Source of the DNA: a bacterium
Lineage (GTDB): Bacteria; SAR324; JACQKK01
Length of the DNA stretch: 64,000 nt
Direction: 5' to 3'
Assembly (NCBI GenBank): GCA_965205845.1
Contig: CBDBIG010000003.1
Coordinates: 20,453 to 84,452, forward strand
Shown: positions 1-64,000 of the stretch, in pieces
Layout of the letters: each line of letters opens with the position of its first letter
Position numbering within the stretch: position 1 is the stretch's first letter
Made by a program: the position numbers and the translations under genes
Notes under the pieces: generated by a model
What the model saw: only the letters and a program-made list of their open reading frames with translations
What the model was told of the DNA's origin: nothing
Databases searched by the model: none

Positions 1-410
1 ACCTGGGGGATGGTTTGGGCTTGCATGTGGGGACTCCTTATTAAGGGTGTCAGGGTGTGGTTTAAAGGGGGGGCATCCCTTTTTCTAAGCGTGCGCCAAC
101 ATAAACCTTTGGCGTTTTCATCTATAGCCCTCCTTGCCAGCGTTGTAGCCCTGCGCGGGGTCGGTTGCTGGGGCGAACAAACCCCCTCCTGCCTTGGCCA
201 CGCAAAAAAAAGAGGTTTTTTACCCATGCCTTATAGGCGCGTCTCCCCTTTGAGATGCCATTTTTGTCGTGCTGCGCTTAAACTGTTGATGTCAATTTTC
301 ATGACGGGTCTCCTTTATTTATTTAAGCAAAACATGGGGCTGCTTGTGTGCCGCGTATAAATGCGAACAGGCAGGTGCACGCAGACGCCTGTTTTTGGGC
401 TTGATCGGGT

Positions 411-1443
411 TCATTCGCTAACTCCTCCCCGCTCGGAATAAGCGGTTTTAAGGTGGCTTAGGCTAAGGGCCTGCCGTGCCCCGTTTGCCGCCAGGCTGGC
501 CAAGCGTAGGGTTTTGGTAACCTCACGCAGTGCGCCGTGGCCGTGACCAATTTTGATTAAAAAGCCAAGGGCTTTCTGCTCGCTTACTCCCCATGCTTGG
601 GCAATGGCCTCTACATCGGCACGGCGGGCTTTTTTGGGGTTTAACACCTTGCCAACGCGGCTAAACAACTGGGCATACTCTGCCGAGCGCGGGCCGCTCA
701 TCCGGGTGTAGACGCTCTCGTTGCCCATGAACACCAGGGCGCAAGCAGTGGCATCGTGCAAAGCGCGTAGGCATTCCAAGGCGGGGCGGGTAAGGTGCTG
801 TGCCTCGTCTATAATCAGCAGGGCGTCTTTTTTTGAGAGATAGGCTGAGAAGCATGCGGTAAACCACATCTCCCCCGCGTCCGTCCGCGCGCTGGCTTGG
901 GGCAAGGGCAAACAAAAGGGCTTTAAGGCAGGCAGGGGCGCTGGCAAAACTGGGCACCATTGTGCACACCCAGCAATTAGGGCGGGTTTGGGCGTAGTGC
1001 TGGGCGGTGATGGTTTTGCCAACCCCTGCGCCACCGCACACCACCGCGATGTCGCGGCTTAGGTGGGCGTAGGCAATGGCCATGCCGATTTGGCGGGCTG
1101 TGGGGGTTTCTATCCAGTCTGCGCCCTTGCTGGGCAAAAAGGCGGTTTGGCAGGCTTGGTCTTCTAGCCATTGGCAAACCTTGGCTTCAAGGGCGGCGTT
1201 ATCGCCCGTGTACTTGCCGTTAAGCCAGCGCGAAAGCGCTGTTGCCCCGCACCCAATCCGCTTGGCCGCATCGGCTTGGGACAGGCACTGCTCGGTTAAG
1301 ACCGTCTGTAGCCCCGACCGCAAAATTGACGCCTGATTGCTCGCCTCGGCGGCGGGCAATGGGGACTTTGCTAACGGGGTGAGTGGTGGCTGATCGCCCT
1401 CTTGCACCACCTGTAAACTAGGGGTTGCCTTTGCTTGGTGCAT
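411..1443 (-). pseudogene. MuB-like AAA+ transposition ATPase, split across two overlapping frames (single frameshift near 900-1030)
   Basis: The N-terminal HTH plus Walker A (VVCGGAGVGKT) lies in ORF 661-1443. Walker B (LLIIDEAQHL) and the C-terminus lie in ORF 411-1034 in another frame. Confidence 0.6.
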
Positions 1444-1541
1444 GTTTTATACTCCATGTATTGTGTTGGTTGGCGGGGCTCTATGCCCCGCGGTTTAAGC
1501 CCTGCTACGGTTCTTGGCTGTCCGTGTGGGGCTTTTTGGTT

Positions 1542-3480
1542 TTAAAAGCCCTCCACCTGGCGCTGTGCTTCCATTTGTTTAAGGGCGTTTTCCAGCCCCC
1601 TGTTAAAGTTCTCTCTCTCCTCTTGGCTTACCTCTTCGTCTGACTTGCGCTGGGCAAACACCCCCGTGATGATTTTGGACGTGTGCTCCTCGGCTGGGGG
1701 CGCGCCCGTGCTAAGCCCCGCCGCCACCTCGGCCGCACTTAGGGTGCGCTGGGCGGCCAGTTCTTCTTTGGTGGCTTTTTTGTGCTGTTTTTGCGCCTTG
1801 GCATGGGCCCTGGCGGCGGCTTGATCGGTATACCCAATCGCGGCAATACAAGGCGCAAAGCACACCAGACGCCCATCGGGGGTTTCAACCTGCACGCCAT
1901 CGCGCGGGGCGTCGGGGTCAAAGCGCACCGTGAGATGCTTGCCGGCGTAGGGGGCTAGTTTTTTGTGCCAGAAACGGTTGCCCAAAATCCTAACGCTGGC
2001 ATCGTCGCGGTGAGCCAACACCTTCTCGGCTGCCATCAAAAAGGCGCGCTGCTGCTGGGGTGTGGCTTTGGTGATTGGGGCTTGGGCGTAGCTCTGGTTG
2101 TAAACCGCATCAAAACTGCGCCCGTTGCACACGCCCCCGGTGCGCCCCGTTTGGGCATTGTGCAAGGCAATTTGCCGGTTTGCGTGGGTCCGAAAGGCTT
2201 CAATCTCAATCGCCTTGCTGGCATAGTTCTCGGGCTTGGCGCTGGGGCTGTTGCCCGTGTAGGCGCCCGCGCAAAAGGGGTGCTTTGCAATGCTTTCACA
2301 CAGGTCTTTAAAGGCGCGTTCAATGGGCTTTGATTGGCCATGATAGGGCATTGCCCAGTGGATTTTGCAGCCCAAAGCCGTGAGCAAACCTTGGGGTTCT
2401 TCTGCCTTGATTTTAAAGCGAAAGCGGTTTTTAGCCCCGCCCGTTAGCCACTTGCTAGCAAAGGCGCGCCCGTTGTCGAGCAGCACGGCTTGGGGCACGC
2501 CGTGGTTTTTAAGCAGGTCGGCAAAAGCTAAACGCACCAACAAGGTGCTCTCGTTTAAGCCAATCCGCCAAGCCACAATTTTGCCCCTCGTAAACATCCT
2601 GCAAGGCAAGCAACATGGGGCGCACGGGCTTTTTTTGCCCTGGCCACTTGGTAAAAACATCAAAGCGGTGACCATCGCCGCAAACCAAGGCCAGCGCAAA
2701 AAGGTCTTTTGCGGTGCGCTCTTGGGCGGGGTAGGTGTTTTCTAATGCCCCTTCGCCGCGCCTTGCTAGCATAATCGTAGGGCGTGACACCTCGCGCTTT
2801 AGCCTGCGGGTAAGGGTTTTTAAACTGGGCAGTTGCCAGTCGTTTTGGGCGGCTGCCTGTTGCAAGCGGCGGTAGCAAGCCGTGGCGCTGGGGCGTTCGG
2901 GGCGCAAATAGTCGCTTTTGTAGATACTCCAAGCCTCAAGGGTGCCATTGGCCGTTTGTTGCCCGCCGCCGTGGCTGGGCGCAAGCATCGGAAGCCAGTC
3001 GGTGATTGGGTAGGAACGCACCCGCTCAAGCCAACGGAACACGGTTTTACGGTCGGGGGCTGCCCCCTGTTTTTGCAGGGCTGCGATGGCTTGGTTGCGG
3101 GTTAAGCCGTTGCTCTCCAGTGCAAGCAGGGCCATTAAAACCGCCATGCGCTTGTGGCCTTGTTTTTGCTGGCTCCCAGGCAAACGGCCAAACGCATCCC
3201 AACGCTGAATTGAAGAAGAGGATGCGCCATCCTTGGCGCGTTTCATGGCCTGCTTGCCCTCCTTTGTGTGGGTTGTATACCAGCGCATTGCCAATGCCGC
3301 CTGAACTGCCCTGGGCAGGCTGCCAAAATGGTATTCCTTGCCGCCGCCACAGCCTATGGGTGAACGTGAGAGTGACTGAAAACGCCAGGCTTCTTTGTCG
3401 GCCATGCGGCGTATTACGCGTTCATTTATTGACAAACCCGCCACACCGACCAATTCTTGTGCGCTGTACCATTGTTGCAT
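1542..3480 (-). pseudogene. MuA-like DDE transposase, split across two frames (frameshift within 2509-2699; may be an authentic pseudogene or a sequencing error in a T-homopolymer)
   Basis: The N-terminus (MQQWYSAQELVGVAGL) is an MuA-type DNA-binding domain. The first catalytic Asp region (CGDGHRFDVF) is in ORF 2509-3534. The DNGRAF second-Asp region and the remaining core are in ORF 1542-2699. Confidence 0.6.
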
Positions 3481-3697
3481 GCTGCTGTATCCTTTTTTAT
3501 ACAAACAATTCGCCCGTCTGCGAGTTTCGCCCATCGTTTAGGCCAGATTTCCCAAAGTGGAACTTGAATAATTTTTGTTGCGCAGTTAAATTTTACCGTT
3601 TTTCGCAAATAAGATACTGATGTCTTTGTTTTTGTTAATTTTTTACGCATCTATCAATGGATAGATTGTTGCGTACTTCTTTGCACAGTTTGGAGGG

Positions 3698-3997
3698 TTA
3701 AGTACGCAATGCGGGGGTCGTGATTTCCCTCTTGTTTTTAACGAACTCAAGCTCGTATTTCACGACAACCTTGATTTCTTTGAGAGCGCAATCCAGACAT
3801 GCGGGGGTCGTGATTTCCCTCTTGTTTTTAACGAACCCAAGCTTGTATTCCACGACAGCCTTTGCGGTGGCAGTCTCAAAATTGCCGTTCTCATCTTCAA
3901 AACCCTCGGTAATCTCATAATTGTGGTCCGCATTGGGGAAGAGTTCCTGCCCGCATTTGCAGTGGGTGCTTGTGGTTTGTTGTGTTTTTAGTGCCAT
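3698..3997 (-). CDS. hypothetical small protein between ner and A, with an internal ~24-aa duplication encoded by an imperfect 63-bp direct repeat (3708-3770 and 3795-3857)
   Basis: The ORF is on the same strand as ner and A. The repeat is visible in both DNA and protein. No family was recognised. Confidence 0.3.
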   Translation of the reverse strand: MALKTQQTTSTHCKCGQELFPNADHNYEITEGFEDENGNFETATAKAVVEYKLGFVKNKREITTPACLDCALKEIKVVVKYELEFVKNKREITTPALRT

Positions 3998-4314
3998 TTG
4001 GTAATGCGTCCTTGTTGGTTTGTGTTATGCCCTTGTTTCATCATGCTCCAAGCCAGCCTTTTCTTGCGGATGCCCGTGCCCATTGGCGAACCGTCCGCCT
4101 TGTAACGGCTGGGCCAAATCACCTGCGGGTGCACCCCTATAATATCGGCAATCGTTTTTTCTAAATCCGGCCAGCGCTGGATTTTGACGCGACAGCAAAC
4201 GCAGGCGTAGGAATAGCCTTTTTCTTTTGAAATCCTGGTAAGGGTGTAGCCCTTTTTTGCCAAGGCTGCCCTAACGTCCATCCAATGCCAGTCTTGGGAG
4301 GTATTTGTGTCCAT
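3988..4314 (-). CDS. ner: Ner-like DNA-binding regulator with a ~30-aa C-terminal extension
   Basis: DWHWMDVRAALAKKGYTLTRISKEKGY ... RWPDLEKTIADIIGVHPQVIWPSRY aligns with Mu Ner (DWHRADVIAGLKKRKLSLSALSRQFGY ... HWPKGEQIIANALETKPEVIWPSRY). Confidence 0.8.
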   Translation of the reverse strand: MDTNTSQDWHWMDVRAALAKKGYTLTRISKEKGYSYACVCCRVKIQRWPDLEKTIADIIGVHPQVIWPSRYKADGSPMGTGIRKKRLAWSMMKQGHNTNQQGRITKWH

Positions 4315-4505
4315 GACGCCTTTTTTGATATAATTTTTAGAAAGCGGTTTTTTAAACTAAAAATACAATAGCATTAGCGTTTAAAAAAATGCAATAGCAA
4401 ATTTGTTTTTTTTTTGAGTCCGAGTTCATATTTATTTTTAAAACCACACAAGGCAATGGAAATCCTTTGTTTATAGGGGCTAAGGACGGTTATACAGGTG
4501 AAAAT
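4315..4505. promoter_or_regulatory. divergent ner/c promoter-operator region, AT-rich, with repeated caatagca motifs and the DR0 copy gagtccgagtt (4416-4426)
   Basis: Intergenic region between divergent ner and c. Repeats are 21 bp apart. AGGTGA RBS sits 6 nt upstream of the ATG at 4506. Confidence 0.5.
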
Positions 4506-5609
4506 ATGAGTCCGAGTTTGGGTCCGAGTTCGAGTAGTAAACTCGGACACTTTATCAAAAGGCTCCGTCTGCTTATGCAAGGACAGACTGAAAAGTCTTT
4601 CTCTACCCAAGTAGGACTTCATCAAGCCACATTTAGGCGATATTTAGACGGCAGCGAACCATCCAGGAAATCTTTAATTGCTATTGCAAATGGGGCTAAT
4701 GTCACCATTCAATGGCTGGCCACTGGTGAGGGCCCGATGCGCCCTGTTGAAAGCCTGATGTACCCCGAGGATGAAAGCCTTGAGGAGGATATCGCGCGGA
4801 TGGAGGCGAAAATGGCCCGGGAGGATGCGGAGTCGCTTCGAAAAACGGGCAAGCCTAAGGTTTGGCGGTCGTCCGATGTGGAGATGGATGAAGGGACCGC
4901 GCTGATGATCAGGGTGCATTTAGCGGAAAACAGCCGCCTGAGCAAAGAAAACGAGGCCCTGAGGGCCGCGGGCTTTGGTGGGGGGCCGGCCCCGTCCCTT
5001 GCCTTGGAGCAGGAAATTGCGGAGTTGAAGCGCAGAATTGAAGCGCAACAAAACCTGCTGAACGACACCCATTCGATGAGGAATGATTTCGACGCCAAAA
5101 GGCGGGAAATTGAATTGCTTAAAGAGATGGCCGCGCTTAAGCAACTGGTTAAACAGCCCCCGCCCCCGCCTACCACAAGCGGTATTGCCAACATGACCCT
5201 GCTGGGCTTGGCGGAATGCGGGCTGGTGGGTTGGCAGCAAAAAAGGCCCTTAAGCGTAAAAGCGAACTGCCCCGCCGATATGAACCCCGCAGAAGACTTT
5301 GCGGTGATGGCCACGGGACACAGTCTGTTTTACGCGGGGATTGAGCCTGGCTTTATCTGTTTTTGCGCGCCTAAAAGCGAGGCACAGGTGGGGGATGTGG
5401 TGTTTGTGCTAAAGCCGAACAACCTTGCCAGTTTGGGATTGGTGAAAGAATTAAAGCGCAAAGAAGGGGGAGTAGAATGGCTGGTGCTCCAAAAATGGGA
5501 CGACCCCGACCCCAAAACGGGGGAGCGAAAACCTTACACCCTGAAAGAAAACATGGACGAAATAGAACAGGTTGTGCCCGTGATTTATGTGCAACGCAGG
5601 GCGGTTTAG
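4506..5609 (+). CDS. prophage repressor (CI/Mu c-like): N-terminal HTH_XRE, central coiled-coil, C-terminal S24/LexA-like domain
   Basis: QTEKSFSTQVGLHQATFRRYLDG is an HTH. The C-terminus (VMATGHSLFYAGIEPGF...VGDVVFVLKPNN...LVKELK) has a LexA-like fold. The gene is divergent from ner. The ATG at 4506 has a good RBS; the ORF track starts earlier at a TTG (4467). Confidence 0.7.
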   Translation: MSPSLGPSSSSKLGHFIKRLRLLMQGQTEKSFSTQVGLHQATFRRYLDGSEPSRKSLIAIANGANVTIQWLATGEGPMRPVESLMYPEDESLEEDIARMEAKMAREDAESLRKTGKPKVWRSSDVEMDEGTALMIRVHLAENSRLSKENEALRAAGFGGGPAPSLALEQEIAELKRRIEAQQNLLNDTHSMRNDFDAKRREIELLKEMAALKQLVKQPPPPPTTSGIANMTLLGLAECGLVGWQQKRPLSVKANCPADMNPAEDFAVMATGHSLFYAGIEPGFICFCAPKSEAQVGDVVFVLKPNNLASLGLVKELKRKEGGVEWLVLQKWDDPDPKTGERKPYTLKENMDEIEQVVPVIYVQRRAV

Positions 5610-7640
5610 AAAAAAAGGAGTTTAAAGCTAGATTATTTTTTATTTTTGAGCCAATCGCGCAAAAGCCTTTATAAAACAAGGGCTTGATCCATGAAAAGGG
5701 CGAAAAATTGAGTTTAAAGCTGAGTTTAAAGCTAGAGCACCTAGCTTTAAACTTTTGCGGGGTGGTTTTGGGGGTTTGTGCTAAAGCCGAACAGCCTTGC
5801 CCGTTTGGGATTGGTGAAAGAATTAAAGCGCAAAGAAGGGGGAGTAGAATGGCTGGTGCTCCAAAAATGGGACGACCCCGACCCCAAAACGGGGGAGCGA
5901 AAACCTTACACCCTGAAAGAAAACATGGACGAAATAGAACAGGTTGTGCCCGTGATTTATGTGCAACCCAGGGCGGTTTAAAAAAAAAGGAGTTACAAGC
6001 TAGATTATTTTTTATTTTTAGGCCAACCGCACAAAAGCCTTTATAAAACAAGGGCTTGATCCATAAAAAGGGCGAAAAATTGAGTTACAAGCTGAGTTAC
6101 AAGCTAGAGTGCCCAGCTTGTAACTTTTGCGGGGTGGTTTTGGGGGTTTGTGCTAAAGCCGAACAGCCTTGCCCGTTTGGGATTGGTGAAAGAATGGAGG
6201 CACAAAGAAGGGGGGCAACCTGGCTGGTGCTCCAAAAATGGGACGACCCCAACCCCAAAACGGGCGAGCGAAAACCCTACACCTTGCAAGAGAACATGGA
6301 CGAAATAGAACAGGTTGTGCCCGTGATTTATGTGCAACCCAGGGCGGTTTAAAAAAAAAGGAGTTCACAGTTCAATTATTTTTTATTTTTGAGCCAACCG
6401 CACAAAAGCCTTTATAAAACAAGGGCTTGATCCATAAAAAGGGCGAAAAATTGAGTTCAAAGCTGAGTTCAAAGCTAGAGTGCCTAGCTTTGAACTTTTA
6501 CGGGGTGGTTTTGGGGGTTTGTGCTAAAGCCGAACAGCCTTGCCCGTTTGGGATTGGTGAAAGAATGGAGGCACAAAGAAGGGGGGCAACCTGGCTGGTG
6601 CTCCAAAAATGGGACGACCCCAACCCCAAAACGGGCGAGCGAAAACCCTACACCTTGCAAGAGAACATGGACGAAATAGAACAGGTTGTGCCCGTGATTT
6701 ACGTGCAACCCAGGGCGGTTTAAAAAAAAAGGAGTTCAAAGCTAGATTATTTTTTATTTTTAGGCCAACCGCACAAAAGCCTTTATAAAACAAGGGCTTG
6801 ATCCATGAAAAGGGCGAAAAATTGAGTTCACAGTTCAGTTCACAGTTCGAGCGCTGAACTGTGAACTTTTGCGGGGTGGTTTTGGGGGTTTGTGCTAAAG
6901 CCGAACAACCTTGCCCGTTTGGGATTGGTGAAAGAATGGAGGCGCAAAGAAGGGGGGGCAACCTGGCTGGTGCTCCAAAAATGGGACGACCCCAACCCCA
7001 AAACGGGGGAGCGAAAACCCTACACCTTGCAAGAGAACATGGACGAAATAGAACAGGTTGTGCCCGTGATTTATGTGCAACCCAGGGCGGTTTAAAAAAA
7101 AGGATGTTATTTTTGATTCGTAAAAAACTATTTTTGATATTAACTATGTTGTTGATTTAAAAATAGAAATTTTCTTTACATGGATTCGTAAATAGATTCG
7201 TAAAAAACTATGGAATAACGAATCGTGAAGTGCCGAACTCCGACCTTTTGCGGGGTGGTTTTGGGGGTTTGTGCTAAAGCCGAACAGCCTTGCCCGTTTG
7301 GGACTGGTGAAAGAATGGAGGCGCAAAGAAGGGGGGGCACAATGGCTGGTGCTCCAAAAATGGGACGACCCCGACCCCAAAACGGGGGAGCGAAAACCTT
7401 ACACCTTGCAAGAGAACATGGACGAAATAGAACAGGTTGTGCCCGTGATTTACGTGCAACCCAGGGCGGTTTAAAAAAAAAGGAGTTCAAAGCTAGATTA
7501 TTTTTTATTTTTAGGCCAATCGCGAAAAAGTATTTTCAAAACAAGGGTTTGATCCATGAAAAGGGCGAAAAATTGAGTTCAAAGCTGAGTTCAAAGCTAG
7601 AGCACCTAGCTTTGAACTTTTACGGGGTGGTTTTGGGGGT
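5402..7640. repeat. tandem array of six ~371-bp units (unit starts ~5402, 5775, 6146, 6517, 6888, 7267; last partial unit to 7640). Each unit is a c-leader-like module plus a copy of the last ~200 bp of the c gene
   Basis: The C-terminal 67 codons of c recur in ORFs 5778-5981, 6056-6352, 6427-6723, 6892-7095 and 7271-7474. The intervening ~170 bp is homologous to the c 5' leader. Confidence 0.9.
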
Positions 7641-7759
7641 TTGGTTTTACGCTTCAAACGCATTATTCCTTAGAAATTTCACAAAATCGCTACATTGTTG
7701 GCACCACTTTACGGTCACACTGGGGTAAAAAAACCTAGCGTGGGTAAGGTGGGTGGCAC

Positions 7760-8143
7760 ATGCGAGATATAGCGTTGTTTTTACTGGCTTTTATAACATT
7801 AAGCCTTGTATTTGCAGAGATTTGGTTAAGCCAAAACCGCTCTTTAAGGGTGTTTAAGGCGCACATAGTCGGTTGTTATGATGGCAACACCTGCAGGTTT
7901 ACCCTGCCCAGTCACCACCCCATTTTAGGCGAGGGGGTTCAGGTGCAAATTGTGGGGTTGCAAACGCCAAAACTACGCGAACCCACCTTAAGCAAGGCCA
8001 GCAGCGCGCGCGATGCCATGCGTGGCCTGCTTGAACGCGCCGATGATATTTTTTTAGTAAACACAAAGCGCAAAAACCGCAGCCTGCACGCCAGCGTATG
8101 CGCAAATGGCAAAGACATGGCAAAGACGCGCCAAATGGCTTAG
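7760..8143 (+). CDS. secreted thermonuclease (SNase)-like protein
   Basis: N-terminal signal/TM. VGCYDGNTCRF and VQIVGLQTPKL resemble the SNase V.DGDT and R..G.D.PE motifs. Confidence 0.45.
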   Translation: MRDIALFLLAFITLSLVFAEIWLSQNRSLRVFKAHIVGCYDGNTCRFTLPSHHPILGEGVQVQIVGLQTPKLREPTLSKASSARDAMRGLLERADDIFLVNTKRKNRSLHASVCANGKDMAKTRQMA

Positions 8144-8261
8144 CCAGCAAGGGTTGGGCGTGTTACACCCCCAGCGCAAAGCCCCCCAATGCGGGGCACA
8201 AGCCTTGGTTTGTATGCCTTTGTGGCGCATTTAATGCGCGTTAATGCAAGTTAATGCTATC

Positions 8262-8315
8262 GTTGCCCCAGTTGCCCCAGTTGCCCCAGTTGCCCCAGTT
8301 GCCCCAGTTGCGCCA
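8262..8315. repeat. 9-bp microsatellite (GTTGCCCCA) x5 plus one variant copy
   Basis: Direct reading. Encodes (PQL)n or (WGN)n depending on strand. Confidence 0.9.
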
Positions 8316-8825
8316 AGGGTTTTTATGGGCACTGGGGGGTGCCACCCTTGGCATTTTGGTGTGGCGCGGCGCGGAAACCTTGCTGGTTATAATGCTGGCG
8401 CACAGCAAAAGCACCTTGGCAGGGGGCATTGCGGCAGGCTGGCGAAGCATAAGCGCAAACTTTACCCAAACCGCCTTAAAACAAGCCGGGGCAGAGCGAG
8501 AGCGTGGGTCGAAGGGCTGCATTTTGCACCCCCCTAACCGCCATGCGGGGTTATCTGCTGCCAGAGCGCTGCGCGCCAAGGGGTTTATGACCACCCTAAA
8601 GGGAAGAACCCTTTCCATTTGGTGGTAAGCCTTTTTGCGAATTGCAAAGCGGCATTTGAACTTACCCTTATCGAACGCAGTTTGCCCCCTTCTAAAACCC
8701 TTCGAATGAAGCGCGTACCGAGTGTAAGCCCATGTGTCCCAAAAACGCGCAAACCCGCATTACACCGTTTTTTTGGCGGGACAATTTACACCACCCTTTT
8801 GGCGCAAACACACTGCCCGTAAACT

Positions 8826-8862
8826 GTTGAAAAACCACATAAAACCACATAAAACCACATAA
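8826..8862. repeat. 10-bp tandem repeat (aaaaccacat) x3.5
   Basis: Direct reading. Confidence 0.85.
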
Positions 8863-9509
8863 AACCATAATTTTTCGACCAGTGTAAAAGCAAGTGTCCG
8901 GGCACAGCGGGCACGCTTTCTTAAAAAACACCACTGCCGTCAAAGGCGTAACAGCGGCAAGCCACGGCAAACAGGCATCCTTGAACGCTTTGTTTTAGCA
9001 CCTTTGCGCCGTACGCATTGCCCTCCACCCTAAGCAACTGCAAAGGGGGAGGGCGTGTGGGCGAGTGCTTTTGCAAGGGGTTTTGGGCTCAAATGGGCAA
9101 GGGGCAGGTACCCAGGGCTGTTTTTGTTGCCAGTTTGTTGCCAATAAAATGCTCTAAAATATGCAGTTTCCACCTGTTTCCTATTCATTTTTTTCGATAA
9201 GTAATTGTTTTTATTAGAAACAAGCACGACAAGGTTTGCTTGTTTAGACTAACTTATACAGACTCTTTCTCATGCTTGCCGTGATAACCCCAAAGTTGGT
9301 TGTCATACGAACAGCCTCAAAATCTTTTCTTAACTGATCTCTTTTAACCCACAATGTAAACGTTTACACCGGGAGAATAAAAATTTTGCATTGCTCAGCC
9401 AAAATACGTTATCGTGGGGGCAAGTTTCGCTGTACACTATTTTTATAAAGTGCAAGGGGTGTTGCTCTGTGAACCCGCACTTTAACCATAAAAGAAAGCT
9501 TTTTCTTCC

Positions 9510-10787
9510 ATGAAACCCCATCGCCCTGTTTACCTAGCCGCCCATGCCCTAACCCCGTTTACTGGAAAAGGGCATCCGCGCTTTATTTCCCCTTCCAAGG
9601 CACAGATTACAGGGCAAAAAAACCCAAGCCTTGAAGAGCAAATTGCCCAAGTGATTAGGCAACTGTTTGCGGGCGGTGGCCCTCAGCAGCAAAGCCTTGA
9701 TGCCAATTTGGTCGACCGCGGGTTGGTTGGCAATTTTGCGGGAGAATTGTTTTCGCAACAAGGGCATGTGGGGGCCATGGTATCGCGGGGAGATTCGCGC
9801 TTAGAAGGTGTGGGTTTTACCCGCTGTGAAGCGGCGTGTGCCTCGGGTGGTGTTAGTCTGGTGGGTGGTGCAGAAGCCATTCAAGCAGGCTGTGATGTGG
9901 TGCTGGTGTTGGGTGCAGAAGCACAAAATACCGTGAAAGCACGGGTGGGGGCTGACTACCTGGCTCGTGCCTCCCATTATGAAACAGAGCGATCCCTCGA
10001 TGAATTTACTTTTCCAGCCATGTTCGCGCGCCGCCTAAAAGCCTACAAAGAACGCTATCAGGTAAGCACCCGCGATGTTGCCCAGTTTTCAGTTAAAGCC
10101 TTTGGAAATGCCAACCGCAACCCGCTGGCGCATATGCACCACGTTCAAATGTCCCTTGAGCAAGCCGAAAGCACGGGTGAACACAACCCCACTTTTTTAC
10201 AAAGCCCCGAACTAAACCCTCACTTGCGCATCAGTGATTGCTCCCCTGTAACCGATGGCGCGGCGGCCGCTATTTTTGCCTCGAAGGAAGGCCTTGATAA
10301 GTTAGGCATTGCCCCGAATGATTGCATTCAGTTGATGTCGTATGCCCTTGCCTCCAACCCCTTAGGCAAGGTAGGAGACCTGTTACACATGGATACCACC
10401 GCCCTTGCCTGCCATGAAGTGTTTGCCGATGCGGGCAAAGGTCCTGCCGATATACAAGTGGCAGAGGTGCATGACTGTTTTACCATTGCGGAACTGCTGA
10501 TGTACGAAGCCATTGGTTGGGCCAAAGCAGGTCAAGGTCTCGATAGGCTCCAATCGGGGGATACCACCTTGGAAGGCAAAATGCCTGTGAACACGGGAGG
10601 CGGTTTGGTAGGTTTTGGGCACCCCGTGGGGGCGACTGGTGTCAAGCAGGCGGTCGAGATCCATCGCCAAATGAAGGGGCTTTGCGGCGATTATCAGATA
10701 AAAAATGCCCCTCAACTGGGCCTTACGGTCAATATGGGCGGGGATGACCGAACCTGTGTTGCCATGGTATGGTGCGATGCTGCCTGA
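9510..10787 (+). CDS. thiolase-family protein (acetyl-CoA C-acyltransferase / SCP-x-like)
   Basis: N-terminal VYLAAHALTPFTGKG. Active-site Cys region CEAACASGG. C-terminal NTGGGLVGFGHPVGATG. Confidence 0.65.
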   Translation: MKPHRPVYLAAHALTPFTGKGHPRFISPSKAQITGQKNPSLEEQIAQVIRQLFAGGGPQQQSLDANLVDRGLVGNFAGELFSQQGHVGAMVSRGDSRLEGVGFTRCEAACASGGVSLVGGAEAIQAGCDVVLVLGAEAQNTVKARVGADYLARASHYETERSLDEFTFPAMFARRLKAYKERYQVSTRDVAQFSVKAFGNANRNPLAHMHHVQMSLEQAESTGEHNPTFLQSPELNPHLRISDCSPVTDGAAAAIFASKEGLDKLGIAPNDCIQLMSYALASNPLGKVGDLLHMDTTALACHEVFADAGKGPADIQVAEVHDCFTIAELLMYEAIGWAKAGQGLDRLQSGDTTLEGKMPVNTGGGLVGFGHPVGATGVKQAVEIHRQMKGLCGDYQIKNAPQLGLTVNMGGDDRTCVAMVWCDAA

Positions 10788-11238
10788 AACTTTGCAGTCT
10801 TTTTTCAAAATCCATCAGACTTGTTTGAAGGTGGGGCTTTGTGCCGCGTTGGTTTTGCTAGGTGCGTGTACAGGGCGCGACTTTGCGCGGGTAACCCCAC
10901 CACTCGATCTGTATTCAGGCCAAGTGGCTGATTTGGGCCGCAAGGAGTGGCAGCAAGTGATTGTCACAAGCTGCCGTGCGGGCAGTAATGCAAGCAAGCG
11001 CCACGATTGTGAAGAAGAAGGAAAGGTACTTTTGCAGGCGGATAGTGCGCCTGCAAAGATTATTTCCACCATGTGTAACGAGTTTTCTACCACGCAAGGC
11101 ATGGCTGCGTGCTATTCCCAGGCCATTCAAATGGCCAATCACGATGCGCTTCGCCGCTTTCGTAACAGTTGTTCAGACGTACACCCAAAACCTAAGGCGT
11201 TTGTTACCTGCCTGCGCAAAGGCTTTCAGGCCTTTTAG
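10777..11238 (+). CDS. hypothetical lipoprotein (lipobox LLGAC); overlaps the thiolase stop by 11 nt
   Basis: Signal peptide plus lipobox. The 3' end including the stop is tandemly duplicated downstream. Confidence 0.4.
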   Translation: MLPETLQSFFKIHQTCLKVGLCAALVLLGACTGRDFARVTPPLDLYSGQVADLGRKEWQQVIVTSCRAGSNASKRHDCEEEGKVLLQADSAPAKIISTMCNEFSTTQGMAACYSQAIQMANHDALRRFRNSCSDVHPKPKAFVTCLRKGFQAF

Positions 11239-11344
11239 TGTTTTTAAAAATGCCCGTTGTTCGGACGTACACCCAAAACCTAAGGCATTGTTACCTGCCT
11301 GCGCAAAGGCTTTCAGGGCCTTTTAGTGTTTTTAAAAAATGCCC
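11168..11344. repeat. 88-bp x2 tandem duplication covering the stop codon of the lipoprotein gene
   Basis: 11168-11255 and 11256-11344 are ~95% identical. Confidence 0.9.
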
Positions 11345-11564
11345 GTCGTGTTGCTGCTCTAACACGCCAAGTAGCGTCACCGTCTGCCAATGCCGAGGGG
11401 TATTTATTTTGAAGCGTTTGGCGCATGGCTCTCCAAAGGCCGCCTGCCCGCATTTTAAAAAAATCACCCATGGCGCATCGAAGCTTTAAAAAATGGTTTT
11501 TTTAAGATTGGGGCTCAAAGGAAAACTCCGATGGGAACCATCTTTTAAAAAAGGGTTCGTGGTT

Positions 11565-13154
11565 TTACAAACGGGTGAGGATGTTCCCGGGGGTTTGACC
11601 CGTCATTTCGCCATTTTGGGCGACCACCACACCGTTTACCAAAACGCGTTGAATGCCACTTGGGTATTGATGCGGCGCTTTGTAAGTGGCGTTATCAAGA
11701 ATGTTGTCGGGCTCGAACACCACAATATCCGCAGCCATTTGTGGGGCTAGGCAACCTCTGTCTGTGATGCCAAAAGCCTTTGCTGGCTGCGAACTCATGC
11801 GTTGCACGGCCTGTTGGGGTGTAAGAAGTTTTTTGTCGCGTGCGTAACGCCCAATCACCCGCGGGAACGAGCCGTAATAGCGTGGGTGCGGTTGGCTTTT
11901 GTGCTCTTCCCCTTGGCGAGTGGTTAAAATGCCATCGGAGCCAATGGTGGTCCCTGGATGGGCCAGAATACACTCCATGTCTTCAACACCAATTAAAAAG
12001 AAAATAGCCAGGGTTTTGGTGTAATCTGCCAGTAGCAAATCAAGGGCTGCATCCACGGGAAGTTTCCCTTGGGCATCGCCTAATTCTTGCAGGTTTTTGC
12101 CGTTAAACTTGGCATTACTCGGCGATGCCGACACCATCACCTCTGTCCATTCGCTAATAGGCGATACCCCACTGCGATTGATGCCTTCCAGTATTTCGGC
12201 CCTAATTTGATCGCGGGTGCTGGGGTTTTGTAAGCGTTCGATCATCTTTTGGATGCCGCCTTCATGCGCCCACTGGGGAAGAATGGTTTTTAACCCCGTA
12301 CTGGTGGCAGGGTAGGGATATTGATCCCAATTGAGCTTGATGCCTTGGCTGCGCCAGTTTTCCAAGTGCTCTAGTACGGCTTGTGCTTGGCCCCAAAAGG
12401 CCTTACCGCTTATTTTGAGGTGTGAGATATGTACCGCCGCTCCCGAACGCTTCCCCACCTCCGCTGCTTCATCAATCGATTCAAAAATTTTCCCGCTCTC
12501 ATTGCGCATGTGGGTGTGATAGCCGCCCCCGTATTTGGCGGCAACCTTTGCCAATTCAGCGATTTCATCCACGTTTCCAAAAGACGAAGGTGGGTAGACC
12601 AGGCCCGTTGAAAAACCAAACGCACCACCCTTTAGGGATTCTTCCATCAAGGCTTTCATCCGCTCCATTTCAGACGGGGTCGGGGGGCGGTTTTCCATAC
12701 CCATCACCGCACAGCGCAGAGCCACATGCCCCACCAATTGAGCGATATTTTGTGCACACGGGGGCATTTTCTCTAAAAACTCCCCCATACTCTCCCAGTC
12801 ATAACGTAATCCACTGTCTAAGATTGCAGCATTTTCGCGGAGCAATTGTTTATGGGCAGGCAATATGGGTGCGGGAGACCAACCACACTGCCCTGTGATT
12901 TGGGTGGTAACCCCTTGCAACACCTTACCAGGTGCAAGGGGATTCACGGGCAGGTTAAACTCATCATGGGAATGGGAATCAATGAACCCAGGAGCGACGG
13001 CCAAGCCGCCTGAATCAATGATATGATCTGCTTTTTGATGGGCAAGGTCTCCTATTTCAACAATTTTACCCCCCGCAATGCTGATATCGGCTACATAGGG
13101 TTCGCCCCCCAAACCGTCCATTATCATGCCACCTCTAATCAATACTTCAACCAT
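11565..13154 (-). CDS. N-acyl-D-amino-acid deacylase (D-aminoacylase), amidohydrolase superfamily
   Basis: GFIDSHSHDE metal-binding motif. Length 529 aa. Overall D-aminoacylase-like. Confidence 0.7.
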   Translation of the reverse strand: MVEVLIRGGMIMDGLGGEPYVADISIAGGKIVEIGDLAHQKADHIIDSGGLAVAPGFIDSHSHDEFNLPVNPLAPGKVLQGVTTQITGQCGWSPAPILPAHKQLLRENAAILDSGLRYDWESMGEFLEKMPPCAQNIAQLVGHVALRCAVMGMENRPPTPSEMERMKALMEESLKGGAFGFSTGLVYPPSSFGNVDEIAELAKVAAKYGGGYHTHMRNESGKIFESIDEAAEVGKRSGAAVHISHLKISGKAFWGQAQAVLEHLENWRSQGIKLNWDQYPYPATSTGLKTILPQWAHEGGIQKMIERLQNPSTRDQIRAEILEGINRSGVSPISEWTEVMVSASPSNAKFNGKNLQELGDAQGKLPVDAALDLLLADYTKTLAIFFLIGVEDMECILAHPGTTIGSDGILTTRQGEEHKSQPHPRYYGSFPRVIGRYARDKKLLTPQQAVQRMSSQPAKAFGITDRGCLAPQMAADIVVFEPDNILDNATYKAPHQYPSGIQRVLVNGVVVAQNGEMTGQTPGNILTRL

Positions 13155-13747
13155 ATTCCTGTCCGTTCACGCGTTACCTTGTTTCAATGAAACCAAAATT
13201 GCAGCCAACGCAGCGAAGGGGCTGGCTACCAAAAACAGCCCCACCATAGAACTTTTAATCCTTATGTGCAAATCGGCCATCTCTTTTGTCGCCTGTGTTT
13301 CATCGTGAGACCTCAGCATAAGTTCTATATTCCAGTCTGAGCATATTTGATTATGCGGTGGTTGCTGGCAAAACCATATCGTTGCGATTTTGAGGGCGGA
13401 TTGTGATAAACTCGAGGGGCGTTTCAAAGGGAATTGCTTTACACAAATCTTGCACCTGAAACCAGGCAAACCCTAAAGGTAGCCTAGGACATCCTGACAA
13501 TATCGTTAAGGATGAGGAAAAACAAAATTACAAGCCAGAATATATTAGGCCAAAAACCCTTGCTTTTTAAAACCACCTTAAGTTCAGCCATGGGAAACCT
13601 TGTCCCTTTTGGCGCGTTGCAATGGGCATAGAGCAGTTGCAAATTATCATCGCTATCCGCTTCACCTTTTGCAAGGGACACAACGTGATCTTTGGTGAAA
13701 TTTTGATATAGGAAGGGTCGAGCCTTGCCGCCCCTCCCCCCAGCTTT

Positions 13748-14950
13748 CTAGTCTGTGGGTTGGGTTTGTAATGCTTGGAGCATAATGGCCAAGCCAGCAC
13801 GCAAACCCCAAGGCAAGCCGTCCTCGTTCATTAAAAACTCAGGAGCATGGTGCGGGTGCGATCGTTGATCGGCAGGGGCAATTCCCACCCTAAAGTAGCA
13901 TCCTGGGCGCGCTTGCAAAAACAAGCTCATGTCATCGCTGGCCATCACAGGGGCAGCCTCACCCATTTGTTTTGGGCTAAAGGCGTGGCTACAGCATTGG
14001 TGTACAAAAGCACTTTGTTCTTGGTGGTTTATCACGGCAGGGCAGTGCTCTCCTTGCAAGGTGAGTTTGGCATTGGCACGGTAAGCTTGCGCCATGCGTG
14101 CTGCATAGGCCTGTAAACGCTCTACCAATTGGTCGCGTATGTGGGATTTGTAAGTGCGAATCGAACCACGCAAATAGGCGTTGTTGGGAATGATGTTATG
14201 CTTTGAGCCCGCTTGCATCTGTCCCACGGTCAGCACGGCGGTATCTCGCGCGGGAATCTCGCGCGACACAAGATTTTGCATACCCAGCAAAATATTTGCA
14301 GCGGCGGTTAGGGGGTCAATCGAAAGGTGGGGGTAGGCACCATGCCCACCTTCGCCTGTAATTTCAATGTCAAAAAAGTCAGCGGAAGCCATGGACTCCC
14401 CAGGCTGCACCGTAATTTTTCCCGCAGGTGTTTGCGTGGTGAGGTGGAGACCGTAAACCTCCTCCACATAGGGGTTTTCCAAGGCACCCGCTTTAATCAT
14501 AGGCCTCGCGCCGCCAAACACCTCTTCTGCGGGTTGAAATAAAAATACAGCTGTCCCTGGCAAATCGGCTTTGCGGCTGGCCAGAATTTCGGCCAAATGC
14601 ACCGCAATGGCGGTGTGCCCATCGTGCCCACACGCATGCATCACCCCATTTGTGGTGGAGGCATAGGGAATATCAGGCGATTCCACAATGGGCAATGCAT
14701 CAATATCGGCACGCCAGCCAATCACGCGCCCTGCTTGATCGCCACGCAACACCCCGACAACGGCAGTTTCGCATCCTACTTTTTCGCGCACCTCAAGTCC
14801 TGCTGCGCGCAAACGCCCAGCAATCTGCTCCGCTGTGCGATGTTCTTTAAAACTAAGCTCGGGGTGTAGGTGTAGGTCGCGGCGCATATCAAGCAAAGAA
14901 TCAAGGCGGGCCCGTACCTCGTTCTCAAAACTTAAGGTGGTTTTGCTCAT
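13748..14950 (-). CDS. M20D-family amidohydrolase/aminoacylase (hippurate hydrolase-like)
   Basis: MHACGHDGHTAIAV motif. Start probably MSKTTLSF at 14950 rather than the ORF start at 15031. Confidence 0.7.
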   Translation of the reverse strand: MSKTTLSFENEVRARLDSLLDMRRDLHLHPELSFKEHRTAEQIAGRLRAAGLEVREKVGCETAVVGVLRGDQAGRVIGWRADIDALPIVESPDIPYASTTNGVMHACGHDGHTAIAVHLAEILASRKADLPGTAVFLFQPAEEVFGGARPMIKAGALENPYVEEVYGLHLTTQTPAGKITVQPGESMASADFFDIEITGEGGHGAYPHLSIDPLTAAANILLGMQNLVSREIPARDTAVLTVGQMQAGSKHNIIPNNAYLRGSIRTYKSHIRDQLVERLQAYAARMAQAYRANAKLTLQGEHCPAVINHQEQSAFVHQCCSHAFSPKQMGEAAPVMASDDMSLFLQARPGCYFRVGIAPADQRSHPHHAPEFLMNEDGLPWGLRAGLAIMLQALQTQPTD

Positions 14951-15116
14951 GGCTTTGTGGCTGCATAAAAAGGCTACTGAAGGGATGGGTTTGGGTGTGC
15001 GTTCTTTAACACCACAAAAACCCGCGGGCATCCCGCTAAGGCGTGTGTTTCACGCACCCTTGTCCTTGTAAAGGAAAAAGCAAGGAAAAAGCAAGTGCCA
15101 AAGTTTAGGCACCCGC

Positions 15117-15857
15117 CTACTGTAGTATCGATAAAAAATGGGTTTCTGTGCTGCGAAACACGTTCAGGTCGACGGGCGTTTGAATACCCTTCACGTTTCC
15201 ACGATCAGAAAATTGCCAAAACAGCCAGTTTTTTGGGCGAAGGGGACGCTGCCAGCGGTTACGCATCCAAATACGGGGATGTTGTAAATCGGCAAGGGCG
15301 TAAGCTTGATAAAACTGCCGCGTAACATAGATAATCGGCTTTTGAGCGTAGGTACGCTCAATTTCTTGTATCAAAAAAAGGACCTCTCCTTGCAACACCT
15401 CAATGCCAGGGCGCTTGCTGCAATTGCCTCCAAACTCCAAATCAATCGCGGGCGGCAGCGTGCCTTCTTCGGGTGGGGCCACGGCCAGCAGGTTTTTAAA
15501 TTGGTCGACAGCGGGGCGGCAGAGGGTAAAAAAATGGTAGGCACCGCGCACCAACCCCGCATCTTGGGCACCTTTCCAGTTTTCTACAAAGCGCGGATCA
15601 CGAAAATCACCCCCTTCGGTGGCTTTAATAAACACGAAGCGAAATTCGTCCGCGTCAATTTTTGTCCAGTCAATACGCCCTTGGTGATGGGAGACGTCCA
15701 GCCCCCAAAGATCAAATTCTCTGCGGGTGGGGTGGTTTAAACGTAACCAGTCTTGCTGATAGGCAGTATATAAGCCCAGCAATGCGCTGCCCAAAAGGAG
15801 GGTGATCCCCAAAAGCAAGCACGTTTTTTGGCGAGACAAAACAGGCATAAAGCACAC
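15117..15857 (-). CDS. GH25 lysozyme (muramidase) with N-terminal signal anchor
   Basis: GLDVSHHQGRIDWTKI ... FVFIKATEGGDFRDPRF ... GAYHFF. Confidence 0.75.
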   Translation of the reverse strand: MCFMPVLSRQKTCLLLGITLLLGSALLGLYTAYQQDWLRLNHPTRREFDLWGLDVSHHQGRIDWTKIDADEFRFVFIKATEGGDFRDPRFVENWKGAQDAGLVRGAYHFFTLCRPAVDQFKNLLAVAPPEEGTLPPAIDLEFGGNCSKRPGIEVLQGEVLFLIQEIERTYAQKPIIYVTRQFYQAYALADLQHPRIWMRNRWQRPLRPKNWLFWQFSDRGNVKGIQTPVDLNVFRSTETHFLSILQ

Positions 15858-15886
15858 GTTTGTAAGATAAAAAAGAAGGGGCTATG

Positions 15887-16160
15887 AAGGCGTCGTTTTA
15901 CGGGCGTGGAACCACAGGCTTTATCCCGTGAACATGCTCAAAAATCTCACCGCCAACGTGGCCCCAAAGATGAAGGCGTCGTTTTACGGGCGTGGAACCA
16001 CAGGCTTTATCCCGTTAACATGCTCAAAAATCTCACCGCCAACGTGGCCCCAAAGATGAAGGCGTCGTTTTGCGGGCATGGAACCACAGGCTTTATCCCG
16101 TTAACATGCTCAAAAATCTCACCGCCAACGTGGCCCCAAAGATGAAGGCGTCGTTTTACA
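15887..16160. repeat. 86-bp tandem repeat, 3.3 copies
   Basis: Units 15887-15972, 15973-16058, 16059-16144, then a partial copy. Confidence 0.9.
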
Positions 16161-16361
16161 AGGCAACGCGACCTTGGCACGAAATCGGGCTACCAAGAGA
16201 TACCTTCGGTGTGGATCACGAGGCAGGGTATGTTTGCGCAACACGCTAAAAACTTGTCTAAAAGCGGATGGCACGCCATGCCTAAAAATATAGCATAAGA
16301 AAGTCTGCGCCTATTTTAACGGACAGCAAGCGACAACACCATTTTTGAGCGTGTCAGTAAG

Positions 16362-16772
16362 TGGAGGCGGCGGGAGTCGAACCCGCGTCCTAATGGTGGT
16401 GAACTAAACGTTACTACAGGCTTAGCGACGTTTTGCGTTTAACAATGAGGATGTTGAAGCCGTCGCGGTCTCACCTCATGCGAGTTTGCCCTAGGAATTC
16501 GCCCAAAACACCAGCAAACCACTGTGCATAGGCTAGCACCATAAATGACACGGAAAAAGCGCTTATCGTGCGTGGGCACCTCCGCGGTCCAGCCCCTAAA
16601 TTAATAGGGGTGTAAGCACTCTGCTAAACCGCAATTAAGCGGCGAGGGCTACTGGAGCGTAGTTGCTGTTATTGGCATCTACGTGTGTGAACGATTTTTT
16701 ACGTGGCCCTTCGCTCAACCACGGCCTGCTCGCCTAATATCTCCTTCCACAGTCGAATGCCATAACGCCCCC
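16362..16772 (-). ncRNA. ssrA: tmRNA (ssrA), standard one-piece; predicted tag peptide ANNSNYAPVALAA
   Basis: 5' GGGGGCG...GCATTCGAC and 3' GGACGCGGGTTCGACTCCCGCCGCCTCCA form a tRNA-Ala-like acceptor with G3:U70. The 3' domain aligns with E. coli ssrA. The resume frame is GCC AAT AAC AGC AAC TAC GCT CCA GTA GCC CTC GCC GCT TAA. Confidence 0.8.
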
Positions 16773-16856
16773 ATGCGGGTAAAATACCCCCACTAAGGTC
16801 GACCATGCCAGCGCAGCCTATCTTGGCGCACAGTAACAGCCACTCCACGCTACAAC

Positions 16857-17963
16857 CTAAAGCAACTTGTCTAAAAGCGCAAGGACGTGCTTGGCAATGT
16901 GCTGGGCAGCATCGCCATAAAAAAGGGTATCGCAGCGCTTTTCCATGGTGGTAAGGCGTTTTGGGGCATCAAACAAGGCAACGATGGTTTTAGCCAATTG
17001 CTGGCCATTTAAGTTAGCTTGCTCAAGCAACACGGCTGCCCCTGCTTTGGCTAACCGCTGTGCGTTCTTGCGTTGATGATCCCCGCTTGATCGTGGAATG
17101 GGGGTTAGGATGGAAGCCCTTTTGGCACAGGTGAGTTCGTGAATGGTACTGGCGCCTGCACGGGCATACACCAAATGGGCTTTGGCATACATGGCTGGCA
17201 TGTCTTTAATAAAGGTTAAGGCCTCTGCTTGCAAGCTGGGGTATTTGGCTTGCTCTGCTTGCACCAAGGCCAAGTCAGCTGCCCCTGTTTGGTGAATAAT
17301 GCGCAGCGGCCTCCCCCATTCGGCCAAAAAAGGCAGGGCCGCAATAACCGCCTTGTTGAGCTGATGCGCCCCCTGACTTCCCCCAAAAATGAGCAAGCAA
17401 GCTGGCGTTTGTGCCCGTTTAGGGCTGTTGGCGTTGGGTTGGCGCAAGGCTAAAATGTCTTGGCGAACGGGGGAACCGGTAACCACGCCATGGCGAAAGT
17501 ACGAGGCCACGCCTTCCTCCTGGGGCAAAAAGGCCGCGTGGGCCCAGGGCCCTAACAGGCGGTTGGCCAGCCCTGGGTGTGCATTTTGTTCTTGTAATGC
17601 CACCTTGCACCTAAGCAGCAAGCCCAATGCCACAAAGGGTGCCGAGGCATACCCCCCCACGCCAATAATAAGGTGAGGGCGATAGCATACAAGGGCCCAA
17701 AGGCATTGCAACAGGGCCAAGGGAAGTAAACATAAGGTGGTTAAACGCCGCCTTAACCCCATGCCTGCCCAGCCGCGGATAGCTGCTAAGTGAATTTTAT
17801 AACCCAGCTGGGGTGCCAAACGGCGCTCGATGCCGTAGTACGCTCCACCAAAGCGCAGCTCGCACCCAGGGTTTTGTTTTTGAATGGCTTGGGCGATGGC
17901 CACCCCTGGAAAAAAATGTCCGCCAGTCCCCCCTCCAGCGATTAAAATGCGATACGCTCTCAT
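16857..17963 (-). CDS. murG: UDP-N-acetylglucosamine--N-acetylmuramyl-(pentapeptide) pyrophosphoryl-undecaprenol GlcNAc transferase
   Basis: N-terminal ILIAGGGTGGHFFPGVAIA. Confidence 0.8.
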   Translation of the reverse strand: MRAYRILIAGGGTGGHFFPGVAIAQAIQKQNPGCELRFGGAYYGIERRLAPQLGYKIHLAAIRGWAGMGLRRRLTTLCLLPLALLQCLWALVCYRPHLIIGVGGYASAPFVALGLLLRCKVALQEQNAHPGLANRLLGPWAHAAFLPQEEGVASYFRHGVVTGSPVRQDILALRQPNANSPKRAQTPACLLIFGGSQGAHQLNKAVIAALPFLAEWGRPLRIIHQTGAADLALVQAEQAKYPSLQAEALTFIKDMPAMYAKAHLVYARAGASTIHELTCAKRASILTPIPRSSGDHQRKNAQRLAKAGAAVLLEQANLNGQQLAKTIVALFDAPKRLTTMEKRCDTLFYGDAAQHIAKHVLALLDKLL

Positions 17964-17967
17964 AAGG

Positions 17968-19140
17968 CTAACCCGTAGCTCCCTTGCGTAACAAGGTACT
18001 TCGATGCGGTGCTACACGCAGCAAAACCTGGCGGCGCTGTAAACCCAACAATAAACCTGTCATCCACAAATTGGTAATGAGCGAGGCCCCTCCATAGCTC
18101 ATAAAAGGCAGGGGCAAACCTTTTGCAGGCACCAAACCCATTACCACAAATAAGTGGATTAAGGTTTGCAAGGCCAACGTACAACTGAGTCCACTGGCCA
18201 TTAAGCGTGCAAAGCGCTCTTCTAAATGCCAACTAAGCCTAAAGGCACGCCAAAAAAAAACCGCATACAATGCCAGTAAGGCCACCACCCCTAAAAAACC
18301 CGTTTCCTCTCCCCAGATCGAGAAAATAAAATCGGTGTGTGCATCGGGCAAAAAGAGCCGTTTTTGGCGGCTGGCACCCAGCCCCAACCCCAACAAGCCA
18401 CCCCCACCCAATGCGAGGTAGCTTTGTATAATTTGAAACCCTGAGTCAAGGCGATCCGCCCAAGGATCTAAAAAAGCCGTAACGCGGCGCATGCGATAGG
18501 GTTCGCTAAAGGTCAATACCCCCAGCACTACCCCCGCCACCATCCCTGCCAAACCAAGGTGCGCCAAGGGTGCACCCCCAATAAACAATACCATAAATAC
18601 GGCACCCACCAGCAAGGCGACCCCCCCAAAATCGGGCTGCAACAACACCATAAAAAGAGAGACCCCTGTCCAAAGCAGCGGGCGCATTTGATGATACCAA
18701 AAATCTGCTTCACGCCCACGGTAAGGGGCAAGGTGGTGTGCAAACAACAAAATCAAGGTGGGCTTAAGAATCTCAACGGGCTGTAAGCGAAAAAACCCCA
18801 AATCAAGCCAACGCTGGGCACCCCCCACTTTAACCCCCCAACTAGGGACCAGGGTAAGGGCAAGCAAAAACAAGCAGACATACACACTGGGCATGGTTAG
18901 TTTACGCAGCAGGCTCGTGGGCATTAAGGTGGCACAAAAAAGTGCCCCCAAACCAAGAACGGTATGTACCATATGGCGCTGAAAAAAAAATAAACTATCG
19001 CCGTAAAGCTGTTGGGCAATGGGCCCGCTAGCACTGGCAATGGCCACCGAGCCAATCAACAACAACAGCACTACACACCCCAGCAAGTGGAGGTCCCAGC
19101 CACGCGAATAATGGGCGAAAGCGTTTTTGAAAAAACCCAT
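17968..19140 (-). CDS. ftsW: SEDS-family peptidoglycan glycosyltransferase (FtsW)
   Basis: Polytopic membrane protein of the FtsW/RodA family, adjacent to murG. Confidence 0.7.
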   Translation of the reverse strand: MGFFKNAFAHYSRGWDLHLLGCVVLLLLIGSVAIASASGPIAQQLYGDSLFFFQRHMVHTVLGLGALFCATLMPTSLLRKLTMPSVYVCLFLLALTLVPSWGVKVGGAQRWLDLGFFRLQPVEILKPTLILLFAHHLAPYRGREADFWYHQMRPLLWTGVSLFMVLLQPDFGGVALLVGAVFMVLFIGGAPLAHLGLAGMVAGVVLGVLTFSEPYRMRRVTAFLDPWADRLDSGFQIIQSYLALGGGGLLGLGLGASRQKRLFLPDAHTDFIFSIWGEETGFLGVVALLALYAVFFWRAFRLSWHLEERFARLMASGLSCTLALQTLIHLFVVMGLVPAKGLPLPFMSYGGASLITNLWMTGLLLGLQRRQVLLRVAPHRSTLLRKGATG

Positions 19141-19441
19141 TGGCGGCCATTCTTGCCCATAAAAAAGATGCGAGAGGGGGTTTTAAAAAATGGGAGTAAA
19201 ACCCGTGTTCTATGGGGTTAGCGCAAAAAAGCAAGGCAAAAGGCCAAGTCCCATCAGCAAAAGAACGGGGCCTGCCTCGGTCAACGCCTTGGTTGCACTC
19301 GAAGTCCCATCAGCAAAAGAACGGGGCCTGCCTCGGTTCAAATACAATAAGAGCCTTGCGCTGTAAGTACTGTCTTGCTTGTAGATTGCAAAAGCATGCT
19401 TATTTCTCACAAAACCGCGACCTTAGTTTGCCTACGCACAG

Positions 19442-20917
19442 TCATGGCTTGCTAAGGTAGGCACAGGTATCGCAGCGCACCAACAGGGGGCATGGGTGGC
19501 GGCGACACCCTACCACCTCTCCTTGCAAGGCTAGCACAAGGCGTTCTAAATGCGCAGAACGCCCCCCTTTAACGCCAAACACGCTTTGGGGATTGTCCCA
19601 TTCAAGCAAGGCATCGAGCAAGGCATCCCACTGGTAAAACACCCGCAATTCAAGCGTTTTTATCAAAGGTTTAAGGCATTCTGCCAAGCCGTTGGGTTGG
19701 GGTTCATACACATAAAAGGCACTTAAGCTGGGAGTGATGGCCTTGGCAATATGCTGGCTTGTATGCTCCCAGCCTTGTTCCAGTTCGCTTAGCGGGCCCA
19801 GCACCAACACTTTGTTGGCCTCAGGACGCAAGTTTAAGGTTTGAATGAGGTTTGCAATCGTTTCGGGGCTGGCGTTGTAACTATCATCCAGCACAAAAGC
19901 CCCCTGCTTGGTTTTTGTGGGTGTCGCCCGCCCATATAGGGGCATGACTCGGCTGGCTGCCTTGGCCACCACGGCATCGGTTGGTGCACCCAGTGCTTTT
20001 GCCACAGCCCATGCCGCCAAAATGGGTTCGGCACCGTGAGGGCCCATCAGATTAGATTGCATGGGAATGCGCACATTTTGGTGCACCCCTTCAAAGCGTA
20101 CTTTACCTTGAGAATCAGCCCGTAGGTTTTGGGCGTAAAAGGCGTTGGGGGCAAGGGTTTTGGGGTTGGATAAAGCCGTATTTCCCCCATAAAATGCCAT
20201 GCATGCCTTGTTTGTGGCTAAGGCAGCCAGGCGTGGATCGTCGCCATTAAAAATGGCGAGACCGCCGGGAGCAAGGTGGGTAAACAGCTCGCCCTTGGTA
20301 TTTAAAATAGCCTGCTGGCTACCAAAAACGCCAATGTGTGCACTGCCCACTGCGGTTAAAACCCCAATATCGGGTGGGGCTATTCGGCATAAATGGGCAA
20401 TGTCCCCCACTTTGCGCGCCGAGTACTCAAGCACGGCCACCTGAGTTTGCGTACTTAGCTTAAGCAAGGTAAGGGGAATACCAATTTCATTGTTGTGTGT
20501 CCCCTGGCTTTTAAGCACGCGCCAGTCCTCGCTTAACACATGGGCAATCGTTTCTTTGCTGGTGGTTTTGCCGTAACTCCCGGTAATGGCCACCACCTTG
20601 GGTTGGTAATGTGCCACGAGCCATTGGGCCATTTGGTTAAGGGCTGTGTGCACATGATTTACCACCAGCACTGCCCCTGCAAAGGCCCCTAAATCCGCTT
20701 GGGGGTTGGAGATAACCGCTAGTTTAACGCTGCTGCGATAAAGGTTGGGCAAATAGCGATGGCCATCGTTTTGATCCCCTTGTAGGGCATAAAAAATTTG
20801 TGCTTCCCCCAGCTGACGGGTGTCAAAAGCCCCCCCATGCAAGGGGGTGTTCTCATGCGCAGGGGGGCGTAACCAGTTTCCAGCGCTGCTTTGTTGGGCT
20901 TGTGAAAAGGTAATCAT
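19442..20917 (-). CDS. murF: UDP-MurNAc-tripeptide--D-alanyl-D-alanine ligase
   Basis: ITGSYGKTT and DDSYNASP motifs. Confidence 0.7.
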   Translation of the reverse strand: MITFSQAQQSSAGNWLRPPAHENTPLHGGAFDTRQLGEAQIFYALQGDQNDGHRYLPNLYRSSVKLAVISNPQADLGAFAGAVLVVNHVHTALNQMAQWLVAHYQPKVVAITGSYGKTTSKETIAHVLSEDWRVLKSQGTHNNEIGIPLTLLKLSTQTQVAVLEYSARKVGDIAHLCRIAPPDIGVLTAVGSAHIGVFGSQQAILNTKGELFTHLAPGGLAIFNGDDPRLAALATNKACMAFYGGNTALSNPKTLAPNAFYAQNLRADSQGKVRFEGVHQNVRIPMQSNLMGPHGAEPILAAWAVAKALGAPTDAVVAKAASRVMPLYGRATPTKTKQGAFVLDDSYNASPETIANLIQTLNLRPEANKVLVLGPLSELEQGWEHTSQHIAKAITPSLSAFYVYEPQPNGLAECLKPLIKTLELRVFYQWDALLDALLEWDNPQSVFGVKGGRSAHLERLVLALQGEVVGCRRHPCPLLVRCDTCAYLSKP

Positions 20918-21034
20918 TGAAGCAAAGGGTTTGTTTAAACTGCGGTGGTTTTTTTGGTTTGAGGGCTTAAAGGGCGGTGGATTTTAAAAAAGAACGGCTT
21001 GATCACGTGCCATGGGTATACCTTACCAATCCGC

Positions 21035-21850
21035 TTACTGCCTTTGCAGCCACGGCTGTTGGTGTTGCCACAAAAAAAGGCACTTGGGCAAACACAACAT
21101 GCACAAGGCCACTACCGCCACCTGGCCATAAGCCAGGGAAGCGGCGTGTTGCCATGGCAAGGAAAGCAACAGGTCGTAATTGCCGTGGAAACCTACAGCC
21201 AGCAAAAACCCCCCCATTAGCCAAGCAAGGCGTTTGTATTGGGTGTTGGCGTGCATGGCGCATACCAAAAAAAAACCGCTTGCCATGGTAAAACCCATGT
21301 GTGCTGGGGTGGTAAGCACGGTGCGCAGCCACAGTACGCCCGAGCCAAAGCGTTGTAGATAGAGGATGTTTTCGGCACTGGCAAACCCTGCAGCCACGCT
21401 AGCCGCACACAACACCCCCTGGGATGTGCTCAAGCCGCGGCGAAAAAACGTGAGTCCCAACAGTGCTGCAAATTTACACAGCTCCTCGTTCCAAGCAATG
21501 CCTAACAGCCAAAAAAGGCTTTGCTGCCAAAGCGATGATGCGCCAATCCAAAGGGCTGTCCAGCGTTCAATCGCGCTGTTCATGAACAAAGCGGGGATGG
21601 TCATCACAAAGCCCAGCAAAAATAACTGCAGCGTGAGTGCACCGACCCCATGGTTATCAGGGGTGAGCCGCCCTAGCAGCAAAACCAGCAAAACCCCCGG
21701 GGCACAAGCCAGCACCACCAATCCGATCGTCATGTGAAATCCAATGCCTTTTGGGTTGTTTAAAAGTGCGACAAAAACCACGCATACCACGCGGCATCTA
21801 TCGCTGCCTATGGCACCACAGGCAACCCGCCTTGCCATGATACCACGCAT
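21035..21850 (-). CDS. polytopic membrane protein, possibly a PrsW-family protease
   Basis: Multiple TM segments. AAGFASAENILYL resembles a PrsW motif. Confidence 0.3.
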   Translation of the reverse strand: MRGIMARRVACGAIGSDRCRVVCVVFVALLNNPKGIGFHMTIGLVVLACAPGVLLVLLLGRLTPDNHGVGALTLQLFLLGFVMTIPALFMNSAIERWTALWIGASSLWQQSLFWLLGIAWNEELCKFAALLGLTFFRRGLSTSQGVLCAASVAAGFASAENILYLQRFGSGVLWLRTVLTTPAHMGFTMASGFFLVCAMHANTQYKRLAWLMGGFLLAVGFHGNYDLLLSLPWQHAASLAYGQVAVVALCMLCLPKCLFLWQHQQPWLQRQ

Positions 21851-21890
21851 CGTTGCAAAAAGTGCCGTGTAAAAATAATCCCCTTGTGCC

Positions 21891-22345
21891 CCCTAGCGCG
21901 GTGTTTGTTTGGGTTTGCTGCCAAATGCATTTAAATGGTTTTGTAAAAATTGCCCCACGCGGCGCCATTTGGGAGCGATTTTGGGCGTACGTTGCAGCGC
22001 ATTTAACGCCTGGTTTGCAACGGGCACATTACCCGCTTGCACCCTAGCGCGGTGTTTGTTTGGGTTTGCTGCCAAATGCATTTAAATGGTTTTGTAAAAA
22101 TTGCCCCGCGCGGCGCCATTTGGGAGCGATTTTGGGCGTACGTTGCAGCGCATTTAACGCCTGGTTTGCAACGGGCACATTACCCGCTTGCACCCTAGCG
22201 CGGTGTTTGTTTGGGTTTGCTGCCAAATGCATTTAAATGGTTTTGTAAAAATTGCCCCGCGCGGCGCCATTTGGGAGCGACTTTGGACGCACGTTGCAGC
22301 GCATTTAACGCCTGGTTTGCAACGGGCACATTGCCCGCTTGCACC
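21891..22345. repeat. 151-bp x3 tandem duplication of the 3' end of the TPR gene (ORF on minus strand)
   Basis: ORFs 21893-22081 and 22044-22232 encode identical 62-aa peptides equal to the C-terminus of 22195-23403. The unit contains the palindrome GCATTTAAATGC. Confidence 0.9.
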
Positions 22346-23403
22346 GCCAGTAAGGCTAAGGGCAGGTTGGCAAAGGGCCACTTTTGGGCATGATCTCGCA
22401 GCATTTCTTGGAGGTCGTTTATTCCACCGTACAAAGTTTCTAAACTGGGTGCTTGTTGCAGTACTTGCTCGTAGACACCAATGGCTTCTTCGTGCTTTTG
22501 TTGCGCAATCAAGACGAGCCCCAAATTAAGTTGTACGTACTGCAACTGCGGGTTTTGGACCAAGGCAGTGAGGCTATGTTTTTTTGCCTTGGAGTAGTCG
22601 CCTAACAGGTAGTACATCCAGCCGATGTTACCATGACCAACAGGGTCGGGCACCCGCTTCAAAGCCTGTTTGTAGGCGTGAATGGCCTTTTTAACCAGGG
22701 GAAGGTCGTAGGTGGCCAACCCGTCCAACTGCAAATTTTGGCTTGCACCGTAGTGCACATTGGCTAACGTCTGCCAAAGTTCTGCTTGTTGTAAAGGGTC
22801 GTTTACGGCATTTAAGCCTTGGGTCAACACCTGCACGGCCACGGCGTATTCCCCGTGTTGGCTTAGCCCAAACCCCGAAACCACATGGCGGTTCAAAGGT
22901 TGCAGTAAGGAAGAACGCGAACGTAGCCTCTTTAAAATAAGGTCCCGCCAGCGTTTTTCTAAGGCAAGGCCAGGAGGTGGCTGCGGCGTGTTTTTCTGGT
23001 TTCTACCCAATTGAAAACGACGCCACCATTCGCTTAAACTGGGAGCGTCGCCTGGGCGTTCTTGGGTTTGAGGGCGCCCTGTCTCCAAAAATTTCTGCCA
23101 CCAAGGGGCGTGGTTTCTGGCTAAAGCATTGGCCAGTGCTCTGCGCTCTTGCAAGGGGCGTGGAAACAGCCAATAAAGGGAAAGGTGCGCGACCAATACG
23201 ACAGCCACAAAGGTCAAGGCGGCTTTAAGCAACTCCTTTTTGGTGGGGGCGTGGTTTTTTTCCCGCCCAGGCAAACCCAGCCACAGACGCGTGGCGTGGC
23301 GCCACTGGTTTAAAGCGTCATCGTAGCGTTTGGCGGCAAAGTAAGCATTGCCCTGGTGGTAGGCTAGGCGCGCTTTTGTATGGGGTTGTGCTTTGTGTTG
23401 CAT
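22195..23403 (-). CDS. TPR-repeat protein with N-terminal membrane anchor
   Basis: TPR-like repeats (AYHQGNAYFAAKRYDDALNQW, WMYYLLGDYSKAKKH). Confidence 0.6.
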   Translation of the reverse strand: MQHKAQPHTKARLAYHQGNAYFAAKRYDDALNQWRHATRLWLGLPGREKNHAPTKKELLKAALTFVAVVLVAHLSLYWLFPRPLQERRALANALARNHAPWWQKFLETGRPQTQERPGDAPSLSEWWRRFQLGRNQKNTPQPPPGLALEKRWRDLILKRLRSRSSLLQPLNRHVVSGFGLSQHGEYAVAVQVLTQGLNAVNDPLQQAELWQTLANVHYGASQNLQLDGLATYDLPLVKKAIHAYKQALKRVPDPVGHGNIGWMYYLLGDYSKAKKHSLTALVQNPQLQYVQLNLGLVLIAQQKHEEAIGVYEQVLQQAPSLETLYGGINDLQEMLRDHAQKWPFANLPLALLAVQAGNVPVANQALNALQRASKVAPKWRRAGQFLQNHLNAFGSKPKQTPR

Positions 23404-23809
23404 GGGGGTTGGTGTATCTCAAAAAAACATTTCGCACGGATGTGCGTTGTTAAACAAAGGCGTATGTGCGCTCCGCTGCACAGTGCTGAGGTTTAAGATG
23501 GGATGGTGCCCATTGCAAAACCGCGCATCCATACCCTTTTTTCTGGGCACGGGCACTTATTTTTTTAGCACTTTAACCCATGGCTGCTATAATACCCACT
23601 TGAGCCTGCCTTTTGACAAAAAATTAAACGCGTCCATACCCCTGGGTTTATGGAAATGGGCGAACCCTTGCGCCGACCAAGATTGTGTTGGCGCACTTTT
23701 TGCCTTACTGCTTGCCATGGTAGCGTGCCTGTTTAAGGCATGACACATGACCCGTTTTTGGTTACTATTTGGTATATATCCACACGCCCTTGTGGAAAAA
23801 CAAGACTTC

Positions 23810-24406
23810 ATGGAAAATAACCCTACGAAAATGGCTATTCTCTCTCGTTACCCCGAAAGTCAGAAAAAAGATTACATCTTTGTACTTGCCCATGCTTTTA
23901 GCGAGTTTGAGGAAAGGCCAGCGGAAGAATGTGCGCTGTTTAACGATTGGGTATTAAATTTCAGGATTCCACAGGAATACCACAGCCAACTCAATCAAAT
24001 CATTGATGGCGATTGGTTGGATAAACAATACACAAAGCGCATTGAGCGCTTGGTGATGCACCGCTTGGCGGATCCCTTGTTGCTCGATTCAATGGCGTTG
24101 GCCATGTCCGATGGGGTGTTGATGGACGATGAAGTGGATGCCTTGCGCAACTTGGCAACAGCAATGAACGTGTCTTCGGTGCATTTTAACATTTATCTTG
24201 AGCTCATTCACTCCGCTTACCAGGCCGCCTACCTCGAAAACCCAGAACCTTTGTTTGAGCACAACATCGAGCAAGCCTTAAACTTGCTGTGTCAACGAAG
24301 GGTGGTTCTCTTTGAACACGCAAAACTTTGTACCTGCTCAAAAGACTACAATGGAAAAATTAAGCAGCACTGGCTACGAATGAGCCAGCACAAAAGGGCT
24401 CGCTAA
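23810..24406 (+). CDS. TerB-like domain protein
   Basis: MSDGVLMDDEVDALRNLATAMNVS is TerB-like. Start probably MENNPTK rather than the ORF start. Confidence 0.4.
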   Translation: MENNPTKMAILSRYPESQKKDYIFVLAHAFSEFEERPAEECALFNDWVLNFRIPQEYHSQLNQIIDGDWLDKQYTKRIERLVMHRLADPLLLDSMALAMSDGVLMDDEVDALRNLATAMNVSSVHFNIYLELIHSAYQAAYLENPEPLFEHNIEQALNLLCQRRVVLFEHAKLCTCSKDYNGKIKQHWLRMSQHKRAR

Positions 24407-24628
24407 GCAAGAAAGGCTAGGAAACCTTTTGCGCCCATTGCAAAACGAGGCTCATTGGAAAGTAAGCGTGGCTCTCTTTGAACACGCAAAACTTTGTACC
24501 TGCTCAAAAGACTACAATGGAAAAATTAAGCAGCACTGGCTACGAATGAGCCAGCACAAAAGGGCTCGCTAAGCAAGAAAGGCTAGGAAACCTTTTGCGC
24601 CCATTGCAAAACGAGGCTCATTGGAAGG
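24304..24628. repeat. ~160-bp x2 tandem duplication covering the stop codon of the TerB-like gene
   Basis: 24304-24462 and 24470-24628 are nearly identical. Confidence 0.9.
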
Positions 24629-24667
24629 TAATCAAAGCATGTCAGTCGGTTTTTTTGGGGTAGACCA

Positions 24668-25339
24668 ATGATTGAACTAAACCAAGTTAGCAAGGGGTAT
24701 CGCAAAAACATTGCCGTGATGCAAGGGGCTACTTGTAGCATTCACAATGGCGACTTCTTCTTTCTTACTGGGGTGAGTGGTTCGGGCAAAACCACCCTTT
24801 TTAAACTGCTGCTGCGTATGGAACGCCCTGATAGTGGCACGGTGTGTTTTGATGGGCACGACATTGCCCGGTTAAAAAGCAAACAGGTGGCAGAGCATCG
24901 GCGTAACATCGGCACGGTATTTCAAGATTTGCAATTGCTTGAAGACGAAAGCGTGGAAGAAAACATCGCTTTGCCCTTGTTGGTTTCAGGATTAAGACGA
25001 AAGCATGCCATGATGCGCGTGTCTGCGTTACTTGAACAGGTGAAGCTTGCCTCGCGAGGCAGAGAAAAGGTGTTCTACCTATCAGGGGGTGAAAAACAAC
25101 TGGTGGCCGTCGCACGTGCATTGGTGTTTGAGCCCAAGCTAATCTTGGCCGACGAGCCCACGGGAAATCTTGATATTGACGCTGCATTGCGGGTGATGAA
25201 CTTGCTACGCATGATGAATGCGCAAGGATGCACTGTGATGGTTTCAACCCACGACTTGCAGGTGATTAGGGCACTAAGGGCACGCACCTTAATCATTAAA
25301 GGTCAGCAGCTCATTGAGGTTCAACTGGCCGATTCTTAA
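24668..25339 (+). CDS. ftsE: cell-division ABC transporter ATPase
   Basis: Walker A GVSGSGKTT, LSGGEKQ signature, ILADEPTGNLD. Confidence 0.85.
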   Translation: MIELNQVSKGYRKNIAVMQGATCSIHNGDFFFLTGVSGSGKTTLFKLLLRMERPDSGTVCFDGHDIARLKSKQVAEHRRNIGTVFQDLQLLEDESVEENIALPLLVSGLRRKHAMMRVSALLEQVKLASRGREKVFYLSGGEKQLVAVARALVFEPKLILADEPTGNLDIDAALRVMNLLRMMNAQGCTVMVSTHDLQVIRALRARTLIIKGQQLIEVQLADS

Positions 25340-25402
25340 AACCAAAAAGGGCATTTATTTTTTGATTCTATTATTTGATGAAAAGAAGAATTCAAAGCAC
25401 CT

Positions 25403-26290
25403 ATGTTGATTTATGGATTAATGCGCGGCGTCAAAGGCTTGCTGCTTAATTGGCGTTCAGCAGCACAGCATTTTATCATTCTTACCACCTCTTTAAGTTT
25501 ATTGGGGGTGCTGGCTTTAACTGTGTTCAATGTGCAGACTTTGGCCAATCATTTCTTGCGCAGTGCGCCTGTGTCTTTATTTTTGGAACCCAGTGCTGAG
25601 GAAGAAGAACGCAAGGCGTTACTGGGTACGCTAAAAAAACACCCCCTCGTCCGTGACGTCCGCTTGGTTACCCCTGAAAAAGGCTTTGCGGAGCTCTCTA
25701 CGCACCTTGGGGTAGAAAATATATTGCTCAGAGAGGTTGACCACAGCACCTTGCCCTACACCATCGATTTTCGTGTGCCGTCTCAAAAAAAATCGGCCAT
25801 GCACGCCTTTATTCAAAGTTTAAGAAACCATGAGGTTGTGGCCGATGTTGTGCTGGCTGACAATCTCCTTGCGCGCATGCGCGGCGTGTTTGCAGCCTTG
25901 CGGGGGACTGGCCTATTTATGCTAGGTCTGGGTTTGTTGGCCTTTGTATTGGTGATGATGCATGCTACCCAGCTCTCTTTGATATCGCGCAAAAAAGAGT
26001 TGCAAGTATTTTCTTTAATGGGTGTTCCACAAACGGCAGTGCATTTTTCGTTTATGGTAGAAAGCGTTTTTTTAACCCTTTCGAGTGGGGTTTCGGCCTT
26101 GGTGCTGTTGTGGATTTTTTTGAATGCCGTGCGCCTCGCCTTGCAAGTAAATGCCATTGCAGAAAGTATAACCGCCTTTTTGGTGTACTTTCCTCCACTC
26201 ATTTGGGGAGGAGCGTTGGTAACCATTAGCCTGTTGGGCGTTTTTGGAAGCGCTATCGTAACGCATCAAATTTTAAGGGAAACATACTAA
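25403..26290 (+). CDS. ftsX: cell-division ABC transporter permease-like protein
   Basis: 4-TM FtsX topology, directly downstream of ftsE. Confidence 0.8.
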   Translation: MLIYGLMRGVKGLLLNWRSAAQHFIILTTSLSLLGVLALTVFNVQTLANHFLRSAPVSLFLEPSAEEEERKALLGTLKKHPLVRDVRLVTPEKGFAELSTHLGVENILLREVDHSTLPYTIDFRVPSQKKSAMHAFIQSLRNHEVVADVVLADNLLARMRGVFAALRGTGLFMLGLGLLAFVLVMMHATQLSLISRKKELQVFSLMGVPQTAVHFSFMVESVFLTLSSGVSALVLLWIFLNAVRLALQVNAIAESITAFLVYFPPLIWGGALVTISLLGVFGSAIVTHQILRETY

Positions 26291-26291
26291 C

Positions 26292-27467
26292 ATGGGTCCA
26301 AAAAACACCCTTGCCATGGCCCTTGGCCTCGTTTTTTGGGGGTGTGTCTTAAGCGTTTGTCAACCGCCTCTTGCCAAAGGGCAAATTTTTCCCCCTTTAG
26401 GTAAGGTTGGCGGACCACCTCCCAGCCAAAATGTAAGGAAACCACAAGACGTTCATGCCGTGCTCAACCACTTGGCAGGGCGCATTGGTGTCTCGCACAG
26501 GCGCAGGGACAATTTAAAAATACGCATTGCGCGTGCCCAAGAGCAAGTGCAAAGGACAAAGAATGCTTTTCTAAGCCTAGGCATTCGTCAACAACAAACC
26601 AAGGAGGAACTCAATGCGGGAATTTTGCAGTTGTATCGGGTATCTAAGCAGAGCCTTGGTGGTGCGTTTTTTTCCTTTGTGAATTCGCCCTATTTTTTAA
26701 AGTATGGGCGCTACGCTGCCATGGTGCATCAAGAGCAGTTTGCGCTGATTGATCATTATGCCAAAAGTCAAAAAAGCATCCAAAAAATAGGGTTTGAACG
26801 CCGCGATGCCTTAAACAACTTACAAGAGCTTGAAGCGGCGCTGAAAAATGAACGCCAGCGCTTGTACACCCAAACCAAGCACCTACGCAAGATATTGGTG
26901 AACTTGCGGAGCGATGACACGCTGCGTCAACGTAGAAGCAACCAGCTGCTGCTGCAGGCCAATCAGGCGAGTGCGCTGTTGTTAGACCTCGAAAAAACTT
27001 CCCCAGCCCTGCAAAAAAAACCATCCGCTGTGTGGCATCACCCCGTCGATGATGCCACCGTTATCCGCCATTTTGGCGATCGTAAAAGCTACCTTCAAGA
27101 AGAACCTTTGCAAGATGGGGTGCTGCTTCGCAGCCAAACGCGGCCCCTTGTGAAAGCGATGCATGGTGGCGTGGTCGCGTTGAGTGCACCTTTTTACGGA
27201 CAAGGGGACATGCTGGTCATTTATCATGGCAGCGGAGTCTATGGGGTGTATGGGCATCTGGAAAACATTCGCGTACAGCCAGGCCAGTGGATAAAAGCGG
27301 GGGATACTTTGGGCGACATTGCCTATCAACCATTGCACAACGACCACTGGCTTTACCTTGGCTTGCGTGAGCAAGGCAGGGCTCAAGACCCCCTTTTGAT
27401 TTTGCCATCCCCTGTGCGCCCCGTCAGCCAGCCCAGGGCACAACCCGCCTTCTTGGGTTCAAGATAA
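26292..27467 (+). CDS. EnvC-like murein hydrolase activator (coiled-coil plus degenerate LytM/M23 domain)
   Basis: Signal peptide, long coiled-coil, C-terminal M23-like domain lacking the full HxH motif. Sits downstream of ftsEX. Confidence 0.7.
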   Translation: MGPKNTLAMALGLVFWGCVLSVCQPPLAKGQIFPPLGKVGGPPPSQNVRKPQDVHAVLNHLAGRIGVSHRRRDNLKIRIARAQEQVQRTKNAFLSLGIRQQQTKEELNAGILQLYRVSKQSLGGAFFSFVNSPYFLKYGRYAAMVHQEQFALIDHYAKSQKSIQKIGFERRDALNNLQELEAALKNERQRLYTQTKHLRKILVNLRSDDTLRQRRSNQLLLQANQASALLLDLEKTSPALQKKPSAVWHHPVDDATVIRHFGDRKSYLQEEPLQDGVLLRSQTRPLVKAMHGGVVALSAPFYGQGDMLVIYHGSGVYGVYGHLENIRVQPGQWIKAGDTLGDIAYQPLHNDHWLYLGLREQGRAQDPLLILPSPVRPVSQPRAQPAFLGSR

Positions 27468-27705
27468 AGCAGCCCATGGAGCTGCGTGAAAACCCCCTGT
27501 TGCGCAGCGGCCGCCTCGCTTTGCCGATGGATTTTGCCTTGGCATGGTGTAAGAGGGAACATCGGGCGGGGGGTTGTCCGAAAAAGCACTGGGTACGCAA
27601 AATACTTTCTGTCCCTTGGTGCCGTGTAAAATACGCTGGCCCCTGGGGGTCGGTTTTCAAAAATGCAGATCGCGCTGATGGGTTTTCGGTTTCAGCATAA
27701 AAAAA

Positions 27706-27804
27706 TGGCGGAGATGCGTGGGAATCGAACCCACCCAAAGCGGTATCAGCGCCCTGCACACGGGTTTGAAGCCCGGGAAGCCCACCAGTGACTCATCCAT
27801 CTCC
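27706..27804 (-). tRNA. selC: tRNA with anticodon UCA and a ~26-nt variable arm; candidate tRNA-Sec (selC) or UGA-reading tRNA-Ser derivative
   Basis: Anticodon loop CUUCAAA is identical to the E. coli selC loop. Discriminator G73, encoded CCA, 99 nt. The D-arm is not canonical 6/4. Confidence 0.55.
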
Positions 27805-28016
27805 CTAAAACGAACGGTCCACACGGCTTACTGGCATGCTGCGTGCGTGTGCCGACCACGAACGATGATTGGGGTACGCTCTAAACTCTGTTGGAAAAAA
27901 AGCATTTGCGCAAGCACTAAAAACACATTCTTTGGGCTTGACATAGTCCTCCCTAAAACACGAGACTGCTGGTTGGAAGCGCGATGAAAGTGCGCTTTTC
28001 CAAAATGATCAGAACT

Positions 28017-28089
28017 GGGGATGTAGCTCAGATGGGAGAGCACGACGCTGGCAGTGTCGGGGTCAGGGGTTCGATCCCCCTCATCTCCA
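28017..28089 (+). tRNA. tRNA-Ala (GGC)
   Basis: Cloverleaf with anticodon loop CTGGCAG and G3:U70. CCA not encoded. Confidence 0.85.
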
Positions 28090-28202
28090 CTTCGCTTCAA
28101 AAACCAAAATAACGAATGGGGTTGGGCGAGGAACTTGCCCCTTGAACCCGCGATGAAGCCGCGCTTTTGCACCCGATGCGTTTTGTAAAGCAGCGCTTTC
28201 TT

Positions 28203-28955
28203 TTAAGAAGAATGCGAATGGGTATGGTGGTGGACGTAAGCTGCCAAATGGCTGGTGGTTTGCGCTCCAAACAGCTGGGCATAAGCGGGCATTTCAACCA
28301 CGTTGCGGGGTTTGCCCGAGCAGCAAATATGCCCGTTAATGCAGTATACACGGTCCGTCGAAGACATCACCATGTGGAGGTCGTGAGAAATAAAAACCAC
28401 GCTGCACTGGTGGCTTTTGCGGATGCGCATCATTAAACTGTGTAGGATTGCTTGGCCACCAACATCCACCCCTTGCAAGGGTTCATCTAAGGCCAACAGC
28501 TGGGGTCGGCTAATGAGGGCACGCGCCAGCAACACCCGTTGAATTTCACCGCCCGAAAGGGCTTGCATGCGCTTGTTCAACAAATGCAAGGCATCGCATT
28601 CTTCCAAAGGGGCCAAAATGGCCTGCCTTACCTCTCGTTTTCTGCCTTTGCCTTTGCAACCTAAACGCAAAAAACGTTCTACCGTAACGGGAAAATACGG
28701 ATCGAGGCGTAACTTCTGCGGCGTGTAGCCAATGCGTAGACCCGCTTGTTGATGGGCGGTTCCACTGGTAGGCTTAAGCAAGCCCAACAACATGCGCAAG
28801 GCCGTGGTTTTCCCACCACCATTAGGGCCAATAAAGGTCACCATCTCCTGGGGGGTTACCTCAATCGACAAGCCCTTCACAATCGCGTGTGTGTCCACGC
28901 TAAATGCAGCATTTTTTAATGCCACCAAGGCAGATGCATGGGAAGGAATGGTCAC
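28203..28955 (-). CDS. znuC: zinc ABC transporter ATPase
   Basis: ABC ATPase motifs (GPNGGGKTT, LSGGE). Divergent from a ZnuB-like permease. Confidence 0.7.
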   Translation of the reverse strand: MTIPSHASALVALKNAAFSVDTHAIVKGLSIEVTPQEMVTFIGPNGGGKTTALRMLLGLLKPTSGTAHQQAGLRIGYTPQKLRLDPYFPVTVERFLRLGCKGKGRKREVRQAILAPLEECDALHLLNKRMQALSGGEIQRVLLARALISRPQLLALDEPLQGVDVGGQAILHSLMMRIRKSHQCSVVFISHDLHMVMSSTDRVYCINGHICCSGKPRNVVEMPAYAQLFGAQTTSHLAAYVHHHTHSHSS

Positions 28956-29125
28956 GGGGATGATGAAGATCCTTTTTTGAAGAAGGTGACGGCTTTTAGC
29001 AAAGCACTGCTATGGCTGTAATCGAATGGCCAAAGGTCTCAAATACGACCCTATCCACACCCAACGCCCATAAATTTGGCCTAACCCATTCCACTACCGT
29101 CTACTATTGCACAGGGCTGATACAG

Positions 29126-29956
29126 ATGGCAGCATATACTTTTTTGTTAGAGCATGCTTGGGCTGTGCGTGCCTGCCTGGGTGGCGTAGGCGTGGCCTTG
29201 CTTGCAGGTCCCATGGGTTGCTTGTTGGTGTGGCGGCGCATGGCTTTTTTTACCGATGCCCTTGGGCATAGTACCTTGTTGGGGATTGGTCTTGGCATTG
29301 TGTTCCACCTTTCCCCTCGCGTTTCGGCCCTGTTGGGCATGGTCTTACTCATTGTACCGCTCTTTTTTTTAAAGCGGACCACCCCACAAACCGACGCCTT
29401 GCTCGGGGGTATGTCTCACGCCTATTTGGCGTTTGGGCTGTTGCTTATTCATCTGTTACCAGGGGTAAACATTAATATTCACGCACTGCTATTTGGAGAT
29501 ATTCTTTCGACCACCTTAAAGGATCTGGCATGGATTTACGGCGTGGGCTTGCTGATTTTCGTGGGGCTTGGGTTTTTTTGGTCGGCATTGGTTTCCATGA
29601 GCGTGAATGAAGATATGGCCAAAATAGAAGGCATTGCTACAGCGTGGGTCGAAGGGGTTTTTTTTGTTTTGGTGGGTTTGCTGGTGGCCATTGCCTTACA
29701 GGTGGTGGGGGTCTTGCTTACCGCGGCCTTGCTTATTTTGCCCGCCCTGTGTTCTACCCGGATAGGCAAAACCCCTGAGCAAACCGCCGTGCTGGCCAGT
29801 AGCATTGGCATTGCGTGTACCTTGGGCGGCATCGCCCTGGCTTTTTGGTGGGATGTCCCCGTGGGCCCCAGCATTGCCGCCACCATGGCCTTTATTTTTT
29901 GCGCAATCTTACTGATAGAATTTTTGGCCTTCAAAAAGCAGGCACCTCCCCCATAA
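29126..29956 (+). CDS. znuB: zinc/manganese ABC transporter permease (ZnuB-like)
   Basis: ABC-3 family polytopic permease. Start taken at MAAYTF. Confidence 0.7.
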   Translation: MAAYTFLLEHAWAVRACLGGVGVALLAGPMGCLLVWRRMAFFTDALGHSTLLGIGLGIVFHLSPRVSALLGMVLLIVPLFFLKRTTPQTDALLGGMSHAYLAFGLLLIHLLPGVNINIHALLFGDILSTTLKDLAWIYGVGLLIFVGLGFFWSALVSMSVNEDMAKIEGIATAWVEGVFFVLVGLLVAIALQVVGVLLTAALLILPALCSTRIGKTPEQTAVLASSIGIACTLGGIALAFWWDVPVGPSIAATMAFIFCAILLIEFLAFKKQAPPP

Positions 29957-30242
29957 TTCGCGCTTTCTTTTGGCGTGTCGCTCTCCAGTTGGCAATATAG
30001 CTAAGGGTGCTGACGAACACGATGGACTAAAGCGATGGCTGGGCTGTCTCCATCCGTGAACGGCGGTGGTTAGAGGGCACCTTTGCGGCTACGCTTGCTT
30101 AGTGGAAAACACCCTTCGCTCCACCCAAGGTAAATCCAAGGGCTGAGACCTCCTTTATCCATCCCCATTGACCAATGCCCTGGGTTGCCAAGGCGCACTG
30201 CGCCATCGCACCCTTATCCGAAGATGCGCTATAGCAGCATCT

Positions 30243-30328
30243 TGAGTAGGAAATTGCCGCATAATCGTGATATCACTCGTTTTGAGTAGGAAATTGCCGC
30301 ATAATCATGATATCATTCGCTCCGTATC
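30243..30328. repeat. 43-bp x2 tandem repeat (ttgagtaggaaattgccgcataatc[g/a]tgatatca)
   Basis: Direct reading; intergenic. Confidence 0.85.
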
Positions 30329-30353
30329 CCCGGAGCTTAAAGGTCGCCCTAAT

Positions 30354-30405
30354 AGTAACTGCAAACCAGGATCCCACAAGGGTCATCTCCAAGCCCTACT
30401 AAGGT
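30354..30405. repeat. dispersed ~52-bp element (gtaactgcaaaccag-atcccacaagggtcatctccaagccctactaaggtg); the second copy is at 57097-57150
   Basis: Two near-identical copies 27 kb apart, both intergenic. Confidence 0.8.
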
Positions 30406-30463
30406 GGAGCGTTGCGGTTCCTTTTTTTAAAAACAGCCTCTATTTTTAGATGACACGCTTTTT

Positions 30464-31279
30464 TTGCTGCGTTTATCGGGAGAATTGAAATTGATGTGCC
30501 CACGTGCTTTCTACGCTGATTTTTTAGGTGCAGGACTGTTATTTTTTGGCCTGCTTTCGACCCCTAGCATTGGCTTGGCCGATGCCAAAGGGCGTAGCGT
30601 CATGTTGCAAGTGTATCAAGAATCGCGCAAACACAGCACCCAGGAGTCGAATGTGTTGTTGCGCATTTTAGACCAAGAAAAACGCGAGCGTGTACGCAGC
30701 TTTACCAGCCGCCGCTTGCTTGAGAGCCCCGAAAGAAGCAAAAGTTTGATTAAGTTTTATCGCCCGCCTAACGTCAGCGGAACCTCGCTTTTAACCCACA
30801 CCGACGATGCACAAAACACCACCGAACAGTGGATTTATTTTCCAGCCCTGCGCAACGTGCGCCAGTTGGATACCGAAGGGCGCAACGAGAGTTTTATGGG
30901 CTCTGATTTTACCTACGCCGATGTGGCAGGACGACAGATTGACCAAGACGAACACACCTTGCTCAACGAGACTAAAACCCGCTGGATCATTCAGAGCATT
31001 CCAAAGGATAAAACGCAAGCCTATTCCAAACTCATTTTGCTCGTCGATAAAAAATCGAAAGTACCTTTGCGCGTGGTGTTTTATGATCGCAAAGGCAAAA
31101 AGCTTAAAACCTTAAGCAACACCAAAATTAGCATTGTCAAGGGCATGCACCTTGCCACCAATAGCGTGATGTTAAACCATCGCAGCAAGGGCAGGTCCTT
31201 GCTGGTGGTAAACGAGGTTAAAGTGGGGGTTAACATTAGCCAAAACGATGTGGGGATCATTGCCCTTAAAAGCAATTAA
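30464..31279 (+). CDS. LolA-like outer-membrane lipoprotein-sorting-family protein (DUF1329-type)
   Basis: EQWIYFPALRNVRQL...SDFTYADV-type motifs. Clustered with an MMPL transporter. Confidence 0.5.
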   Translation: MLRLSGELKLMCPRAFYADFLGAGLLFFGLLSTPSIGLADAKGRSVMLQVYQESRKHSTQESNVLLRILDQEKRERVRSFTSRRLLESPERSKSLIKFYRPPNVSGTSLLTHTDDAQNTTEQWIYFPALRNVRQLDTEGRNESFMGSDFTYADVAGRQIDQDEHTLLNETKTRWIIQSIPKDKTQAYSKLILLVDKKSKVPLRVVFYDRKGKKLKTLSNTKISIVKGMHLATNSVMLNHRSKGRSLLVVNEVKVGVNISQNDVGIIALKSN

Positions 31280-31435
31280 CCCACAGCAAAAGACTGATTG
31301 CGCTGGGTGCTGTCACGGCTGCCCGTGTGCGTATCCATGCTAAGAGCCGTTAATAATGAAGAGATTTACAAGATTCCTGTTTTTAGCCCCTAACCCTAAA
31401 CATTGTTTTGATATGTAAAGGGGATACATAAACCC

Positions 31436-33073
31436 ATGTGTACTTCTTTTGCTGCGTGGTTGAGACAAAAATGCAAAGCCATACTGGTTTTTAGTGTGTG
31501 CGCAGCGCACATGTTGGCATTTTATGCGCCTACATCCCCGGGGCAAACCACGACCCCTGAGGATGTGAACGCGCTTTTAGACGATCTAGGCGATCTTGAA
31601 CAAGAGGTCTTCATTGCCCCCCCCCAAAAAACGGAACGCTCCTTTAGCGACATCGTATTTGAGGATTTTTCAGGGCAACTTGGCTTCAGCCGTGTTGCGG
31701 GGGACATTCAACGCGAAAGCCAGTTTTTTGACCTGAACTACAATGTAGGCCCTGAATGGCTCCGCCTGGGGTTACGGGGCCGAGTCAGTAAAACCAGCAT
31801 CACCTACACCCTTAAACTCCGCAATACTTTGGGGGGCATCCATCAAACGGAGCCCTTCACCCTTTCAAATACCCTCACCGATTCCCAATCGGAGTTTGCG
31901 GAAGCCTACTTGCAATCGCGCCTGGGACCCTTATTGTTGCGTGTGGGGAAGCAAACCATTGTCCTGGGGCAGTTTGACCTGTTCTCCCCAATTGACTTTG
32001 CACTCCCCTTGCGTTCGGGTGCCTCAGGAGGGGGGAATTTGAGCAAGGTCGACAACCGCCTTCCGCAAAACGCTGCCAGTCTAGCGTGGTTTGTGTTGCC
32101 CTGGATGGAGCTCCAATACCATTACTTCCCCAAACTGGAGGTTGATCCCTTTTTGGAGCAGATTTTTTTGAGCCAAAAAACCCAATTGAGCTACACATCA
32201 GCCTCGACGTCCCCAACAGGGTTCGAGGCAAAACAAACCGACATCCGTATCCAAAAACCCAGCCCAGAAAAAGAGCAGCAAACCGTATCGCGCCTTTTGT
32301 TTTACCCTTCGTGGGGGGTCTTTGGTTTTACCTACTACAAGGGGTACGATACCAATGATGTTAAGAACGTGGGCACCTTAAACAGGTTATCAAATGGCAC
32401 GGATTATGTCGATTTCCACGAAATACACCCTCAAGTTGTTGCGCGGGAAACCCGCGGGTTTGAAATGGCTGTGCGCTCAGGCAAATGGACATGGAAACTG
32501 GAGGTGACACGTTCCCCTAGCCTTCAAGACATCGGTGGTTTTTTTGACCGCCAATACTCAGTGGTGGCCTCTGATCCCCGTCGGGATGAATTTCTCGATT
32601 GGGTACGCACACAAAATGACAACAAACTCTACCTTGAAGTCGAGGAAACCCTTGGGGCCTTTGGTGTTGATGCAGAACCAGGACGCTGGAGAATTAACCT
32701 AGCAATCTATGCGTTTAGTGAAAAATACGCGCCAGGACAAGAACGTGGACGAGAACTGGATGACGCTGTATTCGGTGAGCAATCAACCACGGGTTCCGTT
32801 GTTGTGTTCCCGAGTTTAAACGTTTCGCGCTACGTAGGGAAAGACCAAGAGGCCTTTTGGGGTGTTGCCCTCGGTATTGTGAATGCGGGGCAAGGGGGTA
32901 TTGTTTACTTTAACCAGCTGGTTTTTGATGGCCGATTGCGCTGGGGTGTTGCCCTGGAAGTTGTCGAATATTTTAACGACTTTGCCCTTGATGAAGCCGC
33001 GCCCAGCAATAACTATGAACGCGAAACAGAGACCGCAGTGGGCTTGCGCTATGGCATGGCATACCTGTTTTAA
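31436..33073 (+). CDS. DUF1302-like outer-membrane protein (putative)
   Basis: Signal peptide, beta-rich 545 aa. Position in the LolA-like/MMPL cluster. Confidence 0.4.
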   Translation: MCTSFAAWLRQKCKAILVFSVCAAHMLAFYAPTSPGQTTTPEDVNALLDDLGDLEQEVFIAPPQKTERSFSDIVFEDFSGQLGFSRVAGDIQRESQFFDLNYNVGPEWLRLGLRGRVSKTSITYTLKLRNTLGGIHQTEPFTLSNTLTDSQSEFAEAYLQSRLGPLLLRVGKQTIVLGQFDLFSPIDFALPLRSGASGGGNLSKVDNRLPQNAASLAWFVLPWMELQYHYFPKLEVDPFLEQIFLSQKTQLSYTSASTSPTGFEAKQTDIRIQKPSPEKEQQTVSRLLFYPSWGVFGFTYYKGYDTNDVKNVGTLNRLSNGTDYVDFHEIHPQVVARETRGFEMAVRSGKWTWKLEVTRSPSLQDIGGFFDRQYSVVASDPRRDEFLDWVRTQNDNKLYLEVEETLGAFGVDAEPGRWRINLAIYAFSEKYAPGQERGRELDDAVFGEQSTTGSVVVFPSLNVSRYVGKDQEAFWGVALGIVNAGQGGIVYFNQLVFDGRLRWGVALEVVEYFNDFALDEAAPSNNYERETETAVGLRYGMAYLF

Positions 33074-33168
33074 AACGAAACACGTTTTGTGATAAGCCCC
33101 TTTTTATGATGCCCTGTGCCGAGCACAGCATCTCCATTATCCGCTCGAGGTTCAAGCATAAACACCCC

Positions 33169-35445
33169 ATGTCACGCGTGTTTCTTTTTGTTTTTTACAC
33201 TGCCATTGCAGCCTCCCTTGCTTGGCAGGCCACCAAAACTACGTTTAACAACGATGATTGGTTACCACCTCACCACCCCATTCAAAAAACGAAGGATTAT
33301 TTAGAGAAAGAGTTTGCCCCAGGGCAGGATCTATCGGTAATGATTACCCTTCCCCGAGGCTTAAGTTTGTTTGATAACAGCGTGTTGCATCACCTTGGGA
33401 GCATTGATGAACGTATTAAAGACCTTGACGGTGTGCAAGAGGTGCGCAGCCCTCTTGAAGCCACCACCATCTTGCGTACAGGCGAGACACTGCAAAACGA
33501 AACCTTTGCAGAGGCTCTTAAAAAAGGGCACTTTAAGAATATTGCAGCCTACCGTAAAGAATTCGCAGCCAGCGTTTATCATGGGCGTTTGGCATCCAAA
33601 AATTACCAGCACATTCTCATCAACATTACCTTAAAACCTGTTGAACAAAACAAAATTTTTGCTTTGCGCGGCCGTGTCATTGAAGCGGTGCGAGGCATTA
33701 TGCAAAGCAATGGGTTTTTTAAACAATGGCAGTTTACGGGTGAAGGCTGGTTGTTTCAGCAATTGGACGAAGGGAGCCGCGACAATCTCCGCTTGTTTGT
33801 GCCTTTGGGGGCGGTCGTGGCGGTGCTATTTTTGTTGTTGATCATGAACAGCTTTCCCAAAGCCAGTTTGGTGCTGTTTAGCACCTTTATTTCCATGTTC
33901 AGTGCCCTTGCACTGATGGTGTGGCAAGGTCACCACCTAACCTTGGTGGGGGTGACCTTGCCATTGTTCATGATGGCCATTGCTTTGGCTGACTCGATAC
34001 ACATTATCAACCGCTGGGACCTGGCCTTGCAACAAGGTCTTTGCGCCTCGGACGCCATCAAATACACCATGCGGCACACCTGGTTACCTTGTCTGATGAC
34101 CTCCGTCACCACCGCCGTTGGCTTTGGATCTTTTGGACTGAGCGAACTTATTCCGCTAAGCCAAATGGGGCAAAGTGCTTTTGGAGCGATTATTGCCTCA
34201 TATTTAATTGTAATTGGCTGCAACTGGCTGGGCTTGTGGGTCCTCAAACCGATGCCCAGTCAAGGGTGGCAGCCCATTGAAAACGTGCATAAATGGGCCT
34301 CCAAGACCTGCCACACACTAAGCATGCAGCATCCGGGCAAGGTGATGCTGGGATTTGGATTGATAGGCCTGGTTGCCCTTGGGGCTCTTGTTACCCGCAT
34401 TCACTTTGAAACCAATTTTTTGGATGTCTTTTTTTTAAAAAACAGCCCCACCTACCAAGGTTTTTCCGAGGTAGATCGGCATTTGGGTGGATCGGGTTCG
34501 CTCGACCTTATTTTTAAAGACCCTCAGCGCGATGCCTATAAAAACCCCAAAGTTTTGCACGCTTTAAGCGTGCTCCAAACCGAGTTGCTTCAAGATGACG
34601 AGGTTTATCACGCCATTTCCTATCGCGAGCCCGTACACCTAGCGTTTCGCCGTTTTACCAGCGATGATGCCAGCCTGCCCAATAACCTCCCTGCATTAGC
34701 GCAAACCCTGCTCTTTTTGGAATTTTCTCGCGGCGCACAGAGCAAAGATGTGCTCTCACCATATGTTGATTTTTACTACCAAAATGCGCGCTTGCATTTG
34801 CAAACCCCAAACCTCAATTCAACAGCCACGGGTAACATTATCGAGCGCATTCAAGCGGTGTTGCAACGTCAAGGGCATCCGCAACCTTTGTGGGCGGGTT
34901 TGAATGCCTATTTTCACGCCATGAGCAGCGTGGTGTTGCACTCACAAGTACAAAGCACCTCGATTACCCTCGGGGTGATTGGCGTGCTGTTTTTATGTGT
35001 TTTTGGGTTTAGGCTAGGGGTGTTGGGCTGGCTTTCTAACGTGTATATTGCCTTGCTCACGGGGGGGGTTATCAGCCTGCTTAACATCCCTTTCGATTTT
35101 GCGAGCGTGCTTATTATTGCCGTTACCTTTGGCATTGTGGTCGACGACACCATTCACTTTGTACATGCCTTTCACGGTGCTAGCCAAAGCAGCCCTAATG
35201 CCAACGTGGTGGTGTGGTCGAGGCAGGCCCTTAACGCCCTTTCAAGGCCTTTGGTGTACACCACCCTTATTTTCTTCTTGGCCTTTGCCGTCCAATTGGT
35301 ATCAGACTTTGTGGTGCTGTTAAAGTTAGGATCTTTTTCGATTTTCGCTATTTTTTCTGCCCTTGTAACCGACCTGCTATTGGTGCCAGCCTCGTTTCGC
35401 TTATGGGAGAATGTACACGATTCGCGTAAAAAAGCCCACGCTTAA
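33169..35445 (+). CDS. RND-superfamily exporter, MMPL/HpnN-like
   Basis: 12-TM topology with two large periplasmic loops. 779 aa (start taken at MSRVFLF; the ORF track starts at 33106). Confidence 0.65.
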   Translation: MSRVFLFVFYTAIAASLAWQATKTTFNNDDWLPPHHPIQKTKDYLEKEFAPGQDLSVMITLPRGLSLFDNSVLHHLGSIDERIKDLDGVQEVRSPLEATTILRTGETLQNETFAEALKKGHFKNIAAYRKEFAASVYHGRLASKNYQHILINITLKPVEQNKIFALRGRVIEAVRGIMQSNGFFKQWQFTGEGWLFQQLDEGSRDNLRLFVPLGAVVAVLFLLLIMNSFPKASLVLFSTFISMFSALALMVWQGHHLTLVGVTLPLFMMAIALADSIHIINRWDLALQQGLCASDAIKYTMRHTWLPCLMTSVTTAVGFGSFGLSELIPLSQMGQSAFGAIIASYLIVIGCNWLGLWVLKPMPSQGWQPIENVHKWASKTCHTLSMQHPGKVMLGFGLIGLVALGALVTRIHFETNFLDVFFLKNSPTYQGFSEVDRHLGGSGSLDLIFKDPQRDAYKNPKVLHALSVLQTELLQDDEVYHAISYREPVHLAFRRFTSDDASLPNNLPALAQTLLFLEFSRGAQSKDVLSPYVDFYYQNARLHLQTPNLNSTATGNIIERIQAVLQRQGHPQPLWAGLNAYFHAMSSVVLHSQVQSTSITLGVIGVLFLCVFGFRLGVLGWLSNVYIALLTGGVISLLNIPFDFASVLIIAVTFGIVVDDTIHFVHAFHGASQSSPNANVVVWSRQALNALSRPLVYTTLIFFLAFAVQLVSDFVVLLKLGSFSIFAIFSALVTDLLLVPASFRLWENVHDSRKKAHA

Positions 35446-35470
35446 AACAACCCCCGTGAGGCAACCCTTT

Positions 35471-36451
35471 CTAAAAAGCCTTGATAAACGCTTGGATAAA
35501 CGCCTGTAATTGGGTGGGAGGTAACTGGGCAATCCCTGCTGCGCCTGCCCGTCCACCACCGCTGGGAAACGCCGCCGCGAGGGTGTTGGCTCCATAGGGG
35601 TTTTGTAGTGGCGCACGCACGCTAAAGCGCCAACTACCATCGCGATTTGGCACGCCCAAGGCAATCGCCTTGTGTGGCATGGCTTGGGCTTGTTGGTTTG
35701 CAAACACCCCCATTACCCGCCGCGCCCAGGGTTTTGCGGGCAGCAACCACGTGATGGCACGGTGATCACCCGTGTTGTCTGCCCACAATACGGGTTTTGT
35801 TGCATTGGCCAGGGCGAGGTCTTTGGACAAGCCTGTACGTAGGGTGTGAAGCATTTGGCTGTTGGTAGGGTTGGCTATAAAGTCAAAAGGGCTGGCATAA
35901 GGACGAAGCATGCGTGCCAAACGGGCGGGATGAAAAAACAAATCCTCTAAATTTTCACCATAGCCATTGTAATTGAGTAATTGACCAAGTTCTTGTAGGC
36001 TGTTGTTTTGTGTAGCGTTGAGGCTAAAATGGCTTAGCACCCCCTTGGCAGAAGCAGGCATGTTGTCTCCAAAAGCACCCACCGCAGCCCATAGCCCATA
36101 AGTTCCTTGCAACTGTGCATTCACAAGCAAACTGGTACAAACGTGGGGGTCAAAGTGAATGCGGGTGGTAAGATTAGGGTGCTGAGGCAACTGGGTGGCT
36201 TGGTGGTGGTCGCTGTAAAAAATGCGCACACCTTGAGCAAGCAAACGGGTGACCGCCTGGGCATTGGCATCAAAAGAAATATCCAATACATTGAGGATGG
36301 TATTGGTGGGTAGCACGAGCCCGTGCAATAGGTTGATGTGGCGTTTAACCCCAGTGACCAAAAGGCTCGGTTGGGGGTCGTGCAAGTGCAACTGCTGCAG
36401 GGCGCACAGGCCATCGGCATCGCCATTAAACACATCCACTTGCATAGGCAT
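35471..36451 (-). CDS. DHH-family phosphoesterase (NrnA-like)
   Basis: FNGDADGLCA (motif I) and YSDHH (DHH motif). Confidence 0.6.
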   Translation of the reverse strand: MPMQVDVFNGDADGLCALQQLHLHDPQPSLLVTGVKRHINLLHGLVLPTNTILNVLDISFDANAQAVTRLLAQGVRIFYSDHHQATQLPQHPNLTTRIHFDPHVCTSLLVNAQLQGTYGLWAAVGAFGDNMPASAKGVLSHFSLNATQNNSLQELGQLLNYNGYGENLEDLFFHPARLARMLRPYASPFDFIANPTNSQMLHTLRTGLSKDLALANATKPVLWADNTGDHRAITWLLPAKPWARRVMGVFANQQAQAMPHKAIALGVPNRDGSWRFSVRAPLQNPYGANTLAAAFPSGGGRAGAAGIAQLPPTQLQAFIQAFIKAF

Positions 36452-36526
36452 TCAATTTTGCGTCAACTCCCATCCAAACGAGGCTTGCAAAAGGACTAAC
36501 GTGAAAAGAACGCGTGTGCCCAATAT

Positions 36527-36843
36527 AAAGGCCCTCATTCTATCATGGCTATTTAGCGGAAAAAAGGGGGAAGCAAGATTGAATCAACGCTATAGCCGAT
36601 ACCATCCGTGCGTGCAAACGTGCAAAACCATTTTGCACAATACGAGCCATTTGGATCAAACCATCCGTGCAGCCCAACGCCATGAACTTAAAGGGCCCCA
36701 TTCGATCACGGCTATTTGCAGAAAAAAGGGGGAAACAAAATTGAATCAACGCTATGTCGATACCGTACGTGCGTGCAAAACCATTTTACACAATACGAGC
36801 CATTTGGATCAAACCATCAGTGCAGCCCAACGCCATGAACTTA
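36527..36843. repeat. ~155-bp x2 tandem repeat in a divergent intergenic region
   Basis: 36527-36690 and 36691-36843. Confidence 0.85.
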
Positions 36844-37067
36844 ACCGACTGTTTGCCGCTTTGCAGCAAGATGTCGCACGATTTTTAACGGCCGAGGAAG
36901 ATATGGGCCTTTGGGTGGGAGAAGAACTCTCGCAGTCGTAAAGGGTCGTTTTTGTACCCAATTTGCCGAGGGCAGAGAACTGCCAAGCAAATGTGGTGCC
37001 TTCCTTAAAGCATCCACAAAACCCCGTTTGTTCAAAAAAACCCTAGCCAAAATGCCGCGTAAAAACC

Positions 37068-40000
37068 ATGTTATTCTCACTTGAACGCCTGTTAGTATTG
37101 TGTGTGATGGGCATGTGGCTGACGCTGAGCGCATTGAGGGCGAACACGGCCTTTGCCCAAGCCTCCATTCCCCAACCAAACCCGGTGCCTGCCCTTTCAA
37201 CAAAAGACCGAGCGCGTATCGCACAGATGGTGCGTTTGCGTGAACACTTATCTGTGCAAGCAAACAACTTGCTCCAAGAGGCTTTGCAAGAACACAGTGA
37301 AGAAATACCCCAGACCCCAGGCCAACAGGGCGTCCCACAGCGCATCGAGGCAGCGGTGCTATTGGCGTGGAATTTGTACGCCAAAGGGGAAGTCGAACTG
37401 GCATTGAACACGCTCGAAGAAACCCTTGCACTACATGCCTATGACCCTTTAGCACCCTTTGTTGCCCTACAAACATGGCCCTTGTGGCAAGCCAGCCAGC
37501 ACCAAAACCGTGGCATAGAATGGACAGAATGGATCTCAGCCAATTACCCCCAAACACCCTACCTTGGGGCCTTGTACACCTGGGTAGCAAAAACGCTATT
37601 AAGCCAGCAGCGCACTACAGCAGCCCAACAAATCATCCAAAAAGCGTTGGTTTTGCAGGATCTCCATGCTGATACCAGCGCGCATTTGCAGCTCTTGCAT
37701 GCCATTGTTCTGGCAATGCAAGGGCAAAACGGCTGGCAGGCATTATTACAGGGTTTGTTAGCCAAAGTTCCTTGGCCCGAAAAAGAACGCGCATTGTGGC
37801 TGGTAGCCTGGCAGGAACGCAGCCGCCTTGGGCACAATGCCATGCTTCAAGCGTTGCGTCAGCGCGTGGAGCAATTGCCCACCAACACGACCCAGGGAAG
37901 CGAACATCGTGCAGCACTAAGCCACTTTATTGAGGCACGGTTTGCAGCATGGCAAACTCCCAAAGCCTTACAACGTGCTATTTTATACCAGCAGTCGTAC
38001 GCTGCCAGTGCAGCCCCTCCCCATGCGCGTGCATTAAGTGCACTTCGCCAGGCCGATTTACTCATTTTGGCCAAAAAACCCAAACGAGCACGCCAAGCTT
38101 TGCAAGCAGCCATTCAGCACCAACCCAATTTGCATAAAACCCCCGCAGCAGTACGCGTGCAAGCCCTTATTTTGGCAACACAAGGCCAATTAAGCGAGGC
38201 CATTTTGCTCTTACAAGGTGCTATTGTTGCCCCCAGTTATTCCCGTGCCAAGGGGGATAATTCTATTTTTTGGACCCCGCAAACCCTTGGGCACGCTGCA
38301 CTTTTTGAGCAAGATACCTTGCGCTTACGCCAAGAGATGGCAAACTTGCTACGCCGCCAAGGGCAATGTACAAAAGCGTTGGCCGTGTTAGGCAGCCAAA
38401 CGGCAAAACAGCCTGCCTTAAGAAATCACCCCAAAGCCGAGGCCGATGTGCGCGAATTGGCCGCTTGGAATGAGGTTTTATGCTTGAGCCAAGCCAAGCA
38501 TTGGCAAAAAGCAGCGCAAATTTTGACTCCCCTCATTGAGCATTCCCCGCTGGGAGCCGATGCGACCTATTTGGCTTTAAATATTCAATGGCAAGCAGGG
38601 CATTTGAAGCCCATGCAAACCTTGTTACAAAAATTGCTGGCTCAAAAAACCCTCGCCTACAACGGGGCCGTTGCCTCTTGGCAAGGGGTGATCGCAGCCC
38701 AGCAACAAAGATACCCGCAAGCCTTGTCTCATTTGAATCATGCGTTGACACATACACCCAAAAATTGGGGCGGGCATGCTGCTGTGCAATATTATATTGG
38801 CATGATGCAGCGGGAGTTGGGGCAAGTGCAAAAAGCCGAGCAGCATTTTTTGGTGGCCGTGGAAGCCTTGCCATTGAAGACAAGCGCTGCTTTGCCAAGC
38901 AATACCCTTGCACCATGGACACCTACAGCGGAAGAAAACCAACACGCAAAGCAAAGTGCCTTAAAAGTACTCATCGCAAGATTCCTCGAACAAAACAACA
39001 CCCCCCAAGCACTGGCATTGCTTCAACGACAAATCAACCGTTGGCATGGGCCTCTTCAGCAGCAGTTGCTATTGCATTTGCGCCAGCAAGTCTACCTGAG
39101 CATGCTCAAGGTGGCCAGCAAACAGACCAAGCCTAAAAAAACCTTGCTGCGTAGCTTGCGCACCAAGGCAAAAAACGATGGCATATTATCTCAGCGCATG
39201 CAGCAATTGGATAAGGCCCTAAGACCTTTGGAGGCGCTCATTTTACCATGGTCTCCCAAAACGCAGCGTGCTGTTGCAGAGCAAGCTTTACAACGTTGGC
39301 AAAAGATACAACAAAGCCAAGGTCTCACCTTGGGCAAGAAGCGTGGCAAGCGCAAAACAAAGTGGTTTCAAACCATGCAAACCGCTTTGCGCACGGCAGC
39401 ATCAACCCGCTTGGGCGAAAAATTGCAACAAATTCCCCTCGAAAGCATTGGCGAGGCCACCCCCGCTTTGCTTGGTTTGCACCGTCAGGCCTTAGGGTAT
39501 CTTGCGATAGATCAGCAAACACTGCGCCACCAACTTACCCTTCGCATGCAGCAATGGCTTCGAACATCTCCCGATGCCAATCAAGAATTGGCACAGTTGT
39601 GGCACAAAATACAGCCCGATGCTTTTGCCCCCCAGCAAGCCGTTGCCATTCGTCAACATCAAGCCACAGCGCAACTACAGTGGGGTAAAAGCCTTGCACA
39701 GCATGCTGCAAAAAAGCAGCAATTGGCACAAAAAGCCACACGCAAGCACAAGAAGCGTTACCAAAAACAAGCGCATGCGTTGGCCCTAAAAGCTGCCAAA
39801 GCCTATGTGCAAGGGTTTGATTCGTTGTTTTTGAACCCTGAAAACCCCAGTAAAACCGCGCATGTCAACCCAACCCTTTTTGCTTTGGCGCAACAGCTGG
39901 GCAGCCAACTCATTGCCCTACCCCCACAACAAGCCTCATTGATGTATGCTGCCAGGTGGCAAGAAACCTTGCTCCGCCATGCTCTACCTGCTGAACAACG

Positions 40001-40814
40001 CGCACTTAAAGATCAACTTGCCTGGGTTTACCTGACATGGGCTAAAATTGCACGTATGCAAAAGCAAGCAAAACCCGCTTGTGGGCGATCAAGGTACGCC
40101 CTGGAGCGGGTGGACAAAACGCGTTGGGAGTTCCAACTGCAAGCATTGGCCGTGTGGCAATGGGGAATTGAGCAACGCTGCGCTCGCCCAAAGGTCACCA
40201 CCAAATCCGGAAAAAAGCGCACGTCTAAACGCGCAAAAAAAATACCCTCGCCCATCGTTGCGCCCAATGTAGAACAAGAAAATGCGTGGCAGAAAACCCA
40301 CTGGAATGCTCTAATTCATGGCTATCAAAATGCCTACAACCACATACCGTTGGGCTTACAATACACATTGCAACGTCGCACAGCGGCATTGACGGTAGGG
40401 CAGTTGCTGTTACAACACAGGCAGCAAGGGAAAAAAGCCCAGCCATGGCTCATTCTGGCAAGCGCAAAACACAGCGACAATATTGCCTTGCGCTCAGGAT
40501 ATTTGCAGGCAAATTGGCTAGCCAAAACTGGGCAAAACGCCAAAGCCATTGCCACCTTGCAAGCGATGATTGCACGCCCAGGGGCTAAGGAATCCATTTG
40601 GCACCTGCCCTTACAGCATCAACTAGCTCTGCTATACCACCAGCAAGAGGCGTGGAAAAAAGCCCTGAGATACTACCGTTTGGTTGCAGCCAAAAAAGGT
40701 AAAAAACCCTATGCTCCCTTTGCCACCTTCATTAAAAATGCCCAGCAACAAGCAACGCGGATTGCTTTGCATCTCAAATTTGGCGGTGGGAAAGGATCAC
40801 CCACAACCAAGTAA
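37068..40814 (+). CDS. giant (1248 aa) secreted Ala/Gln/Leu-rich TPR-like repeat protein
   Basis: N-terminal signal peptide. Long uninterrupted ORF with helical-repeat character. Confidence 0.6.
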   Translation: MLFSLERLLVLCVMGMWLTLSALRANTAFAQASIPQPNPVPALSTKDRARIAQMVRLREHLSVQANNLLQEALQEHSEEIPQTPGQQGVPQRIEAAVLLAWNLYAKGEVELALNTLEETLALHAYDPLAPFVALQTWPLWQASQHQNRGIEWTEWISANYPQTPYLGALYTWVAKTLLSQQRTTAAQQIIQKALVLQDLHADTSAHLQLLHAIVLAMQGQNGWQALLQGLLAKVPWPEKERALWLVAWQERSRLGHNAMLQALRQRVEQLPTNTTQGSEHRAALSHFIEARFAAWQTPKALQRAILYQQSYAASAAPPHARALSALRQADLLILAKKPKRARQALQAAIQHQPNLHKTPAAVRVQALILATQGQLSEAILLLQGAIVAPSYSRAKGDNSIFWTPQTLGHAALFEQDTLRLRQEMANLLRRQGQCTKALAVLGSQTAKQPALRNHPKAEADVRELAAWNEVLCLSQAKHWQKAAQILTPLIEHSPLGADATYLALNIQWQAGHLKPMQTLLQKLLAQKTLAYNGAVASWQGVIAAQQQRYPQALSHLNHALTHTPKNWGGHAAVQYYIGMMQRELGQVQKAEQHFLVAVEALPLKTSAALPSNTLAPWTPTAEENQHAKQSALKVLIARFLEQNNTPQALALLQRQINRWHGPLQQQLLLHLRQQVYLSMLKVASKQTKPKKTLLRSLRTKAKNDGILSQRMQQLDKALRPLEALILPWSPKTQRAVAEQALQRWQKIQQSQGLTLGKKRGKRKTKWFQTMQTALRTAASTRLGEKLQQIPLESIGEATPALLGLHRQALGYLAIDQQTLRHQLTLRMQQWLRTSPDANQELAQLWHKIQPDAFAPQQAVAIRQHQATAQLQWGKSLAQHAAKKQQLAQKATRKHKKRYQKQAHALALKAAKAYVQGFDSLFLNPENPSKTAHVNPTLFALAQQLGSQLIALPPQQASLMYAARWQETLLRHALPAEQRALKDQLAWVYLTWAKIARMQKQAKPACGRSRYALERVDKTRWEFQLQALAVWQWGIEQRCARPKVTTKSGKKRTSKRAKKIPSPIVAPNVEQENAWQKTHWNALIHGYQNAYNHIPLGLQYTLQRRTAALTVGQLLLQHRQQGKKAQPWLILASAKHSDNIALRSGYLQANWLAKTGQNAKAIATLQAMIARPGAKESIWHLPLQHQLALLYHQQEAWKKALRYYRLVAAKKGKKPYAPFATFIKNAQQQATRIALHLKFGGGKGSPTTK

Positions 40815-41490
40815 CCCCCATCTCAAAAAAACACCAAGGCTCTCCTTTCCAACGCTCATCATGGCAGCCCACCTCTACGCCTAAAAACTGTGATGAATCG
40901 GGTTTGCGCCCAGCAGCAAAACCGTTGGATGCCGTTAAACCATGTGTTCTAGCCGGGGCGTTTTTAAGGTAATGTAGAGTTGGGGCTGGTTTTGTTCTCC
41001 TTTTGCCCACCGATGTTCACGTACAGAAAAAACCCATAATCGGATGGATTTCGTGGTTTTTAGAGGTGTTTATACTTTTTGAGGAAGGAGGCCATGCACC
41101 ATGGGGTGCCCACTGCCAAATCACCCTGCCATGGATTATTAAAGGGTTTGAGTGCCCGAGCGTTTTTTCCCAGGGGATACCAACCCGCGGGGCGAGCGGT
41201 AGGCGGGTTTTCTTTGGCAATAGCCATTGACGCCTGCCTTTTTGCTTGCTTATGATGGGGGTCAGTCTTTTTTAGCGATGGTGCAAGCGTGGTGCCGGTT
41301 TGCCTATAGCGTAACTAAAAATGCGTGCAGCCCGTACACTTTGCTCTTGTCTTTGTCATTGCCAATTGTTTTACAGCTAAGTTTTGCTGCCGCGCACCTT
41401 TTTGGCAGGAACCATGCTGCTGCGAGCAAGGCACCCATTTTGTGTAATAAGCCTCCCCATACAATGCCCAATACCGCCATACAAAGGTTT

Positions 41491-42630
41491 GCCATGCACA
41501 AGGCCACAACGCGCCCAGCATTGACGGCTTCCGTGGCCACCAAGTATGCCCAGTTGCTTGCTTTAATGCAGGAGTTGCAAAATGTGGTGGTGGCCTTTTC
41601 GGGTGGCATTGACAGCAGTTTGGTTGCCTACGTAGCCCATCGGGTGTTGGGCAAGTGCACGCTGGCGGTTACCTCGACCTCTGCCAGTTTGCCAAAAAAC
41701 GACCGCCACCTTACCCAAGCACTGGCATTGGAATGGGGCATGCGCCATCGCTTGATTGTTACCGACGAATTGAAAAATCCCCGCTACCTTGCCAACCCTT
41801 CGAACCGCTGCTATTTTTGTAAAACAACCTTGTATCGCGATTTGAGCGAACTGGCCCAAGGGCAACCCTTTACCACTGTGCTCAATGGCGTGAATGCAGA
41901 CGATTTTGCCGACTTTCGCCCAGGGTTGCAAGCTGCCAAAGAGCATCGGGTACGGGCACCGCTGGCAGAGTGCGGTTTTGGTAAAGACGATATCCGCATG
42001 CTGGCTTTTCATCTAGGCTTGCGCAACGCATTCAAACCCCAGTCAGCATGCTTATCAAGCCGTGTGCCTTATGGTGTAGCAATCTCTCGGCCTTTGCTGG
42101 GCCAAATTGAGTCGGCCGAGGCAGGGGTACGTGCCGTAATTGGGCCCCTGGGTTTTTTGCAACTTCGGGTGCGGCATCACGGGCATTTAGGGCGGATTGA
42201 ACTTGAAAATACCGCCTTGCTTCCCGCTTTGCAACACCATGCGTTGCTCGCAAAAGCGGTGCTCGAGGCTGGGTATCGTGTGGCAGGCTTGGATGTAAAT
42301 GGCTTTCGCAGCGGTGCCTTAAACATCGCTTGGCGCGGGGCATTAAAACAGCAAAAACGTGAAAAAATGAACGTCACCAGCACCCCAACCCAGCCCCAGC
42401 TAGCAGATGAAAAGCGCGTGTTCAAAGCCAATCAAGCCTTGAAAAAGCTGGGGTTTGAGGATGCCCGTGCCCATGCCTACGGCTGGGTGGTGGGTTTAAG
42501 CATGCCTCCCAGTCATCCGCATGGGCATGTTGCGCAGTTCACTGCGTTATGTCAACGCAATGCAAAACTCAGTTGTGCCATGCATGCAGCCGGATTTTCT
42601 GCAGTGGCTTTGCAAATAGGCACCCGCTAA
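41491..42630 (+). CDS. LarE-like PP-loop ATP pyrophosphatase (TIGR00268 family) with a C-terminal extension
   Basis: VVAFSGGIDSS PP-loop. NPSNRCYFCK closely resembles LarE. Confidence 0.65.
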   Translation, partial: AMHKATTRPALTASVATKYAQLLALMQELQNVVVAFSGGIDSSLVAYVAHRVLGKCTLAVTSTSASLPKNDRHLTQALALEWGMRHRLIVTDELKNPRYLANPSNRCYFCKTTLYRDLSELAQGQPFTTVLNGVNADDFADFRPGLQAAKEHRVRAPLAECGFGKDDIRMLAFHLGLRNAFKPQSACLSSRVPYGVAISRPLLGQIESAEAGVRAVIGPLGFLQLRVRHHGHLGRIELENTALLPALQHHALLAKAVLEAGYRVAGLDVNGFRSGALNIAWRGALKQQKREKMNVTSTPTQPQLADEKRVFKANQALKKLGFEDARAHAYGWVVGLSMPPSHPHGHVAQFTALCQRNAKLSCAMHAAGFSAVALQIGTR

Positions 42631-43340
42631 TGCGTAACCCAGCCGTTTTACAACCCCCTTTGATAGCCGTTGATGCCTTGCACAAAAGCCACCTGACTCC
42701 CAGTGGCGAGCGGGCGGTGATTTTGTGCGGTTTAAACTTGCGGGTACACGCGGGAGAAAGTGTTGCGATCATGGGGGCTTCGGGGGCTGGGAAAAGTACC
42801 TTGCTTCACTTGCTTGGTGCGCTTGACACGCCTGATTCGGGTAGCATTTGGGTGAATCAGCACGCCGTTGATACCATGGAACCCGAAAAAGCGGCCGCAT
42901 TTCGCAATCAACAAATAGGTTTTGTATTCCAATTTCATCACCTGCTCATGGACTTTAATGTTTTAGAAAATGTCATGATGCCCGCATGGATTCAAAATGG
43001 AAAAACCAGCGCAGTTGCCGCACAAGCCATGGGATTACTGCAAGAGGTGGGCCTAGAGACCCTTGCAAAGCGCCAACCCAATGCGCTTTCTGGTGGGGAA
43101 AGGCAGCGTTTGGCCATTGCACGCTGTCTCATGAATTCTCCCAGCGTGGTTATTGCCGACGAACCCACGGGGAGTTTGGATGAGCGCTCAGCAGCCCAAG
43201 TACAAAACCTGCTGCTTAAACTCAACCAAGAACGTCGAACGACCTTGATTTTAGCCACCCACAGTCAGCGTTTGGCCAAGGCAACAAAGCGTTGTTTGTG
43301 GCTCGAAAGCGGCACACTCAAACCCTACACGGCACGCTAA
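42630..43340 (+). CDS. lolD: lipoprotein-releasing system ATPase
   Basis: ABC ATPase (GASGAGKSTLL, LSGGERQR). Start overlaps the LarE-like stop (taATG). Confidence 0.65.
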   Translation: MRNPAVLQPPLIAVDALHKSHLTPSGERAVILCGLNLRVHAGESVAIMGASGAGKSTLLHLLGALDTPDSGSIWVNQHAVDTMEPEKAAAFRNQQIGFVFQFHHLLMDFNVLENVMMPAWIQNGKTSAVAAQAMGLLQEVGLETLAKRQPNALSGGERQRLAIARCLMNSPSVVIADEPTGSLDERSAAQVQNLLLKLNQERRTTLILATHSQRLAKATKRCLWLESGTLKPYTAR

Positions 43341-43349
43341 GGAAGGTTT

Positions 43350-45947
43350 ATGATCTCCCGCGCAGCGCAGCGATACAGCGTTTTGCTTTGCTGGTTTGGC
43401 TCCATGAGCAAAAGCCACGATTTCCGTGATTTTGGCAGCCAAACGGCTGCACGCTTTTGCATGGGCCTTGCTGTGCTTTATCTACTCCTTTTAAGCGTAG
43501 GAGTTCCACCCGCCCGAGCTCAAACGCCAAAACCCATTAATCCTGCACAAACCAGCCCAGCACCCAAAACAACCTCAAAACCTCTTACAGTACCCAGCAC
43601 GGCCGATCGCCAACTGCCTACCATTCGCGCGATTCGCTTCGAAGGTCTCCAACTGGTAAATCCTGCAGAGATCCGTTTTTTATTGCGCAGTCAAGCAGGG
43701 CGCAAACTAAACCCTGAGTACATTACCCAAGATATTAAAGCGGTCTACGGGTTAAAAGCATTTCAACACGTACAAGTGCTGGTAGAGGAATTAACCCAAA
43801 AAGAGATTAACCTCATTTATGTATTCACCGAACGCCCCCGCATTGGCGCACTGGTTATTGAGGGCGTGCACACCTTAAATCAAGAGAGCATTGATGCTGC
43901 TATTACCATTAAAGAAGGGCAGTTCTTCTCAAAAAACACCCTTGAAAATAACCTTGAAAGTTTGCGCAATGCCTACCGTGTGAAAAGCATTTACGATACC
44001 CGCATTCGCTATCAACTTAGCAGGCATACCAAGAATAGTTTTAAGGTACTCATTCAGGTTACAGAGGCAGAGCCACTCCGCCTAACCCAAATTCGCACCC
44101 ATAACAATCGCGCTTTTACGCAGTTACAGATTTTGCGCTTTTTTGAGTCCTCCGCAATCGACTGCTTTAACTGGGTCAATGACACAGGGATGTACCATGA
44201 AGAGCGGATTAACCACGATCTGCGTATCATTAGTGCCGAATACATTAAACGAGGGTACATTCGCTTGTTTATTGAAAAGCCCGCGGTCAGGTTTATACGA
44301 GGGCGTGCTTTTAGCAAGGTGCTTGTCGATTTACATTTTGTAGAAGGTGCGCAATACTTTGTGCGCAAAATAGAGGTGGTAGGCGAGGTTGAGGGTGATA
44401 GCCGCGCACTCACCGATTTTTTGGGCTTAAAAAGCGGGGATATTTACAATCCCTTGCAGCAAAACCGTGATATCGCTGCCTTAAGAGCATTTTTTCAAGA
44501 CCGTGGTTACGCCTTCGCCCAAGTGCTACCCCAAGTCAACATTGATGACAAAACCAAGCAAGTCGATGTGGTGCTGAACGTGAAACGCGGTGAAAAAACT
44601 TACATTGGTCGCATTTTGTTTCATGGCAATACCAGCACACGCGACTACGTGCTGCGCCGTGAAATGCTAATTTCAGAGGATGGTTTGTATCATGGTACCA
44701 AGCTTCGTCAATCGCAAAATAATTTGCTGCGACTGGGATATTTTAAACCATCGCTGAGCGTTGATAATACCCCTGCATGGCCAAGCAATGTTTTGGATAT
44801 CAATGTGCGAATGGAGGAGAGCCAGACTGGCACGGCGCAAGCGCAAATAGGTTACAACAAAAGCTCGGGAACCATCCTCTCTTTCTCCGTTTCGAAAGGC
44901 AATTTTTTAGGGCGTGGGCAAACCATTCGGACCTCCGTTGAATGGGCCCAACGCGATGTACGTCAACGCGTTTCCTTCGATTTTATCGAACCCCGTTTAT
45001 ACGGCAGTAAATTTTCAAGCAATAGCAGCATCTCGTTTTCGCAAAGTGAAGATAATATCGAACTCGAACGCGGGGATATTGAAGAGGTGTTTTTATCTGA
45101 AGGGATTGGGGTCCCCATTTTTGGACCATTGCGCGCTAATTTTTCGCTCTCGTGGCTTCAACGTACCTATGCAAACGATGACGACGAAAGCATCATTCTT
45201 CCCACAGCCTCAAGTAGCTTGGCATACAACACCGTAAATCACCCCGTATTCCCCTCCTCAGGCATTTCTATCTCTTTTGTTGGGGCGCAAACGGGGGGCA
45301 AAATTCTTGGGGGGTCAACGGAATACCGACGCTATACCTTTAGGGCACGAAAATTTATCAGTTTAAACAAGGCGGGGACTGTGGTGACAATGCTGCGTGC
45401 ACGCCTTGGTTGGCTCGATAGCGTGGGCAATCACCTCATTCCCCCAGAAGAGCGCTACCGTATTGGTGGGTCCAGTTCTTTGCGAGGGTTTGACAGGTTT
45501 GAGGTGGGCGGTGCTTTTGGGCTGCGCCAGTTTAAACTCAATAGCATTGACACCGTTGCCGTGGATGCTTTAGGGCGCCCTATTTTTGCAGGGAATACTT
45601 CGATAGATCGCAGGACGTTGGGTCTGCCACAAACCTCCATAGACCAACTCCGCAGTGGTGGAATTGCGCGACGCATTTTTAATGCAGAACTTTTGTTTCC
45701 GCTCACCGGTTCCACTTTGCGTGGGGTTTTATTTTACGATAGTGGGCAGGTGGTGTCAGAAAGTGAGCAGTACACAATCTTAAAGCAGGAAAAACCCGGA
45801 CCCTTTGACTTGCTGCATGCAGCGGGCTTAGGGATACGCTTTATCACCCCGTTGGGGGTGCTGCGCTTTGAATATGGCGTCAAGCTAAACCCTGAAAAAG
45901 AGGAAGACAAAAGCAGTTTTGATTTTAACGTGAGCTCGCTGTTTTAG
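43350..45947 (+). CDS. bamA: outer membrane protein assembly factor BamA (Omp85 with POTRA repeats)
   Basis: POTRA-like N-terminal domains and a C-terminal beta-barrel. Start may be MSKSHD at 43404. Confidence 0.75.
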   Translation: MISRAAQRYSVLLCWFGSMSKSHDFRDFGSQTAARFCMGLAVLYLLLLSVGVPPARAQTPKPINPAQTSPAPKTTSKPLTVPSTADRQLPTIRAIRFEGLQLVNPAEIRFLLRSQAGRKLNPEYITQDIKAVYGLKAFQHVQVLVEELTQKEINLIYVFTERPRIGALVIEGVHTLNQESIDAAITIKEGQFFSKNTLENNLESLRNAYRVKSIYDTRIRYQLSRHTKNSFKVLIQVTEAEPLRLTQIRTHNNRAFTQLQILRFFESSAIDCFNWVNDTGMYHEERINHDLRIISAEYIKRGYIRLFIEKPAVRFIRGRAFSKVLVDLHFVEGAQYFVRKIEVVGEVEGDSRALTDFLGLKSGDIYNPLQQNRDIAALRAFFQDRGYAFAQVLPQVNIDDKTKQVDVVLNVKRGEKTYIGRILFHGNTSTRDYVLRREMLISEDGLYHGTKLRQSQNNLLRLGYFKPSLSVDNTPAWPSNVLDINVRMEESQTGTAQAQIGYNKSSGTILSFSVSKGNFLGRGQTIRTSVEWAQRDVRQRVSFDFIEPRLYGSKFSSNSSISFSQSEDNIELERGDIEEVFLSEGIGVPIFGPLRANFSLSWLQRTYANDDDESIILPTASSSLAYNTVNHPVFPSSGISISFVGAQTGGKILGGSTEYRRYTFRARKFISLNKAGTVVTMLRARLGWLDSVGNHLIPPEERYRIGGSSSLRGFDRFEVGGAFGLRQFKLNSIDTVAVDALGRPIFAGNTSIDRRTLGLPQTSIDQLRSGGIARRIFNAELLFPLTGSTLRGVLFYDSGQVVSESEQYTILKQEKPGPFDLLHAAGLGIRFITPLGVLRFEYGVKLNPEKEEDKSSFDFNVSSLF

Positions 45948-46073
45948 CCAAATAATCGGAAAAAAAAACACCTCTTGGCTACTCGACCAAGGTGCCCCTT
46001 CCCTTTGCCTATGAGAGGGGACAAAAAACCGAAGCCTACAAGCAAGCACGCCTGGGCGGGTGAGTGTATCTGC

Positions 46074-46220
46074 TAACGCTTTGCCATGGTGGGTTTTGGG
46101 CGAGCCATGTGTTGGGCTTCCTTAACGCTTTGCCATGGGGGGTTTTGGGCGAGCCATGTGTTGGGCTTCCTTAACGCTTTGCCATGGGGGGTTTTGGGCG
46201 AGCCATGCCTGGGCTTCCTT
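46074..46220. repeat. ~49-bp x3 tandem repeat covering the 3' end and stop codon of the cca gene
   Basis: Units 46074-46122, 46123-46171, 46172-46220. Confidence 0.9.
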
Positions 46221-47642
46221 AACTGTCGAAAAACAACCTTCTATTTGTGCATTAAGCGCGTGGCGCACGCAATCTCCCATCTTGGGGCCGGGGGACATGC
46301 CTAGTGCCAAAAAATGCCGCCCAAGCAGCAGGGGCTGTAAGGGTTTTTGCCACACACCCAATTGTTTGGCCAAGGTCTCAAGGCGCAATGCCCCGACAGC
46401 AGGGGTATTAGGGTACTTGCTTTGGTGAATGGCCGCGGATAAAAAAGCCAAATGCTGGCAGCCACGCACCTGGGCCAACTGGCGCACACAGGCAGCAGCT
46501 GCGGCCTCATCTAACTGCTCAAACCCCTGTATGCTCTGCCATTGGGCCAAAAGTTCAAGTATCCATTGCTTGATGTTCACCTGATGGGTCACCCGATTGA
46601 GTAAGGATTCAACATGCACCAATGGTGTTGGCTTTGCCTTTGGAGTGTTGGGGTGGTTGGCTAACATGGGTTCTAGCAGTGCGCTTAAACATAGGGTCAC
46701 CCACGTATCTTCATCGAGCAAGGCAGGGCTGGTGGAGGCAGGGGTTTGGCTAGTTTCACCCTTTTCAAGTCCGCCTTTGCGCAAAATGGCGCACATGGCA
46801 TCGACCGCCTTCAAGGCCTGCCGCCATGCGGGGCATGGTGCCTGCTGGACATACTTTGCGGGGGTGCGAAAGGCTGGTATGCAGGTGGCATGGTTGGTCT
46901 TCGTCGTGTTGGTTTGCAAGCTCCTGCCGGAATACAGTGCTTGAAGTTCAGGAAGGTAGGGCAATACGCCCGCAGTGTGCATGTAGCGCAAGCCTTGAGA
47001 GGGCTGGGGAGATCGCAAAAACAGTTTGCGTATTTCCTCCCAAATACGCTCGCGAGGCAGTTCGCTCAAATCTTGCTGGCGACACATGGCAAGGGTGTTG
47101 GGATCGATTTTGAAATGAAAGCGCCCTGCAAACTGCAGACCCCTTAGTACCCGCAAAGGATCCTCGGAAAATGCGGGACCAACGTGTCGCAACACGCGTC
47201 TGGTTAAGTGTTTTTGTCCCTGGTGAGGGTCAAGCAACGCGCCCTCTAAAAATGCGTAGCCTATGGCATTTATGGTGAAATCCCTGCGTGAAGCCGCGGT
47301 GAAAAAATCCATGTCTGGGTCGCAATCTATCCAAAAGCCCTTGTGTCCCTTGCCCATGTTGCGTTCTTTACGCGGAACGCTAAAGTCGTATTCGTGATGG
47401 TTGCCCATGAACTTAAGCACCCCAAAGCTGCGCCCCACGCTATGCACTCGCCCAAAGGGGGTTAGAGTGTGTTTGAGCGTTTGCAAAGAAAGGTTAAAAA
47501 CCTCCACATCCCAATCTTTATCGACCCTCATGCCCAGCAGTTGATTGCGCACGCTGCCGCCCACCAACACGGGGTTCCCCCCCGCTTGGGCAATGGCCTG
47601 GCCAATTGTCATCAATTCCTTGGGTACGTGCAACTTAGGCAT
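46122..47642 (-). CDS. cca: tRNA nucleotidyltransferase (CCA-adding) / poly(A) polymerase family
   Basis: GGSVRNQLLG...D.D nucleotidyltransferase head. Confidence 0.65.
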   Translation of the reverse strand: MPKLHVPKELMTIGQAIAQAGGNPVLVGGSVRNQLLGMRVDKDWDVEVFNLSLQTLKHTLTPFGRVHSVGRSFGVLKFMGNHHEYDFSVPRKERNMGKGHKGFWIDCDPDMDFFTAASRRDFTINAIGYAFLEGALLDPHQGQKHLTRRVLRHVGPAFSEDPLRVLRGLQFAGRFHFKIDPNTLAMCRQQDLSELPRERIWEEIRKLFLRSPQPSQGLRYMHTAGVLPYLPELQALYSGRSLQTNTTKTNHATCIPAFRTPAKYVQQAPCPAWRQALKAVDAMCAILRKGGLEKGETSQTPASTSPALLDEDTWVTLCLSALLEPMLANHPNTPKAKPTPLVHVESLLNRVTHQVNIKQWILELLAQWQSIQGFEQLDEAAAAACVRQLAQVRGCQHLAFLSAAIHQSKYPNTPAVGALRLETLAKQLGVWQKPLQPLLLGRHFLALGMSPGPKMGDCVRHALNAQIEGCFSTVKEAQAWLAQNPPWQSVKEAQHMARPKPPMAKR

Positions 47643-47892
47643 GGCTTCTTCGCTTGCTTTGCATGGGGTGTGTGTGGGTAAATCGGTAACGTCAATGGGT
47701 ATCGCTAAAGGGCTTTACCGTGTGGGCTTTGCCATCCATTCCAGGTTGAGCAAGGCATTTTACGGGCTCAACGACACCATTTACTTACCAAAAATTTAAG
47801 GGTATCGTCATCCTTAAAAGGGGGTTGTTTTTAACCAGCATATCATGCCCAACACACCTTGTTCAGTTGCCATGCAAGCACGAGAGGTTATG

Positions 47893-48327
47893 TGGATGCG
47901 TTTGGCTATGGAAGAAGCCACCAAAGTACAGGGTAACACGGGGGACAACCCTGCTGTGGGCTGTGTGTTGGTGAGAAAGGGGCAGATTCTTGGTGTGGGC
48001 GGCACCGCCCCAAGCGGCGGTCCCCATGCAGAAGCCGTGGCTATTCAAAGGGCAAGGCAGGCGAAACAGCCATTGATGGGTTGCAGCGTGTATGTAACCT
48101 TGGAGCCTTGTTGCTTTACGGGGCGCACGCCTCCTTGCAGCAACCTACTCATCGCCTTGAGTCCCCAGCGCGTGGTGGTGGGTGTGCTCGATCCACACCC
48201 TAAAGTCAATGGAAAAGGCATCGCAGCCTTAAGATCTGCAGGCATCGAGGTGCATGTTGGCGTGTTGGCAGTGCCGATTTCGCGGCAACTTGCCCCATGG
48301 ATACAGCGCTTTGCGACAGCCACATAA
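47893..48327 (+). CDS. ribD: RibD-type pyrimidine deaminase domain only (no reductase domain)
   Basis: HAEAVAI, TLEPCCFTGRTPPC, DPHPKVNGKGI. Start taken at MWMRLAMEEA; the ORF track starts at 47845. Confidence 0.6.
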   Translation, partial: WMRLAMEEATKVQGNTGDNPAVGCVLVRKGQILGVGGTAPSGGPHAEAVAIQRARQAKQPLMGCSVYVTLEPCCFTGRTPPCSNLLIALSPQRVVVGVLDPHPKVNGKGIAALRSAGIEVHVGVLAVPISRQLAPWIQRFATAT

Positions 48328-48438
48328 AGATCCATTGGGCGGCGGTTTACAGCCCTCAGATATACAGCGCATCATCCGCGGTCAATGTAAATTTCCCCCT
48401 TTGCAAACCTCCTTACGCAAGCCTAGCCCTAAAAAAAT

Positions 48439-49788
48439 TCAACCTTGGCGCAGCAAGCCTGCCACAAAGTGCTTGGCATCAAAAGGGTGTAGGTCTTCAA
48501 TGCCCTCCCCCATGCCCACCCAGCGAATGGGCAATCCAAACTCGTTGACCAAGGCTACCAAGACGCCCCCTTTGGCTGAGCCTTCTAGTTTGGTCGCTAA
48601 AACGCCCGTCAACCCCACCACCTCATGAAAGCGTTTAGCCTGACGCAGCGCATTTTGTCCCGTGTTGGCATCCACGACCAGCAATTTTTCGTGAGGCGCC
48701 CCTGCATGGGCTTTTTGGGCAGCACGGCACACACCTGCCAATTCTTGCATTAAATTGTAGTTGGTGTGTAAACGCCCCGCGGTATCGCAAAGTACCAGTT
48801 GAATACCTTGGGCTTTGGCTTGTTCAATGCCCTGGTAGAGCACCTGGGAAGGAGAGGCTTTGTGCTCCCCTGTATACAATTCGCATCCTACCCGCTGGGC
48901 CCACACACGCAACTGTTCGGTGGCAGCTGCGCGAAAAGAATCGGCAGCTACAAGCATCACGCTAAACCCCGCATGGTGCAGCTGAAAGGCCACTTTACCA
49001 ATAGAGGTGGTTTTACCCACCCCATTCACCCCTAAAAACACCCACACCGAGGGTGAAACAGGGGTACTCAAAGCAACCTCCTTTGTCCCATCCACTCGCT
49101 TTTGCAGCAAAGCAGGGGGGAGGTGCAGGGGCTTAAAAGCTTGCGTAAACACATGATGCAGCGTTTGTCTTAACCCTTCTTCCATGGCTTGGCTCGAGGT
49201 AGAAGCAAGATTGCCTTGCAGAGGTTTGAGGAGTGCCTTGGTGGTTTGGAGACCTACATCTGCCATCAGCAAGGATTCTTCCATGGCTTTCAATGCTTGT
49301 TTGCGGTTTTTCTGCCATAAAGGCAGGGCTTTTAGCAGACCTTGGTGCAAAATACTGCGGGTATGCTGGGTGCTTTGGGTAAAAGCGTTTGCCTGCCATG
49401 TTTGGGTGAGGTGTGTTTCGGGTTTCGAAAACACGGTCCTCGCTGCTTGCAATTTGCCTTCTATCTGCTCCTTTTGGCGGCTAAGTTGGGTGAGTCGAGC
49501 ATCGACCCCGCGGCCTTTTTTGTTCTTGTTTTTGCTTAACGTACTGCGATAACTGCATAGCAAACGCCAGTACTGCCACAAACGCTTTCCAAACCAAGGC
49601 CGTTTGGGGGGCATGGTTTTCGGCGGCGTCTTTTGTGGTTGCTGTGTAGGGGTGAAGGGTGATGGTGGGAGATTGTCCGCAGACATGGTGGCGAATGGCT
49701 TTATAAAAGCTGCAAAATAGCCGAAACCCGAAGGATTTTTGTGAAAAAATGGAACGCCCCCACTGGCCTTGAAAAAAGGCCTTTGCAA
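48439..49788 (-). CDS. ftsY: signal recognition particle receptor
   Basis: GVNGVGKTTSIGK, DTAGR. Confidence 0.8.
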   Translation of the reverse strand: MQRPFFKASGGVPFFHKNPSGFGYFAAFIKPFATMSADNLPPSPFTPTQQPQKTPPKTMPPKRPWFGKRLWQYWRLLCSYRSTLSKNKNKKGRGVDARLTQLSRQKEQIEGKLQAARTVFSKPETHLTQTWQANAFTQSTQHTRSILHQGLLKALPLWQKNRKQALKAMEESLLMADVGLQTTKALLKPLQGNLASTSSQAMEEGLRQTLHHVFTQAFKPLHLPPALLQKRVDGTKEVALSTPVSPSVWVFLGVNGVGKTTSIGKVAFQLHHAGFSVMLVAADSFRAAATEQLRVWAQRVGCELYTGEHKASPSQVLYQGIEQAKAQGIQLVLCDTAGRLHTNYNLMQELAGVCRAAQKAHAGAPHEKLLVVDANTGQNALRQAKRFHEVVGLTGVLATKLEGSAKGGVLVALVNEFGLPIRWVGMGEGIEDLHPFDAKHFVAGLLRQG

Positions 49789-49895
49789 GGCGGCTAACGG
49801 CTTTTAGCGTGCCACACTTGTAGCGGATACACAATCGAGGCACAAATGCACAAATCCACATGTTTTTGCATGGTTACGGTGGGGTGTGCGCTTTT

Positions 49896-50768
49896 TTAAG
49901 GGTTTGCACTTAAAATAATCAAAATATCTTCGCTTAAGCGCAAGCGATCTCTGGGATTCATCGCCTGCACGAGTTGAGCACGAGGAAGCAAGGTAGCCAA
50001 CAGCAAGGCCGCCTTAATTTGCTTATCTTGGCGATAGCGAATCACCCCTCTACGTGGTAGGGGGCGCCAAAAACGCGGCGAAACACTGACAATCTCAATG
50101 GGCTTGCCCAACGCTATCTCAATTTTCTCGCGCTCTTGCTGGGTAATCAGCAGCATGGCTTCTTCACCAGCCAGCGGATTGCTCGGAGGAGGGGCAATGA
50201 TGACCTTGACACGCTGCGGAAGGGGGGCGAGAGGGTGAGGAGCGTTGCCACCGTTTTTCTGTGTGGCTACGGGCAGTACGGCGGCCCCAAGGCCCATGGG
50301 TGGGTCAAGAATCTCTTGCGCACGCTGGATGGCAGCACTTTCTGCTGCGGTTTCAGGAATTCCTGTGGCGGCGCGCATGCGTGCGGCATGATCCGATTCA
50401 AGCAATACGGGGGGAGGAAGATTGCCCCCAAAAATGCGTATATTGCGCTCCGTTTTCGCGTGATTGTCGAGGTCGGCGCCGATTGCTGCACGTCCGCTAT
50501 CAGGGTGAACAAGTTTCTCGGGCAAAGGAAAAACCTCAGGGGTTTCCTCGCGCAATACCGTAAACTGAGGGAGGTTATTGAACTTCATCTCACTAGAGGC
50601 ATCTGGTTGCTGGCTTTGACTGCAACTGCTCAGCAGCATCGCTACGCAAATGCACAGCAGCCCTGGGTAGAGGGCGCGTACTTGGGTGCATCCTTGCGAT
50701 AGCCCTTTAAAATAGTGCTTAACAGACATAAATGTAATGCGTAGAGTGGTCATGATTTTTTGTGTCAC
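49896..50768 (-). CDS. hypothetical lipoprotein
   Basis: Lipobox LLSSC. No confident family. Confidence 0.35.
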   Translation of the reverse strand: MTQKIMTTLRITFMSVKHYFKGLSQGCTQVRALYPGLLCICVAMLLSSCSQSQQPDASSEMKFNNLPQFTVLREETPEVFPLPEKLVHPDSGRAAIGADLDNHAKTERNIRIFGGNLPPPVLLESDHAARMRAATGIPETAAESAAIQRAQEILDPPMGLGAAVLPVATQKNGGNAPHPLAPLPQRVKVIIAPPPSNPLAGEEAMLLITQQEREKIEIALGKPIEIVSVSPRFWRPLPRRGVIRYRQDKQIKAALLLATLLPRAQLVQAMNPRDRLRLSEDILIILSANP

Positions 50769-50950
50769 CTCTCAATAGGGCCATGGCTGTCGCCCTTGGG
50801 CACATTGCCAACCCTAGTTTTTGTGGGACAACCGTTTTTGATAGACCCACCTGCAACAGGCAGTGCATAATACGAGCCATGCACAGCTGCAAAAACGGCC
50901 TTTTTTCTAACAAACAAAAGCCTTCTTTAAATAGGCGATAGACCCAATTT

Positions 50951-52189
50951 ATGGACGTGAAAGACAACGTACTCTACCTGGGGGGTTGTAATGCCCAAGC
51001 ACTGGTTGAGGCCTTTGGTTCGCCCTTGTATGTGTACGAAGAGGCGGTTTTGCGTGAGCAATGCCGTGTTTTGCGCCAAAGTTTTCAAACCTTGCAGCCT
51101 GACTTTCATTATGCCGTAAAAGCCAATAACAACCCACATATTTTGCGCATTTTTAAAGACGAAGGTATGGGGCTTGATGCAGTCTCTTCCTACGAGGCAC
51201 GGCTGGGGTTAGAATTAGGGTTTTTGCCAAAGCACATTGTGTTTACAGGCAATAATTGCACCGAAGAGGATTTTTGCTACTGCCTTAAAAAAGGCATTTT
51301 GGTCAATGTAGGCTCCCTTGGTGAATTGGATACGTTTGGGCGCCTTAACCGCGATGGCGAGGTGTGTTTACGCCTTAATCCTGATGTGGGGGCAGGGCAT
51401 CATCGGCATGTGATTACGGGTGGTCCCGATGCCAAGTTTGGCATCTCTCACGATCAGGTACATATCGTACGCAAACTGCTTAAAACCCACAACTTGCGCC
51501 TGATTGGCGTACATTGTCACATTGGCACGGGCATTTTGCGCGTCGAGGACATGATGGAGGCGATGGAGGTAATGCTCCAAGCTGCTCAAGGGTTTGATTT
51601 TCTTGAGTTTATCGACTTTGGCGGTGGTTTTGGGGTGCCTTATCACCCCGATGAAAAGCCCCTACCCTTAAACGCACTGGCTGAAATGATGGAAGCCCGT
51701 TTTGAGGACTTTTGCAAAGACTATGGGCGCTCACTGCGAATGGTGTTTGAACCTGGCAGGTTGCTTACCGCCCAAGCGGGTGTGTTGCTTGGGCGCGTCA
51801 CCAACATATCCCACACCTCAGCCCATGTATTTGTGGGGATGGATACGGGGTTTAATCACCTGATTCGCCCCGCTTTTTATGGATCCCATCACGAAATTGT
51901 GAATGCCAGTCAAGTACAAGGCGACCCCCAAGAGGTGGTGGTGGTGGGCAATATCTGCGAATCGGGCGATGTGTTCACCCAAAACAAGCAAGGCATTGAG
52001 CACCGCTGGATTACCAAACCCAAAATAGGGCAGGTTTTGGCACTGCTCGATGCTGGGGCATATGGCATGAGCCTTAGCATGCAATACAACATGCGCCCCC
52101 GCCCTGCAGAAGTGTTGGTGCAGGCAGGCGAATCGAAACTCATTCGCAGACGCGAGGTGTATGAGGATTTAATGCGCCAATTTGTCTAG
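50951..52189 (+). CDS. lysA: diaminopimelate decarboxylase
   Basis: YAVKANNNP PLP-lysine motif; fold III decarboxylase. Confidence 0.8.
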   Translation: MDVKDNVLYLGGCNAQALVEAFGSPLYVYEEAVLREQCRVLRQSFQTLQPDFHYAVKANNNPHILRIFKDEGMGLDAVSSYEARLGLELGFLPKHIVFTGNNCTEEDFCYCLKKGILVNVGSLGELDTFGRLNRDGEVCLRLNPDVGAGHHRHVITGGPDAKFGISHDQVHIVRKLLKTHNLRLIGVHCHIGTGILRVEDMMEAMEVMLQAAQGFDFLEFIDFGGGFGVPYHPDEKPLPLNALAEMMEARFEDFCKDYGRSLRMVFEPGRLLTAQAGVLLGRVTNISHTSAHVFVGMDTGFNHLIRPAFYGSHHEIVNASQVQGDPQEVVVVGNICESGDVFTQNKQGIEHRWITKPKIGQVLALLDAGAYGMSLSMQYNMRPRPAEVLVQAGESKLIRRREVYEDLMRQFV

Positions 52190-52230
52190 CATGCGGTGCG
52201 CAACAAACCCTTGGCAATGGCAGTCCAGCC

Positions 52231-53718
52231 TTGAACTCAAAATTTTTAAGCGCGAGGTTTACACTCAATTTGGAATTCACGAATACCTTGTATTATGGGG
52301 ATAATTTAGGCGTTTTAAAAAACCTCTCTAAAAGAGACCCGTTCATCGACCTGATTTACAGCGATCCACCTTTTAACTCAAAGAAGAACTACAATATACT
52401 ATACAAAGACCTCATCACCTCAAAAGAAAACGGCGAAAAAGCCACAGCACTCAAAGAGGCCTTTAAAGATACCTGGAGCAATGTTGAAATCGGAAATGAA
52501 CTCGAAGAATTAAAAAGGCTGGATAACCTCAAGATCTTTCAATTTCTCCACAACAACAGAGGCGTTTTTGGGGATGATCAAATGATCTATCTCACCATGA
52601 TGGCCATTCGCGTGTACTACATGAAAAAAGTGTTGAAGGAGACGGGAAGTTTTTACCTGCATTGCGATCCAACCATGAGCCACTACCTTAAGGTGTTGCT
52701 TGATATTATCTTTGGCAAAAACCATTTTAGGAACGAGATTGTGTGGCATTACAGACGATGGACTGCTGCCTCACAACACTTTCAAAAGATGCATGACATC
52801 ATTTTTCGCTACACAAAGTCTGAGACCTTTTGCTTTAACCTTCAGTATGAACCCTACGGTGACTGGATTAAAAAAGATTACGGCTATCTTGATGAAAAAT
52901 CAGGGAAACGCTGGCGTTGGCATACCGTAAAAGGAAAACGCTACAAAGTGTTTTTGGAGGATGAAGACCAGGGCGTAAAACTTAACGATGTTTGGCAAAT
53001 TCCCCCAATAGGATCCACAGCAAAAGAACGGTTGGGCTACCCCACCCAAAAGCCCGTGGCATTGTTAAGGCGGGTTATCGAAGCAAGTAGTAACAAAGGT
53101 GATGTGGTCGCGGATTTTTTTTGCGGCTGTGGGACCACCATTGCCGCAGCCCAAGAATTGGAGCGGAAATGGCTTGGGGTCGACATTAGCCATTTGGCTG
53201 TTGGCCTGATTGAAGACAAGAGGCTAAAAAATCTGAAACCCATTCCAAGTTATGGGGTCAAAGGATTTCCGAGCGACGTGGCAGAAGCAGAAAAGCTGGC
53301 AACAGAGAAGCCGTTTGAATTTGAAAACTGGATTGTTGAATACAAGCTTCACGGGCATGGCACCCAAAAAACGGGCGATGGAGGATTTGATGGGCATCTT
53401 GCGCTCGACTTTGTGGGCAAAAGGATCTCTTGCATCATCGAGGCAAAAGGCGGAAAGTGTGGCATAAAAAATATCAGGGAGTTTCATGCTGTCATGGCAA
53501 AGCAAGGGGTCGATGTGGGGCTGTTTGTGTGTTTTGAAAAGCAAGTTAGCGATGGGATGCGAAAATACTGTGATGCGGAGGGCTTGATTGACATAGGCGG
53601 TGGAAGCACCCTCAACATGTTTCAAATTCAAAAAATAGGCATTCTCACGGTGGAATCCTTGCTGGCCAATCAATACCCCCACTGGTTAAACACGTTTATT
53701 GCCAACCAAACCTACTAA
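52231..53718 (+). CDS. beta-class amino-DNA methyltransferase (N4C/N6A) fused to a C-terminal Mrr_cat-type PD-(D/E)xK nuclease domain
   Basis: SDPPF (motif IV) precedes DFFCGCGTT (motif I). The C-terminus has TGDGGFDGH...IIEAKG. Local GC is visibly lower than the flanks. Confidence 0.65.
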   Translation: MNSKFLSARFTLNLEFTNTLYYGDNLGVLKNLSKRDPFIDLIYSDPPFNSKKNYNILYKDLITSKENGEKATALKEAFKDTWSNVEIGNELEELKRLDNLKIFQFLHNNRGVFGDDQMIYLTMMAIRVYYMKKVLKETGSFYLHCDPTMSHYLKVLLDIIFGKNHFRNEIVWHYRRWTAASQHFQKMHDIIFRYTKSETFCFNLQYEPYGDWIKKDYGYLDEKSGKRWRWHTVKGKRYKVFLEDEDQGVKLNDVWQIPPIGSTAKERLGYPTQKPVALLRRVIEASSNKGDVVADFFCGCGTTIAAAQELERKWLGVDISHLAVGLIEDKRLKNLKPIPSYGVKGFPSDVAEAEKLATEKPFEFENWIVEYKLHGHGTQKTGDGGFDGHLALDFVGKRISCIIEAKGGKCGIKNIREFHAVMAKQGVDVGLFVCFEKQVSDGMRKYCDAEGLIDIGGGSTLNMFQIQKIGILTVESLLANQYPHWLNTFIANQTY

Positions 53719-53830
53719 AAACCCTTTTTATCGGTGCAAAATTAAGCCAATCTAGGCAAACCTTGTACCCTCAGCATTTTATTTCAAACACTCGCTTCCC
53801 CCCAGCAATATAGGTTACCCATTCTTTACC

Positions 53831-56512
53831 GTGTCTTCTCCCCTACCCCCATACTCCCCCAAAACCCTTGAAACCCCCATTTACCAACGCTGGCTTGGGG
53901 CAAACTGCTTTGCTCCTGCCTCAGACACGGCAAAGCGCGTCGAACGAGCGGGGGAGAGCTTTTGCATCGTGATTCCGCCGCCCAACGTAACGGGAGTCTT
54001 GCACCTTGGGCATGCATGGGATAGCACCTTGCAAGATATTTTAACGCGCTGGATGCGCATGGAAGGCCGCAATACCCTTTGGCTACCAGGAACAGACCAT
54101 GCAGGCATCGCCACCCAATGGATGGTTGAACGTCAGCTGCAAGAAGAGGGCAACAGCAAGGAAGAGATTGGGCGCGAAGCCTTTATGGAACGCGCTTGGG
54201 ACTTTAAAAACGCCTCCCATGGCTCCATTCGCAAGCAGCTCGAATGCCTCGGGGTTTCCTGCGATTGGTCGAGGGAACGCTTTACCCTCGACGAAACCCT
54301 TTCAAAAGCTGTGCGGCGTGTGTTTGTGCAACTCTACCACGAAAAGCTGATTTACCGCGGCCTGCGCATGGTCAATTGGAGCCCCGCTTTGCGCTCTGCG
54401 GTTTCAGACCTTGAAGTGCTGCACAAGGAGGTGAAAGGGCATTTGTGGAGTTTTATGTATCCTTTTGCCGATGGTGGTAAGATAGCGGGGCAAAAGGGGA
54501 TTGTCATTGCCACCACTCGCCCAGAAACGATGCTTGCCGATGGTGCCGTGGCTGTGCACCCCGATGATGAACGCTACCGTGCCATGGTGGGAAAATACGT
54601 AACCATTCCTTTGGCAAACCGCGATATTCCCATTATTACAGATGGCTATGTAAAACCAGAATTTGGTTCCGGGGCGGTTAAAATTTCCCCCGCCCACGAT
54701 TTTAATGACTTTGAGGTGGGGCAAAGGGCCAAACTTCCCTTTATCACCGTGATGGATGAAACAGGGACGATGGCAGGCAAGGGAGTCCCGACCCCATATC
54801 AAGGCCTTGATCGCCAGGCAGCACGCAAGCAAATGCTTTATGACCTTAAAGCCAAAGGCTTGCTGGTTAAAACAGAAACCCTCACGCACTCGGTGGGGCA
54901 TTGTAGCCGTAGCGGCGTAACCGTCGAACCACGTATCTCAGAGCAGTGGTTCGTCTCGGTAGATGGGATGGCTAAAACCGCCCTTCAGGCCGTTCATTCC
55001 CGTCAAATTGAGTTACTCCCCCAGTTTCAAGAGAAGATTTTTGCCGAATGGATGGAAAATATCCACGATTGGTGCATTTCGCGCCAGCTATGGTGGGGGC
55101 ATCAAATTCCTGCATGGCATTGTGCCAAATGTCAGCAATATAGCGTTGTCGAAAACGCCCCCAGTGTTTGCGAACACTGTCAAAGTTCTCAGATTACGCA
55201 GGCGACCGATGTCCTCGATACCTGGTTTAGCTCTGCCTTGTGGCCCTTTAGCACCATGGGGTGGCCCGAAAATACCCAAGATTTGCAGTCATTTTACCCC
55301 ACCTCGGTACTGGTTACGGGCTACGACATTTTGTTTTTTTGGGTGGCACGCATGGCCATGATGGGCTTAAAATGTATTCCTGAGCACCCCCCCTTTCATC
55401 AAGTGTTGCTCCATGGCCTGTTGCGTGACGAAAAGGGTGTTAAAATGTCCAAAACCAAAGGCAATGGGCTCGACCCTGTGGAGGTGGTTGAAGAATACGG
55501 GGCAGATGCCTTGCGGATGGCGTTGGCAGTGGGTACGGTGCTGGGGCAAGATTTATCCTTGGGGATGAATGCCGTCGAAGCCATGCGCAATTTTGCCAAT
55601 AAACTGTGGAATGCTGCACGCTTTGTGTTGGGATATCGTGGGCATATGGAACAACCCAAGGCACTTGAACACATGGTGCTAAGCGACTATGACACATGGT
55701 TGCTGACACGCTTAAACCTGGCCTGTGCCGCGGTGCGTCAAAACCTTGAGCAACGGCGCTTTAACGAGGCCGCGAAGGCGGTGTACGCCTTTGTGTGGGA
55801 TGAATTTTGCGATTGGGGCTTGGAAGCAGCCAAACCGATCTTAAATGGGCAAGATTCTCTGGCAGCGCAAGCGAGCTATGCCACGTTACACCACTGCTTG
55901 CAGAACACTTTACGCCTGCTGCATCCATTTATGCCCTACGTTACGGAGGCTTTGTGGGGGCATTTAATGCCGAAGGATGGTTTTGTGATGTTGCAAAGCT
56001 ATCCCAAAGGGGTCACCGCCAAGGATTTAAGCACAAGCCAGCGGGAAACAGCGCAAAACATTGCCCATGCCAACCGTTTTGTGAGTGCGTTGCGCACCTT
56101 ACGGAGCGAAAATCATGTGGCACCCAAAGCGCGGGTTGAAGTATTGGTATTGAGCGAAAGCCCGACCTTGCTTAAAACCTTAGATCAGCAGCAGACCATT
56201 GTATGTGCCATGGCAGGTGCCAGCACCATTTTGCCCGTAACGGTCGCACCCACCCAAAAAAGTTGGATTAAGCAAATTGGGCGGGGTTTTAGCGTGTATA
56301 TCAAGCTTCCACAAGCCTCGTTACAGGCTCAAAAAGCACGTATCCAAAAAGATGCAGCCAAGTTAGACCAAAAAATAACCCCACTGCAAATGAAATTGAA
56401 TAACCCTGAATTTGTGGAAAAAGCCCCCGCAGCCGTGGTGGAAAAAACCCGTCAAAAACTTGCCGAATTACAGGCACAGCACGCCCAACTGCATGCAGCC
56501 TTGCATCCATAG
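53831..56512 (+). CDS. valS: valyl-tRNA synthetase
   Basis: PPPNVTGVLHLGHA (HIGH), KMSKT, C-terminal coiled-coil. Confidence 0.9.
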   Translation: MSSPLPPYSPKTLETPIYQRWLGANCFAPASDTAKRVERAGESFCIVIPPPNVTGVLHLGHAWDSTLQDILTRWMRMEGRNTLWLPGTDHAGIATQWMVERQLQEEGNSKEEIGREAFMERAWDFKNASHGSIRKQLECLGVSCDWSRERFTLDETLSKAVRRVFVQLYHEKLIYRGLRMVNWSPALRSAVSDLEVLHKEVKGHLWSFMYPFADGGKIAGQKGIVIATTRPETMLADGAVAVHPDDERYRAMVGKYVTIPLANRDIPIITDGYVKPEFGSGAVKISPAHDFNDFEVGQRAKLPFITVMDETGTMAGKGVPTPYQGLDRQAARKQMLYDLKAKGLLVKTETLTHSVGHCSRSGVTVEPRISEQWFVSVDGMAKTALQAVHSRQIELLPQFQEKIFAEWMENIHDWCISRQLWWGHQIPAWHCAKCQQYSVVENAPSVCEHCQSSQITQATDVLDTWFSSALWPFSTMGWPENTQDLQSFYPTSVLVTGYDILFFWVARMAMMGLKCIPEHPPFHQVLLHGLLRDEKGVKMSKTKGNGLDPVEVVEEYGADALRMALAVGTVLGQDLSLGMNAVEAMRNFANKLWNAARFVLGYRGHMEQPKALEHMVLSDYDTWLLTRLNLACAAVRQNLEQRRFNEAAKAVYAFVWDEFCDWGLEAAKPILNGQDSLAAQASYATLHHCLQNTLRLLHPFMPYVTEALWGHLMPKDGFVMLQSYPKGVTAKDLSTSQRETAQNIAHANRFVSALRTLRSENHVAPKARVEVLVLSESPTLLKTLDQQQTIVCAMAGASTILPVTVAPTQKSWIKQIGRGFSVYIKLPQASLQAQKARIQKDAAKLDQKITPLQMKLNNPEFVEKAPAAVVEKTRQKLAELQAQHAQLHAALHP

Positions 56513-57986
56513 GCGGAGCAATTTTTTCGAACTTGCATCCTATTGAAGGGGGCGTACTCAAAGCAGATGAAATGGGTATTTGGAATCGTGGCCGTGATGC
56601 TCATTACGCATCTCATTTTTAAGCGTGCAGGGCGCAAGTAACCTCCTTTGTTTGTGCGTGAACACTCGCGGATTTGGACGCGCTTTACGCCGCCGCTGCG
56701 GCCCATGGTTTTGCAATGGTTTTGCAAGAGACCCACAACACACTAAAACGCTTTGGGATCCGCGGAGCAGGTGCAACCCAAGGGCTAGCGCAACAAACCG
56801 CTCTCGGATGAAGATAGGCACCGCAACGATAAAATCGCGCGCATTCGTGCTGGAGGTGAACGCCCCTTTGCCACCTACAAAAACCGCTACGCTCTCGCCC
56901 AAACATGATTTATGGAATGGGCTAAAAACATAACTGCCCCCGGCATCGCTGCGAATAGCCTACAACATACGCGAAAGGGGCCAGATTCCTGACGCTCTAT
57001 GGTCTGTCAGACCTCAGATTATGCTGCATCGATGTGTCCGATAGTCCCGCAATCGCCTTGAAACCGCCCATCGAATTCACCACAATCCGCCCTCAAAATC
57101 GCAAGTAACTGCAAACCAGTTATCCCACAAGGGTCATCTCCAAGCCCTACTAAGGTGAGTATTGCGAAAATGTTACGATTAAGAAAGCTTAAGCGAGTAA
57201 ACACAATGCGCTGCCATCGAAATCGTGTAGACAAAATACCCTTAAACTTAACGCACAACCATGCGCAGCAAAGCCAGAACATCCCACACAAGCACCACGG
57301 CTGCCATCAGCCAAAGACACCTCAGCATCCACGTGCCAAGCTGTGGCCATTGGCGTCTTATCCACTTGCGAAAAGCGAAGGTTAACAGCAAGAGCAACAG
57401 TGCCGCTTCCCATAAGCCCAATCCAAACATGGTTAGCGTTTTGCCTAGAAGGAATAGGAGGAATTTGTGGTGGTCATTGCAGAAGGGATTTGGTAACGCT
57501 TGAGCGAATCAGCAGCCCTCTTTGCACAGATTGCATGCCAAGAGGCTCGAGAACTCGTTGCACCCCGTTTTTTTGCGCTTGGTGCACCATACATAGCACG
57601 AGGCAGGCCTTTTTGTCATGGAGGCGAATGGCTATGTGGCACCCATGCTACCAAAGCCCAGCTTAGGCGATTGCGGGTAAAAAGCGCAAGCGTTGGCGTC
57701 CAATTGAGGTGGCCAAGTGGTGGTTCCTTCCTTTTTCCAAACGGGCTTCCCGTAAAGGCCCTGCTCGATACGCATTTTTTCAAAAGGCAAATGGGCGTTG
57801 TTAGAAGTTCCATCCGTTTTCCATAACCCAAGGGAACAAAGCCATGAGGGTTTGCAAGGTTCGTTTTGTTGTCATGCTTACAACTTCCACGAAGCGTCCA
57901 TGGGGTAACCTGTGCTAGCATGTGGGGGGCGGAGGTTTATAGGTGGTGGGTGAGATCAATTTTTTAGTTTTTTCTTAGCATAAAAG

Positions 57987-59738
57987 GTGTATTCGGTTGC
58001 CATGATGAATGGATGGATGGTTCAAAACCCCCTGGGCATAAAACCCATGGTTTGGTTATTGGTGTTGGGCATTGCTTGCATTGGCGGGGAAACACTCGGG
58101 CTGGCACAAGACACGGGTGCCCCTCCCCAAAGGGAGGTAGGGGAGGATAAAACCGATGCACATGGCAGTGCAAAAGCCAAAAAAGGCGGGGCGATGCGCT
58201 TGCGCCTTCCTGTTTCCCCCCCCTTGTTGCACCCCTTAAATGCCACGGATGCCTACGGTAACCGCGTGCTCGATAGCATTTATGAGTCCTTGGCAGATAC
58301 CGATGTGGATACCTTACGCTTTATTCCATTGTTGGCCTCACGTTGGAAAAAATCCCCCGATAGCCTGACGTATACCTTTTATTTAAACCCCAAAGCACGT
58401 TGGCACGATGGCAAGCCCGTCACCGCTGGCGATGTGGCCTTTAGCTTTGACGTACTCTTTGATTCCAATTTAAAGACCCGTGCCAAGTGGCAGTCGTATT
58501 ACAGCAATATCGCCTCGGTAAGGGTTATTGATACCTATACGGTCCGTTTTAGGGTGAAAAGGGATCATTTTCGAAATTTTATCAACCTTGCCACCTTGCG
58601 TATTGTGCCCAAACACTACTTTAAGCCAAACGAGCCCAACCAAACCGTTTTGGCCAAAAAGCCCGTGGGCAGTGGGCCCTACCGCTTTGTGTCCTGGAAA
58701 AAGGGGAGCCGGATTACCCTCAAACGCCATGCCGAGTATTGGGGCAAAAACCTCCCCCAAAACCGAGGGCGCTATAACCTGCGCCTGCTGCTTTACAAGG
58801 TGGTAACCAATAACAAGGTGGCCTTGCAATCGCTGCAAAAAGGCGAACTGGATCTGCTGGGCTTAACCCCCGAACAATGGAAAAAAGAAACCAAGAACCC
58901 AAAAATCTACGGCCAAGGTCCCATTACCAGTGCCCCCGTGGTCAAATTGAACGTGCAAAACCTCTCGCCACGGAGTTACAGCTACGTGGGTTGGAATCTT
59001 GCCTCCCCGTTGTTTAACGACCGCCGCGTACGCTTGGCTTTAAGCCATTTGTTCGATCGCAAAACCTTTATACAAAAGCTGTTTCATGGCTTGCGCGAGG
59101 AGGCAGTGGGCCCTTTTGCGTCCAATTCGCGCTATCGCTCGCCCAAAATTAAACCCATTCCGTTCTCGATTGCCGAGGCAGGGAGATTGTTTAAAGAGGC
59201 TGGTTGGACGGATAGCGATCAAGATGGTGTGCTTGATAAGAAGGGCCAAGCGATGCGCTTTACCGTGCTTACAGCCGACCCCGAAACAGGGGTAAAAATG
59301 CTAACCCTTGCCAAGCAGTCGATGCAAAAAGCGGGGGTCGATTTGCGCATTAAGGTGGTGGATTGGGCTGCTTTGCTAAAACTGATTGATGACCTCCGCT
59401 TTGATGCCGTGATGCTGGGTTGGTCCCGCAGTGCCTGGCCTGATCCCACCGCGTTATGGCACTCCAAAAGTGCGGTGGCGGGGGGGCTCAACTTGGTGCG
59501 TTACAAAAACCCCGAGGTCGATAATCTGATTGCAAAGGGGGTCAAATCGATACCCGACAAGCAACGGGTGGTGCTTTTTAGGCGGATACACGAGATCCTT
59601 TTTCGTGATCAACCCTATACTTTTTTGCTCGAAAGTGGGCATCAACTCACTGCCTATCGCAACCGTTACCATCAGGTCAAGCCTTGGTTTCACTACAGCC
59701 TTGGGAGCGATTATTGGTGGGAAAAATCCGTTAAATGA
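57987..59738 (+). CDS. ABC transporter substrate-binding protein, family 5 (OppA/DppA-like)
   Basis: Signal peptide; SBP_bac_5-like. Confidence 0.7.
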   Translation: MYSVAMMNGWMVQNPLGIKPMVWLLVLGIACIGGETLGLAQDTGAPPQREVGEDKTDAHGSAKAKKGGAMRLRLPVSPPLLHPLNATDAYGNRVLDSIYESLADTDVDTLRFIPLLASRWKKSPDSLTYTFYLNPKARWHDGKPVTAGDVAFSFDVLFDSNLKTRAKWQSYYSNIASVRVIDTYTVRFRVKRDHFRNFINLATLRIVPKHYFKPNEPNQTVLAKKPVGSGPYRFVSWKKGSRITLKRHAEYWGKNLPQNRGRYNLRLLLYKVVTNNKVALQSLQKGELDLLGLTPEQWKKETKNPKIYGQGPITSAPVVKLNVQNLSPRSYSYVGWNLASPLFNDRRVRLALSHLFDRKTFIQKLFHGLREEAVGPFASNSRYRSPKIKPIPFSIAEAGRLFKEAGWTDSDQDGVLDKKGQAMRFTVLTADPETGVKMLTLAKQSMQKAGVDLRIKVVDWAALLKLIDDLRFDAVMLGWSRSAWPDPTALWHSKSAVAGGLNLVRYKNPEVDNLIAKGVKSIPDKQRVVLFRRIHEILFRDQPYTFLLESGHQLTAYRNRYHQVKPWFHYSLGSDYWWEKSVK

Positions 59739-60812
59739 TAACGCCAGCCACACAGCCTTGGGAGCGATTATTGGTGGGGAAAAGGTGTTAAATAATAACG
59801 CCAGCCCACAGCCTTGGGAGGGTTTGTTGGCGGGAAAAGGCGTTAAATGATAACGCCAGCCACACAGCCTTGGGAGCGATTATTGGTGGGGAAAAGGCGT
59901 TAAATGATAACGCCAGCCTAACAGCCTTGGGAGCGATTGTTGGCGGGAAAAGGCGTTAAATGATAACGCCAGCCACACAGCCTTGGGAGCGATTATTGGT
60001 GGGAAAAATCCGTTAAATGATAACGCCAGCCACACAGCCTTGGGAGCGATTATTGGTGGGAAAAATCCGTTAAATGATAACGCCAGCCACACAGCCTTGG
60101 GAGGGATTGTTGGCGGGAAAAAGGTGTTAAATGATAACGCCAGCCCACAGCCTTGGGAGGGTTTGTTGGCGGGAAAAAGGCGTTAAATGATAACGCCAGC
60201 CCACAGCCTTGGGAGGGATTGTTGGCGGGAAAAAGCCGTCAAATGATAACGCCAGCCACACAGCCTTGGGAGGGATTGTTGGCGGGAAAAAGGCGTTAAA
60301 TGATAACGCCAGCCCACAGCCTTGGGAGGGATTGTTGGCGGGAAAAAGCCGTCAAATGATAACGCCAGCCACACAGCCTTGGGAGGGATTGTTGGCGGGA
60401 AAAAGCCGTCAAATGATAACGCCAGCCACACAGCCTTGGGAGGGATTGTTGGTGGGGAAAAGGCGTTAAATGATAACGCCAGCCTAACAGCCTTGGGAGG
60501 GATTGTTGGTGGGAAAAATCCGTTAAATGATAACGCCAGCCACACAGCCTTGGGAGGGATTGTTGGCGGGAAAAAGGTGTTAAATGATAACGCCAGCCCA
60601 CAGCCTTGGGAGGGTTTGTTGGCGGGGAAAAGGCGTTAAATGATAACGCCAGCCCACAGCCTTGGGAGGGATTGTTGGCGGGAAAAAGCCGTCAAATGAT
60701 AACGCCAGCCACACAGCCTTGGGAGGGATTGTTGGCGGGGAAAAGGCGTTAAATGATAACGCCAGCCACACAGCCTTGGGAGGGATTGTTGGCGGGGAAA
60801 AGGCGTTAAATA
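59695..60812. repeat. ~19 tandem copies of a 57-61-bp unit derived from the last codons, stop and downstream hairpin of the SBP gene
   Basis: Each unit carries GGCGTTA-aatga-TAACGCC (7-bp stem) and the TGA of the gene end. Confidence 0.9.
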
Positions 60813-60891
60813 ATGAGGTCACTCAAGCGGACGGCAAAAAGGCATTGAACTCCTTTTTCAATTTGCGCAAAAATAAGGGCCTTGCCTTTGT

Positions 60892-61923
60892 ATGTTCTCT
60901 TACATTGTAAAGCGTATTATGGCGATGGTGCCAACCTTTGTAGGCATTACGCTGATGACGTTTTTGGTGATTAACCTGGCGCCCGGGGGGCCTGTTGAGC
61001 AATTTTTGCGCGAGGTGCGCTTTGGGCAGGTACAAACGGGCAGTACAACGGGCTCCGGAAGCGGCATCGAAAATGCGGGGGTTACGGGGGACACCTTGCG
61101 CGAGCTCAAAGCCCAGTTTGGCTACGACAAACCTGTGCTAGAGCGCTACTTTATTTGGCTGGGTAATTTGCTGCGCCTCGACTTTGGGCGCTCTTTTGTG
61201 CACGATGTGCCTGCCATTGAGGTAATTGCCAGCAAATTTCCCGTGTCGCTCCAGTTTGGGATTACCTCTTTTTTACTAACCTACCTGGTGTGTATTCCCT
61301 TGGGTGTGTGGAAGGCCGTGCACGATGGGCAATGGGAGGATACGAGCACCTCGGCCCTTGTGTTTACAGGCTATGCGGTCTCGCCTTTAATGCTGGGCAT
61401 TGTGCTGATTGTGGTGTTTGGGGGTGGCGTGTTCGACTGGTTTCCCATTTCGGGCAGTGTATCTGACCTCCACGATGAACTAGGCTTTTTCGCACGCATT
61501 CAAGATCGCATTCACCATGCTATTTTGCCTTTAGGCTGCTATTTGGCGGGTAACTTCGCGGCGCTCACCTTGCTGATGAAAAATGCCTTTTTAGAAGAGA
61601 TGAACAAACCTTATGCCATTACAGCCATTGCCAAAGGCCTGCCCATGCGCACCGTGCGCTATTCCCATGTACTACGCAATGCCATGATCCCCATTGCCAC
61701 GGGGTTGGGGAGTTTTTTGGGGATTTTTTTTGCGGGGAATTTGTTTATCGAACAAATTTTTTCCCTCGATGGCATGGGGCTGCTGTTTTATCAAGCCTTG
61801 CTGGCCCGAGACTATCCCATTTTGCTGGGATCATTGAGCCTCATCAGCATGATACTGATGCTAGGGAACCTGATCTCCGACATGCTCTATGTGATCCTCG
61901 ATCCACGGATCGACTTTGATTAA
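60892..61923 (+). CDS. ABC transporter permease (OppB/DppB/YejB-like)
   Basis: N-terminal MFSYIVKRI...PGGPVEQF. 6-TM BPD permease. Confidence 0.75.
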   Translation: MFSYIVKRIMAMVPTFVGITLMTFLVINLAPGGPVEQFLREVRFGQVQTGSTTGSGSGIENAGVTGDTLRELKAQFGYDKPVLERYFIWLGNLLRLDFGRSFVHDVPAIEVIASKFPVSLQFGITSFLLTYLVCIPLGVWKAVHDGQWEDTSTSALVFTGYAVSPLMLGIVLIVVFGGGVFDWFPISGSVSDLHDELGFFARIQDRIHHAILPLGCYLAGNFAALTLLMKNAFLEEMNKPYAITAIAKGLPMRTVRYSHVLRNAMIPIATGLGSFLGIFFAGNLFIEQIFSLDGMGLLFYQALLARDYPILLGSLSLISMILMLGNLISDMLYVILDPRIDFD

Positions 61924-61976
61924 AGGGGTTGACCCAGATAACCCCCTAAAAAACACTTAATCCATTGTTTTGGCTG

Positions 61977-62420
61977 CGGTAATTGGACCGCAGGGGGTGC
62001 TAGATTGTTCAAACGCCTCCCGCACTCCCTTCAAAAGGTGCCAGAAGAATCGCGGAGGCCCTTGCGCTTTAGCGCCACACACATCGGCGGCGACTTTTGC
62101 CGTCTTTTGCCGTCTATCCTCGCAAATAAAATGCGCAATTCAAACGCCCTTGTTTGTATTGAACTTAAAAGGTGCCCCTTTTCCCACATACCGACTTGGG
62201 CGGTAATTGGACCGCAGGGGGTGCTAGATTGTTCAAACGCCTCCCGCACTCCCTTCAAAAGGTGCCAGAAGAATCGCGGAGGCCCTTGCGCTTTAGCGCC
62301 ACACACATCGGCGGCGACTTTTGCCGTCTTTTGCCGTCTATCCTCGCAAATAAAATGCGCAATTCAAACGCCCTTGTTTGTATTGAACTTAAAAGGTGCC
62401 CCTTTTCCCACATACCAACC
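61977..62420. repeat. 222-bp x2 tandem repeat in the convergent intergenic region between the permease and prfB
   Basis: 61977-62198 and 62199-62420. Confidence 0.9.
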
Positions 62421-62453
62421 CTGATAGCCCCCTTTTTGGGTTCTCTTAAAGAG

Positions 62454-63555
62454 TTAGCCCCAAACTTTTTGGAGGAGGGCTTGCTCAATAAGGGGTGTCA
62501 GGTTGCCATCGAGCACACCGATCGCATTGCCAATCTCAAGACCCGTGCGATGGTCTTTTACCATTTGGTAGGGGTGGAGCACGTAGCTCCGAATTTGGCT
62601 TCCCCAGGCAATTTGTTGCTTGCTGGCATTGCGTTTTTCTTTTTCAGCATCCAGTTCTTGTTTGCGGTGTTGATAGAGTTTGGCCTTAAGTACCTTCATG
62701 GCAGCAGCACGGTTTTTGTGCTGGGAGCGCTCACCTTGGCATTGTACCACAATCCCTGTGGGCAGATGGGTAATCCGAATGGCAGAATCCGTGGTGTTGA
62801 TGTGTTGACCGCCTGCCCCTTGGGCGCGAAAAGTGTCTATCCTCAACTCGGAATCGAGGATGTCAATTTGAATGTCATCCTCCACATCTGGATGCACAAA
62901 CACCGAAGCAAAGGAGGTATGGCGGCGCTTGTTGGTATCAAAAGGTGAAATGCGCACCAGGCGATGCACGCCGTTTTCGACCTTTAAGCGCCCAAAGGCG
63001 TAGTTCCCTTCCACTTGAAATGTAACCGACTTGACGCCCGTTTCTTCGCCAGGCTGCAAATCAAGGAGCTTCATTTTAAGCCCTTGTTCCTCGGTCCATC
63101 GTTGGTACATCCGCATAAGCATGGCTGCCCAATCCAAGGATTCGGTGCCACCTGCCCCCGAATGAATCAAAATGATGGCACTGCATTCATCGTGTTCTTC
63201 GCTCAGCATATTGCGTATTTTTAAAGCGTGCAAAGCGGCTTCCAAACGCGCACTAATCGCTTGCATTTCGGCATGCAAATCAGGGTCGACCTCCTCTTCC
63301 ACCAAGCTAAGACCCGCTTCTAAATCCTCGATCAAAGCGATGCAGGTCGCCCATTTTGTCAACAAAACCTGCATACTACGCGTTTCTCGTAGTACCTTAG
63401 CCTGCTCTTGGGCATCACGCTGCCAAAAATCCTCTTTGTTAGCCTCTGCTTGCAGGGCTTCTAACCTGGCTTGCTGGCTTGCTGGGTCAAAGATACTCCT
63501 TAAAAGTGGCAAGGCGGTGCTTTTGTTCAGGTAATAGATTTTTCCAGTCTTCCAT
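62454..63555 (-). CDS. prfB: peptide chain release factor 2 with programmed +1 frameshift
   Basis: ORF0 MEDWKNLLPEQKHRLATFKEYL ends at CUU UGA C. The +1 frame continues DPASQQARLEAL...; GGQ motif; SPF-type domain. Confidence 0.85.
63486..63500 (-). promoter_or_regulatory. prfB +1 frameshift site: internal SD AGGAGU, 3-nt spacer, CUU UGA C
   Basis: The sequence on the minus strand reads AAGGAGTATCTTTGAC. Confidence 0.85.
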
Positions 63556-64000
63556 TGGGTTCTTATTCGCAAATTTATTCAAAACGTTATCCGTAGCACG
63601 TACATACACATCTACCACAAAACGATTATTATCTCTGGAAAAATTTTTAGCCATTTGGAATGTGCACATGTTTTTTTCACGAATCGCGTACAGGCATCCC
63701 CATCATCGCGCTTGGCTTTGCTTTCTTCACGCAAGCGCAACCCCTTTCAACCCCTTACCTTGAGGATGCCGTTGCTTTGTACGCCGATTTTTATAGCATG
63801 GTGGTAGCAGGGCAAACCATCACGGCATTTTTTTACAAGCAAAAGCCAAGCTCTAAAAAATTTGCCCCGTCTCGGTTTTTTCCCCCGCTGTGCTGCACTA
63901 CAAAACACCCTATAAGCAGCAACTAAAACTGGTGAAATTATTCGGCTTCGGTTTAGCACCACATCGCCCACCCGTGACACGCTTTTGGGGGGCGCAAAGG

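Follow-up and report, generated by a model that had tools for sequence, protein, structure and literature searches.

The left end of a Mu-like prophage carries a module of about 150 bp of non-coding DNA in which one short word occurs three times in direct orientation (DR0, DR1, and DR2) and once inverted (IR), followed by a T-run. The word differs among cassettes and matches inside each cassette. We compared the window (i.e., the whole stretch of 64,000 nucleotides that was analysed) with seven related prophage loci, all from one low-coverage metagenome assembly. The 17 intact modules in this set had the same architecture and spacing, although they carried 10 or more unrelated words and fell into three spacer classes of unrelated sequence. 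Our preferred, still tentative, reading is that the module may be a self-contained base-pairing element, either a terminator of the repressor gene c or a short RNA of leader type, in which three 5' arms could replace one another.

The left end of the prophage occupies positions 1 to 7694 of the window, with B, A, and ner on the minus strand. The features around c are as follows.

3988-4314, minus strand: Ner-like (HTH_35) early regulator, divergent from c (Pfam HTH_35)
4366-4399, no strand: CAATAGCA repeats in the c-ner spacer (repeat list; copies at 4366 and 4392)
4416-4549, plus strand: c-start module (DR0, 4416-4426; DR1, 4508-4518; DR2, 4520-4530; IR, 4540-4549)
4506-5609, plus strand: c repressor gene (ORF list; Pfam Peptidase_S24 and PHROG transcriptional repressor matches)
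7644-7694, no strand: putative left terminus of the prophage, ending ...CACAAAATCGCTACA

Upstream of ner on the minus strand are a 99-aa ORF, transposase A (split), and B (split); Pfam matches in the left-end transposition genes were HTH_Tnp_Mu_1/2, DDE_2, and Mu-transpos_C. With A and B split, the window prophage seems defective. The c protein is of the CI/LexA type (N-terminal HTH, coiled-coil linker, and C-terminal S24 peptidase-like domain), and 22 c homologues were mosaic at the N-terminus and conserved at the C-terminus. The reverse complement of the putative terminus, TGTAGCGATTTTGTGAAATTTC, resembles Mu-type ends. Comparison with the ...GCACA termini of loci L002, L003, L005, and L006 indicates that 7644-7694 is probably the left terminus.

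At the c start, the words are GAGTCCGAGTT at 4416 and 4508, GGGTCCGAGTT at 4520, and AACTCGGAC at 4540. The first G of DR1 is the G of the c ATG (4506-4508), and this module encodes the first ~14 codons of c. It has the layout of the modules downstream, with which it is collinear (alignment A2), but without the T-run. The remaining modules of the window lie in a tandem array that begins inside c.

5402-7643, plus strand: tandem array (Tandem Repeats Finder: period 371, 6.0 copies, 87% matches)
5619-5757, plus strand: u0, word AGTTTAAAGCT (DR0, 5619-5629; DR1, 5711-5721; DR2, 5723-5733; IR, 5743-5753)
5991-6129, plus strand: u1, word AGTTACAAGCT (DR0, 5991; DR1, 6083; DR2, 6095; IR, 6115-6125; TTTT)
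6362-6500, plus strand: u2 (DR0, 6362, AGTTCACAGTT; DR1, 6454, DR2, 6466, and IR, 6486-6496, AGTTCAAAGCT)
6733-6871, plus strand: u3 (DR0, 6733, AGTTCAAAGCT; DR1, 6825, DR2, 6837, and IR, 6857-6867, AGTTCACAGTT)
7115-7249, plus strand: u4, word GATTCGTAAA, 68-bp spacer class (DR0, 7115; DR1, 7183; DR2, 7195; IR, 7218-7224)
7484-7622, plus strand: u5, last unit, word AGTTCAAAGCT (DR0, 7484; DR1, 7576; DR2, 7588; IR, 7608-7618; TTTT)

The units start at 5402, 5774, 6146, 6517, 6888, and 7267, the first of them within the genuine c gene. Each consists of the last ~200 bp of c, a ~170-bp module, and a G-rich tail (TTTTGCGGGGTGGTTTTGGGGGTTTG). The module and coordinates given in the preliminary description were all recovered on the window sequence. 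The distances are exact, with 92 bp from DR0 to DR1 (68 bp in u4), 12 bp from DR1 to DR2, and 34 bp from DR1 to IR (30 bp at the c start). DR0 had been placed immediately after the preceding stop codon; it does follow that stop codon, but starts 10 nt on. In u0, TTTT (5754-5757) directly follows IR. The IR of u4 is ACGAATC; identity between DR0 and DR2 of this unit spans the compared 14 nt (GATTCGTAAAAAAC) at a minimum. The hairpin formed by u4 itself is weak (-4.9 kcal/mol), and the unit retains the remnant of an older module (loop; IR AACTCCGAC, 7236-7244; TTTT, 7246-7249). The array is not an assembly artefact, because ORF translations of equivalent units are recorded from NCBI genome contigs of 707, 771, and 877 kb.

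Chance is excluded: AGTTCAAAGCT occurred 8 times (0.04 expected) and GTCCGAGTT 4 times (0.17 expected). No word was found elsewhere in the 64-kb window at 0 mismatches, and the words were likewise absent elsewhere in the 9 to 20 kb of phage DNA flanking the loci.

Each of the seven related loci has one module, with the same geometry, just after c, and unrelated words among them include ACTGCCAAGTT, AGTTCCATGTT, AGTTTAAGTGA, GACCAGCG, and TACCAGCG. The usual site is just past the stop codon of c, with the attL transposase sites on the far side of the module. Only 50 to 270 bp of non-coding DNA with transposase end sites follow, where separate conserved repeats such as GAGTCGCA occur ahead of the ...GCACA terminus; in the window array, what comes next is a truncated c fragment. 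A T-run (4 to 7 T) comes after IR in every intact downstream module. The earlier proposal that architecture is conserved while sequence is free and compensated thus holds for the window as well as for homologous prophages whose words are unrelated; homologues lacking the arrangement had been named as evidence against it, and most relatives have it. Two copies are decayed (the downstream module of L007 and the c-start module of L006), which indicates that matching is not automatic.

A module at the c start was present in only one immunity type, A (the window, L001, and L007; the decayed copy of L006 is also of HTH type A). It was absent in the five other HTH types, whose c-ner regions show other, ordinary palindromes. 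This does not agree with the words being c operators, which would lie in the c-ner region of every immunity type. Nor does the evidence agree with the switch centred on the c start that was first suggested, since the usual place of the module is beyond the c stop codon, with a T-run at its end.

One line of evidence for base pairing is coupled covariation, a check that the preliminary description had proposed. IR covaried with DR2, DR1, and DR0 (paired cells, 89%, 81%, and 78%, respectively); none of 500 shuffles reached the observed score, and slid controls gave 17 to 56%. Watson-Crick pairs numbered 9.4 to 10.1 of 11 within a module and 4.6 between modules. This is the signature expected of alternative pairing, as had been suggested. 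The word bases are identical in all copies of a module and the stems are Watson-Crick only, with no G-U, a pattern more in keeping with base pairing or templated copying than with a degenerate protein site. Hairpins of intact downstream modules had predicted energies of -10 to -18 kcal/mol (-15.5 for u0), and the minimum-energy fold used DR2, DR1, or DR0, depending on the module. The RNAalifold consensus was a 13-bp DR1:IR helix with 8 compensated pairs. A search of Rfam 15 returned no family; the sole match was a chance miRNA (E = 0.87; 21 bits against a gathering score of 90).

We propose that the module acts through one nucleic-acid strand, most likely plus-strand RNA, and that its ancestor was a c promoter/leader region; class-1 modules align collinearly with such a region and have a spacer of equal length (81 bp). 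DR2, DR1, and DR0 are identical, and any one of them could serve as the partner of IR. A DR2:IR or DR1:IR hairpin followed by the U-run would then terminate plus-strand transcription, including the c message. If the spacer promoter fires, the RNA terminated in class-1 modules would probably include a short RNA of ~75 to 90 nt begun inside the spacer. In the c-start copy, which has no U-run, pairing of IR with DR1 instead of DR2 may cover or expose the c initiation region. DR0 of this copy lies upstream of the likely c promoter and may therefore sit outside the IR-bearing RNA. With reader and target within the same 150 bp, the word would be free to change provided that all copies change together, and each phage could thus acquire a private word.

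Like an intrinsic terminator or attenuator, the module has, on the coding strand, a hairpin and T-run directly behind the c stop, and the T-run is lost in the c-start copy, which must be read through. It differs from one in that the stem is A/U-rich beside the U-run and the 5' arm is present three times, once 92 or 68 nt upstream. Consensus scans called neither a promoter nor a terminator at the modules. The terminator scan passed the modules over either for having fewer than 5 T in 8 or for a GC-poor stem, and termination from A/U-rich stems beside a short U-run (4 to 7) may be weak. Promoter-like hexamers are present in u0 (TTGAGC, 5646-5651; TATAAA, 5670-5675; score, 9/12); u1, u3, and u5 have lost the -35-like hexamer, and the other two spacer classes showed no convincing promoter. 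Small ORFs starting at a TTG before DR1 vary in length and frame (one stops after DR2 in L002, and L003a has none).

Several observations count against base pairing. The absence of promoter and terminator calls in the consensus scans is one, and mismatched DR0 or DR1 copies in u2, u3, P0026, and P0028 are another. Identity between DR0 and DR2 runs past the stem (u4, at least 14 nt; class 3, 12 nt), and L004a and L004b show a T-to-G change made jointly in DR0 and DR2 at an unpaired position; pairing with IR explains neither. Class-1 words have constant outer bases (GAGT....AGYT) around four variable central bases, unlike a pure stem constraint. A protein that binds DNA could likewise account for the exact 12-bp period and for the fixed spacing of 92 or 68 bp.

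A different view, in which a sequence-specific protein binds the words as DNA sites (iterons), is favoured by this exact geometry, including the constant DR2-IR distance, which holds even with an 8-nt matched core, by the DR0/DR2 identity and joint change beyond the stem, and by the constant flanks of class-1 words. We regard this as rather unlikely, though it is the alternative that we weighed most seriously. It is also favoured by the position of DR0 upstream of a promoter-like element with the other copies downstream, and by the c-start DR0 abutting the -10 of a minus-strand promoter-like site. The reader is neither c nor Ner. Loci L003a and L005 carry an identical module behind different c HTH types (P0007 and P0010) and differ in left-end type, whereas L003a and L004b share an HTH type and have different words; the window and L001 likewise share an HTH type and have different downstream words. 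As the words track neither HTH type nor Ner, we disfavour operators of c or Ner, including the dyad operator for the repressor or Ner that had been offered as an alternative. The CAATAGCA motif recurs in the c-ner spacers of L001 and L006, and its repeats may be better candidates than the modules for the real repressor or Ner operators.

Candidate readers are a packaging or regulatory protein whose gene lies farther to the right in the phage and the I-alpha domain of a Mu-type transposase, for which the module would be an IAS-like enhancer with two clusters and a bendable AT-rich spacer. In Mu, the IAS (enhancer) and operators O1-O2 are bound by the repressor and by the MuA I-alpha domain, and between Mu and D108 the operator/IAS and the transposase N-terminus vary in a matched fashion. 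Here, I-alpha type 1 occurs with class-1 spacers and type 2 with class-3 and 68-bp spacers, an agreement in 6/6 loci that is inseparable from shared ancestry at n = 6; putative recognition-helix residues differ between phages with different words. Like the IAS, the module lies within ~1 kb of the left end, has two site clusters with a bendable spacer and phage-specific sequences, and has one copy between c and ner. Unlike the IAS, its copies are perfect rather than degenerate and usually lie downstream of c, they are putative sites, and the repressor is CI/LexA-like rather than Mu-c-like and does not track the words. Nor do the words behave as Mu-type transposase end sites (attL L1-L3), which would lie within ~200 bp of the terminus and share a consensus in a given phage: the words differ among units of one prophage, and the separate conserved repeats mentioned above lie between the module and the terminus.

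Plasmid iterons and partition repeats, such as the 11-bp parC iterons that flank a promoter, provide a second comparison. They share with the module ~11- to 12-bp direct repeats on both sides of a promoter and replicon-specific sequence. The module differs in having no cognate Rep or ParR gene, in residing in a transposable prophage, and in its inverted copy, which forms a perfect hairpin followed by a T-run. Further evidence against protein binding comes from the modules themselves. No DNA-binding gene lies in or beside the module, which recombines independently of both flanks, and five different words in one prophage could not all be read by a single protein. Natural multi-site operators are degenerate, whereas all 11 to 13 positions are identical here and the inverted copy is a perfect complement. 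The conserved T-run would also be left unexplained.

We next consider it improbable that the module is a neutral relic, i.e., a duplicated c promoter/leader that is now merely the c terminator, with copies homogenised by molecular drive (quasipalindrome hairpin-templated correction via IR, plus slippage or gene conversion) and with an array that is junk from unequal crossing-over among related prophages of one genome. Homology and collinearity with the c start region agree with this, as do perfect stems without G-U (as expected of templated copying), the apparently defective state of the window prophage, and a module that is dispensable or decayed in L006b and L007. The repeat units agree as well: their c fragments bear alleles known from real c genes (P0002 and P0029), and u2, u3, and P0026 (a further hybrid unit, from another genome) are recombinant. 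The exchange of DR0 words that makes u3 the reciprocal of u2, already noticed in the preliminary description, was confirmed and fits recombination in the conserved spacer. However, the four-copy layout persists across three otherwise unrelated spacer classes, which argues for purifying selection on the layout. Automatic copying would have spared L007 and the c start of L006 from decay. The ~115 nt between DR0 and IR is a long distance for template switching, but DR0 still matches in most modules present as single copies, and DR0 and DR2 covary where IR cannot serve as a template. Template switching alone, an earlier suggestion, leaves the DR0/DR2 identity beyond the stem unexplained.

Under the base-pairing reading, the array could have originated by one microhomology duplication (GTTTG) and later diversified via recombination with related prophages. 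Within it, variation in the words and loop exceeds that of the spacer 2- to 4-fold and that of the tail ~7-fold.

It is very improbable that the words are heterospecific recombination sites, with either an invertible promoter between DR0 and IR or an FRT-like core of DR1, DR2, spacer, and IR. The resemblance lies in DR1, 1 nt, DR2, a 9-nt spacer, and IR, which mirror the three FRT symmetry elements; in DR0 and IR, which are inverted around a ~125-bp promoter-bearing segment; and in the variable 4-nt core between constant flanks. Against this, there was no recombinase gene among the called genes at any locus, all 17 modules had one orientation relative to c (none flipped), and class-3 and 68-bp words share nothing with the class-1 flanks. 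The single orientation and the lack of a recombinase among called genes speak against an inverton.

Known RNA systems offer partial parallels. In hok-family mRNAs (tac/fbi/antitac), one element alternates between at least two look-alike partners and at least three blocks covary. The module IR similarly has several look-alike partners with coupled covariation. It differs in that there is no conserved toxin ORF and its small ORFs are not conserved across classes; its partners are perfect 8- to 13-nt copies, and any antisense gene would be hypothetical. In phage P4, pairing of CI RNA with seqA/seqC causes transcription termination (PMC4825925), and in P1 and P7, which have c4 RNA in ImmI, a few nucleotide differences in ImmI underlie heteroimmunity (PMC6906374). 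As in these systems, direct-repeat targets and one complementary copy lie within a few hundred bp of the immunity region, and the blocks are complementary within one unit, with compensated phage-specific variation. Unlike in P4 and P1, all direct copies lie upstream of the complementary copy, which serves as one side of a hairpin resembling a terminator and not as a processed stable RNA, and no antirepressor or replication gene follows the module. The host phage is Mu-like with a protein repressor, and any RNA from the module is putative.

The word might also be an RNA-level identity tag for interference between co-resident or superinfecting Mu-like phages, a possibility that the sequences raise and that we consider doubtful. 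If so, the hairpin RNA of a module would act only on transcripts with the same word, a possible target being the c initiation region of phages with a c-start module, and selection would favour diversification of the words. On this view, the array of six modules is an arsenal or memory of specificities gained by recombination with competitors, and transposable phages would have a nucleic-acid layer of immunity or anti-immunity that is analogous to P4 CI and P1 c4 but distinct from them.

Under either reading, pairing or protein binding, the array illustrates the shuffling of immunity-region cassettes among co-resident prophages. If a protein reads the words, the module would locate the enhancer or iteron system of this phage group. 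If base pairing is correct, the module, with its unusually clean three-way coupled covariation signal, would represent an undescribed family of regulatory RNAs or terminators at the lysis-lysogeny control region of transposable phages. A private, fast-changing word, in hosts with many related prophages each, suggests a specificity system that could govern prophage silencing, induction, or exclusion.

The left end of a transposable, Mu-like prophage, in reversed orientation, occupies positions 1 to 7694 of the window. The remainder is host chromosome and includes a tmRNA gene at 16361-16772 (tag ANNSNYAPVALAA) and a tRNA-Sec gene at 27706-27804.

Genes of the prophage left end
411-1443, minus strand: B, split
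1542-3534, minus strand: transposase A, two overlapping ORFs (HTH_Tnp_Mu_1/2, DDE_2, Mu-transpos_C)
3698-3997, minus strand: 99-aa ORF between ner and the transposase gene
3988-4314, minus strand: Ner-like HTH_35 protein
4506 (ATG) to 5609 (stop), plus strand: repressor c

In the repressor, a coiled-coil linker joins the N-terminal HTH to a C-terminal domain that is S24 peptidase-like. Transposase A and B (411-3534) are both broken into two overlapping ORFs. A direct duplication of ~90 bp (3700-3840) lies within the 99-aa ORF, the two protein halves of which repeat (...EFVKNKREITTPA...), and a perfect (GTTGCCCCA)x6 tandem repeat occurs just beyond the prophage end (8262-8315).

Tandem Repeats Finder detected an array with a period of 371 bp and 6.0 copies at 5402-7643 (units u0 to u5). 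Three parts make up a unit: the final ~200 bp of c, a module of ~170 bp, and a G-rich tail that joins back to c at the microhomology GTTTG. The G-run comprises 6 or 7 G, a difference that shifts the reading frame of the c fragments in u2 and u3; like the split A and B, it reflects decay of the prophage or else sequencing error in homopolymers. Within the module, an 11-mer (here called the word) is found at DR0, at DR1 (+92 bp), at DR2 (a further 12 bp), and inverted at IR (34 bp past DR1), followed by TTTT. The module overlapping the c start codon has the same layout without the T-run (word GAGTCCGAGTT at 4416, 4508, and 4520; IR at 4540). The recurrent layout reported in the preliminary description was confirmed, including its spacing, in the array units and at the c start. 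Two further details of that description also held: the unit at 7115-7224 (u4) has the same architecture built from an unrelated word (GATTCGTAAA; DR0-DR1 distance, 68 bp), and the neighbors u2 and u3 have exchanged their DR0s. Behind its own module, u4 still has remnants of an older one, namely its loop, IR, and T-run. Chance is excluded by the copy numbers of AGTTCAAAGCT (8 observed versus 0.04 expected) and GTCCGAGTT (4 versus 0.17), and no words were found beyond the modules within the 64-kb window (0 mismatches allowed). Within the array, variation in words and loops is 2 to 4 times that in the spacer and ~7 times that in the tail.

The search for relatives used a DNA pattern conserved at the c 3' end, the c protein, and the c protein alignment. 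The comparison sample consists of seven ENA loci (L001 to L007; a and b denote separate prophages in one locus), all from one metagenome assembly and every one a Mu-like prophage left end; no wider relatives were found in GTDB genome contigs, IMG/VR, JGI metagenomes, or INPHARED phages. The 22 repressor homologues have conserved C-terminal halves and mosaic N-terminal HTH domains of at least eight types. In nearly all seven loci, one module lies directly after the c stop, with the orientation and geometry of the window and different words.

Words and DR0-DR1 distances of downstream modules in the related loci
L001: ACTGCCAAGTT, 92
L002: AGTTCCATGTT, 92
L003a and L005: AGTTTAAGTGA, 68
L003b and L004a: GACCAGCGTCTT, 91
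L004b: GACCAGCGGCTT, 91
L006a: TACCAGCG, 91

The spacers fall into three classes with mutually unrelated sequences (class 1 being that of the window array, L001, and L002). DR1 and DR2 are 12 bp apart throughout, and IR is invariably followed by a T-run in the intact downstream modules. Class 1 words have a variable 4-nt core inside constant flanks (GAGT....AGYT). The c-start module is confined to the HTH type of the window (window, L001, and L007) and is decayed in L006. That the architecture is kept while the word is free and compensated was thus borne out by prophages with other words, and the arrangement was missing from few of them: the module is deleted in L006b, and the downstream module of L007 is decayed, with mismatched copies. 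The decay in L007 and L006 implies that matching requires maintenance. ORFs translated from equivalent array units also occur in NCBI genome contigs (707 to 877 kb); they include a hybrid unit with DR1 of one word and DR2 and IR of another (P0026) and a unit with a DR0 variant by one base (P0028), indicating that the array is real and recombining. On an 877-kb NCBI contig (P0030), the window antisense-B frame (1076-1336) is fused to a truncated-c array unit, pointing to a copy of the window prophage in another genome that has undergone rearrangement or deletion.

Other features of these loci were also recorded. At L003 1500-1640, the left ends of two Mu-like prophages face each other with ~115 bp between them (...CTTCTTTTGCACA and TGTGCTCAAGCAAATGC...). 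Short subterminal repeats lie 30 to 80 bp inside the left termini, (AACCCACAAA)x2-5 in one end type and (ATATCCCGCG)x3 in another (L003 1670-1720, L005 ~10540-10575, L006 4555-4590, L007 11225-11250, L002 8060-8090, and L003 1450-1480). Two inverted copies of AACCCACAAA, spaced at a 12-bp period, are also present at the L003b repressor gene start (CTTGTGGGTT). An ORF for a Com-like zinc finger (RCPRCNALL...EIKCRRCG) lies downstream of the L001 module (~6180-6330); this prophage probably adjoins the right end of another Mu-like one.

On the class 1 alignment, the share of cells in which IR is paired is 89% for DR2, 81% for DR1, and 78% for DR0, and the pairs changed on both sides number 9, 7, and 8, respectively. 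The covariation across homologous prophages that had been put forward as a check is present for all three partners, and 0 of 500 shuffles matched the observed score; sliding the partner by 1 to 3 columns as a control lowered pairing to 17 to 56%. Counted by script over 14 modules of all classes, 412 pairs were Watson-Crick and 7 were G-U, the latter confined to helix edges; the 43 mismatches lay mainly outside short cores. Out of 11 positions, 9.4 to 10.1 paired inside a module versus 4.6 between modules. Within-module matching is statistically solid and three-way. RNA folding gave hairpin energies of -10 to -18 kcal/mol (u4, just -4.9), and each direct copy served as the minimum-energy partner of IR in some module (DR2 in u0; DR1 in the window c start, L001, and L002; DR0 in L003a). 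The RNAalifold consensus is a 13-bp DR1:IR helix. A neutral relic undergoing hairpin-templated homogenization would account for the Watson-Crick-only stems and the messy array, but it explains neither the four-copy layout kept across unrelated spacer classes nor the decay upon copy drift, and we regard it as distinctly improbable.

What reads the word was approached through the neighboring genes. The dyad operator for the repressor or Ner, offered earlier as the alternative, was not supported, since the words are independent of both. Words do not covary with HTH type: L003a and L005 have an identical module and different HTH types, the L003a type recurs in L004b alongside another word, and the window and L001 share HTH type and c-start word and differ in the downstream word. 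Different words are likewise found alongside similar Ner proteins. None of the other c homologues (22 homologues compared) carried a translated word at the N terminus. The c-ner spacers of other immunity types contain ordinary short palindromes, and none of the seven sampled c-ner regions contains any downstream word; orphan operators of those types were rejected on this sample. In type A, conserved CAATAGCA repeats closer to ner appear to be better operator candidates than the words. The two types of the transposase I-alpha domain match spacer class in 6 of 6 loci, a correspondence inseparable from common descent; attL transposase sites are other, conserved repeats closer to the terminus. The left-end type also differs between L003a and L005, so that the module, identical in both, recombines independently of both flanks. 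No protein genes lie inside or adjoining the module, and a reader encoded inside it can only be nucleic acid.

Protein iterons or an IAS-like enhancer would account for the rigid spacing and for the identity of DR0 and DR2, which extends past the stem limits and includes a joint change at an unpaired position. This explanation is unlikely: no reader protein emerged from the comparison, and the perfect identity of every copy, the five words within one prophage, and the conserved T-run fit it poorly. Recombination sites or an inverton, with neither a recombinase nor a flipped copy, are scarcely credible. Other candidates were rejected as well: a MITE or target-site duplication (the spacer lacks terminal repeats, and L006b arose by deletion rather than representing an empty site) and a CRISPR-repeat mimic, retron, or T-box (no similarity, no RT or Cas genes, and no Rfam family matching the module). 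A minus-strand promoter from the complement of DR0 scored 10/12 in the L001 downstream module, 9/12 in the L001 c-start module, and a weaker ~7/12 by eye at the window c start; it is absent in the window array units and was rejected as a general feature.

Our preferred reading, plausible rather than probable, is that the module works at the level of plus-strand RNA, as a pairing element complete in itself. Transcription arriving from c would end at a hairpin of IR with DR2 or DR1 and the U-run behind it; in class 1, so would a short transcript from a promoter-like TTGAGC-18-TATAAA (L001, TTGATA-18-TAGAAA; L002, TTGAAA-17-TTTAAA). DR0 and DR1 would serve IR as alternative partners. In the c-start module, with its broken U-run, IR:DR1 pairing would bury the start region and IR:DR2 would leave it open. 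With all partners inside a single 150-bp segment, the copies of a word can be replaced together. The A/U-rich stem base counts against an RNA terminator, consensus scans called no promoter or terminator at the modules, the -35-like hexamer is absent in u1, u3, and u5, and DR0 at the c start lies upstream of the likely promoter. Also awkward for this reading are the DR0-DR2 identity past the stem, with its joint change at an unpaired position, and the constant flanks of class 1 words. The structural function originally suggested thus gains from the compensated three-way pairing; its focus on the c start does not stand, as the modules lie mostly after the c stop.

Class 1 modules align to the c-start region without length change (81-bp spacer plus DR1-DR2-IR block), and are paralogues of a c promoter/leader. 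The array c fragments have substitutions found in full-length c alleles elsewhere (P0002 and P0029), and the truncated fragments of u1 to u5 all have a derived Q-P-R-A-V C terminus versus Q-R-R-A-V in full-length c; these sequences imply a single founding duplication and later exchange with related prophages.

A leader peptide or small toxin was rejected as the module function since candidate ORFs are not conserved across classes. A 6-codon ORF (MKRAKN or MEKQKN) occurs in u0 (5691-5711), u3, u5, and L002 (7794-7814), its TGA stop overlapping the TTG immediately 5' of DR1; L001 has an ATG at this position, and the frame passes DR1-DR2 and stops in the hairpin loop. From the TTG before DR1 in u5, an ORF (7573-7728) extends beyond the array; its 50-aa product has a hydrophobic core (LALNFYGVVLGVWFYASNALFL). 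This ORF recurs in other genomes (P0028) and is not conserved in the metagenome relatives. Three array units have an intact 67-aa ORF (5778-5981, 6892-7095, and 7271-7474) with a GTG start after GGGGG. Its product is only the C-terminal third of the repressor S24 domain and could be a dominant-negative or decoy partner of the full repressor.

The closest functional analogues of the module are the antisense-RNA immunity systems of P4, in which CI RNA pairing with seqA and seqC terminates transcription (PMC4825925), and of P1/P7, in which heteroimmunity is attributed to a few nucleotide differences in ImmI (PMC6906374). Like these, the module has matched complementary blocks with compensated variation; unlike them, it lacks a controlled gene downstream. 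For this reason, and because the RNA is putative, we do not class it as a P4/P1-type member. The hok-family mRNAs, which show coupled covariations, are a further analogue. Speculatively, the module may be a word-specific interference system and the array a collected set of specificities. The three-way covariation signal is clean and testable, and it sits in the immunity region of a little-known group of transposable phages.

Follow-up and report, generated by a model that had tools for sequence, protein, structure and literature searches.

In phage P4 the seqB segment of the CI RNA pairs with seqA and seqC, and the c4 RNA of phages P1 and P7 pairs with its targets. The operator of the Mu Ner protein consists of two tandem 12-bp repeats that overlap Pc/Pe. 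Transposable phages of the D3112/DMS3 type carry their repressor gene leftmost, transcribed towards attL and divergent from ner-A-B, and the same arrangement is found at the locus analysed here, where a tandem array that begins within the 3' end of the repressor gene c occupies the left end of a decaying, defective Mu-like prophage in a 64,000-nt stretch of bacterial DNA (hereafter, the window). A MuA-type DDE transposase, a MuB ATPase and a Ner-like regulator are all recognizable, in the order c <- -> ner A B (Table 1). The Pfam domains of the transposase (HTH_Tnp_Mu_1, HTH_Tnp_Mu_2, DDE_2 and Mu-transpos_C) are spread over two ORFs, and a tblastn comparison with the transposase of a related phage (L050) passes successively through frames -2, -3, -1 and -3. 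The MuB-like gene is likewise divided between an ORF at 661-1443, with the HTH and the first half of AAA_22, and another at 411-1034, with the second half of AAA_22 and Phage-MuB_C. The prophage is considered defective because both genes are frameshifted. The window's host genes form long ORFs, and those that were scanned gave family matches over the whole length; a tmRNA tag (ANNSNYAPVALAA) and BamA identify the host as a diderm bacterium and nothing narrower, and a scan of genome contigs with the thiolase encoded nearby reached no more than 65% identity, to various MAGs. Related phages end in ...TTTTGCACA, where their flanks diverge, and the left terminus of the prophage is presumed to lie at 7719, its right end falling outside the window.

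The product of c has an XRE-type HTH and a coiled-coil linker, followed by a C-terminal domain that is specific to the family and bears a weak resemblance to S24 (24.0 bits against Pfam S24, with a cut-off of 23.3). Autocleaving repressors of the LexA/lambda-CI type have a conserved Ser-Lys dyad; here the Ser of the G(H/Q)SL motif is nearly invariant, but the Lys that can be aligned by eye to LexA K156 is an Arg in most relatives. A PDB profile search returned no sequence match for this C-terminal domain, for which the AlphaFold2 model has pLDDT values below 50; the only PDB profile matches of c are HTH domains of the XRE/434-CI/P22-C2 type. Among 22 homologues the N-terminus is variable and the C-terminus conserved. 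The N-terminal HTH is about 40% identical to those of the DMS3, MP22 and JBD c proteins, and tblastn matches c genes of the DMS3 type and not that of Mu. By homology, then, c is an XRE/434-CI-type repressor with a DMS3 c-like N-terminus, and not a homologue of Mu Rep, which has a winged-helix DNA-binding domain related to domain I-alpha of MuA. The CAATAGCA octamer of its candidate operators also occurs repeatedly in the intergenic regions of L050 and L051, which share this type of c DNA-binding domain.

Tandem Repeats Finder reports a single array at this locus, with a period of 371, 6.0 copies, 87% matches, 1% indels and a score of 3262. The anchor sequence GTTTGTGCTAAAGCCGAAC recurs at 5402, 5774, 6146, 6517, 6888 and 7267, which sets the successive periods at 372, 372, 371, 371, 379 and 372 bp. 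Each period consists of 207-208 bp copied from the c 3' end (native in C0, extra in C1-C5) and a 164-171 bp spacer (S1-S6). A preliminary description of the locus had counted six units; the copy number stands, but the count takes in the native end of c, and the real tally is five extra C-terminal fragments and six spacers. The same description read each unit as a copy of c with codons 16-300 deleted, and this reading fails, for related phages carry a single native module 3' of c and no fragment beyond it. The unit is instead a c tail joined to the native downstream module, since the GCGGGGTGGTTTTGGGGGTTTG that follows the hairpin is the native module-attL junction, as in S6. The latter is presumably the original module, and junctions of its type between module and flank are also encoded in P0027, P0031, P0032 and P0033, which belong to other assemblies or prophages.

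Table 1. Features of the prophage left end and of the array, in window coordinates.
Feature	Position	Strand	Remarks
MuB-like pseudogene	411..1443	-	One frameshift divides it into two overlapping ORFs
MuA-like transposase pseudogene	1542..3534	-	At least three frameshifts
ner-like gene (HTH_35)	3988..4314	-	Intact, divergent from c; Pfam PF13693, E = 1.6e-18
Candidate c operators (two direct CAATAGCA copies)	4366..4399	+	ner-c intergenic region; copies at 4366 and 4392
c-leader repeat-hairpin module	4416..4550	+	Distal GAGTCCGAGTT at 4416; tandem copies at 4508 and 4520; inverted copy at 4540
Repressor gene c	4506..5609	+	Intact ORF, 367 aa from ATG
Tandem array	5402..7643	+	Period 371-372 bp, 6.0 copies
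C0	5402..5609	+	Native last 68 codons of c, first repeat copy
S1 module	5610..5773	+	Motif GAGTTTAAAGC: distal 5618; tandem 5710 and 5722; inverted 5744
C1 fragment	5774..5981	+	Four mismatches vs C0; R364P; open 67-aa ORF; identical to P0034
S2 module	5982..6145	+	Motif GAGTTACAAGC: 5990, 6082 and 6094; inverted 6116
C2 fragment	6146..6352	+	G-run 1 bp shorter, frameshifted vs c; 3' part of 98-aa ORF 6056-6352
S3 module	6353..6516	+	Distal AGTTCACAGTT (6362), S4 type; tandem GAGTTCAAAGC 6453 and 6465; inverted GAGTTCAAAGC 6487
C3 fragment	6517..6723	+	One mismatch vs C2; within 98-aa ORF 6427-6723
S4 module	6724..6887	+	Distal GAGTTCAAAGC (6732), S3 type; tandem AGTTCACAGTT 6825 and 6837; inverted AGTTCACAGTT 6857
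C4 fragment	6888..7095	+	Open 67-aa ORF; R364P
S5 module	7096..7266	+	Different allele; motif GATTCGTAAA: 7115, 7183 and 7195; inverted 7218; distal spacing 68 bp
C5 fragment	7267..7474	+	Open 67-aa ORF; R364P; like the C-terminus of another c allele (P0029, P0037)
S6	7475..7643	+	Terminal module; motif GAGTTCAAAGC: 7483, 7575 and 7587; inverted 7609; ends in GTTTG, the repeat end
Presumed attL (prophage left end)	7644..7719	+	Proposed terminus ...GGTCACA at 7719, read from sequence

The module spans some 165-190 bp and has a characteristic layout, in which a distal copy of an 8-13 bp motif is followed after about 92 bp by two tandem copies with a 12-bp period, a short loop, an inverted copy and a T-run, the inverted and tandem copies forming a hairpin of 9-14 bp. 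Spacers and c leader share this repeat geometry (92, 12 and 18-24 bp), which recurs in the leader of c in the window as well as in L050 and L054. In the window leader, GTCCGAGTT occurs exactly three times in direct and once in inverted orientation, with spacings of 92, 12 and 18 bp and a predicted 9-bp stem. Judged against dinucleotide shuffles, the similarity of the spacers to the window c leader is weak (z of 5-8 for S2-S4 and of about 2 for S1 and S6, with S5 showing no signal). A profile assembled from related downstream modules, on the other hand, gives collinear matches to six c leaders (E = 4e-7 to 6e-3). On the strength of the identical geometry and of these profile matches, sequence comparison confirms the downstream module as a paralogue of the c promoter/leader region. 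The relationship between spacer and leader put forward in the preliminary description is thus upheld, as are the start contexts it gave (gaaaatATGAGTCC for c, gaaaaatTGAGTT for the spacers, where TTG takes the place of ATG).

All usable relatives of c come from one ENA sample, and within it the association of module and repressor gene is constant. Each of the 11 c homologues identified in eight related contigs has exactly one C-terminal region and, on the stretch from c to the left phage end, one module whose elements are spaced by 91-92 (or 68), 12 and 18-23 bp, and none is followed by a C-terminal fragment 3' of the module. The module is hence always present downstream of c in this Mu-like family, and sometimes also in the c leader. 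A scan for its geometry gave seven matches in the window and none in 1.5 Mb of unrelated loci; the ten genuine matches in relatives are all c leaders or c-downstream modules, and they were accompanied by one reverse-strand echo of the L001 palindrome. Beyond this family, protein-pattern scans of public genome, viral and metagenome contig collections yielded no relative of c, blastn against 50,697 phage records was empty, and no record was found for P0001, P0002 or the 98-aa ORF of the window. Neither the module nor the array appears in the left 2.5 kb of Mu, DMS3 and a Vibrio Mu-like phage, from which the present phages also differ in their family-specific C-terminal domain, and a literature search brought up no account of an array or module of this kind. 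The earlier claim that the feature is foreign to known Mu-like phages agrees with these searches.

Our best guess is that the module combines the terminator of c with a vestigial c-type promoter. The hairpin and T-run would act as the intrinsic terminator of c, and the leader-like part would be a second, geneless c-type promoter giving rise to a transcript of about 55-60 nt, from near GAAAAATTGAG to the T-run. The motif would be a fast-evolving determinant constrained to agree with its own other copies in each module. In the relatives, stems of 8-13 bp are followed by T5-T7. The stems of the window modules are 13-14 bp long (-15 to -20 kcal/mol), but only T4 follows and a terminator consensus scan did not list them, and no sigma-70-like promoter was found in 3900-7900, a region that includes the c leader and the modules; both observations count against the proposed roles.

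The finding that the leader-like module is native to the 3' side of c in all relatives, with no fragment beyond, bears directly on the idea that the units are mini-repressors, that is, internally deleted copies of c that express dominant C-terminal fragments (acting on repressor stability or oligomerisation) or serve as decoy operators. Every spacer aligns to the promoter, RBS and start of c, TTG standing in for ATG, which would accord with this idea, and so would the open 67-aa ORFs kept by C1, C4 and C5, a dN/dS below 1 and the two 98-aa ORFs of units 2 and 3, one of which is retained elsewhere as P0026. Both of the latter exist as described, but only their last 44 codons are in the frame of c; upstream of these the fragment follows a different frame, and the c frame is regained through the G-run that is 1 bp shorter. 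This indel alone rescues units 2 and 3, and the frame leading from the leader-like spacer into the fragment differs among units, unit 1 being out of frame for 120 aa. Moreover, R364P, which alters a residue invariant across the c family, is present in each of the five extra copies, which argues against the expression of functional fragments. A decoy for the resident repressor fares no better, for the units lack both the leader motif GTCCGAGTT and the candidate operators CAATAGCA, the nearest approach being one inverted copy of the leader motif with one mismatch in S5 (7236-7244). Finally, the analogy with Mu, where C-terminal alterations act dominantly on ClpXP-mediated degradation of the repressor, does not carry over, since c is not a Mu Rep homologue and the ClpXP/vir precedent is not transferable. 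Altogether, we regard a mini-repressor function as very unlikely.

Array-derived ORFs, each with its own variants, were found in three or four assemblies. One of them (P0026, in an assembly with a 707-kb contig) is an exact chimera in which the N-terminus of unit 2 is joined to unit 3, the crossover sitting between the two 12-bp tandem copies, and fragment variants match other c alleles of the same genomes (P0002, P0029 and P0037). The chimera supports the unequal crossing-over that had been suggested as a route of decay. These ORFs indicate that the array is not an assembly artefact and that its copy number varies, as in other copy-number-variable tandem repeats. Repeats of about 370 bp are admittedly difficult to assemble, and the G5, G6 and G7 runs that distinguish the units resemble homopolymer errors. 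Nonetheless, the units differ by 1-20 substitutions and bear distinct motif alleles, one spacer is wholly different, other assemblies hold array ORFs with variants of their own and a recombinant unit, and the full-length host genes speak against widespread homopolymer error. That the repeat was mis-expanded or mis-collapsed is consequently extremely improbable, and the array can be taken as real.

We favour, with a probability of roughly 60%, an origin of the array by recombination at the left end of the defective prophage, with the C-terminal fragments as passengers. The three junction sequences share GTTTG within a G/T-rich stretch. An illegitimate crossover between the GTTTG in codon 299 of c and that lying just past the module would have duplicated a 372-bp segment, consisting of the last 68 codons of c and the module. 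Later unequal crossing-over would have raised the number of extra units to five, and the units would have become mosaic as pieces were traded with c alleles and modules of other origin within the same host population. On this account the array is probably non-adaptive. Some observations sit uneasily with fragments that are mere passengers. The dN/dS between C fragments is 0.3-0.55 and not close to 1, a value that may have been inherited from functional c alleles and that leaves neutrality unproven. The array or parts of it persist in three or four assemblies, and c remains intact (99% identity). Furthermore, the concerted motif changes over three to four copies per unit suggest selection or a homogenising mechanism.

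A rival possibility is that the array is adaptive and multi-allelic, the module being a self-specified specificity determinant whose alleles are maintained to interfere with, or resist, heteroimmune Mu-like phages, either as an RNA in which the inverted arm would base-pair with the sense copies or as the site of a hypervariable DNA-binding protein. The motif is indeed hypervariable, with at least 11 types among phages, and yet it matches itself within a module (three direct copies and one inverted) under a fixed geometry. The units of the array vary chiefly in the motif columns: C2 and C3 show one difference in 207 positions and S2 and S3 show 16 in 164, mostly within motif copies, and variable columns make up 22 of 53 in the motif copies against 12 of 106 elsewhere (Fisher p = 2.6e-5). 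A self-contained nucleic-acid code would also fit the absence of covariation between motif type and the types of the c DNA-binding domain, Ner or the MuA I-alpha/N-terminus, as illustrated by L050 and L052, which share a Ner type and have different downstream motifs, and by the window and L050, which share a leader motif and have different Ner sequences. Many heteroimmune relatives co-occur, since individual genomes carry several c alleles and a single metagenome contains 20 c types, and array ORFs recur in several assemblies. No module motif, however, matches the leaders or modules of other phages or the remaining phage sequence searched. The self-match itself is imperfect, as the distal copies of S3 and S4 have been swapped and in the terminal modules of other strains, too, distal and proximal copies do not match. 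In addition, no relative has more than one module, the prophage is defective, no promoter was detected, and a search of Rfam with E values up to 5 returned only a chance miRNA match. An adaptive array is hence unlikely in our view. As to the source of the repeated motif, duplication of the 5' hairpin arm in the manner of a transposon target site is also unlikely, given that every lineage has its three direct copies at conserved spacing. With respect to a diversity-generating retroelement (VR/TR), no reverse-transcriptase gene was found among the few ORFs scanned. Silent cassettes of the pilS kind, acting as donors to the c 3' end, were a further candidate considered.

A recombination scar thus remains the simplest description of the array, and the broader finding is a hypervariable, self-matching module that flanks c in a family of Mu-like phages. 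The motif outpaces its surroundings and is untied to any linked DNA-binding protein, a pattern otherwise seen in RNA-based immunity. As in the P4 CI and P1/P7 c4 systems, sense copies and one complementary copy lie in one putative immunity-region transcript and change in concert among heteroimmune relatives. The order is different, though, with three sense copies followed by the antisense one, which here is locked in a terminator-like hairpin, and the present case has neither a target outside the module in the phage sequence searched nor an Rfam match. That the module might be a new self-coded, RNA-based or RNA-guided specificity element, and the array an allele library against heteroimmune relatives, is a reading we consider quite unlikely. 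Were it nonetheless to hold, it would add a second, repressor-independent layer of immunity to transposable phages, and the array would amount to a natural experiment in the stacking of specificities. Otherwise, the locus clearly exemplifies the exchange of parts of immunity regions among heteroimmune prophages of one host population. The 12-bp-period tandem repeats at the start of c, beside a ner homologue, also recall the Mu Ner operator, but here the motif type is independent of the Ner type and the main copy of the module lies 3' of c and not at the divergent promoters. With VNTR or minisatellite-like bacterial arrays, the locus shares head-to-tail units, a founder junction of short homology (GTTTG), mosaic units and changes in copy number. 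It departs from them in that the unit is half coding (a repressor tail) and half structured regulatory module, and in that its units carry alleles of a self-matching motif rather than the products of random drift.

The window holds one tandem array (6.0 copies, period 371 and 87% matches in Tandem Repeats Finder) within a Mu-like prophage. The anchor GTTTGTGCTAAAGCCGAAC is found at 5402, 5774, 6146, 6517, 6888 and 7267, and a tblastn search with the last 69 residues of the repressor gene c recovers six out of six C-terminal copies in the window, confirming the array reported in the preliminary description. Each period joins a 207-208 bp copy of the c 3' end (C0 to C5) to a spacer of 164-171 bp (S1 to S6). 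The count of six units therefore holds for copies of the c end, but the first, C0, belongs to c itself, which leaves five extra fragments. The start contexts, with the ATG of c replaced by TTG in the spacers, were found as described. The two 98-aa ORFs also exist, but they follow the c frame only in their last 44 codons, after a G-run that is a base short in C2 and C3 has brought them back into it. This G-run comprises 5, 6 or 7 bases and determines the reading frame of each fragment, the 98-aa ORFs arising from G6 in C2 and C3; in the fragments it could be prone to slippage.

Features of the window, in window coordinates
Feature	Position	Strand	Remarks
MuA and MuB frame changes	411-3534		MuA domains HTH_Tnp_Mu_1/2, DDE_2, Mu-transpos_C, then MuB; after ner-like gene
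99-aa ORF	3698-3997	-	between ner and A; internal duplication (EYKLGFVKNKREITTPA x2); CxC...CxxC residues; no match in Pfam search
ner-like gene			HTH_35; divergent from c
CAATAGCA repeats	4366-4373, 4392-4399; 4679-4686	third copy -	first two in ner-c intergenic region
c	4506-5609	+	repressor gene
Array	5402-7643		
G-run	5465-5470		equivalents in C1-C5
Hairpin and T-run (TGGGGTCGGGGTCGTCCCA TTTTT)	5496-5514	-	within WDDPDPK codons, opposite c; equivalent site in every unit
GCCTTT-N7-AAAGGC	5663-5685		
127-aa ORF	7760-8143		adjoins prophage end; staphylococcal-type nuclease likeness by eye, no Pfam match
GTTGCCCCA x6, AAAACCACAT x3.7	8262-8315, 8831-8867		short tandem repeats just outside presumed prophage end
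tmRNA	16361-16772		tag ANNSNYAPVALAA
tRNA-Sec	27706-27804		

The reading of these units as c genes with internal codons deleted does not stand up to comparison with 11 c genes on eight related contigs, all from one ENA metagenome. A single repeat-hairpin module lies directly 3' of c in all of them, followed by conserved left-end sequence, and extra C-terminal fragments are absent from all 11. Because a single module follows c in every relative, the array unit is identified as the c tail plus its native downstream module. The junctions agree: GTTTG inside a G/T-rich stretch is present at position 5402 within c, at every boundary between units and where S6 ends, and S6 runs into the presumed left prophage end (attL), not into c. 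The earlier interpretation is hence right in part. In the relatives, the module consists of a distal motif, a spacer of 91-92 bp (68 in one instance), two motifs in tandem with a period of exactly 12 bp, then, 18-23 bp further along, an inverted motif, and a T5-T7 run; its motifs are unrelated from phage to phage (ACTGCCAAGTT, AGTTCCATGTT, AGTTTAAGTGA, GACCAGCG, TACCAGCG, GACCAATGT). A geometry scan matched only c leaders and c-downstream modules, plus one reverse-strand echo of a palindrome in the related contig L001; the geometry was absent from 1.5 Mb of unrelated loci and from the remainder of the window, and no Rfam family matched the module. In another of these contigs (L048, 68-3035), two converging c genes of different immunity types each have their own module and left end, and the left ends lie about 140 bp apart, implying two Mu-like prophages that abut left end to left end.

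The proposed homology between spacers and c leader is upheld. The spacers resemble the leader in the window weakly (z is 5-8 in S2-S4 and about 2 in S1 and S6, with no similarity in S5), and the case rests on identical repeat architecture and collinear profile matches. The leader carries GTCCGAGTT three times in direct orientation, at 4418, 4510 and 4522, and once inverted, at 4540, with intervals of 92, 12 and 18 bp; for GAGTTNNNAGC in S1, S2 and S6 the intervals are 92, 12 and about 22 bp. A profile of the downstream modules matches the leaders of six c genes, collinearly and on the same strand as c, with E values from 4e-7 to 6e-3; the weakest match is to the leader in the window. Leaders and modules also have in common a conserved imperfect palindrome, GCCTTT-N7-AAAGGC, some 25-45 bp ahead of the tandem motifs (in contig L053, at about 5960-5985), which may be the site of a conserved factor or part of a promoter.

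Since the relatives have no terminator-like structure other than the hairpin and T-run between c and attL, we infer that these terminate c, while the leader-like part of the module would constitute a geneless c-type promoter yielding a short transcript; a sigma-70 consensus was undetectable, c's own promoter included. The minus-strand hairpin inside the c end would halt antisense transcription that runs into c from the left end. As to what reads the motif, the GACCAGCG module is common to four different c DNA-binding domains, contigs L050 and L052 have the same Ner type with different motifs, and L051 has the c DNA-binding domain type of the window, yet no leader module. MuA I-alpha types do not track motif types, and no motif copies were found outside their own module in the available phage sequence. 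CAATAGCA, repeated also in L050 and L051, both with the window's c DNA-binding domain type, is a better candidate operator than the leader motif.

C2 and C3 are identical but for 1 of 207 positions, against 16 differences in 164 positions between S2 and S3, mostly in motif copies; over S1-S4 and S6, variable columns amount to 22/53 in motifs versus 12/106 elsewhere (p = 2.6e-5). Distal copies are swapped between S3 and S4, and S5 is a different allele that includes a near-copy of the c-leader inverted arm. The main rival explanation, which we consider unlikely, would see here an adaptive stack of module alleles serving as specificity elements. R364P is common to all extra fragments, at a residue invariant in the family. 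The dN/dS values between fragments, 0.3-0.55, are consistent with differences that came from functional c alleles; c alleles in the same genomes (proteins P0002, P0029 and P0037) have C-termini matching features of C2-C5. Array-derived ORFs in the protein database come from contigs of 707, 771 and 878 kb, with P0024, P0031 and P0034 tying the window to the 878-kb genome. P0026, from the 707-kb assembly, follows unit 2 to the first tandem 12-mer and then unit 3, and is, judging by this junction, an unequal crossover in 12-bp register, a process the preliminary description had allowed for. Mosaic units, together with variants and a chimera in other assemblies, show the array to be real, polymorphic and reshaped by recombination. 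Beyond the window, the 878-kb contig has one more c fragment, of 109 aa and likewise ending in QPRAV, and an ORF that crosses a different c allele in an alternative frame (P0036 and P0030), indicating additional c-derived remnants elsewhere in the same genome.

At least three frame changes interrupt MuA and one interrupts MuB, making pseudogenes of both transposition genes, whereas host genes elsewhere in the window are long ORFs and those scanned match their families over full length. Hence, the element looks like a defective prophage retaining its immunity genes, with c and ner intact. The most likely account of the array is a tandem amplification without adaptive value, in a prophage undergoing decay (probability roughly 0.6).

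The module itself appears to be undescribed and a more interesting object than the array; Mu, DMS3 and a Vibrio Mu-like phage differ in being without its geometry. The c family is small (22 proteins), with a hypervariable N-terminal domain and 150 almost invariant C-terminal residues; the likeness of the C-terminal domain to S24 is marginal, and modelling was unsuccessful. The comparison initially drawn with the Mu repressor does not apply, as c is not homologous to Mu Rep and instead has an XRE/434-CI-type HTH at its N-terminus, with about 40% identity to that of the c proteins of DMS3 and MP22.

Follow-up and report, generated by a model that had tools for sequence, protein, structure and literature searches.

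REP/BIME palindromic elements, which are found 3′ of binding-protein (SBP) genes (malE-malF, hisJ-hisQ), make up a dispersed, genome-wide family with strong palindromes. MIRU elements (mycobacterial interspersed repetitive units; Supply et al. 1997) are reportedly 40-100-bp tandem units in operon spacers, with a single dispersed family occupying many loci. In Escherichia coli, duplications arise by RecA-independent slipped misalignment, by microhomology or NHEJ-type joining and by quasipalindrome template switching, which leave microhomologies and occasional fillers at the borders, with unequal exchange following later. Stop-overlapping VNTRs in Yersinia pestis have been described as a tolerated class, with 10 arrays overlapping a stop against 5-6 overlapping a start and units mostly of 7-21 bp (PMC3689786), and in prokaryotes in general tandem repeats are enriched downstream of stops (PMC12418385).

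The 64-kb stretch of DNA analysed here, which comes from an uncultured, deep-branching bacterium and which we call the window, holds arrays that resemble the Y. pestis VNTRs in being locus-specific and head-to-tail with a stop inside the repeat, in their depletion inside ORFs unless in frame, and in copy numbers that leave the protein unchanged. The units are longer, however (40-371 bp), the copies are often old and diverged, and stop-spanning arrays are ~40 times as dense (6 in 64 kb here, 10 in the 4.65 Mb of Y. pestis), as estimated from a single window picked for its unusual look. The largest host array, with 57-bp units, recalls MIRU in having short ORFs with an ATG that adjoins or overlaps the preceding stop (TAAATGA), but this chain of mini-ORFs is broken by 1-nt indels and not maintained, and every array here has its own unit, taken from the local gene end. 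The same array, like REP/BIME elements, puts repeated hairpin-bearing sequence between binding-protein and permease genes; unlike REP, its units are local copies of the SBP gene 3′ end, with a weak 7-bp hairpin, and fold like shuffles. With duplications of the E. coli type the arrays share short border microhomologies, occasional fillers and later expansion by unequal exchange, and a further point in common is that short direct and inverted repeats inside the modules of the prophage array look homogenised. The frequency and persistence of the arrays are, however, apparently far higher here than in model bacteria.

Arrays of the window and their neighbours

TRF identified nine long-period arrays in the window, with 2-20 copies at 87-100% identity, which together account for 8.2% of the 64 kb. 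These comprise all eight arrays named in a first-pass annotation, at essentially the same coordinates, and one that it lacked. The nine TRF arrays amount to 1.4 per 10 kb, in sequence whose coding fraction is 83% once arrays are collapsed. Self-BLAST added two further, older repeats (3709-3862 and 36526-36844), giving 11 arrays in all. Six arrays contain the in-frame stop of a gene (the c, lipoprotein, TPR, TerB-like, cca and SBP genes). In all six the 3′ end of the gene itself forms one copy of the repeat, an arrangement that had been remarked on, correctly, for c and the SBP gene only. No similarity was found between units of different loci, or between units and the rest of the window; thus, the arrays are independent local duplications that share one pattern, as first proposed, and a dispersed repeat family is excluded. 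A dispersed or known mobile element was rejected on the same absence of similarity, again in agreement with the initial reading.

Array density of this kind is specific to the genome studied here. No TRF-type arrays were present in ~385 kb from 22 unrelated loci, and no gene-end or intergenic (non-coding) arrays in the syntenic loci of its nearest relatives (~97 kb), which supports the initial suggestion of lineage specificity. The ~480 kb of comparison loci as a whole lacked such arrays, the exceptions being one unrelated MAG and in-frame protein repeats.

Five of the stop-containing arrays belong to host genes. The 88-bp array (11168-11346, + strand; 2.0 copies, 94% identity, 3-nt microhomology at the junction) has a unit made of the final 71 nt of a putative lipoprotein gene (10705-11238, stop 11236-11238) and 17 nt downstream, with a terminator-like hairpin and T-run at the stop and two indels in the distal copy. 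In the 151-bp array (21887-22345, − strand; 3.0 copies, 98%, 6-nt microhomology), the proximal copy corresponds to the terminal 151 nt of a TPR gene (22195-23403), up to its stop, and two further copies fill the spacer between this gene and PrsW. In four related loci (L024, L025, L026 and L028) the TPR and PrsW genes overlap or are at most 7 nt apart, which marks the two extra copies as derived; the C-terminus of the TPR protein is authentic, as it aligns with the end of the ortholog. The 166-bp array (24298-24631, + strand; 2.0 copies, 98%, 2-nt microhomology) combines the final 109 nt of a 219-aa gene (23747-24406), stop included, with 57 nt downstream, and ends 37 nt upstream of ftsE (24668). 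At the 3′ end of a CCA-adding/PcnB-family nucleotidyltransferase gene (46122-47642) lies the 49-bp array (46074-46223, − strand; 3.1 copies, 96%, GTTA microhomology common to the junctions); here the proximal copy has lost 1 nt, so that the first stop is skipped and the protein reads into copy 2, acquiring a 16-aa C-terminal extension with VKEAQ... repeated. The 57-bp array (59695-60811, + strand; ~19.6-19.7 copies, 92%) begins 44 nt before the stop (59736-59738) of an SBP_bac_5 gene (57987-59738) and stops 81 nt short of a permease gene (60892). Its units each carry a 7-bp hairpin around TAAATGATAA, and it contains partial chains of 18-aa mini-ORFs; its higher-order periodicity of 113 and 453 bp points to repeated unequal exchange.

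Three of the gene labels used at first need loosening. The 219-aa protein matches TerB below threshold (Pfam E=0.007, 17 bits against a cut-off of 24.4 bits), the putative lipoprotein has a plausible lipobox (LLGAC) and no family match, and the "cca" protein is of the CCA-adding/PcnB family, scoring under every equivalog cut-off.

The remaining host arrays lie between genes. The non-coding 86-bp array (15884-16159, − strand; 3.2 copies, 97% by TRF) is ~200 nt 3′ of the tmRNA gene ssrA (16359-16772, −) and 26 nt 5′ of a GH25 lysozyme gene (15117-15857, −), with a single strand used throughout. The 224-bp array (61976-62416, + strand; 2.0 copies, 100%) is a 217-nt segment doubled with a 7-nt filler (GACTTGG), between a permease gene (stop 61923) and a release-factor gene (stop 62454) that converge. 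Both had been placed 3′ of convergent genes, which is correct for the second but not for the first, whose neighbours share a strand. The 40-bp array (30242-30319, + strand; 2 copies), the one newly recovered by TRF, is a duplicated 38-nt segment with a TT filler, flanked by an ABC-3 permease gene and a LolA-like gene. The older duplication at 36526-36844 (+ strand, period ~163, 87% identity), missed by TRF and by the first-pass annotation, lies between a DHHA1 gene (35471-36451, −) and a large, divergent TPR gene (37068-40814, +).

Placement, junctions and copy decay

We compared the positions of the 11 arrays relative to genes with those expected by chance, bearing in mind that all the resulting P-values are optimistic because the window was selected as unusual-looking: none lies wholly within a gene, against 8.1 expected (P=3e-7), no start is included in any, against 3.8 expected (P=0.008), and a stop alone is spanned by six, against 2.6 expected (P=0.02 when conditioned on not being inside a gene). 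A separate, unconditional test of stop-only spanning gave P=3e-6. Tandem duplication across gene 3′ ends, stops included, is thus a real pattern, as had been claimed, and exceeds chance. The accompanying claim of consistent 3′ placement is right as to the enrichment of stop-spanning arrays and goes too far otherwise, the 36526-36844 array sitting in a divergent (5′-5′) spacer. Indeed, the 3′ bias is equally well described as an avoidance of gene interiors and starts, which is the pattern that purifying selection would produce and which does not require a 3′-directed process.

Junctions carry microhomologies of 2-6 nt in five arrays, and short non-templated fillers instead in the 224-bp (7 nt) and 40-bp (2 nt) arrays. 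The gene-proximal copy always keeps the protein, while frameshifts and substitutions accumulate in distal copies. Identity between copies spans 87-100% across arrays, with the fully identical 224-bp array being the youngest event, and the differences between copies are not adenine-biased.

Origin of the arrays

The likeliest cause of the arrays, which we put forward with moderate confidence, is duplication by error-prone break repair or slippage, with survival only where the gene was left intact and no new mobile element or 3′-end machine involved. What we infer here is a molecular pathway, an elevated rate and selection as the cause of placement. Illegitimate recombination would make the arrays, through slipped misalignment, template switching or end-joining at 2-6 nt microhomologies and sometimes with fillers, and unequal recombination would later expand and shuffle some of them. 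Compared with other bacteria, this genome, which tolerates non-coding DNA, and the Mu-like phages to which its prophage is related would gain or retain such duplications at a much higher frequency. The targeting of gene 3′ ends would then be mainly survivorship: a duplication wholly within a gene would disrupt it, and one taking in a start or promoter would yield a truncated expressed copy, whereas one running from the gene interior across the stop would leave the gene intact and add only untranslated sequence downstream. Some copies may have been co-opted later: candidates are the stretch added to the C-terminus of the cca-family protein, the hairpin-bearing 1.1 kb that separate the SBP gene from the permease gene, and the array of six modules that follows the prophage repressor.

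In degenerate related phage contigs, arrays occur in frame within genes, at a gene start and in a divergent spacer, and another separates the two halves of a broken transposase gene; arrays inside genes where selection is relaxed argue for a survivorship filter. A pure filter does not, however, obviously predict the skew of the stop, which in every one of the six founder units falls towards the distal end, on average at 0.79 of the unit (KS P=0.026). Two of the six genes have convergent neighbours, with no start downstream that would need protection, and share the skew. Survival of non-functional copies to 2-13% divergence is also long for a bacterium, given the normal deletion bias, and the co-varying motifs of the prophage's 371-bp units go beyond neutral decay.

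Another way to view the skew is as the mark of a mutational process aimed at 3′ ends, which we regard as possible but unlikely. Forks or RNA polymerase would stall where translation and transcription end, and ribosome-free polymerase, R-loops and termination zones would lead to breaks, followed by end-joining or template switching just past the stop. Such a process would fit the position of the distal junctions (0-6, 0-4, 13, 17, 57 and 163 nt past the stop), the presence of an array in, or abutting, each of three of the five convergent intergenic regions, the location of the 86-bp array 3′ of a presumably highly transcribed tmRNA gene, and the fillers and microhomologies, which are compatible with break repair. 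Stops are spanned over starts by 6:0 (P=0.015), but these are six events only, and selection against duplicated starts or promoters explains the ratio equally well. The array in the divergent spacer and those inside genes and at a gene start in the related phage contigs also speak against it, and hairpins or terminators are not in excess: stable hairpins lie no nearer to the junctions than to positions picked at random (P=0.66), and genes with an array do not have more structure at their stops than the rest (P=0.26). Of the terminator-hairpin-associated slippage or template switching suggested initially, the junctions therefore fit the slippage or switching but not the link to hairpins.

That the arrays are kept for use, as 3′-UTR or intercistronic elements that stabilise upstream mRNA, insulate neighbours or tune operon stoichiometry, in the way of REP/BIME elements between SBP and permease genes, or, in the prophage, as protein-binding modules, seems to us improbable. 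The 57-bp array does lie exactly between the SBP gene and its permease gene, a terminator-like hairpin with a T-run is present twice owing to the 88-bp duplication, the tail hairpin of the 371-bp units keeps its pairing by compensatory changes in an architecture conserved in related phages, and copies do persist despite divergence. However, variant 57-bp units break their hairpin without compensation, no motif is common to all units, and relatives manage with zero-length TPR-PrsW spacers. Palindromes are present in the 371-bp tail and in the 88-bp and 57-bp units, as the first-pass annotation noted, but single units fold with no excess structure over background (z −2.2 to +1.5). Its proposal of selection for 3′ structures has no support either, with untranslated arrays folding no better than shuffles (z=−0.93 and +0.51). 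A benefit would in any case explain the retention of some arrays, and neither their origin nor their shared pattern.

Spurious tandem expansion during metagenome assembly, which might be suspected from the perfect identity of the 224-bp pair, is very improbable, since eight of the nine TRF arrays have diverged copies (87-98%), indels and higher-order structure of a sort that assemblers do not create, the 224-bp pair is itself joined via its filler and not perfectly head to tail, the source contig is 877 kb long, and the metaMDBG-style names of related contigs presumably reflect HiFi long reads. Hardly credible is DGR-like or retron-like reverse-transcriptase copying of mRNA 3′ ends: DGR variable repeats do occupy the 3′ ends of genes and are followed by a second copy, but neither the reverse transcriptase or unusual polymerase proposed for a search nor a DGR signature was found in the scanned ORFs of the 64-kb window, copy differences are not adenine-specific, and copies run strictly head to tail, stops included, with a variable overrun past the stop and no common 3′ boundary.

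The Mu-like prophage and its repressor array

Domain matches place the early region of a Mu-like prophage at 661-4314 (− strand), with a ner-like HTH_35 gene (3988-4314, −), transposase A in two overlapping ORFs (2509-3534 and 1542-2699, −) and a B-like AAA/HTH protein (661-1443, −). The repressor gene c (4467-5609, +), which is multi-copy in the assembly, encodes HTH N-terminal and Peptidase_S24-like C-terminal regions. This B-A-ner / c order matches that of Mu and D3112/DMS3-like phages, the MuA domains HTH_Tnp_Mu_1/2, DDE_2 and Mu-transpos_C are present, and the N-terminal region of the repressor is homologous to DMS3-type c repressors. The diverged period-90 repeat at 3709-3862, found by self-BLAST and absent from the first-pass annotation, lies between the ner stop and the A start.

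The 371-bp array (5402-7644, + strand; 6.0 copies, 87% identity by TRF) consists of six units of 371-379 bp, with the c stop (5607-5609) falling in unit 1. Each unit contains the last ~208 nt of c, including the stop, and then a ~163-nt tail module in the order one motif site, 92 nt, two direct sites with a 12-nt period, an inverted site that forms a 14-bp hairpin, and TTTT. The six tails contain five different motif types between them, and in the hairpin 5 of the 14 pairs have changed in a compensatory way that preserves pairing. The 5′ end of c is overlapped by a module built in the same way, with GTCCGAGTT at 4418, 4510 and 4522 and inverted at 4540, so that the prophage has six copies plus one on the 5′ side where related metagenomic phages, which conserve the architecture, have one. 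Lying within a multi-copy Mu-like prophage and bearing a hypervariable, hairpin-bearing module in each unit, this array is a special case, and its co-varying motifs are not something that neutral decay can produce. No Mu-like phage described so far is known to us to have its repressor 3′ end in a tandem array or to carry a hypervariable four-site module downstream of c.

Tandem arrays and the genes they touch

We restricted the Tandem Repeats Finder (TRF) listing to units of at least 40 bp, which gave nine arrays that together occupy 8.2% of the window, and self-BLAST added two older duplications that TRF had missed. An in-frame gene stop lies inside six of the arrays. The first-pass annotation had described tandem duplication of gene 3' ends, stop codons included, and this is what we find; its further remark that the 3' terminus is itself one of the copies, made for c and the SBP gene, extends to all six genes, the first copy being in each case the gene's own 3' end. 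On a gene map based on Pfam and NCBIfam, these are the Mu-like repressor gene c (4467-5609, plus strand; array 5402-7643, 6.0 copies of 371 bp, 87% identity), a putative lipoprotein gene recognised by its lipobox LLGAC only (10705-11238, plus; array 11168-11346, 2.0 copies of 88 bp, 94%), a TPR protein gene (22195-23403, minus; array 21887-22345, 3.0 copies of 151 bp, 98%), a gene for a 219-aa protein with a sub-threshold TerB hit (23747-24406, plus; array 24298-24631, 2.0 copies of 166 bp, 98%), a gene for a CCA-adding/PcnB-family enzyme (46122-47642, minus; array 46074-46223, 3.1 copies of 49 bp, 96%) and an SBP_bac_5 binding protein gene (57987-59738, plus; array 59695-60811, 19.7 copies of 57 bp, 92%).

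The non-genic arrays have varied surroundings. Two had been placed just 3' of convergent genes, which is correct for 61976-62416 (2.0 copies of 224 bp, 100% identity), between convergent permease and release-factor genes, but not for 15884-16159 (3.2 copies of 86 bp, 97%), which is separated by 200 nt from the 3' end of a tmRNA gene (16359-16772, minus) and by 26 nt from the 5' end of a GH25 lysozyme gene of the same strand. The array at 30242-30319 (2.0 copies of 40 bp, 94%) occupies a co-directional spacer, and the two older duplications occupy a divergent spacer (36526-36844, period about 163, 87%) and the interval between the ner stop and the transposase A start (3709-3862, period 90).

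Compared by blastn with the window and with each other, the units gave no significant match outside their own array. Dispersed families of the MIRU or REP kind are thereby ruled out, and so is a mobile element; the earlier annotation had held that no known mobile element is involved. An IS, MITE or integron cassette was likewise rejected, since no transposase or integrase lies next to the host arrays and their borders carry only 2-6 nt of microhomology or filler. The arrays are locus-specific tandem duplications that resemble VNTR-type arrays in being head-to-tail, confined to a single locus and built from a locally derived unit. Derivation of the 86-bp array from tmRNA by att duplication was discarded, there being no similarity to ssrA, and a Neisseriaceae origin was discarded after GCCGTCT-like motifs had prompted a DUS/USS scan that found no DUS dialect.

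MIRU is one family spread across many intergenic loci, whereas the window units are unrelated between loci. The 57-bp units contain ORFs of 18 aa (MITPATQPWEGLLAGKRR) with an ATG that abuts or overlaps the preceding stop (TAA-ATG or ATGA); however, the chain is broken by 1-nt indels that shift the frame and it stops short of the permease start, so the likeness to a coupled mini-ORF chain is only partial. REP and BIME elements are dispersed and carry a strong imperfect palindrome, whereas the window arrays have no dispersed family and ordinary folding z-scores. Stop-overlapping VNTRs are already documented, as in Y. pestis (PMC3689786), and prokaryotes in general show an enrichment of tandem repeats after stops and before starts (PMC12418385). 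The scale is unusual, with long units of 40-371 bp, a density about 40 times that of Y. pestis, persistence to 2-13% divergence and occurrence in a novel lineage and its phages, and the literature searched contained no description of such a genome or phenomenon in any lineage.

Origin and placement of the duplications

The array borders bear microhomology of 2-6 nt: 3 nt in the 88-bp array, 6 nt in the 151-bp array, 2 nt in the 166-bp array, GTTA in the 49-bp array and GTTTG in the 371-bp array. The youngest event, at 61976-62416, consists of two 100% identical copies of a 217-nt segment with a 7-nt filler, GACTTGG, between them, and the 40-bp array is made up of 38 nt, TT and 38 nt. The combination of microhomology and fillers suggests that break repair or template switching was involved, and not simple slippage alone. 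Higher-order periods of 113 and 453 bp in the 57-bp array are a signature of repeated unequal exchange.

Allele reconstruction shows that it is always the gene-proximal copy that keeps the protein, while frameshifts and substitutions fall in the distal copies. The TPR protein aligns at its C-terminus up to the end of its ortholog. Between the TPR and PrsW genes there is overlap or a gap of at most 7 nt in four comparison loci (L024, L025, L026 and L028); in the window, two extra copies of the TPR 3' end have turned this overlapping, translationally coupled junction into a spacer of 344 nt. The cca-family gene has lost 1 nt in its proximal copy, which takes translation past the first stop, and reading through into the second copy adds 16 residues, a C-terminal extension that is a case of co-option.

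As a null model for placement, we collapsed the arrays to single copies and tried every position with segments as long as the observed units. With P-values that are optimistic because the window was chosen for its odd look, the nine TRF arrays gave six stop-only events against 0.57 expected (P=3e-6), or against 2.0 once conditioned on not falling inside a gene (P=0.005), and stop-spanning exceeded start-spanning events by 6:0 (P=0.015); in the full set of 11, no array falls within a gene (8.1 expected, P=3e-7), starts are never included (3.8 expected among the tolerated classes, P=0.008) and six arrays are stop-only (2.6 expected, P=0.023). The pattern is real, and the description that suits it best is that the interiors and starts of genes are avoided; the need for a process directed at 3' ends is not supported. 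Frequent and persistent tandem duplication by microhomology or end joining would generate the arrays, and selection would then filter them to give the observed placement; we consider this the probable explanation.

Another way to view the placement is as the mark of a mutational process that is itself directed at 3' ends. The founder unit is mostly coding in all six stop-spanning arrays and ends shortly past the stop (by 163, 17, 0-6, 57, 0-4 and 13 nt); the fraction of the unit upstream of the stop averages 0.79 (KS P=0.026), and the skew holds also for both genes with convergent neighbours. A selection filter does not predict this skew, which favours a model where one junction tends to form just 3' of stops, for instance when the replisome meets ribosome-free RNA polymerase. 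Against a 3'-directed process, the array at 36526-36844 sits in a divergent spacer, and in degenerate contigs of related phages arrays are found within genes, where they stay in frame, as well as in a divergent spacer and separating the two halves of a broken transposase gene. We regard such a process as unlikely. A more specific version, in which a lineage-specific process acts at the ends of translation and transcription throughout the genome of this deep-branching, SAR324-related bacterium, and also in the Mu-like phages that replicate in it, in place of random events sieved by selection, seems to us rather doubtful. One junction would then fall no more than tens of nucleotides past the stop codon, and the cause might be, for example, conflict of the replisome with ribosome-free RNA polymerase or R-loops, followed by end-joining repair. 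If it were true, C-terminal extensions and new intercistronic spacers would have a continuous supply of raw material.

Retention of the arrays for a function is improbable. The proposal of selection for 3' structures found no support, as the SBP and TPR arrays, in the parts that are not translated, fold much like their shuffles (z=-0.93 and +0.51). The first-pass annotation had also suggested slippage or template switching at terminator hairpins, of which the slippage or template-switch origin is plausible and the hairpin link is not borne out. Folding z-scores of single units against shuffles run from -2.2 to +1.5, the best local hairpin within 10 nt of the 27 junction positions does not surpass that at random positions (P=0.66), and the stops of array-bearing genes have no extra structure compared with other stops (P=0.26). 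The 88-bp unit alone has, at its stop, a hairpin with a T-run that clearly resembles a terminator. We therefore rejected an association with terminators or hairpins.

An assembly artefact is very improbable, since diverged copies and filler-bearing junctions argue against one independently of read type; the names of the related contigs are in metaMDBG style, which we take to suggest HiFi assemblies. Copying by a reverse transcriptase, which had been named as an associated enzyme to look for, is hardly credible, and a diversity-generating retroelement was rejected with it: Pfam found no RT domain among roughly 50 ORFs scanned in the window, no adenine bias was found in the copy differences, and the variable columns comprise all base changes as well as indels.

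The Mu-like prophage and its 371-bp array

From position 1 to about 8900 the window holds the end of a Mu-like transposable prophage, with B, A and ner read from the minus strand and c from the plus. Its Pfam matches (PF02914, PF09299, PF09039, PF02316 and PF13693) cover a MuA-type DDE transposase, Mu DNA-binding domains and a ner-like protein, and c is homologous to the repressors of the DMS3/D3112 type. Transposase A is divided between two ORFs that overlap (2509-3534 and 1542-2699), perhaps through a frameshift or because the gene is a pseudogene. Four large contigs (877, 771, 707 and 540 kb) carry the repressor gene at 99% identity, and one of them also carries a heteroimmune variant with a different HTH region; the element is thus multi-copy in the assembly. 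Scans of viral contigs with c and MuA, and of metagenome contigs with c, found no related phages, and the related phage contigs L031 and L032 were obtained through a protein search. A single phage end falls in the window, and homology to the end region of L031 and L032, at 8742-8875, makes the 371-bp array internal to the prophage.

Each 371-bp unit comprises the last 208 nt of c and a 163-nt tail, and the founding junction, with its GTTTG microhomology, has a signature like that of the host arrays. Within the tail, an 11-12-nt motif occurs once, then after 92 nt twice in direct orientation with a 12-nt period and once inverted, forming a 14-bp hairpin followed by TTTT. The motif varies between units (GAGTTTAAAGC, GAGTTACAAGC, GAGTTCAAAGC, AGTTCACAGTTC, GATTCGTAAA), while its instances co-vary within a unit, and compensatory double changes are found at five of the 14 hairpin pairs (five sequences). 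A seventh module, at the 5' end of c (4413-4560), has identical 92- and 12-nt spacings and the motif GTCCGAGTT. Six modules follow c in the window (tails within 5610-7644), as against a single one in each relative (L031, 7712-7870, motif GTTCCATGTT; L032, 1424-1625, motif TACCAGCG). Such variety needs recombination among several prophage copies, or selection, on top of duplication.

We disfavour a role of these modules as operators for c. The L032 repressor shares its recognition-helix region with that of the window, yet its module motif differs, and the motif is absent from the ner-c spacers of L031 and L032. Since the motif is specific to each phage but does not track the recognition-helix region of the repressor, these sites probably do not act as operators for c. 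They may serve packaging or another kind of specificity, and we regard the hypervariable module after the repressor gene as a candidate specificity site; to our knowledge, no such site has been described for transposable phages.

Between the array and the phage end region lies a 1.1-kb segment (7645-8741) that is absent from L031 and L032. It holds two ORFs without a family hit (7760-8143 and 8254-8628), the second of which opens with six copies of a 9-bp repeat, GTTGCCCCA (8262-8315). A 10-bp repeat in 3.7 copies, AAAACCACAT (8831-8867), matches the L032 repeat AAAACCCACA (4555-4592) and may be a set of transposase-binding sites. L031 has a 46-bp unit (CCGCCTCTTGTTTT..CCAAGGGTTTGTGG) in tandem arrays at 1724-1822 and 4513-4657, one of them between two halves of the transposase gene; this unit forms a dispersed family, whereas those of the window do not.

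Distribution, consequences and neighbouring features

Scanned with identical TRF settings, 22 of the 24 comparison loci, about 385 kb in all, proved free of arrays of this kind. The syntenic loci of the nearest relatives (about 97 kb) have none except in-frame RCC1 protein repeats in L028, so non-coding arrays are absent there, which supports the suggestion of a lineage-specific phenomenon. The closest MurG among species-representative genomes is 38% identical, and in a set of about 15 billion sequences the closest FtsW proteins reach 46-49% identity, under the labels SAR324, Lambdaproteobacteria or 'Deltaproteobacteria'; these low identities point to a deep, otherwise unsampled lineage, here represented by a contig of 877,621 nt. 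The best MurG match, locus L001 (OZ244188.1, a 33% GC 'MAG: bacterium'), has four arrays in 21 kb (within 5198-8127 and 17761-17863), all of them either repeats within coding sequence or located at the 5' end of a gene, and because of this different placement we judged it unrelated and uninformative.

If the density in the window held genome-wide, about one gene in eight would have a tandemly duplicated 3' end and long-period arrays would make up about 8% of the sequence. Among bacterial genomes this architecture would be extreme, and it would offer a natural experiment on the origin, persistence and filtering of tandem duplications. Besides the cca-family extension and the TPR-PrsW spacer, the outcomes seen in the window include a 1.1-kb repeat spacer grown inside an ABC-transporter operon. 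In practical terms, arrays of this type break short-read assemblies, and gene callers can go astray on them by reporting pseudo-3' fragments as ORFs.

With the arrays collapsed, only 83% of the window is coding, a low share among bacteria that is in line with weak deletion pressure. The interval from valS to the SBP gene (56513-57986), about 1.4 kb, has no convincing gene. A 64-nt dispersed repeat, 92% identical between its copies (30354-30416 and 57104-57166), occurs in the long spacers upstream of a LolA-like gene and the SBP gene, and the spacer holding its first copy (29957-30470) has no Rfam match. The tmRNA gene encodes the tag ANNSNYAPVALAA. A selenocysteine tRNA gene (27706-27804, minus) implies that the organism uses selenocysteine, and a 495-aa fusion (52231-53718, plus) joins an N6/N4 DNA methylase domain to an Mrr-type restriction endonuclease domain.

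Follow-up and report, generated by a model that had tools for sequence, protein, structure and literature searches.

A 99-nt gene on the minus strand of the DNA analyzed here is very probably a functional selC, encoding the selenocysteine tRNA, tRNA-Sec(UCA), of a bacterium of the SAR324/Candidatus Lambdaproteobacteria lineage. As a gene, selC is of a known kind, and here it is a normal housekeeping feature of a lineage for which the use of selenocysteine is already known; the novelty is confined to the description of a clade-specific tRNA-Sec variant and of its conserved pairing with a gene for tRNA-Ala(GGC). The stretch of DNA under study (64 kb; hereafter, the window) was scanned with ARAGORN and, using Infernal, against all Rfam families. 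ARAGORN, by which a preliminary description of the locus had proposed to check the gene, returns tRNA-SeC(tca), and the Rfam family RF01852 aligns with it over the full model (1–91 of 91) at a score exceeding the gathering score of 47 (Table 1). Together, the two detectors bear out the coordinates, strand, length and UCA anticodon given in that description, and ARAGORN and RF00005 do the same for the divergent tRNA-Ala. The identity as selC, which had been put forward for a candidate, is upheld by both programs and, as detailed below, by 17 homologues and the covariation among them.

Table 1. Features of the selC locus and of the window. Positions are those of the window, except for the elements of tRNA-Sec, which are numbered from the 5' end of the tRNA.
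Feature	Position	Strand	Detail
selC, tRNA-Sec(UCA)	27706–27804	-	ARAGORN: tRNA-SeC, anticodon tca, 99 nt
RF01852 (tRNA-Sec) match	27710–27804	-	Infernal vs Rfam, 62.4 bits, E 2.7e-10
tRNA-Ala(GGC)	28017–28090	+	ARAGORN; transcribed divergently from selC
RF00005 (tRNA) match for tRNA-Ala	28017–28089	+	Infernal, 58.7 bits
Spacer between selC and tRNA-Ala	27805–28016		212 bp
tRNA-Sec acceptor stem	1–8/88–95		8:88 is G·G
tRNA-Sec D-stem	11–15,17/22–27		6 bp, bulged A16; D-loop UGGU, 4 nt
tRNA-Sec anticodon stem	28–33/41–46		29·45 unpaired; loop CUUCAAA
tRNA-Sec anticodon UCA	36–38		7-nt loop
tRNA-Sec variable stem	49–55/63–69		7 bp
tRNA-Sec T-stem	71–75/83–87		5 bp
Direct repeat bracketing tRNA-Ala	27973–28002 and 28142–28171	+	30 nt, imperfect (77% identity)
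prfB (release factor 2)	62454–63555	-	NCBIfam TIGR00020, 479.7 bits, cutoff 370
prfB frameshift site	63486–63500	-	CUU UGA C at 63492–63486
TerB-like protein	23747–24406	+	3.3 kb from selC, convergent with it
tmRNA	16359–16772	-	ARAGORN start 16361; Rfam, 132.3 bits
GH25 lysozyme	15117–15857		near tmRNA
Mu-like transposable-phage genes	661–5609		element extends beyond the left end of the window
MuB-like AAA/HTH protein	661–1443
MuA-like, first ORF	1542–2699		DDE and C-terminal domains
MuA-like, second ORF	2509–3534		Mu DNA-binding domains
S24-peptidase repressor-like gene	4467–5609
Methyltransferase–endonuclease fusion ORF	52231–53718	+	N6/N4 DNA methyltransferase domain fused to Mrr-type restriction endonuclease domain

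With its structural elements set apart, the tRNA reads, 5' to 3', GGAGAUGG AU GAGUC(A)C UGGU GGGCUU CCCGGG CUUCAAA CCCGUG UG CAGGGCG CUGAUAC CGCUUUG G GUGGG UUCGAUU CCCAC GCAUCUCC G CCA. The acceptor/T helix is of the 8/5 type and has 13 layers, seven of the acceptor pairs being Watson-Crick and the eighth a G·G. The variable region, which joins the anticodon stem to the T-stem, is 24 nt long, and the discriminator base, G73, is followed by an encoded CCA. The long variable arm, G73 and a non-canonical D-arm had all been pointed out beforehand, and each is found in the gene; the D-arm departs from the canonical form in its 6-bp stem, bulged A and UGGU loop. All of the features by which a bacterial tRNA-Sec is recognized are therefore present, namely UCA in a 7-nt loop, the 8/5 helix, a D-arm of 6 bp and 4 nt, the long variable arm, G73 and a covariance-model score above the threshold. 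Three irregularities stand out: the G8·G88 mismatch, the bulged A16 and the unpaired position 45 of the anticodon stem, where U45 stands opposite C29 (Infernal aligns this in an equivalent way, with nucleotide 45 as a bulge). The cloverleaf drawn by hand has a folding energy of -34.6 kcal/mol versus -36.3 kcal/mol for the minimum-free-energy structure, a gap of 1.7 kcal/mol; unconstrained minimum-free-energy folding did not recover the cloverleaf and gave a z-score of about 0, as is usual for tRNAs.

The selC gene is one of three structured RNA genes that ARAGORN identifies in the window, the others being tRNA-Ala and a tmRNA with the tag peptide ANNSNYAPVALAA. The 212 bp separating selC from tRNA-Ala presumably contain the promoters of both; a consensus scan detected no sigma-70-like promoter, and just one terminator-like site, which does not adjoin selC. 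A run of seven T residues follows the CCA of selC and is not kept in the relatives. The two tRNAs resemble each other at their ends: the 3' acceptor strand, CAUCUCC, is identical in both, and the 5' acceptor strands are GGAGAUG in tRNA-Sec and GGGGAUG in tRNA-Ala. Position 3:70 is A-U in tRNA-Sec, and tRNA-Ala carries G3·U70. Since the acceptor strands are nearly alike, a single A3-to-G change in tRNA-Sec would create the G3·U70 identity pair of alanine. The tRNA-Ala gene is bracketed by a direct repeat, the core of which, GCGATGAAnnnGCGCTTTT, is a short GC hairpin with a run of T residues after it. This core occurs exactly at only these two sites and at one more with two mismatches (0.05 chance matches expected), and the repeat may be a duplicated terminator-like element.

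Homologues were retrieved from species-representative genomes with a DNA pattern whose only fixed elements were G73, the anticodon loop and the 7 bp of the acceptor stem. Among the 119 loci obtained in this way, 17 have exactly the 99-nt architecture of the window gene and can be aligned with it without gaps (L047, L003, L017, L046, L040, L022, L020, L004, L007, L009, L038, L039, L102, L109, L111, L113 and L118). The metagenome-assembled and single-cell genomes from which they derive bear the labels SAR324 cluster, Candidatus Lambdaproteobacteria, 'Deltaproteobacteria' or unclassified bacterium. ARAGORN returns tRNA-SeC(tca) for each of the 17, and the 11 that were tested against RF01852 score between 55.6 and 68 bits. 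Their identity to the window gene ranges from 80 to 92 of 99 positions, and differences between homologues lie mostly in the variable arm, where they preserve pairing.

In the alignment of the window gene with these homologues (18 sequences), standard pairs occupy 92% of the cells, versus 40–57% when the partners are slid. Compensatory double changes are found in 11 pairs, of which the variable stem contributes five, the T-stem three, the D-stem two and the anticodon stem one, and the observed covariation score was reached by none of 500 shuffles. The D-stem is paired in 100% of its cells and the variable stem in 96.8%, and the outermost T-stem pair, 71:87, alternates between G-C and A-U in five sequences. 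The anticodon loop and the G73-CCA end are invariant throughout the clade; the invariance of the acceptor stem is built in by the search pattern and carries no weight. The irregular positions recur as well. A16 is present in 18/18 sequences; position 45 is U, C or A and never G, so that 29·45 is never paired; and 8:88 is G-C in one sequence and purine·purine (G·G or G·A) in the other 17. The window gene shares G88 with L022 and four further SAR324-type sequences (L009, L102, L109 and L118), and U27 with L047 only. Given that the irregularities are common to the 17 homologues and accompanied by covariation, we interpret all three as lineage-typical, conserved characters of the tRNA-Sec of this clade, not as decay.

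The irregular eighth layer extends beyond the clade, G·G being the commonest state over all 119 retrieved genes. Motifs of selA and selB were detected in the same 8-kb locus as selC in 35 cases, mostly from Coriobacteriia and other Actinomycetota, and among these the eighth layer is G·G in 20 and G·A in 6 more. Members of these groups, namely Eggerthella, Slackia and Ilumatobacter, are listed as users of selenocysteine (PMC5029168, Table S2).

The closest homologue, L047 (chromosome OZ252237.1), differs from the window gene at seven positions, four of which lie in the variable stem and preserve its pairs; of the others, two fall in the variable loop and the third at position 88, which is unpaired. 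Among the five genomes with the selC/tRNA-Ala arrangement, the spacer and flanks are unalignable and both tRNAs stand out as near-identical blocks. The contrast between these pair-keeping changes and the unalignable flanks points to purifying selection on the structure of the tRNA. A pseudogene would drift like the flanks, and such a reading was rejected on account of this contrast and the covariation.

Elements of the gene order are retained along with the tRNA. A divergent tRNA-Ala(GGC) neighbors selC not only in the window but also in L047, L003, L017 and L022, and in L003 and L017 an EnvC homologue flanks selC on its 3' side. A TerB-like protein is likewise encoded close by; its gene directly adjoins selC in L047 (2578–3348, plus strand) and in L040 (6651–7268, minus strand, chromosome OZ251219.1), whereas ftsE, ftsX and envC stand between the two in the window. 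The Pfam TerB domain, a tellurite-resistance domain, is matched at 4e-11 in the two relatives and at 0.007 in the window copy. This neighborhood probably reflects plain synteny, and any chalcogen connection of the TerB-like protein is speculation.

The relatives just described are distant ones, the closest being represented by the complete chromosomes OZ252237.1, OZ251219.1 and OZ242383.1. The best matches of the valyl-tRNA synthetase (ValRS) encoded in the window are 50–57% identical, the named ones belonging to metagenome-assembled genomes of Candidatus Lambdaproteobacteria and the SAR324 cluster. Based on these identities and names, the organism can be placed in a deep-branching and sparsely sampled part of the SAR324/Lambdaproteobacteria group. 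Other proteins are similarly isolated: the best matches of ZnuB are only 46% identical; ValRS, BamA and the EnvC-like protein form single-member clusters at 90%, and the nearest ValRS among 5.8 billion proteins is 57% identical; and a word-based protein database search at E ≤1e-10 returned for the EnvC-like protein no homologue but itself. The head-to-head arrangement of selC and tRNA-Ala(GGC) thus persists where the best ValRS match is only 57% identical.

Several known systems offer points of comparison. The selC sequence of Escherichia coli used here was verified against 5,426 E. coli genomes, in which it occurs with 100% identity and is annotated as tRNA-Sec; it confirms that the CUUCAAA loop of the window gene, containing the UCA anticodon, is identical to that of E. 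coli, as previously proposed. Both tRNAs follow the same plan, 8 + 2 + D(6/4/6) + anticodon(6/7/6) + UG + variable arm + T(5/7/5) + 8 + G73 + CCA, but only 69 positions are identical in a global alignment of 104 columns. The eighth layer is C-G in E. coli and G·G in the window, and the window tRNA adds the bulged D-stem A and the unpaired anticodon-stem position.

Closer parallels for the irregularities exist among the bacterial tRNA-Sec variants surveyed by Santesmasses et al., which include 12-bp acceptor/T stems with bulges, an anticodon-stem bulge at 43a and a D-stem bulge at 13a, the last reported as Clostridiales-specific (Santesmasses et al., 2017; PMC5330540). These variant genes come from genomes with predicted selenocysteine machinery and selenocysteine-containing genes (PMC5330540). 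Like them, the window tRNA has an extra D-stem nucleotide, leaves one nucleotide unpaired in the 3' strand of the anticodon stem and forms only 12 Watson-Crick pairs along its acceptor/T helix; unlike them, it retains eight nucleotides on both acceptor strands, making it an 8/5 tRNA with a mismatch rather than a 7/5 tRNA.

The preliminary description had also remarked on the lack of selenocysteine machinery near the gene. As an observation this stands, and it proves unremarkable. Pfam and NCBIfam scans of 42 ORFs, including every ORF of at least 250 aa, revealed no selA, selB or selD in the 64-kb window; all but three of the ORFs of at least 250 aa match another family, and those three match none. 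A six-frame scan for SelA, SelB and SelD motifs found nothing in the window or at any of the 17 SAR324-type selC loci, whereas the same scan detects all three proteins beside selC in dozens of Actinomycetota loci, which serve as a control. Because selC is unlinked from the sel genes in 17/17 relatives, their absence from the window carries no weight. The selC gene of E. coli is likewise unlinked from selAB and selD. By analogy with E. coli and with every relative examined, the sel genes and the selenoprotein genes would be expected to sit elsewhere in the genome. Selenoprotein genes were sought in the window by listing all ORF pairs joined by a single in-frame TGA and translating the most plausible ones, and none was credible: the upstream pieces are of low complexity, are not protein-like or overlap known genes.

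These observations bear on the possibility that selC is an orphan, i.e., that the lineage lost selA, selB and selD and the tRNA persists as a recent relic or for another role. We regard this as improbable. Partial and orphan selenium-trait sets are known in bacteria, among them an orphan SelD in two SAR324 single-cell genomes, and incomplete genomes can mimic such cases (PMC5029168, Table 1). The 64-kb window, as noted, contains neither selenocysteine machinery nor a selenoprotein gene. On the other hand, the non-linkage is the rule in the relatives, and the gene shows no degenerative change, the differences from L047 either keeping pairing or falling at unpaired positions. Set against the randomised non-coding DNA around it, the intact selC implies that any loss would be very recent. 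A lineage-specific loss of the pathway keeps a small probability, the organism being distant from all relatives. At the level of the phylum, use of selenocysteine is documented: 'SAR324 cluster bacterium JCVI-SC AAA005' appears, with six known selenoproteins, in a published list of selenocysteine-utilizing organisms (PMC5029168, Table S2).

A related scenario, in which SelA and SelB were lost and the intact, serine-charged tRNA serves as a low-level UGA suppressor or in a non-translational role, is more improbable still. In that event, the structure would be under selection for a reason other than selenocysteine insertion. In a milder version, which is more likely than this scenario, the SAR324-type tRNA-Sec would represent an undescribed structural subclass that co-evolved with its SelA and SelB, with the invariant bulge A16, the always-unpaired anticodon-stem nucleotide and the purine·purine eighth acceptor layer as its traits.

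How the organism reads UGA is indicated by prfB, which encodes release factor 2 (RF2) and retains a frameshift site, AAGGAGUAUCUUUGAC, of the classical programmed +1 type. Its 22-codon frame-0 leader ends AAG GAG UAU CUU UGA C, in which AAGGAG resembles a Shine-Dalgarno sequence, and the main ORF follows in the +1 frame. Among 34 family-supported genes of the window, 19 end in TAA, 11 in TAG and 4 in TGA, and no in-frame TGA occurs inside the long conserved genes of the window. Taken together, the UGA-dependent frameshift site, the TGA-ended genes and the lack of internal TGA show that UGA is a normal stop codon read by RF2; therefore, any insertion of selenocysteine must be site-specific. In this small sample of 34 genes, TGA seems under-used and TAG over-used relative to the stop usage expected at about 51% GC.

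A general opal suppressor, whether an allo-tRNA, a selC* tRNA-Cys or a derivative of tRNA-Ser, would insert serine, cysteine or alanine at UGA via EF-Tu, without SelB or a SECIS element. Mimics of tRNA-Sec of this kind exist in Deltaproteobacteria and Acidobacteria; allo-tRNAs are characterized by an 8/4 or 9/3 branch and selC* tRNA-Cys by U73, which is recognized by CysRS (Mukai et al., 2017; PMC5389517). The window tRNA resembles both in its long variable arm, in a long D-stem capped by a tetraloop, in an acceptor of more than seven nucleotides and possibly in its UCA anticodon, and some of these mimics come from Deltaproteobacteria. Moreover, G73 and the long variable arm would permit serylation, and TGA is an infrequent stop (4/34 genes). 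Nonetheless, a suppressor of this type is very unlikely here. The T-stem has 5 bp rather than the 4 or 3 of allo-tRNAs and includes three covarying pairs, among them 71:87 with its alternation of G-C and A-U. The discriminator is G73 in the window and in 17/17 relatives, not the U73 that defines selC* tRNA-Cys, and 3:70 is A-U, not the G·U of alanine identity. The RF01852 score lies well above the cutoff, RF2 with its UGA-dependent autoregulatory frameshift is present and TGA serves as a stop, and selenoproteins are documented in a member of the phylum.

The preliminary description had kept open the more specific option of a suppressor derived from tRNA-Ser, and this caveat can be dropped: A16 is invariant, the D-stem pairs surrounding it covary and the architecture is of the tRNA-Sec type. 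An ordinary type-2 tRNA-Ser is a 7/5 molecule with a 7-bp acceptor, a D-stem of 3–4 bp, a large D-loop and a serine anticodon, whereas in the window tRNA each acceptor strand has eight nucleotides, the D-stem is 6 bp long and capped by a tetraloop, and the anticodon is UCA.

The suggestion that the locus, as a selC gene, marks a hotspot of integration did not hold up. The selC gene is a known integration site in Enterobacteria, and the window has Mu-like phage genes at about 660–5600. Mu-type elements are not known to target tRNA genes, and these genes lie more than 20 kb from selC. The window is core chromosome, containing murD, ftsW, murG, ftsE, ftsX, an EnvC-like M23 peptidase, selC and tRNA-Ala, and further znuC-like and znuB-like genes, genes for a LolA-like protein and an MMPL transporter, bamA, ftsY, lysA, valS, opp genes and prfB. 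Both flanks of selC thus consist of housekeeping genes, with ftsE-ftsX-envC on the 3' side and tRNA-Ala followed by the znuC/znuB-like genes on the 5' side, and the EnvC homologue and tRNA-Ala are neighbors in relatives too. A second copy of the selC 3' end was not found within the window, even with three mismatches allowed, and there is no compositional break around selC. With syntenic flanks and no att-like repeat, a genomic island at selC was rejected, and the chance that the locus is the edge of an integrated island or prophage is negligible.

Several other features of the window deserve mention. The Mu-like genes are its sole mobile-element genes, and the splitting of MuA over two overlapping ORFs in different frames suggests a frameshift or a pseudogene. 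Large tandem repeats are unusually numerous, mostly intergenic and 87–100% identical; they occupy 5402–7643, 59695–60811, 21887–22345, 24298–24631, 61976–62416, 15884–16159, 46074–46223 and 11168–11346, the six largest being 371 bp x 6, 57 bp x 19.7, 151 bp x 3, 166 bp x 2, 224 bp x 2 and 86 bp x 3.2. The 86-bp repeat (15884–16159) lies between the GH25 lysozyme gene and the tmRNA gene. The interval between the opp-like genes for a binding protein and a permease is filled by the 57-bp array, which was rejected as a CRISPR because it lacks spacers. A separate ORF encodes a fusion of DNA methyltransferase and restriction endonuclease domains (Table 1).

As a functional selC, the gene would be expected to act as established bacterial selenocysteine biology prescribes. 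Judging from its identity elements, the tRNA would be serylated by SerRS by way of the long variable arm and G73. SelA, using selenophosphate supplied by SelD, would then convert Ser-tRNA-Sec to Sec-tRNA-Sec. SelB would recognize the 13-layer acceptor/T helix and deliver the charged tRNA to in-frame UGA codons that precede a SECIS hairpin in the mRNAs of selenoproteins, and RF2 would read all other UGA codons as stops. A tRNA with a UCA anticodon would presumably be tolerable only if kept off ordinary UGA codons, as is accomplished by the SelB/SECIS route. The preliminary description had inferred that UGA is decoded as selenocysteine or suppressed somewhere in the genome. The genome is that of a probable selenocysteine user, and gene callers applied to it should allow for a small number of in-frame TGA codons outside the window, formate dehydrogenase being one gene where they may occur.
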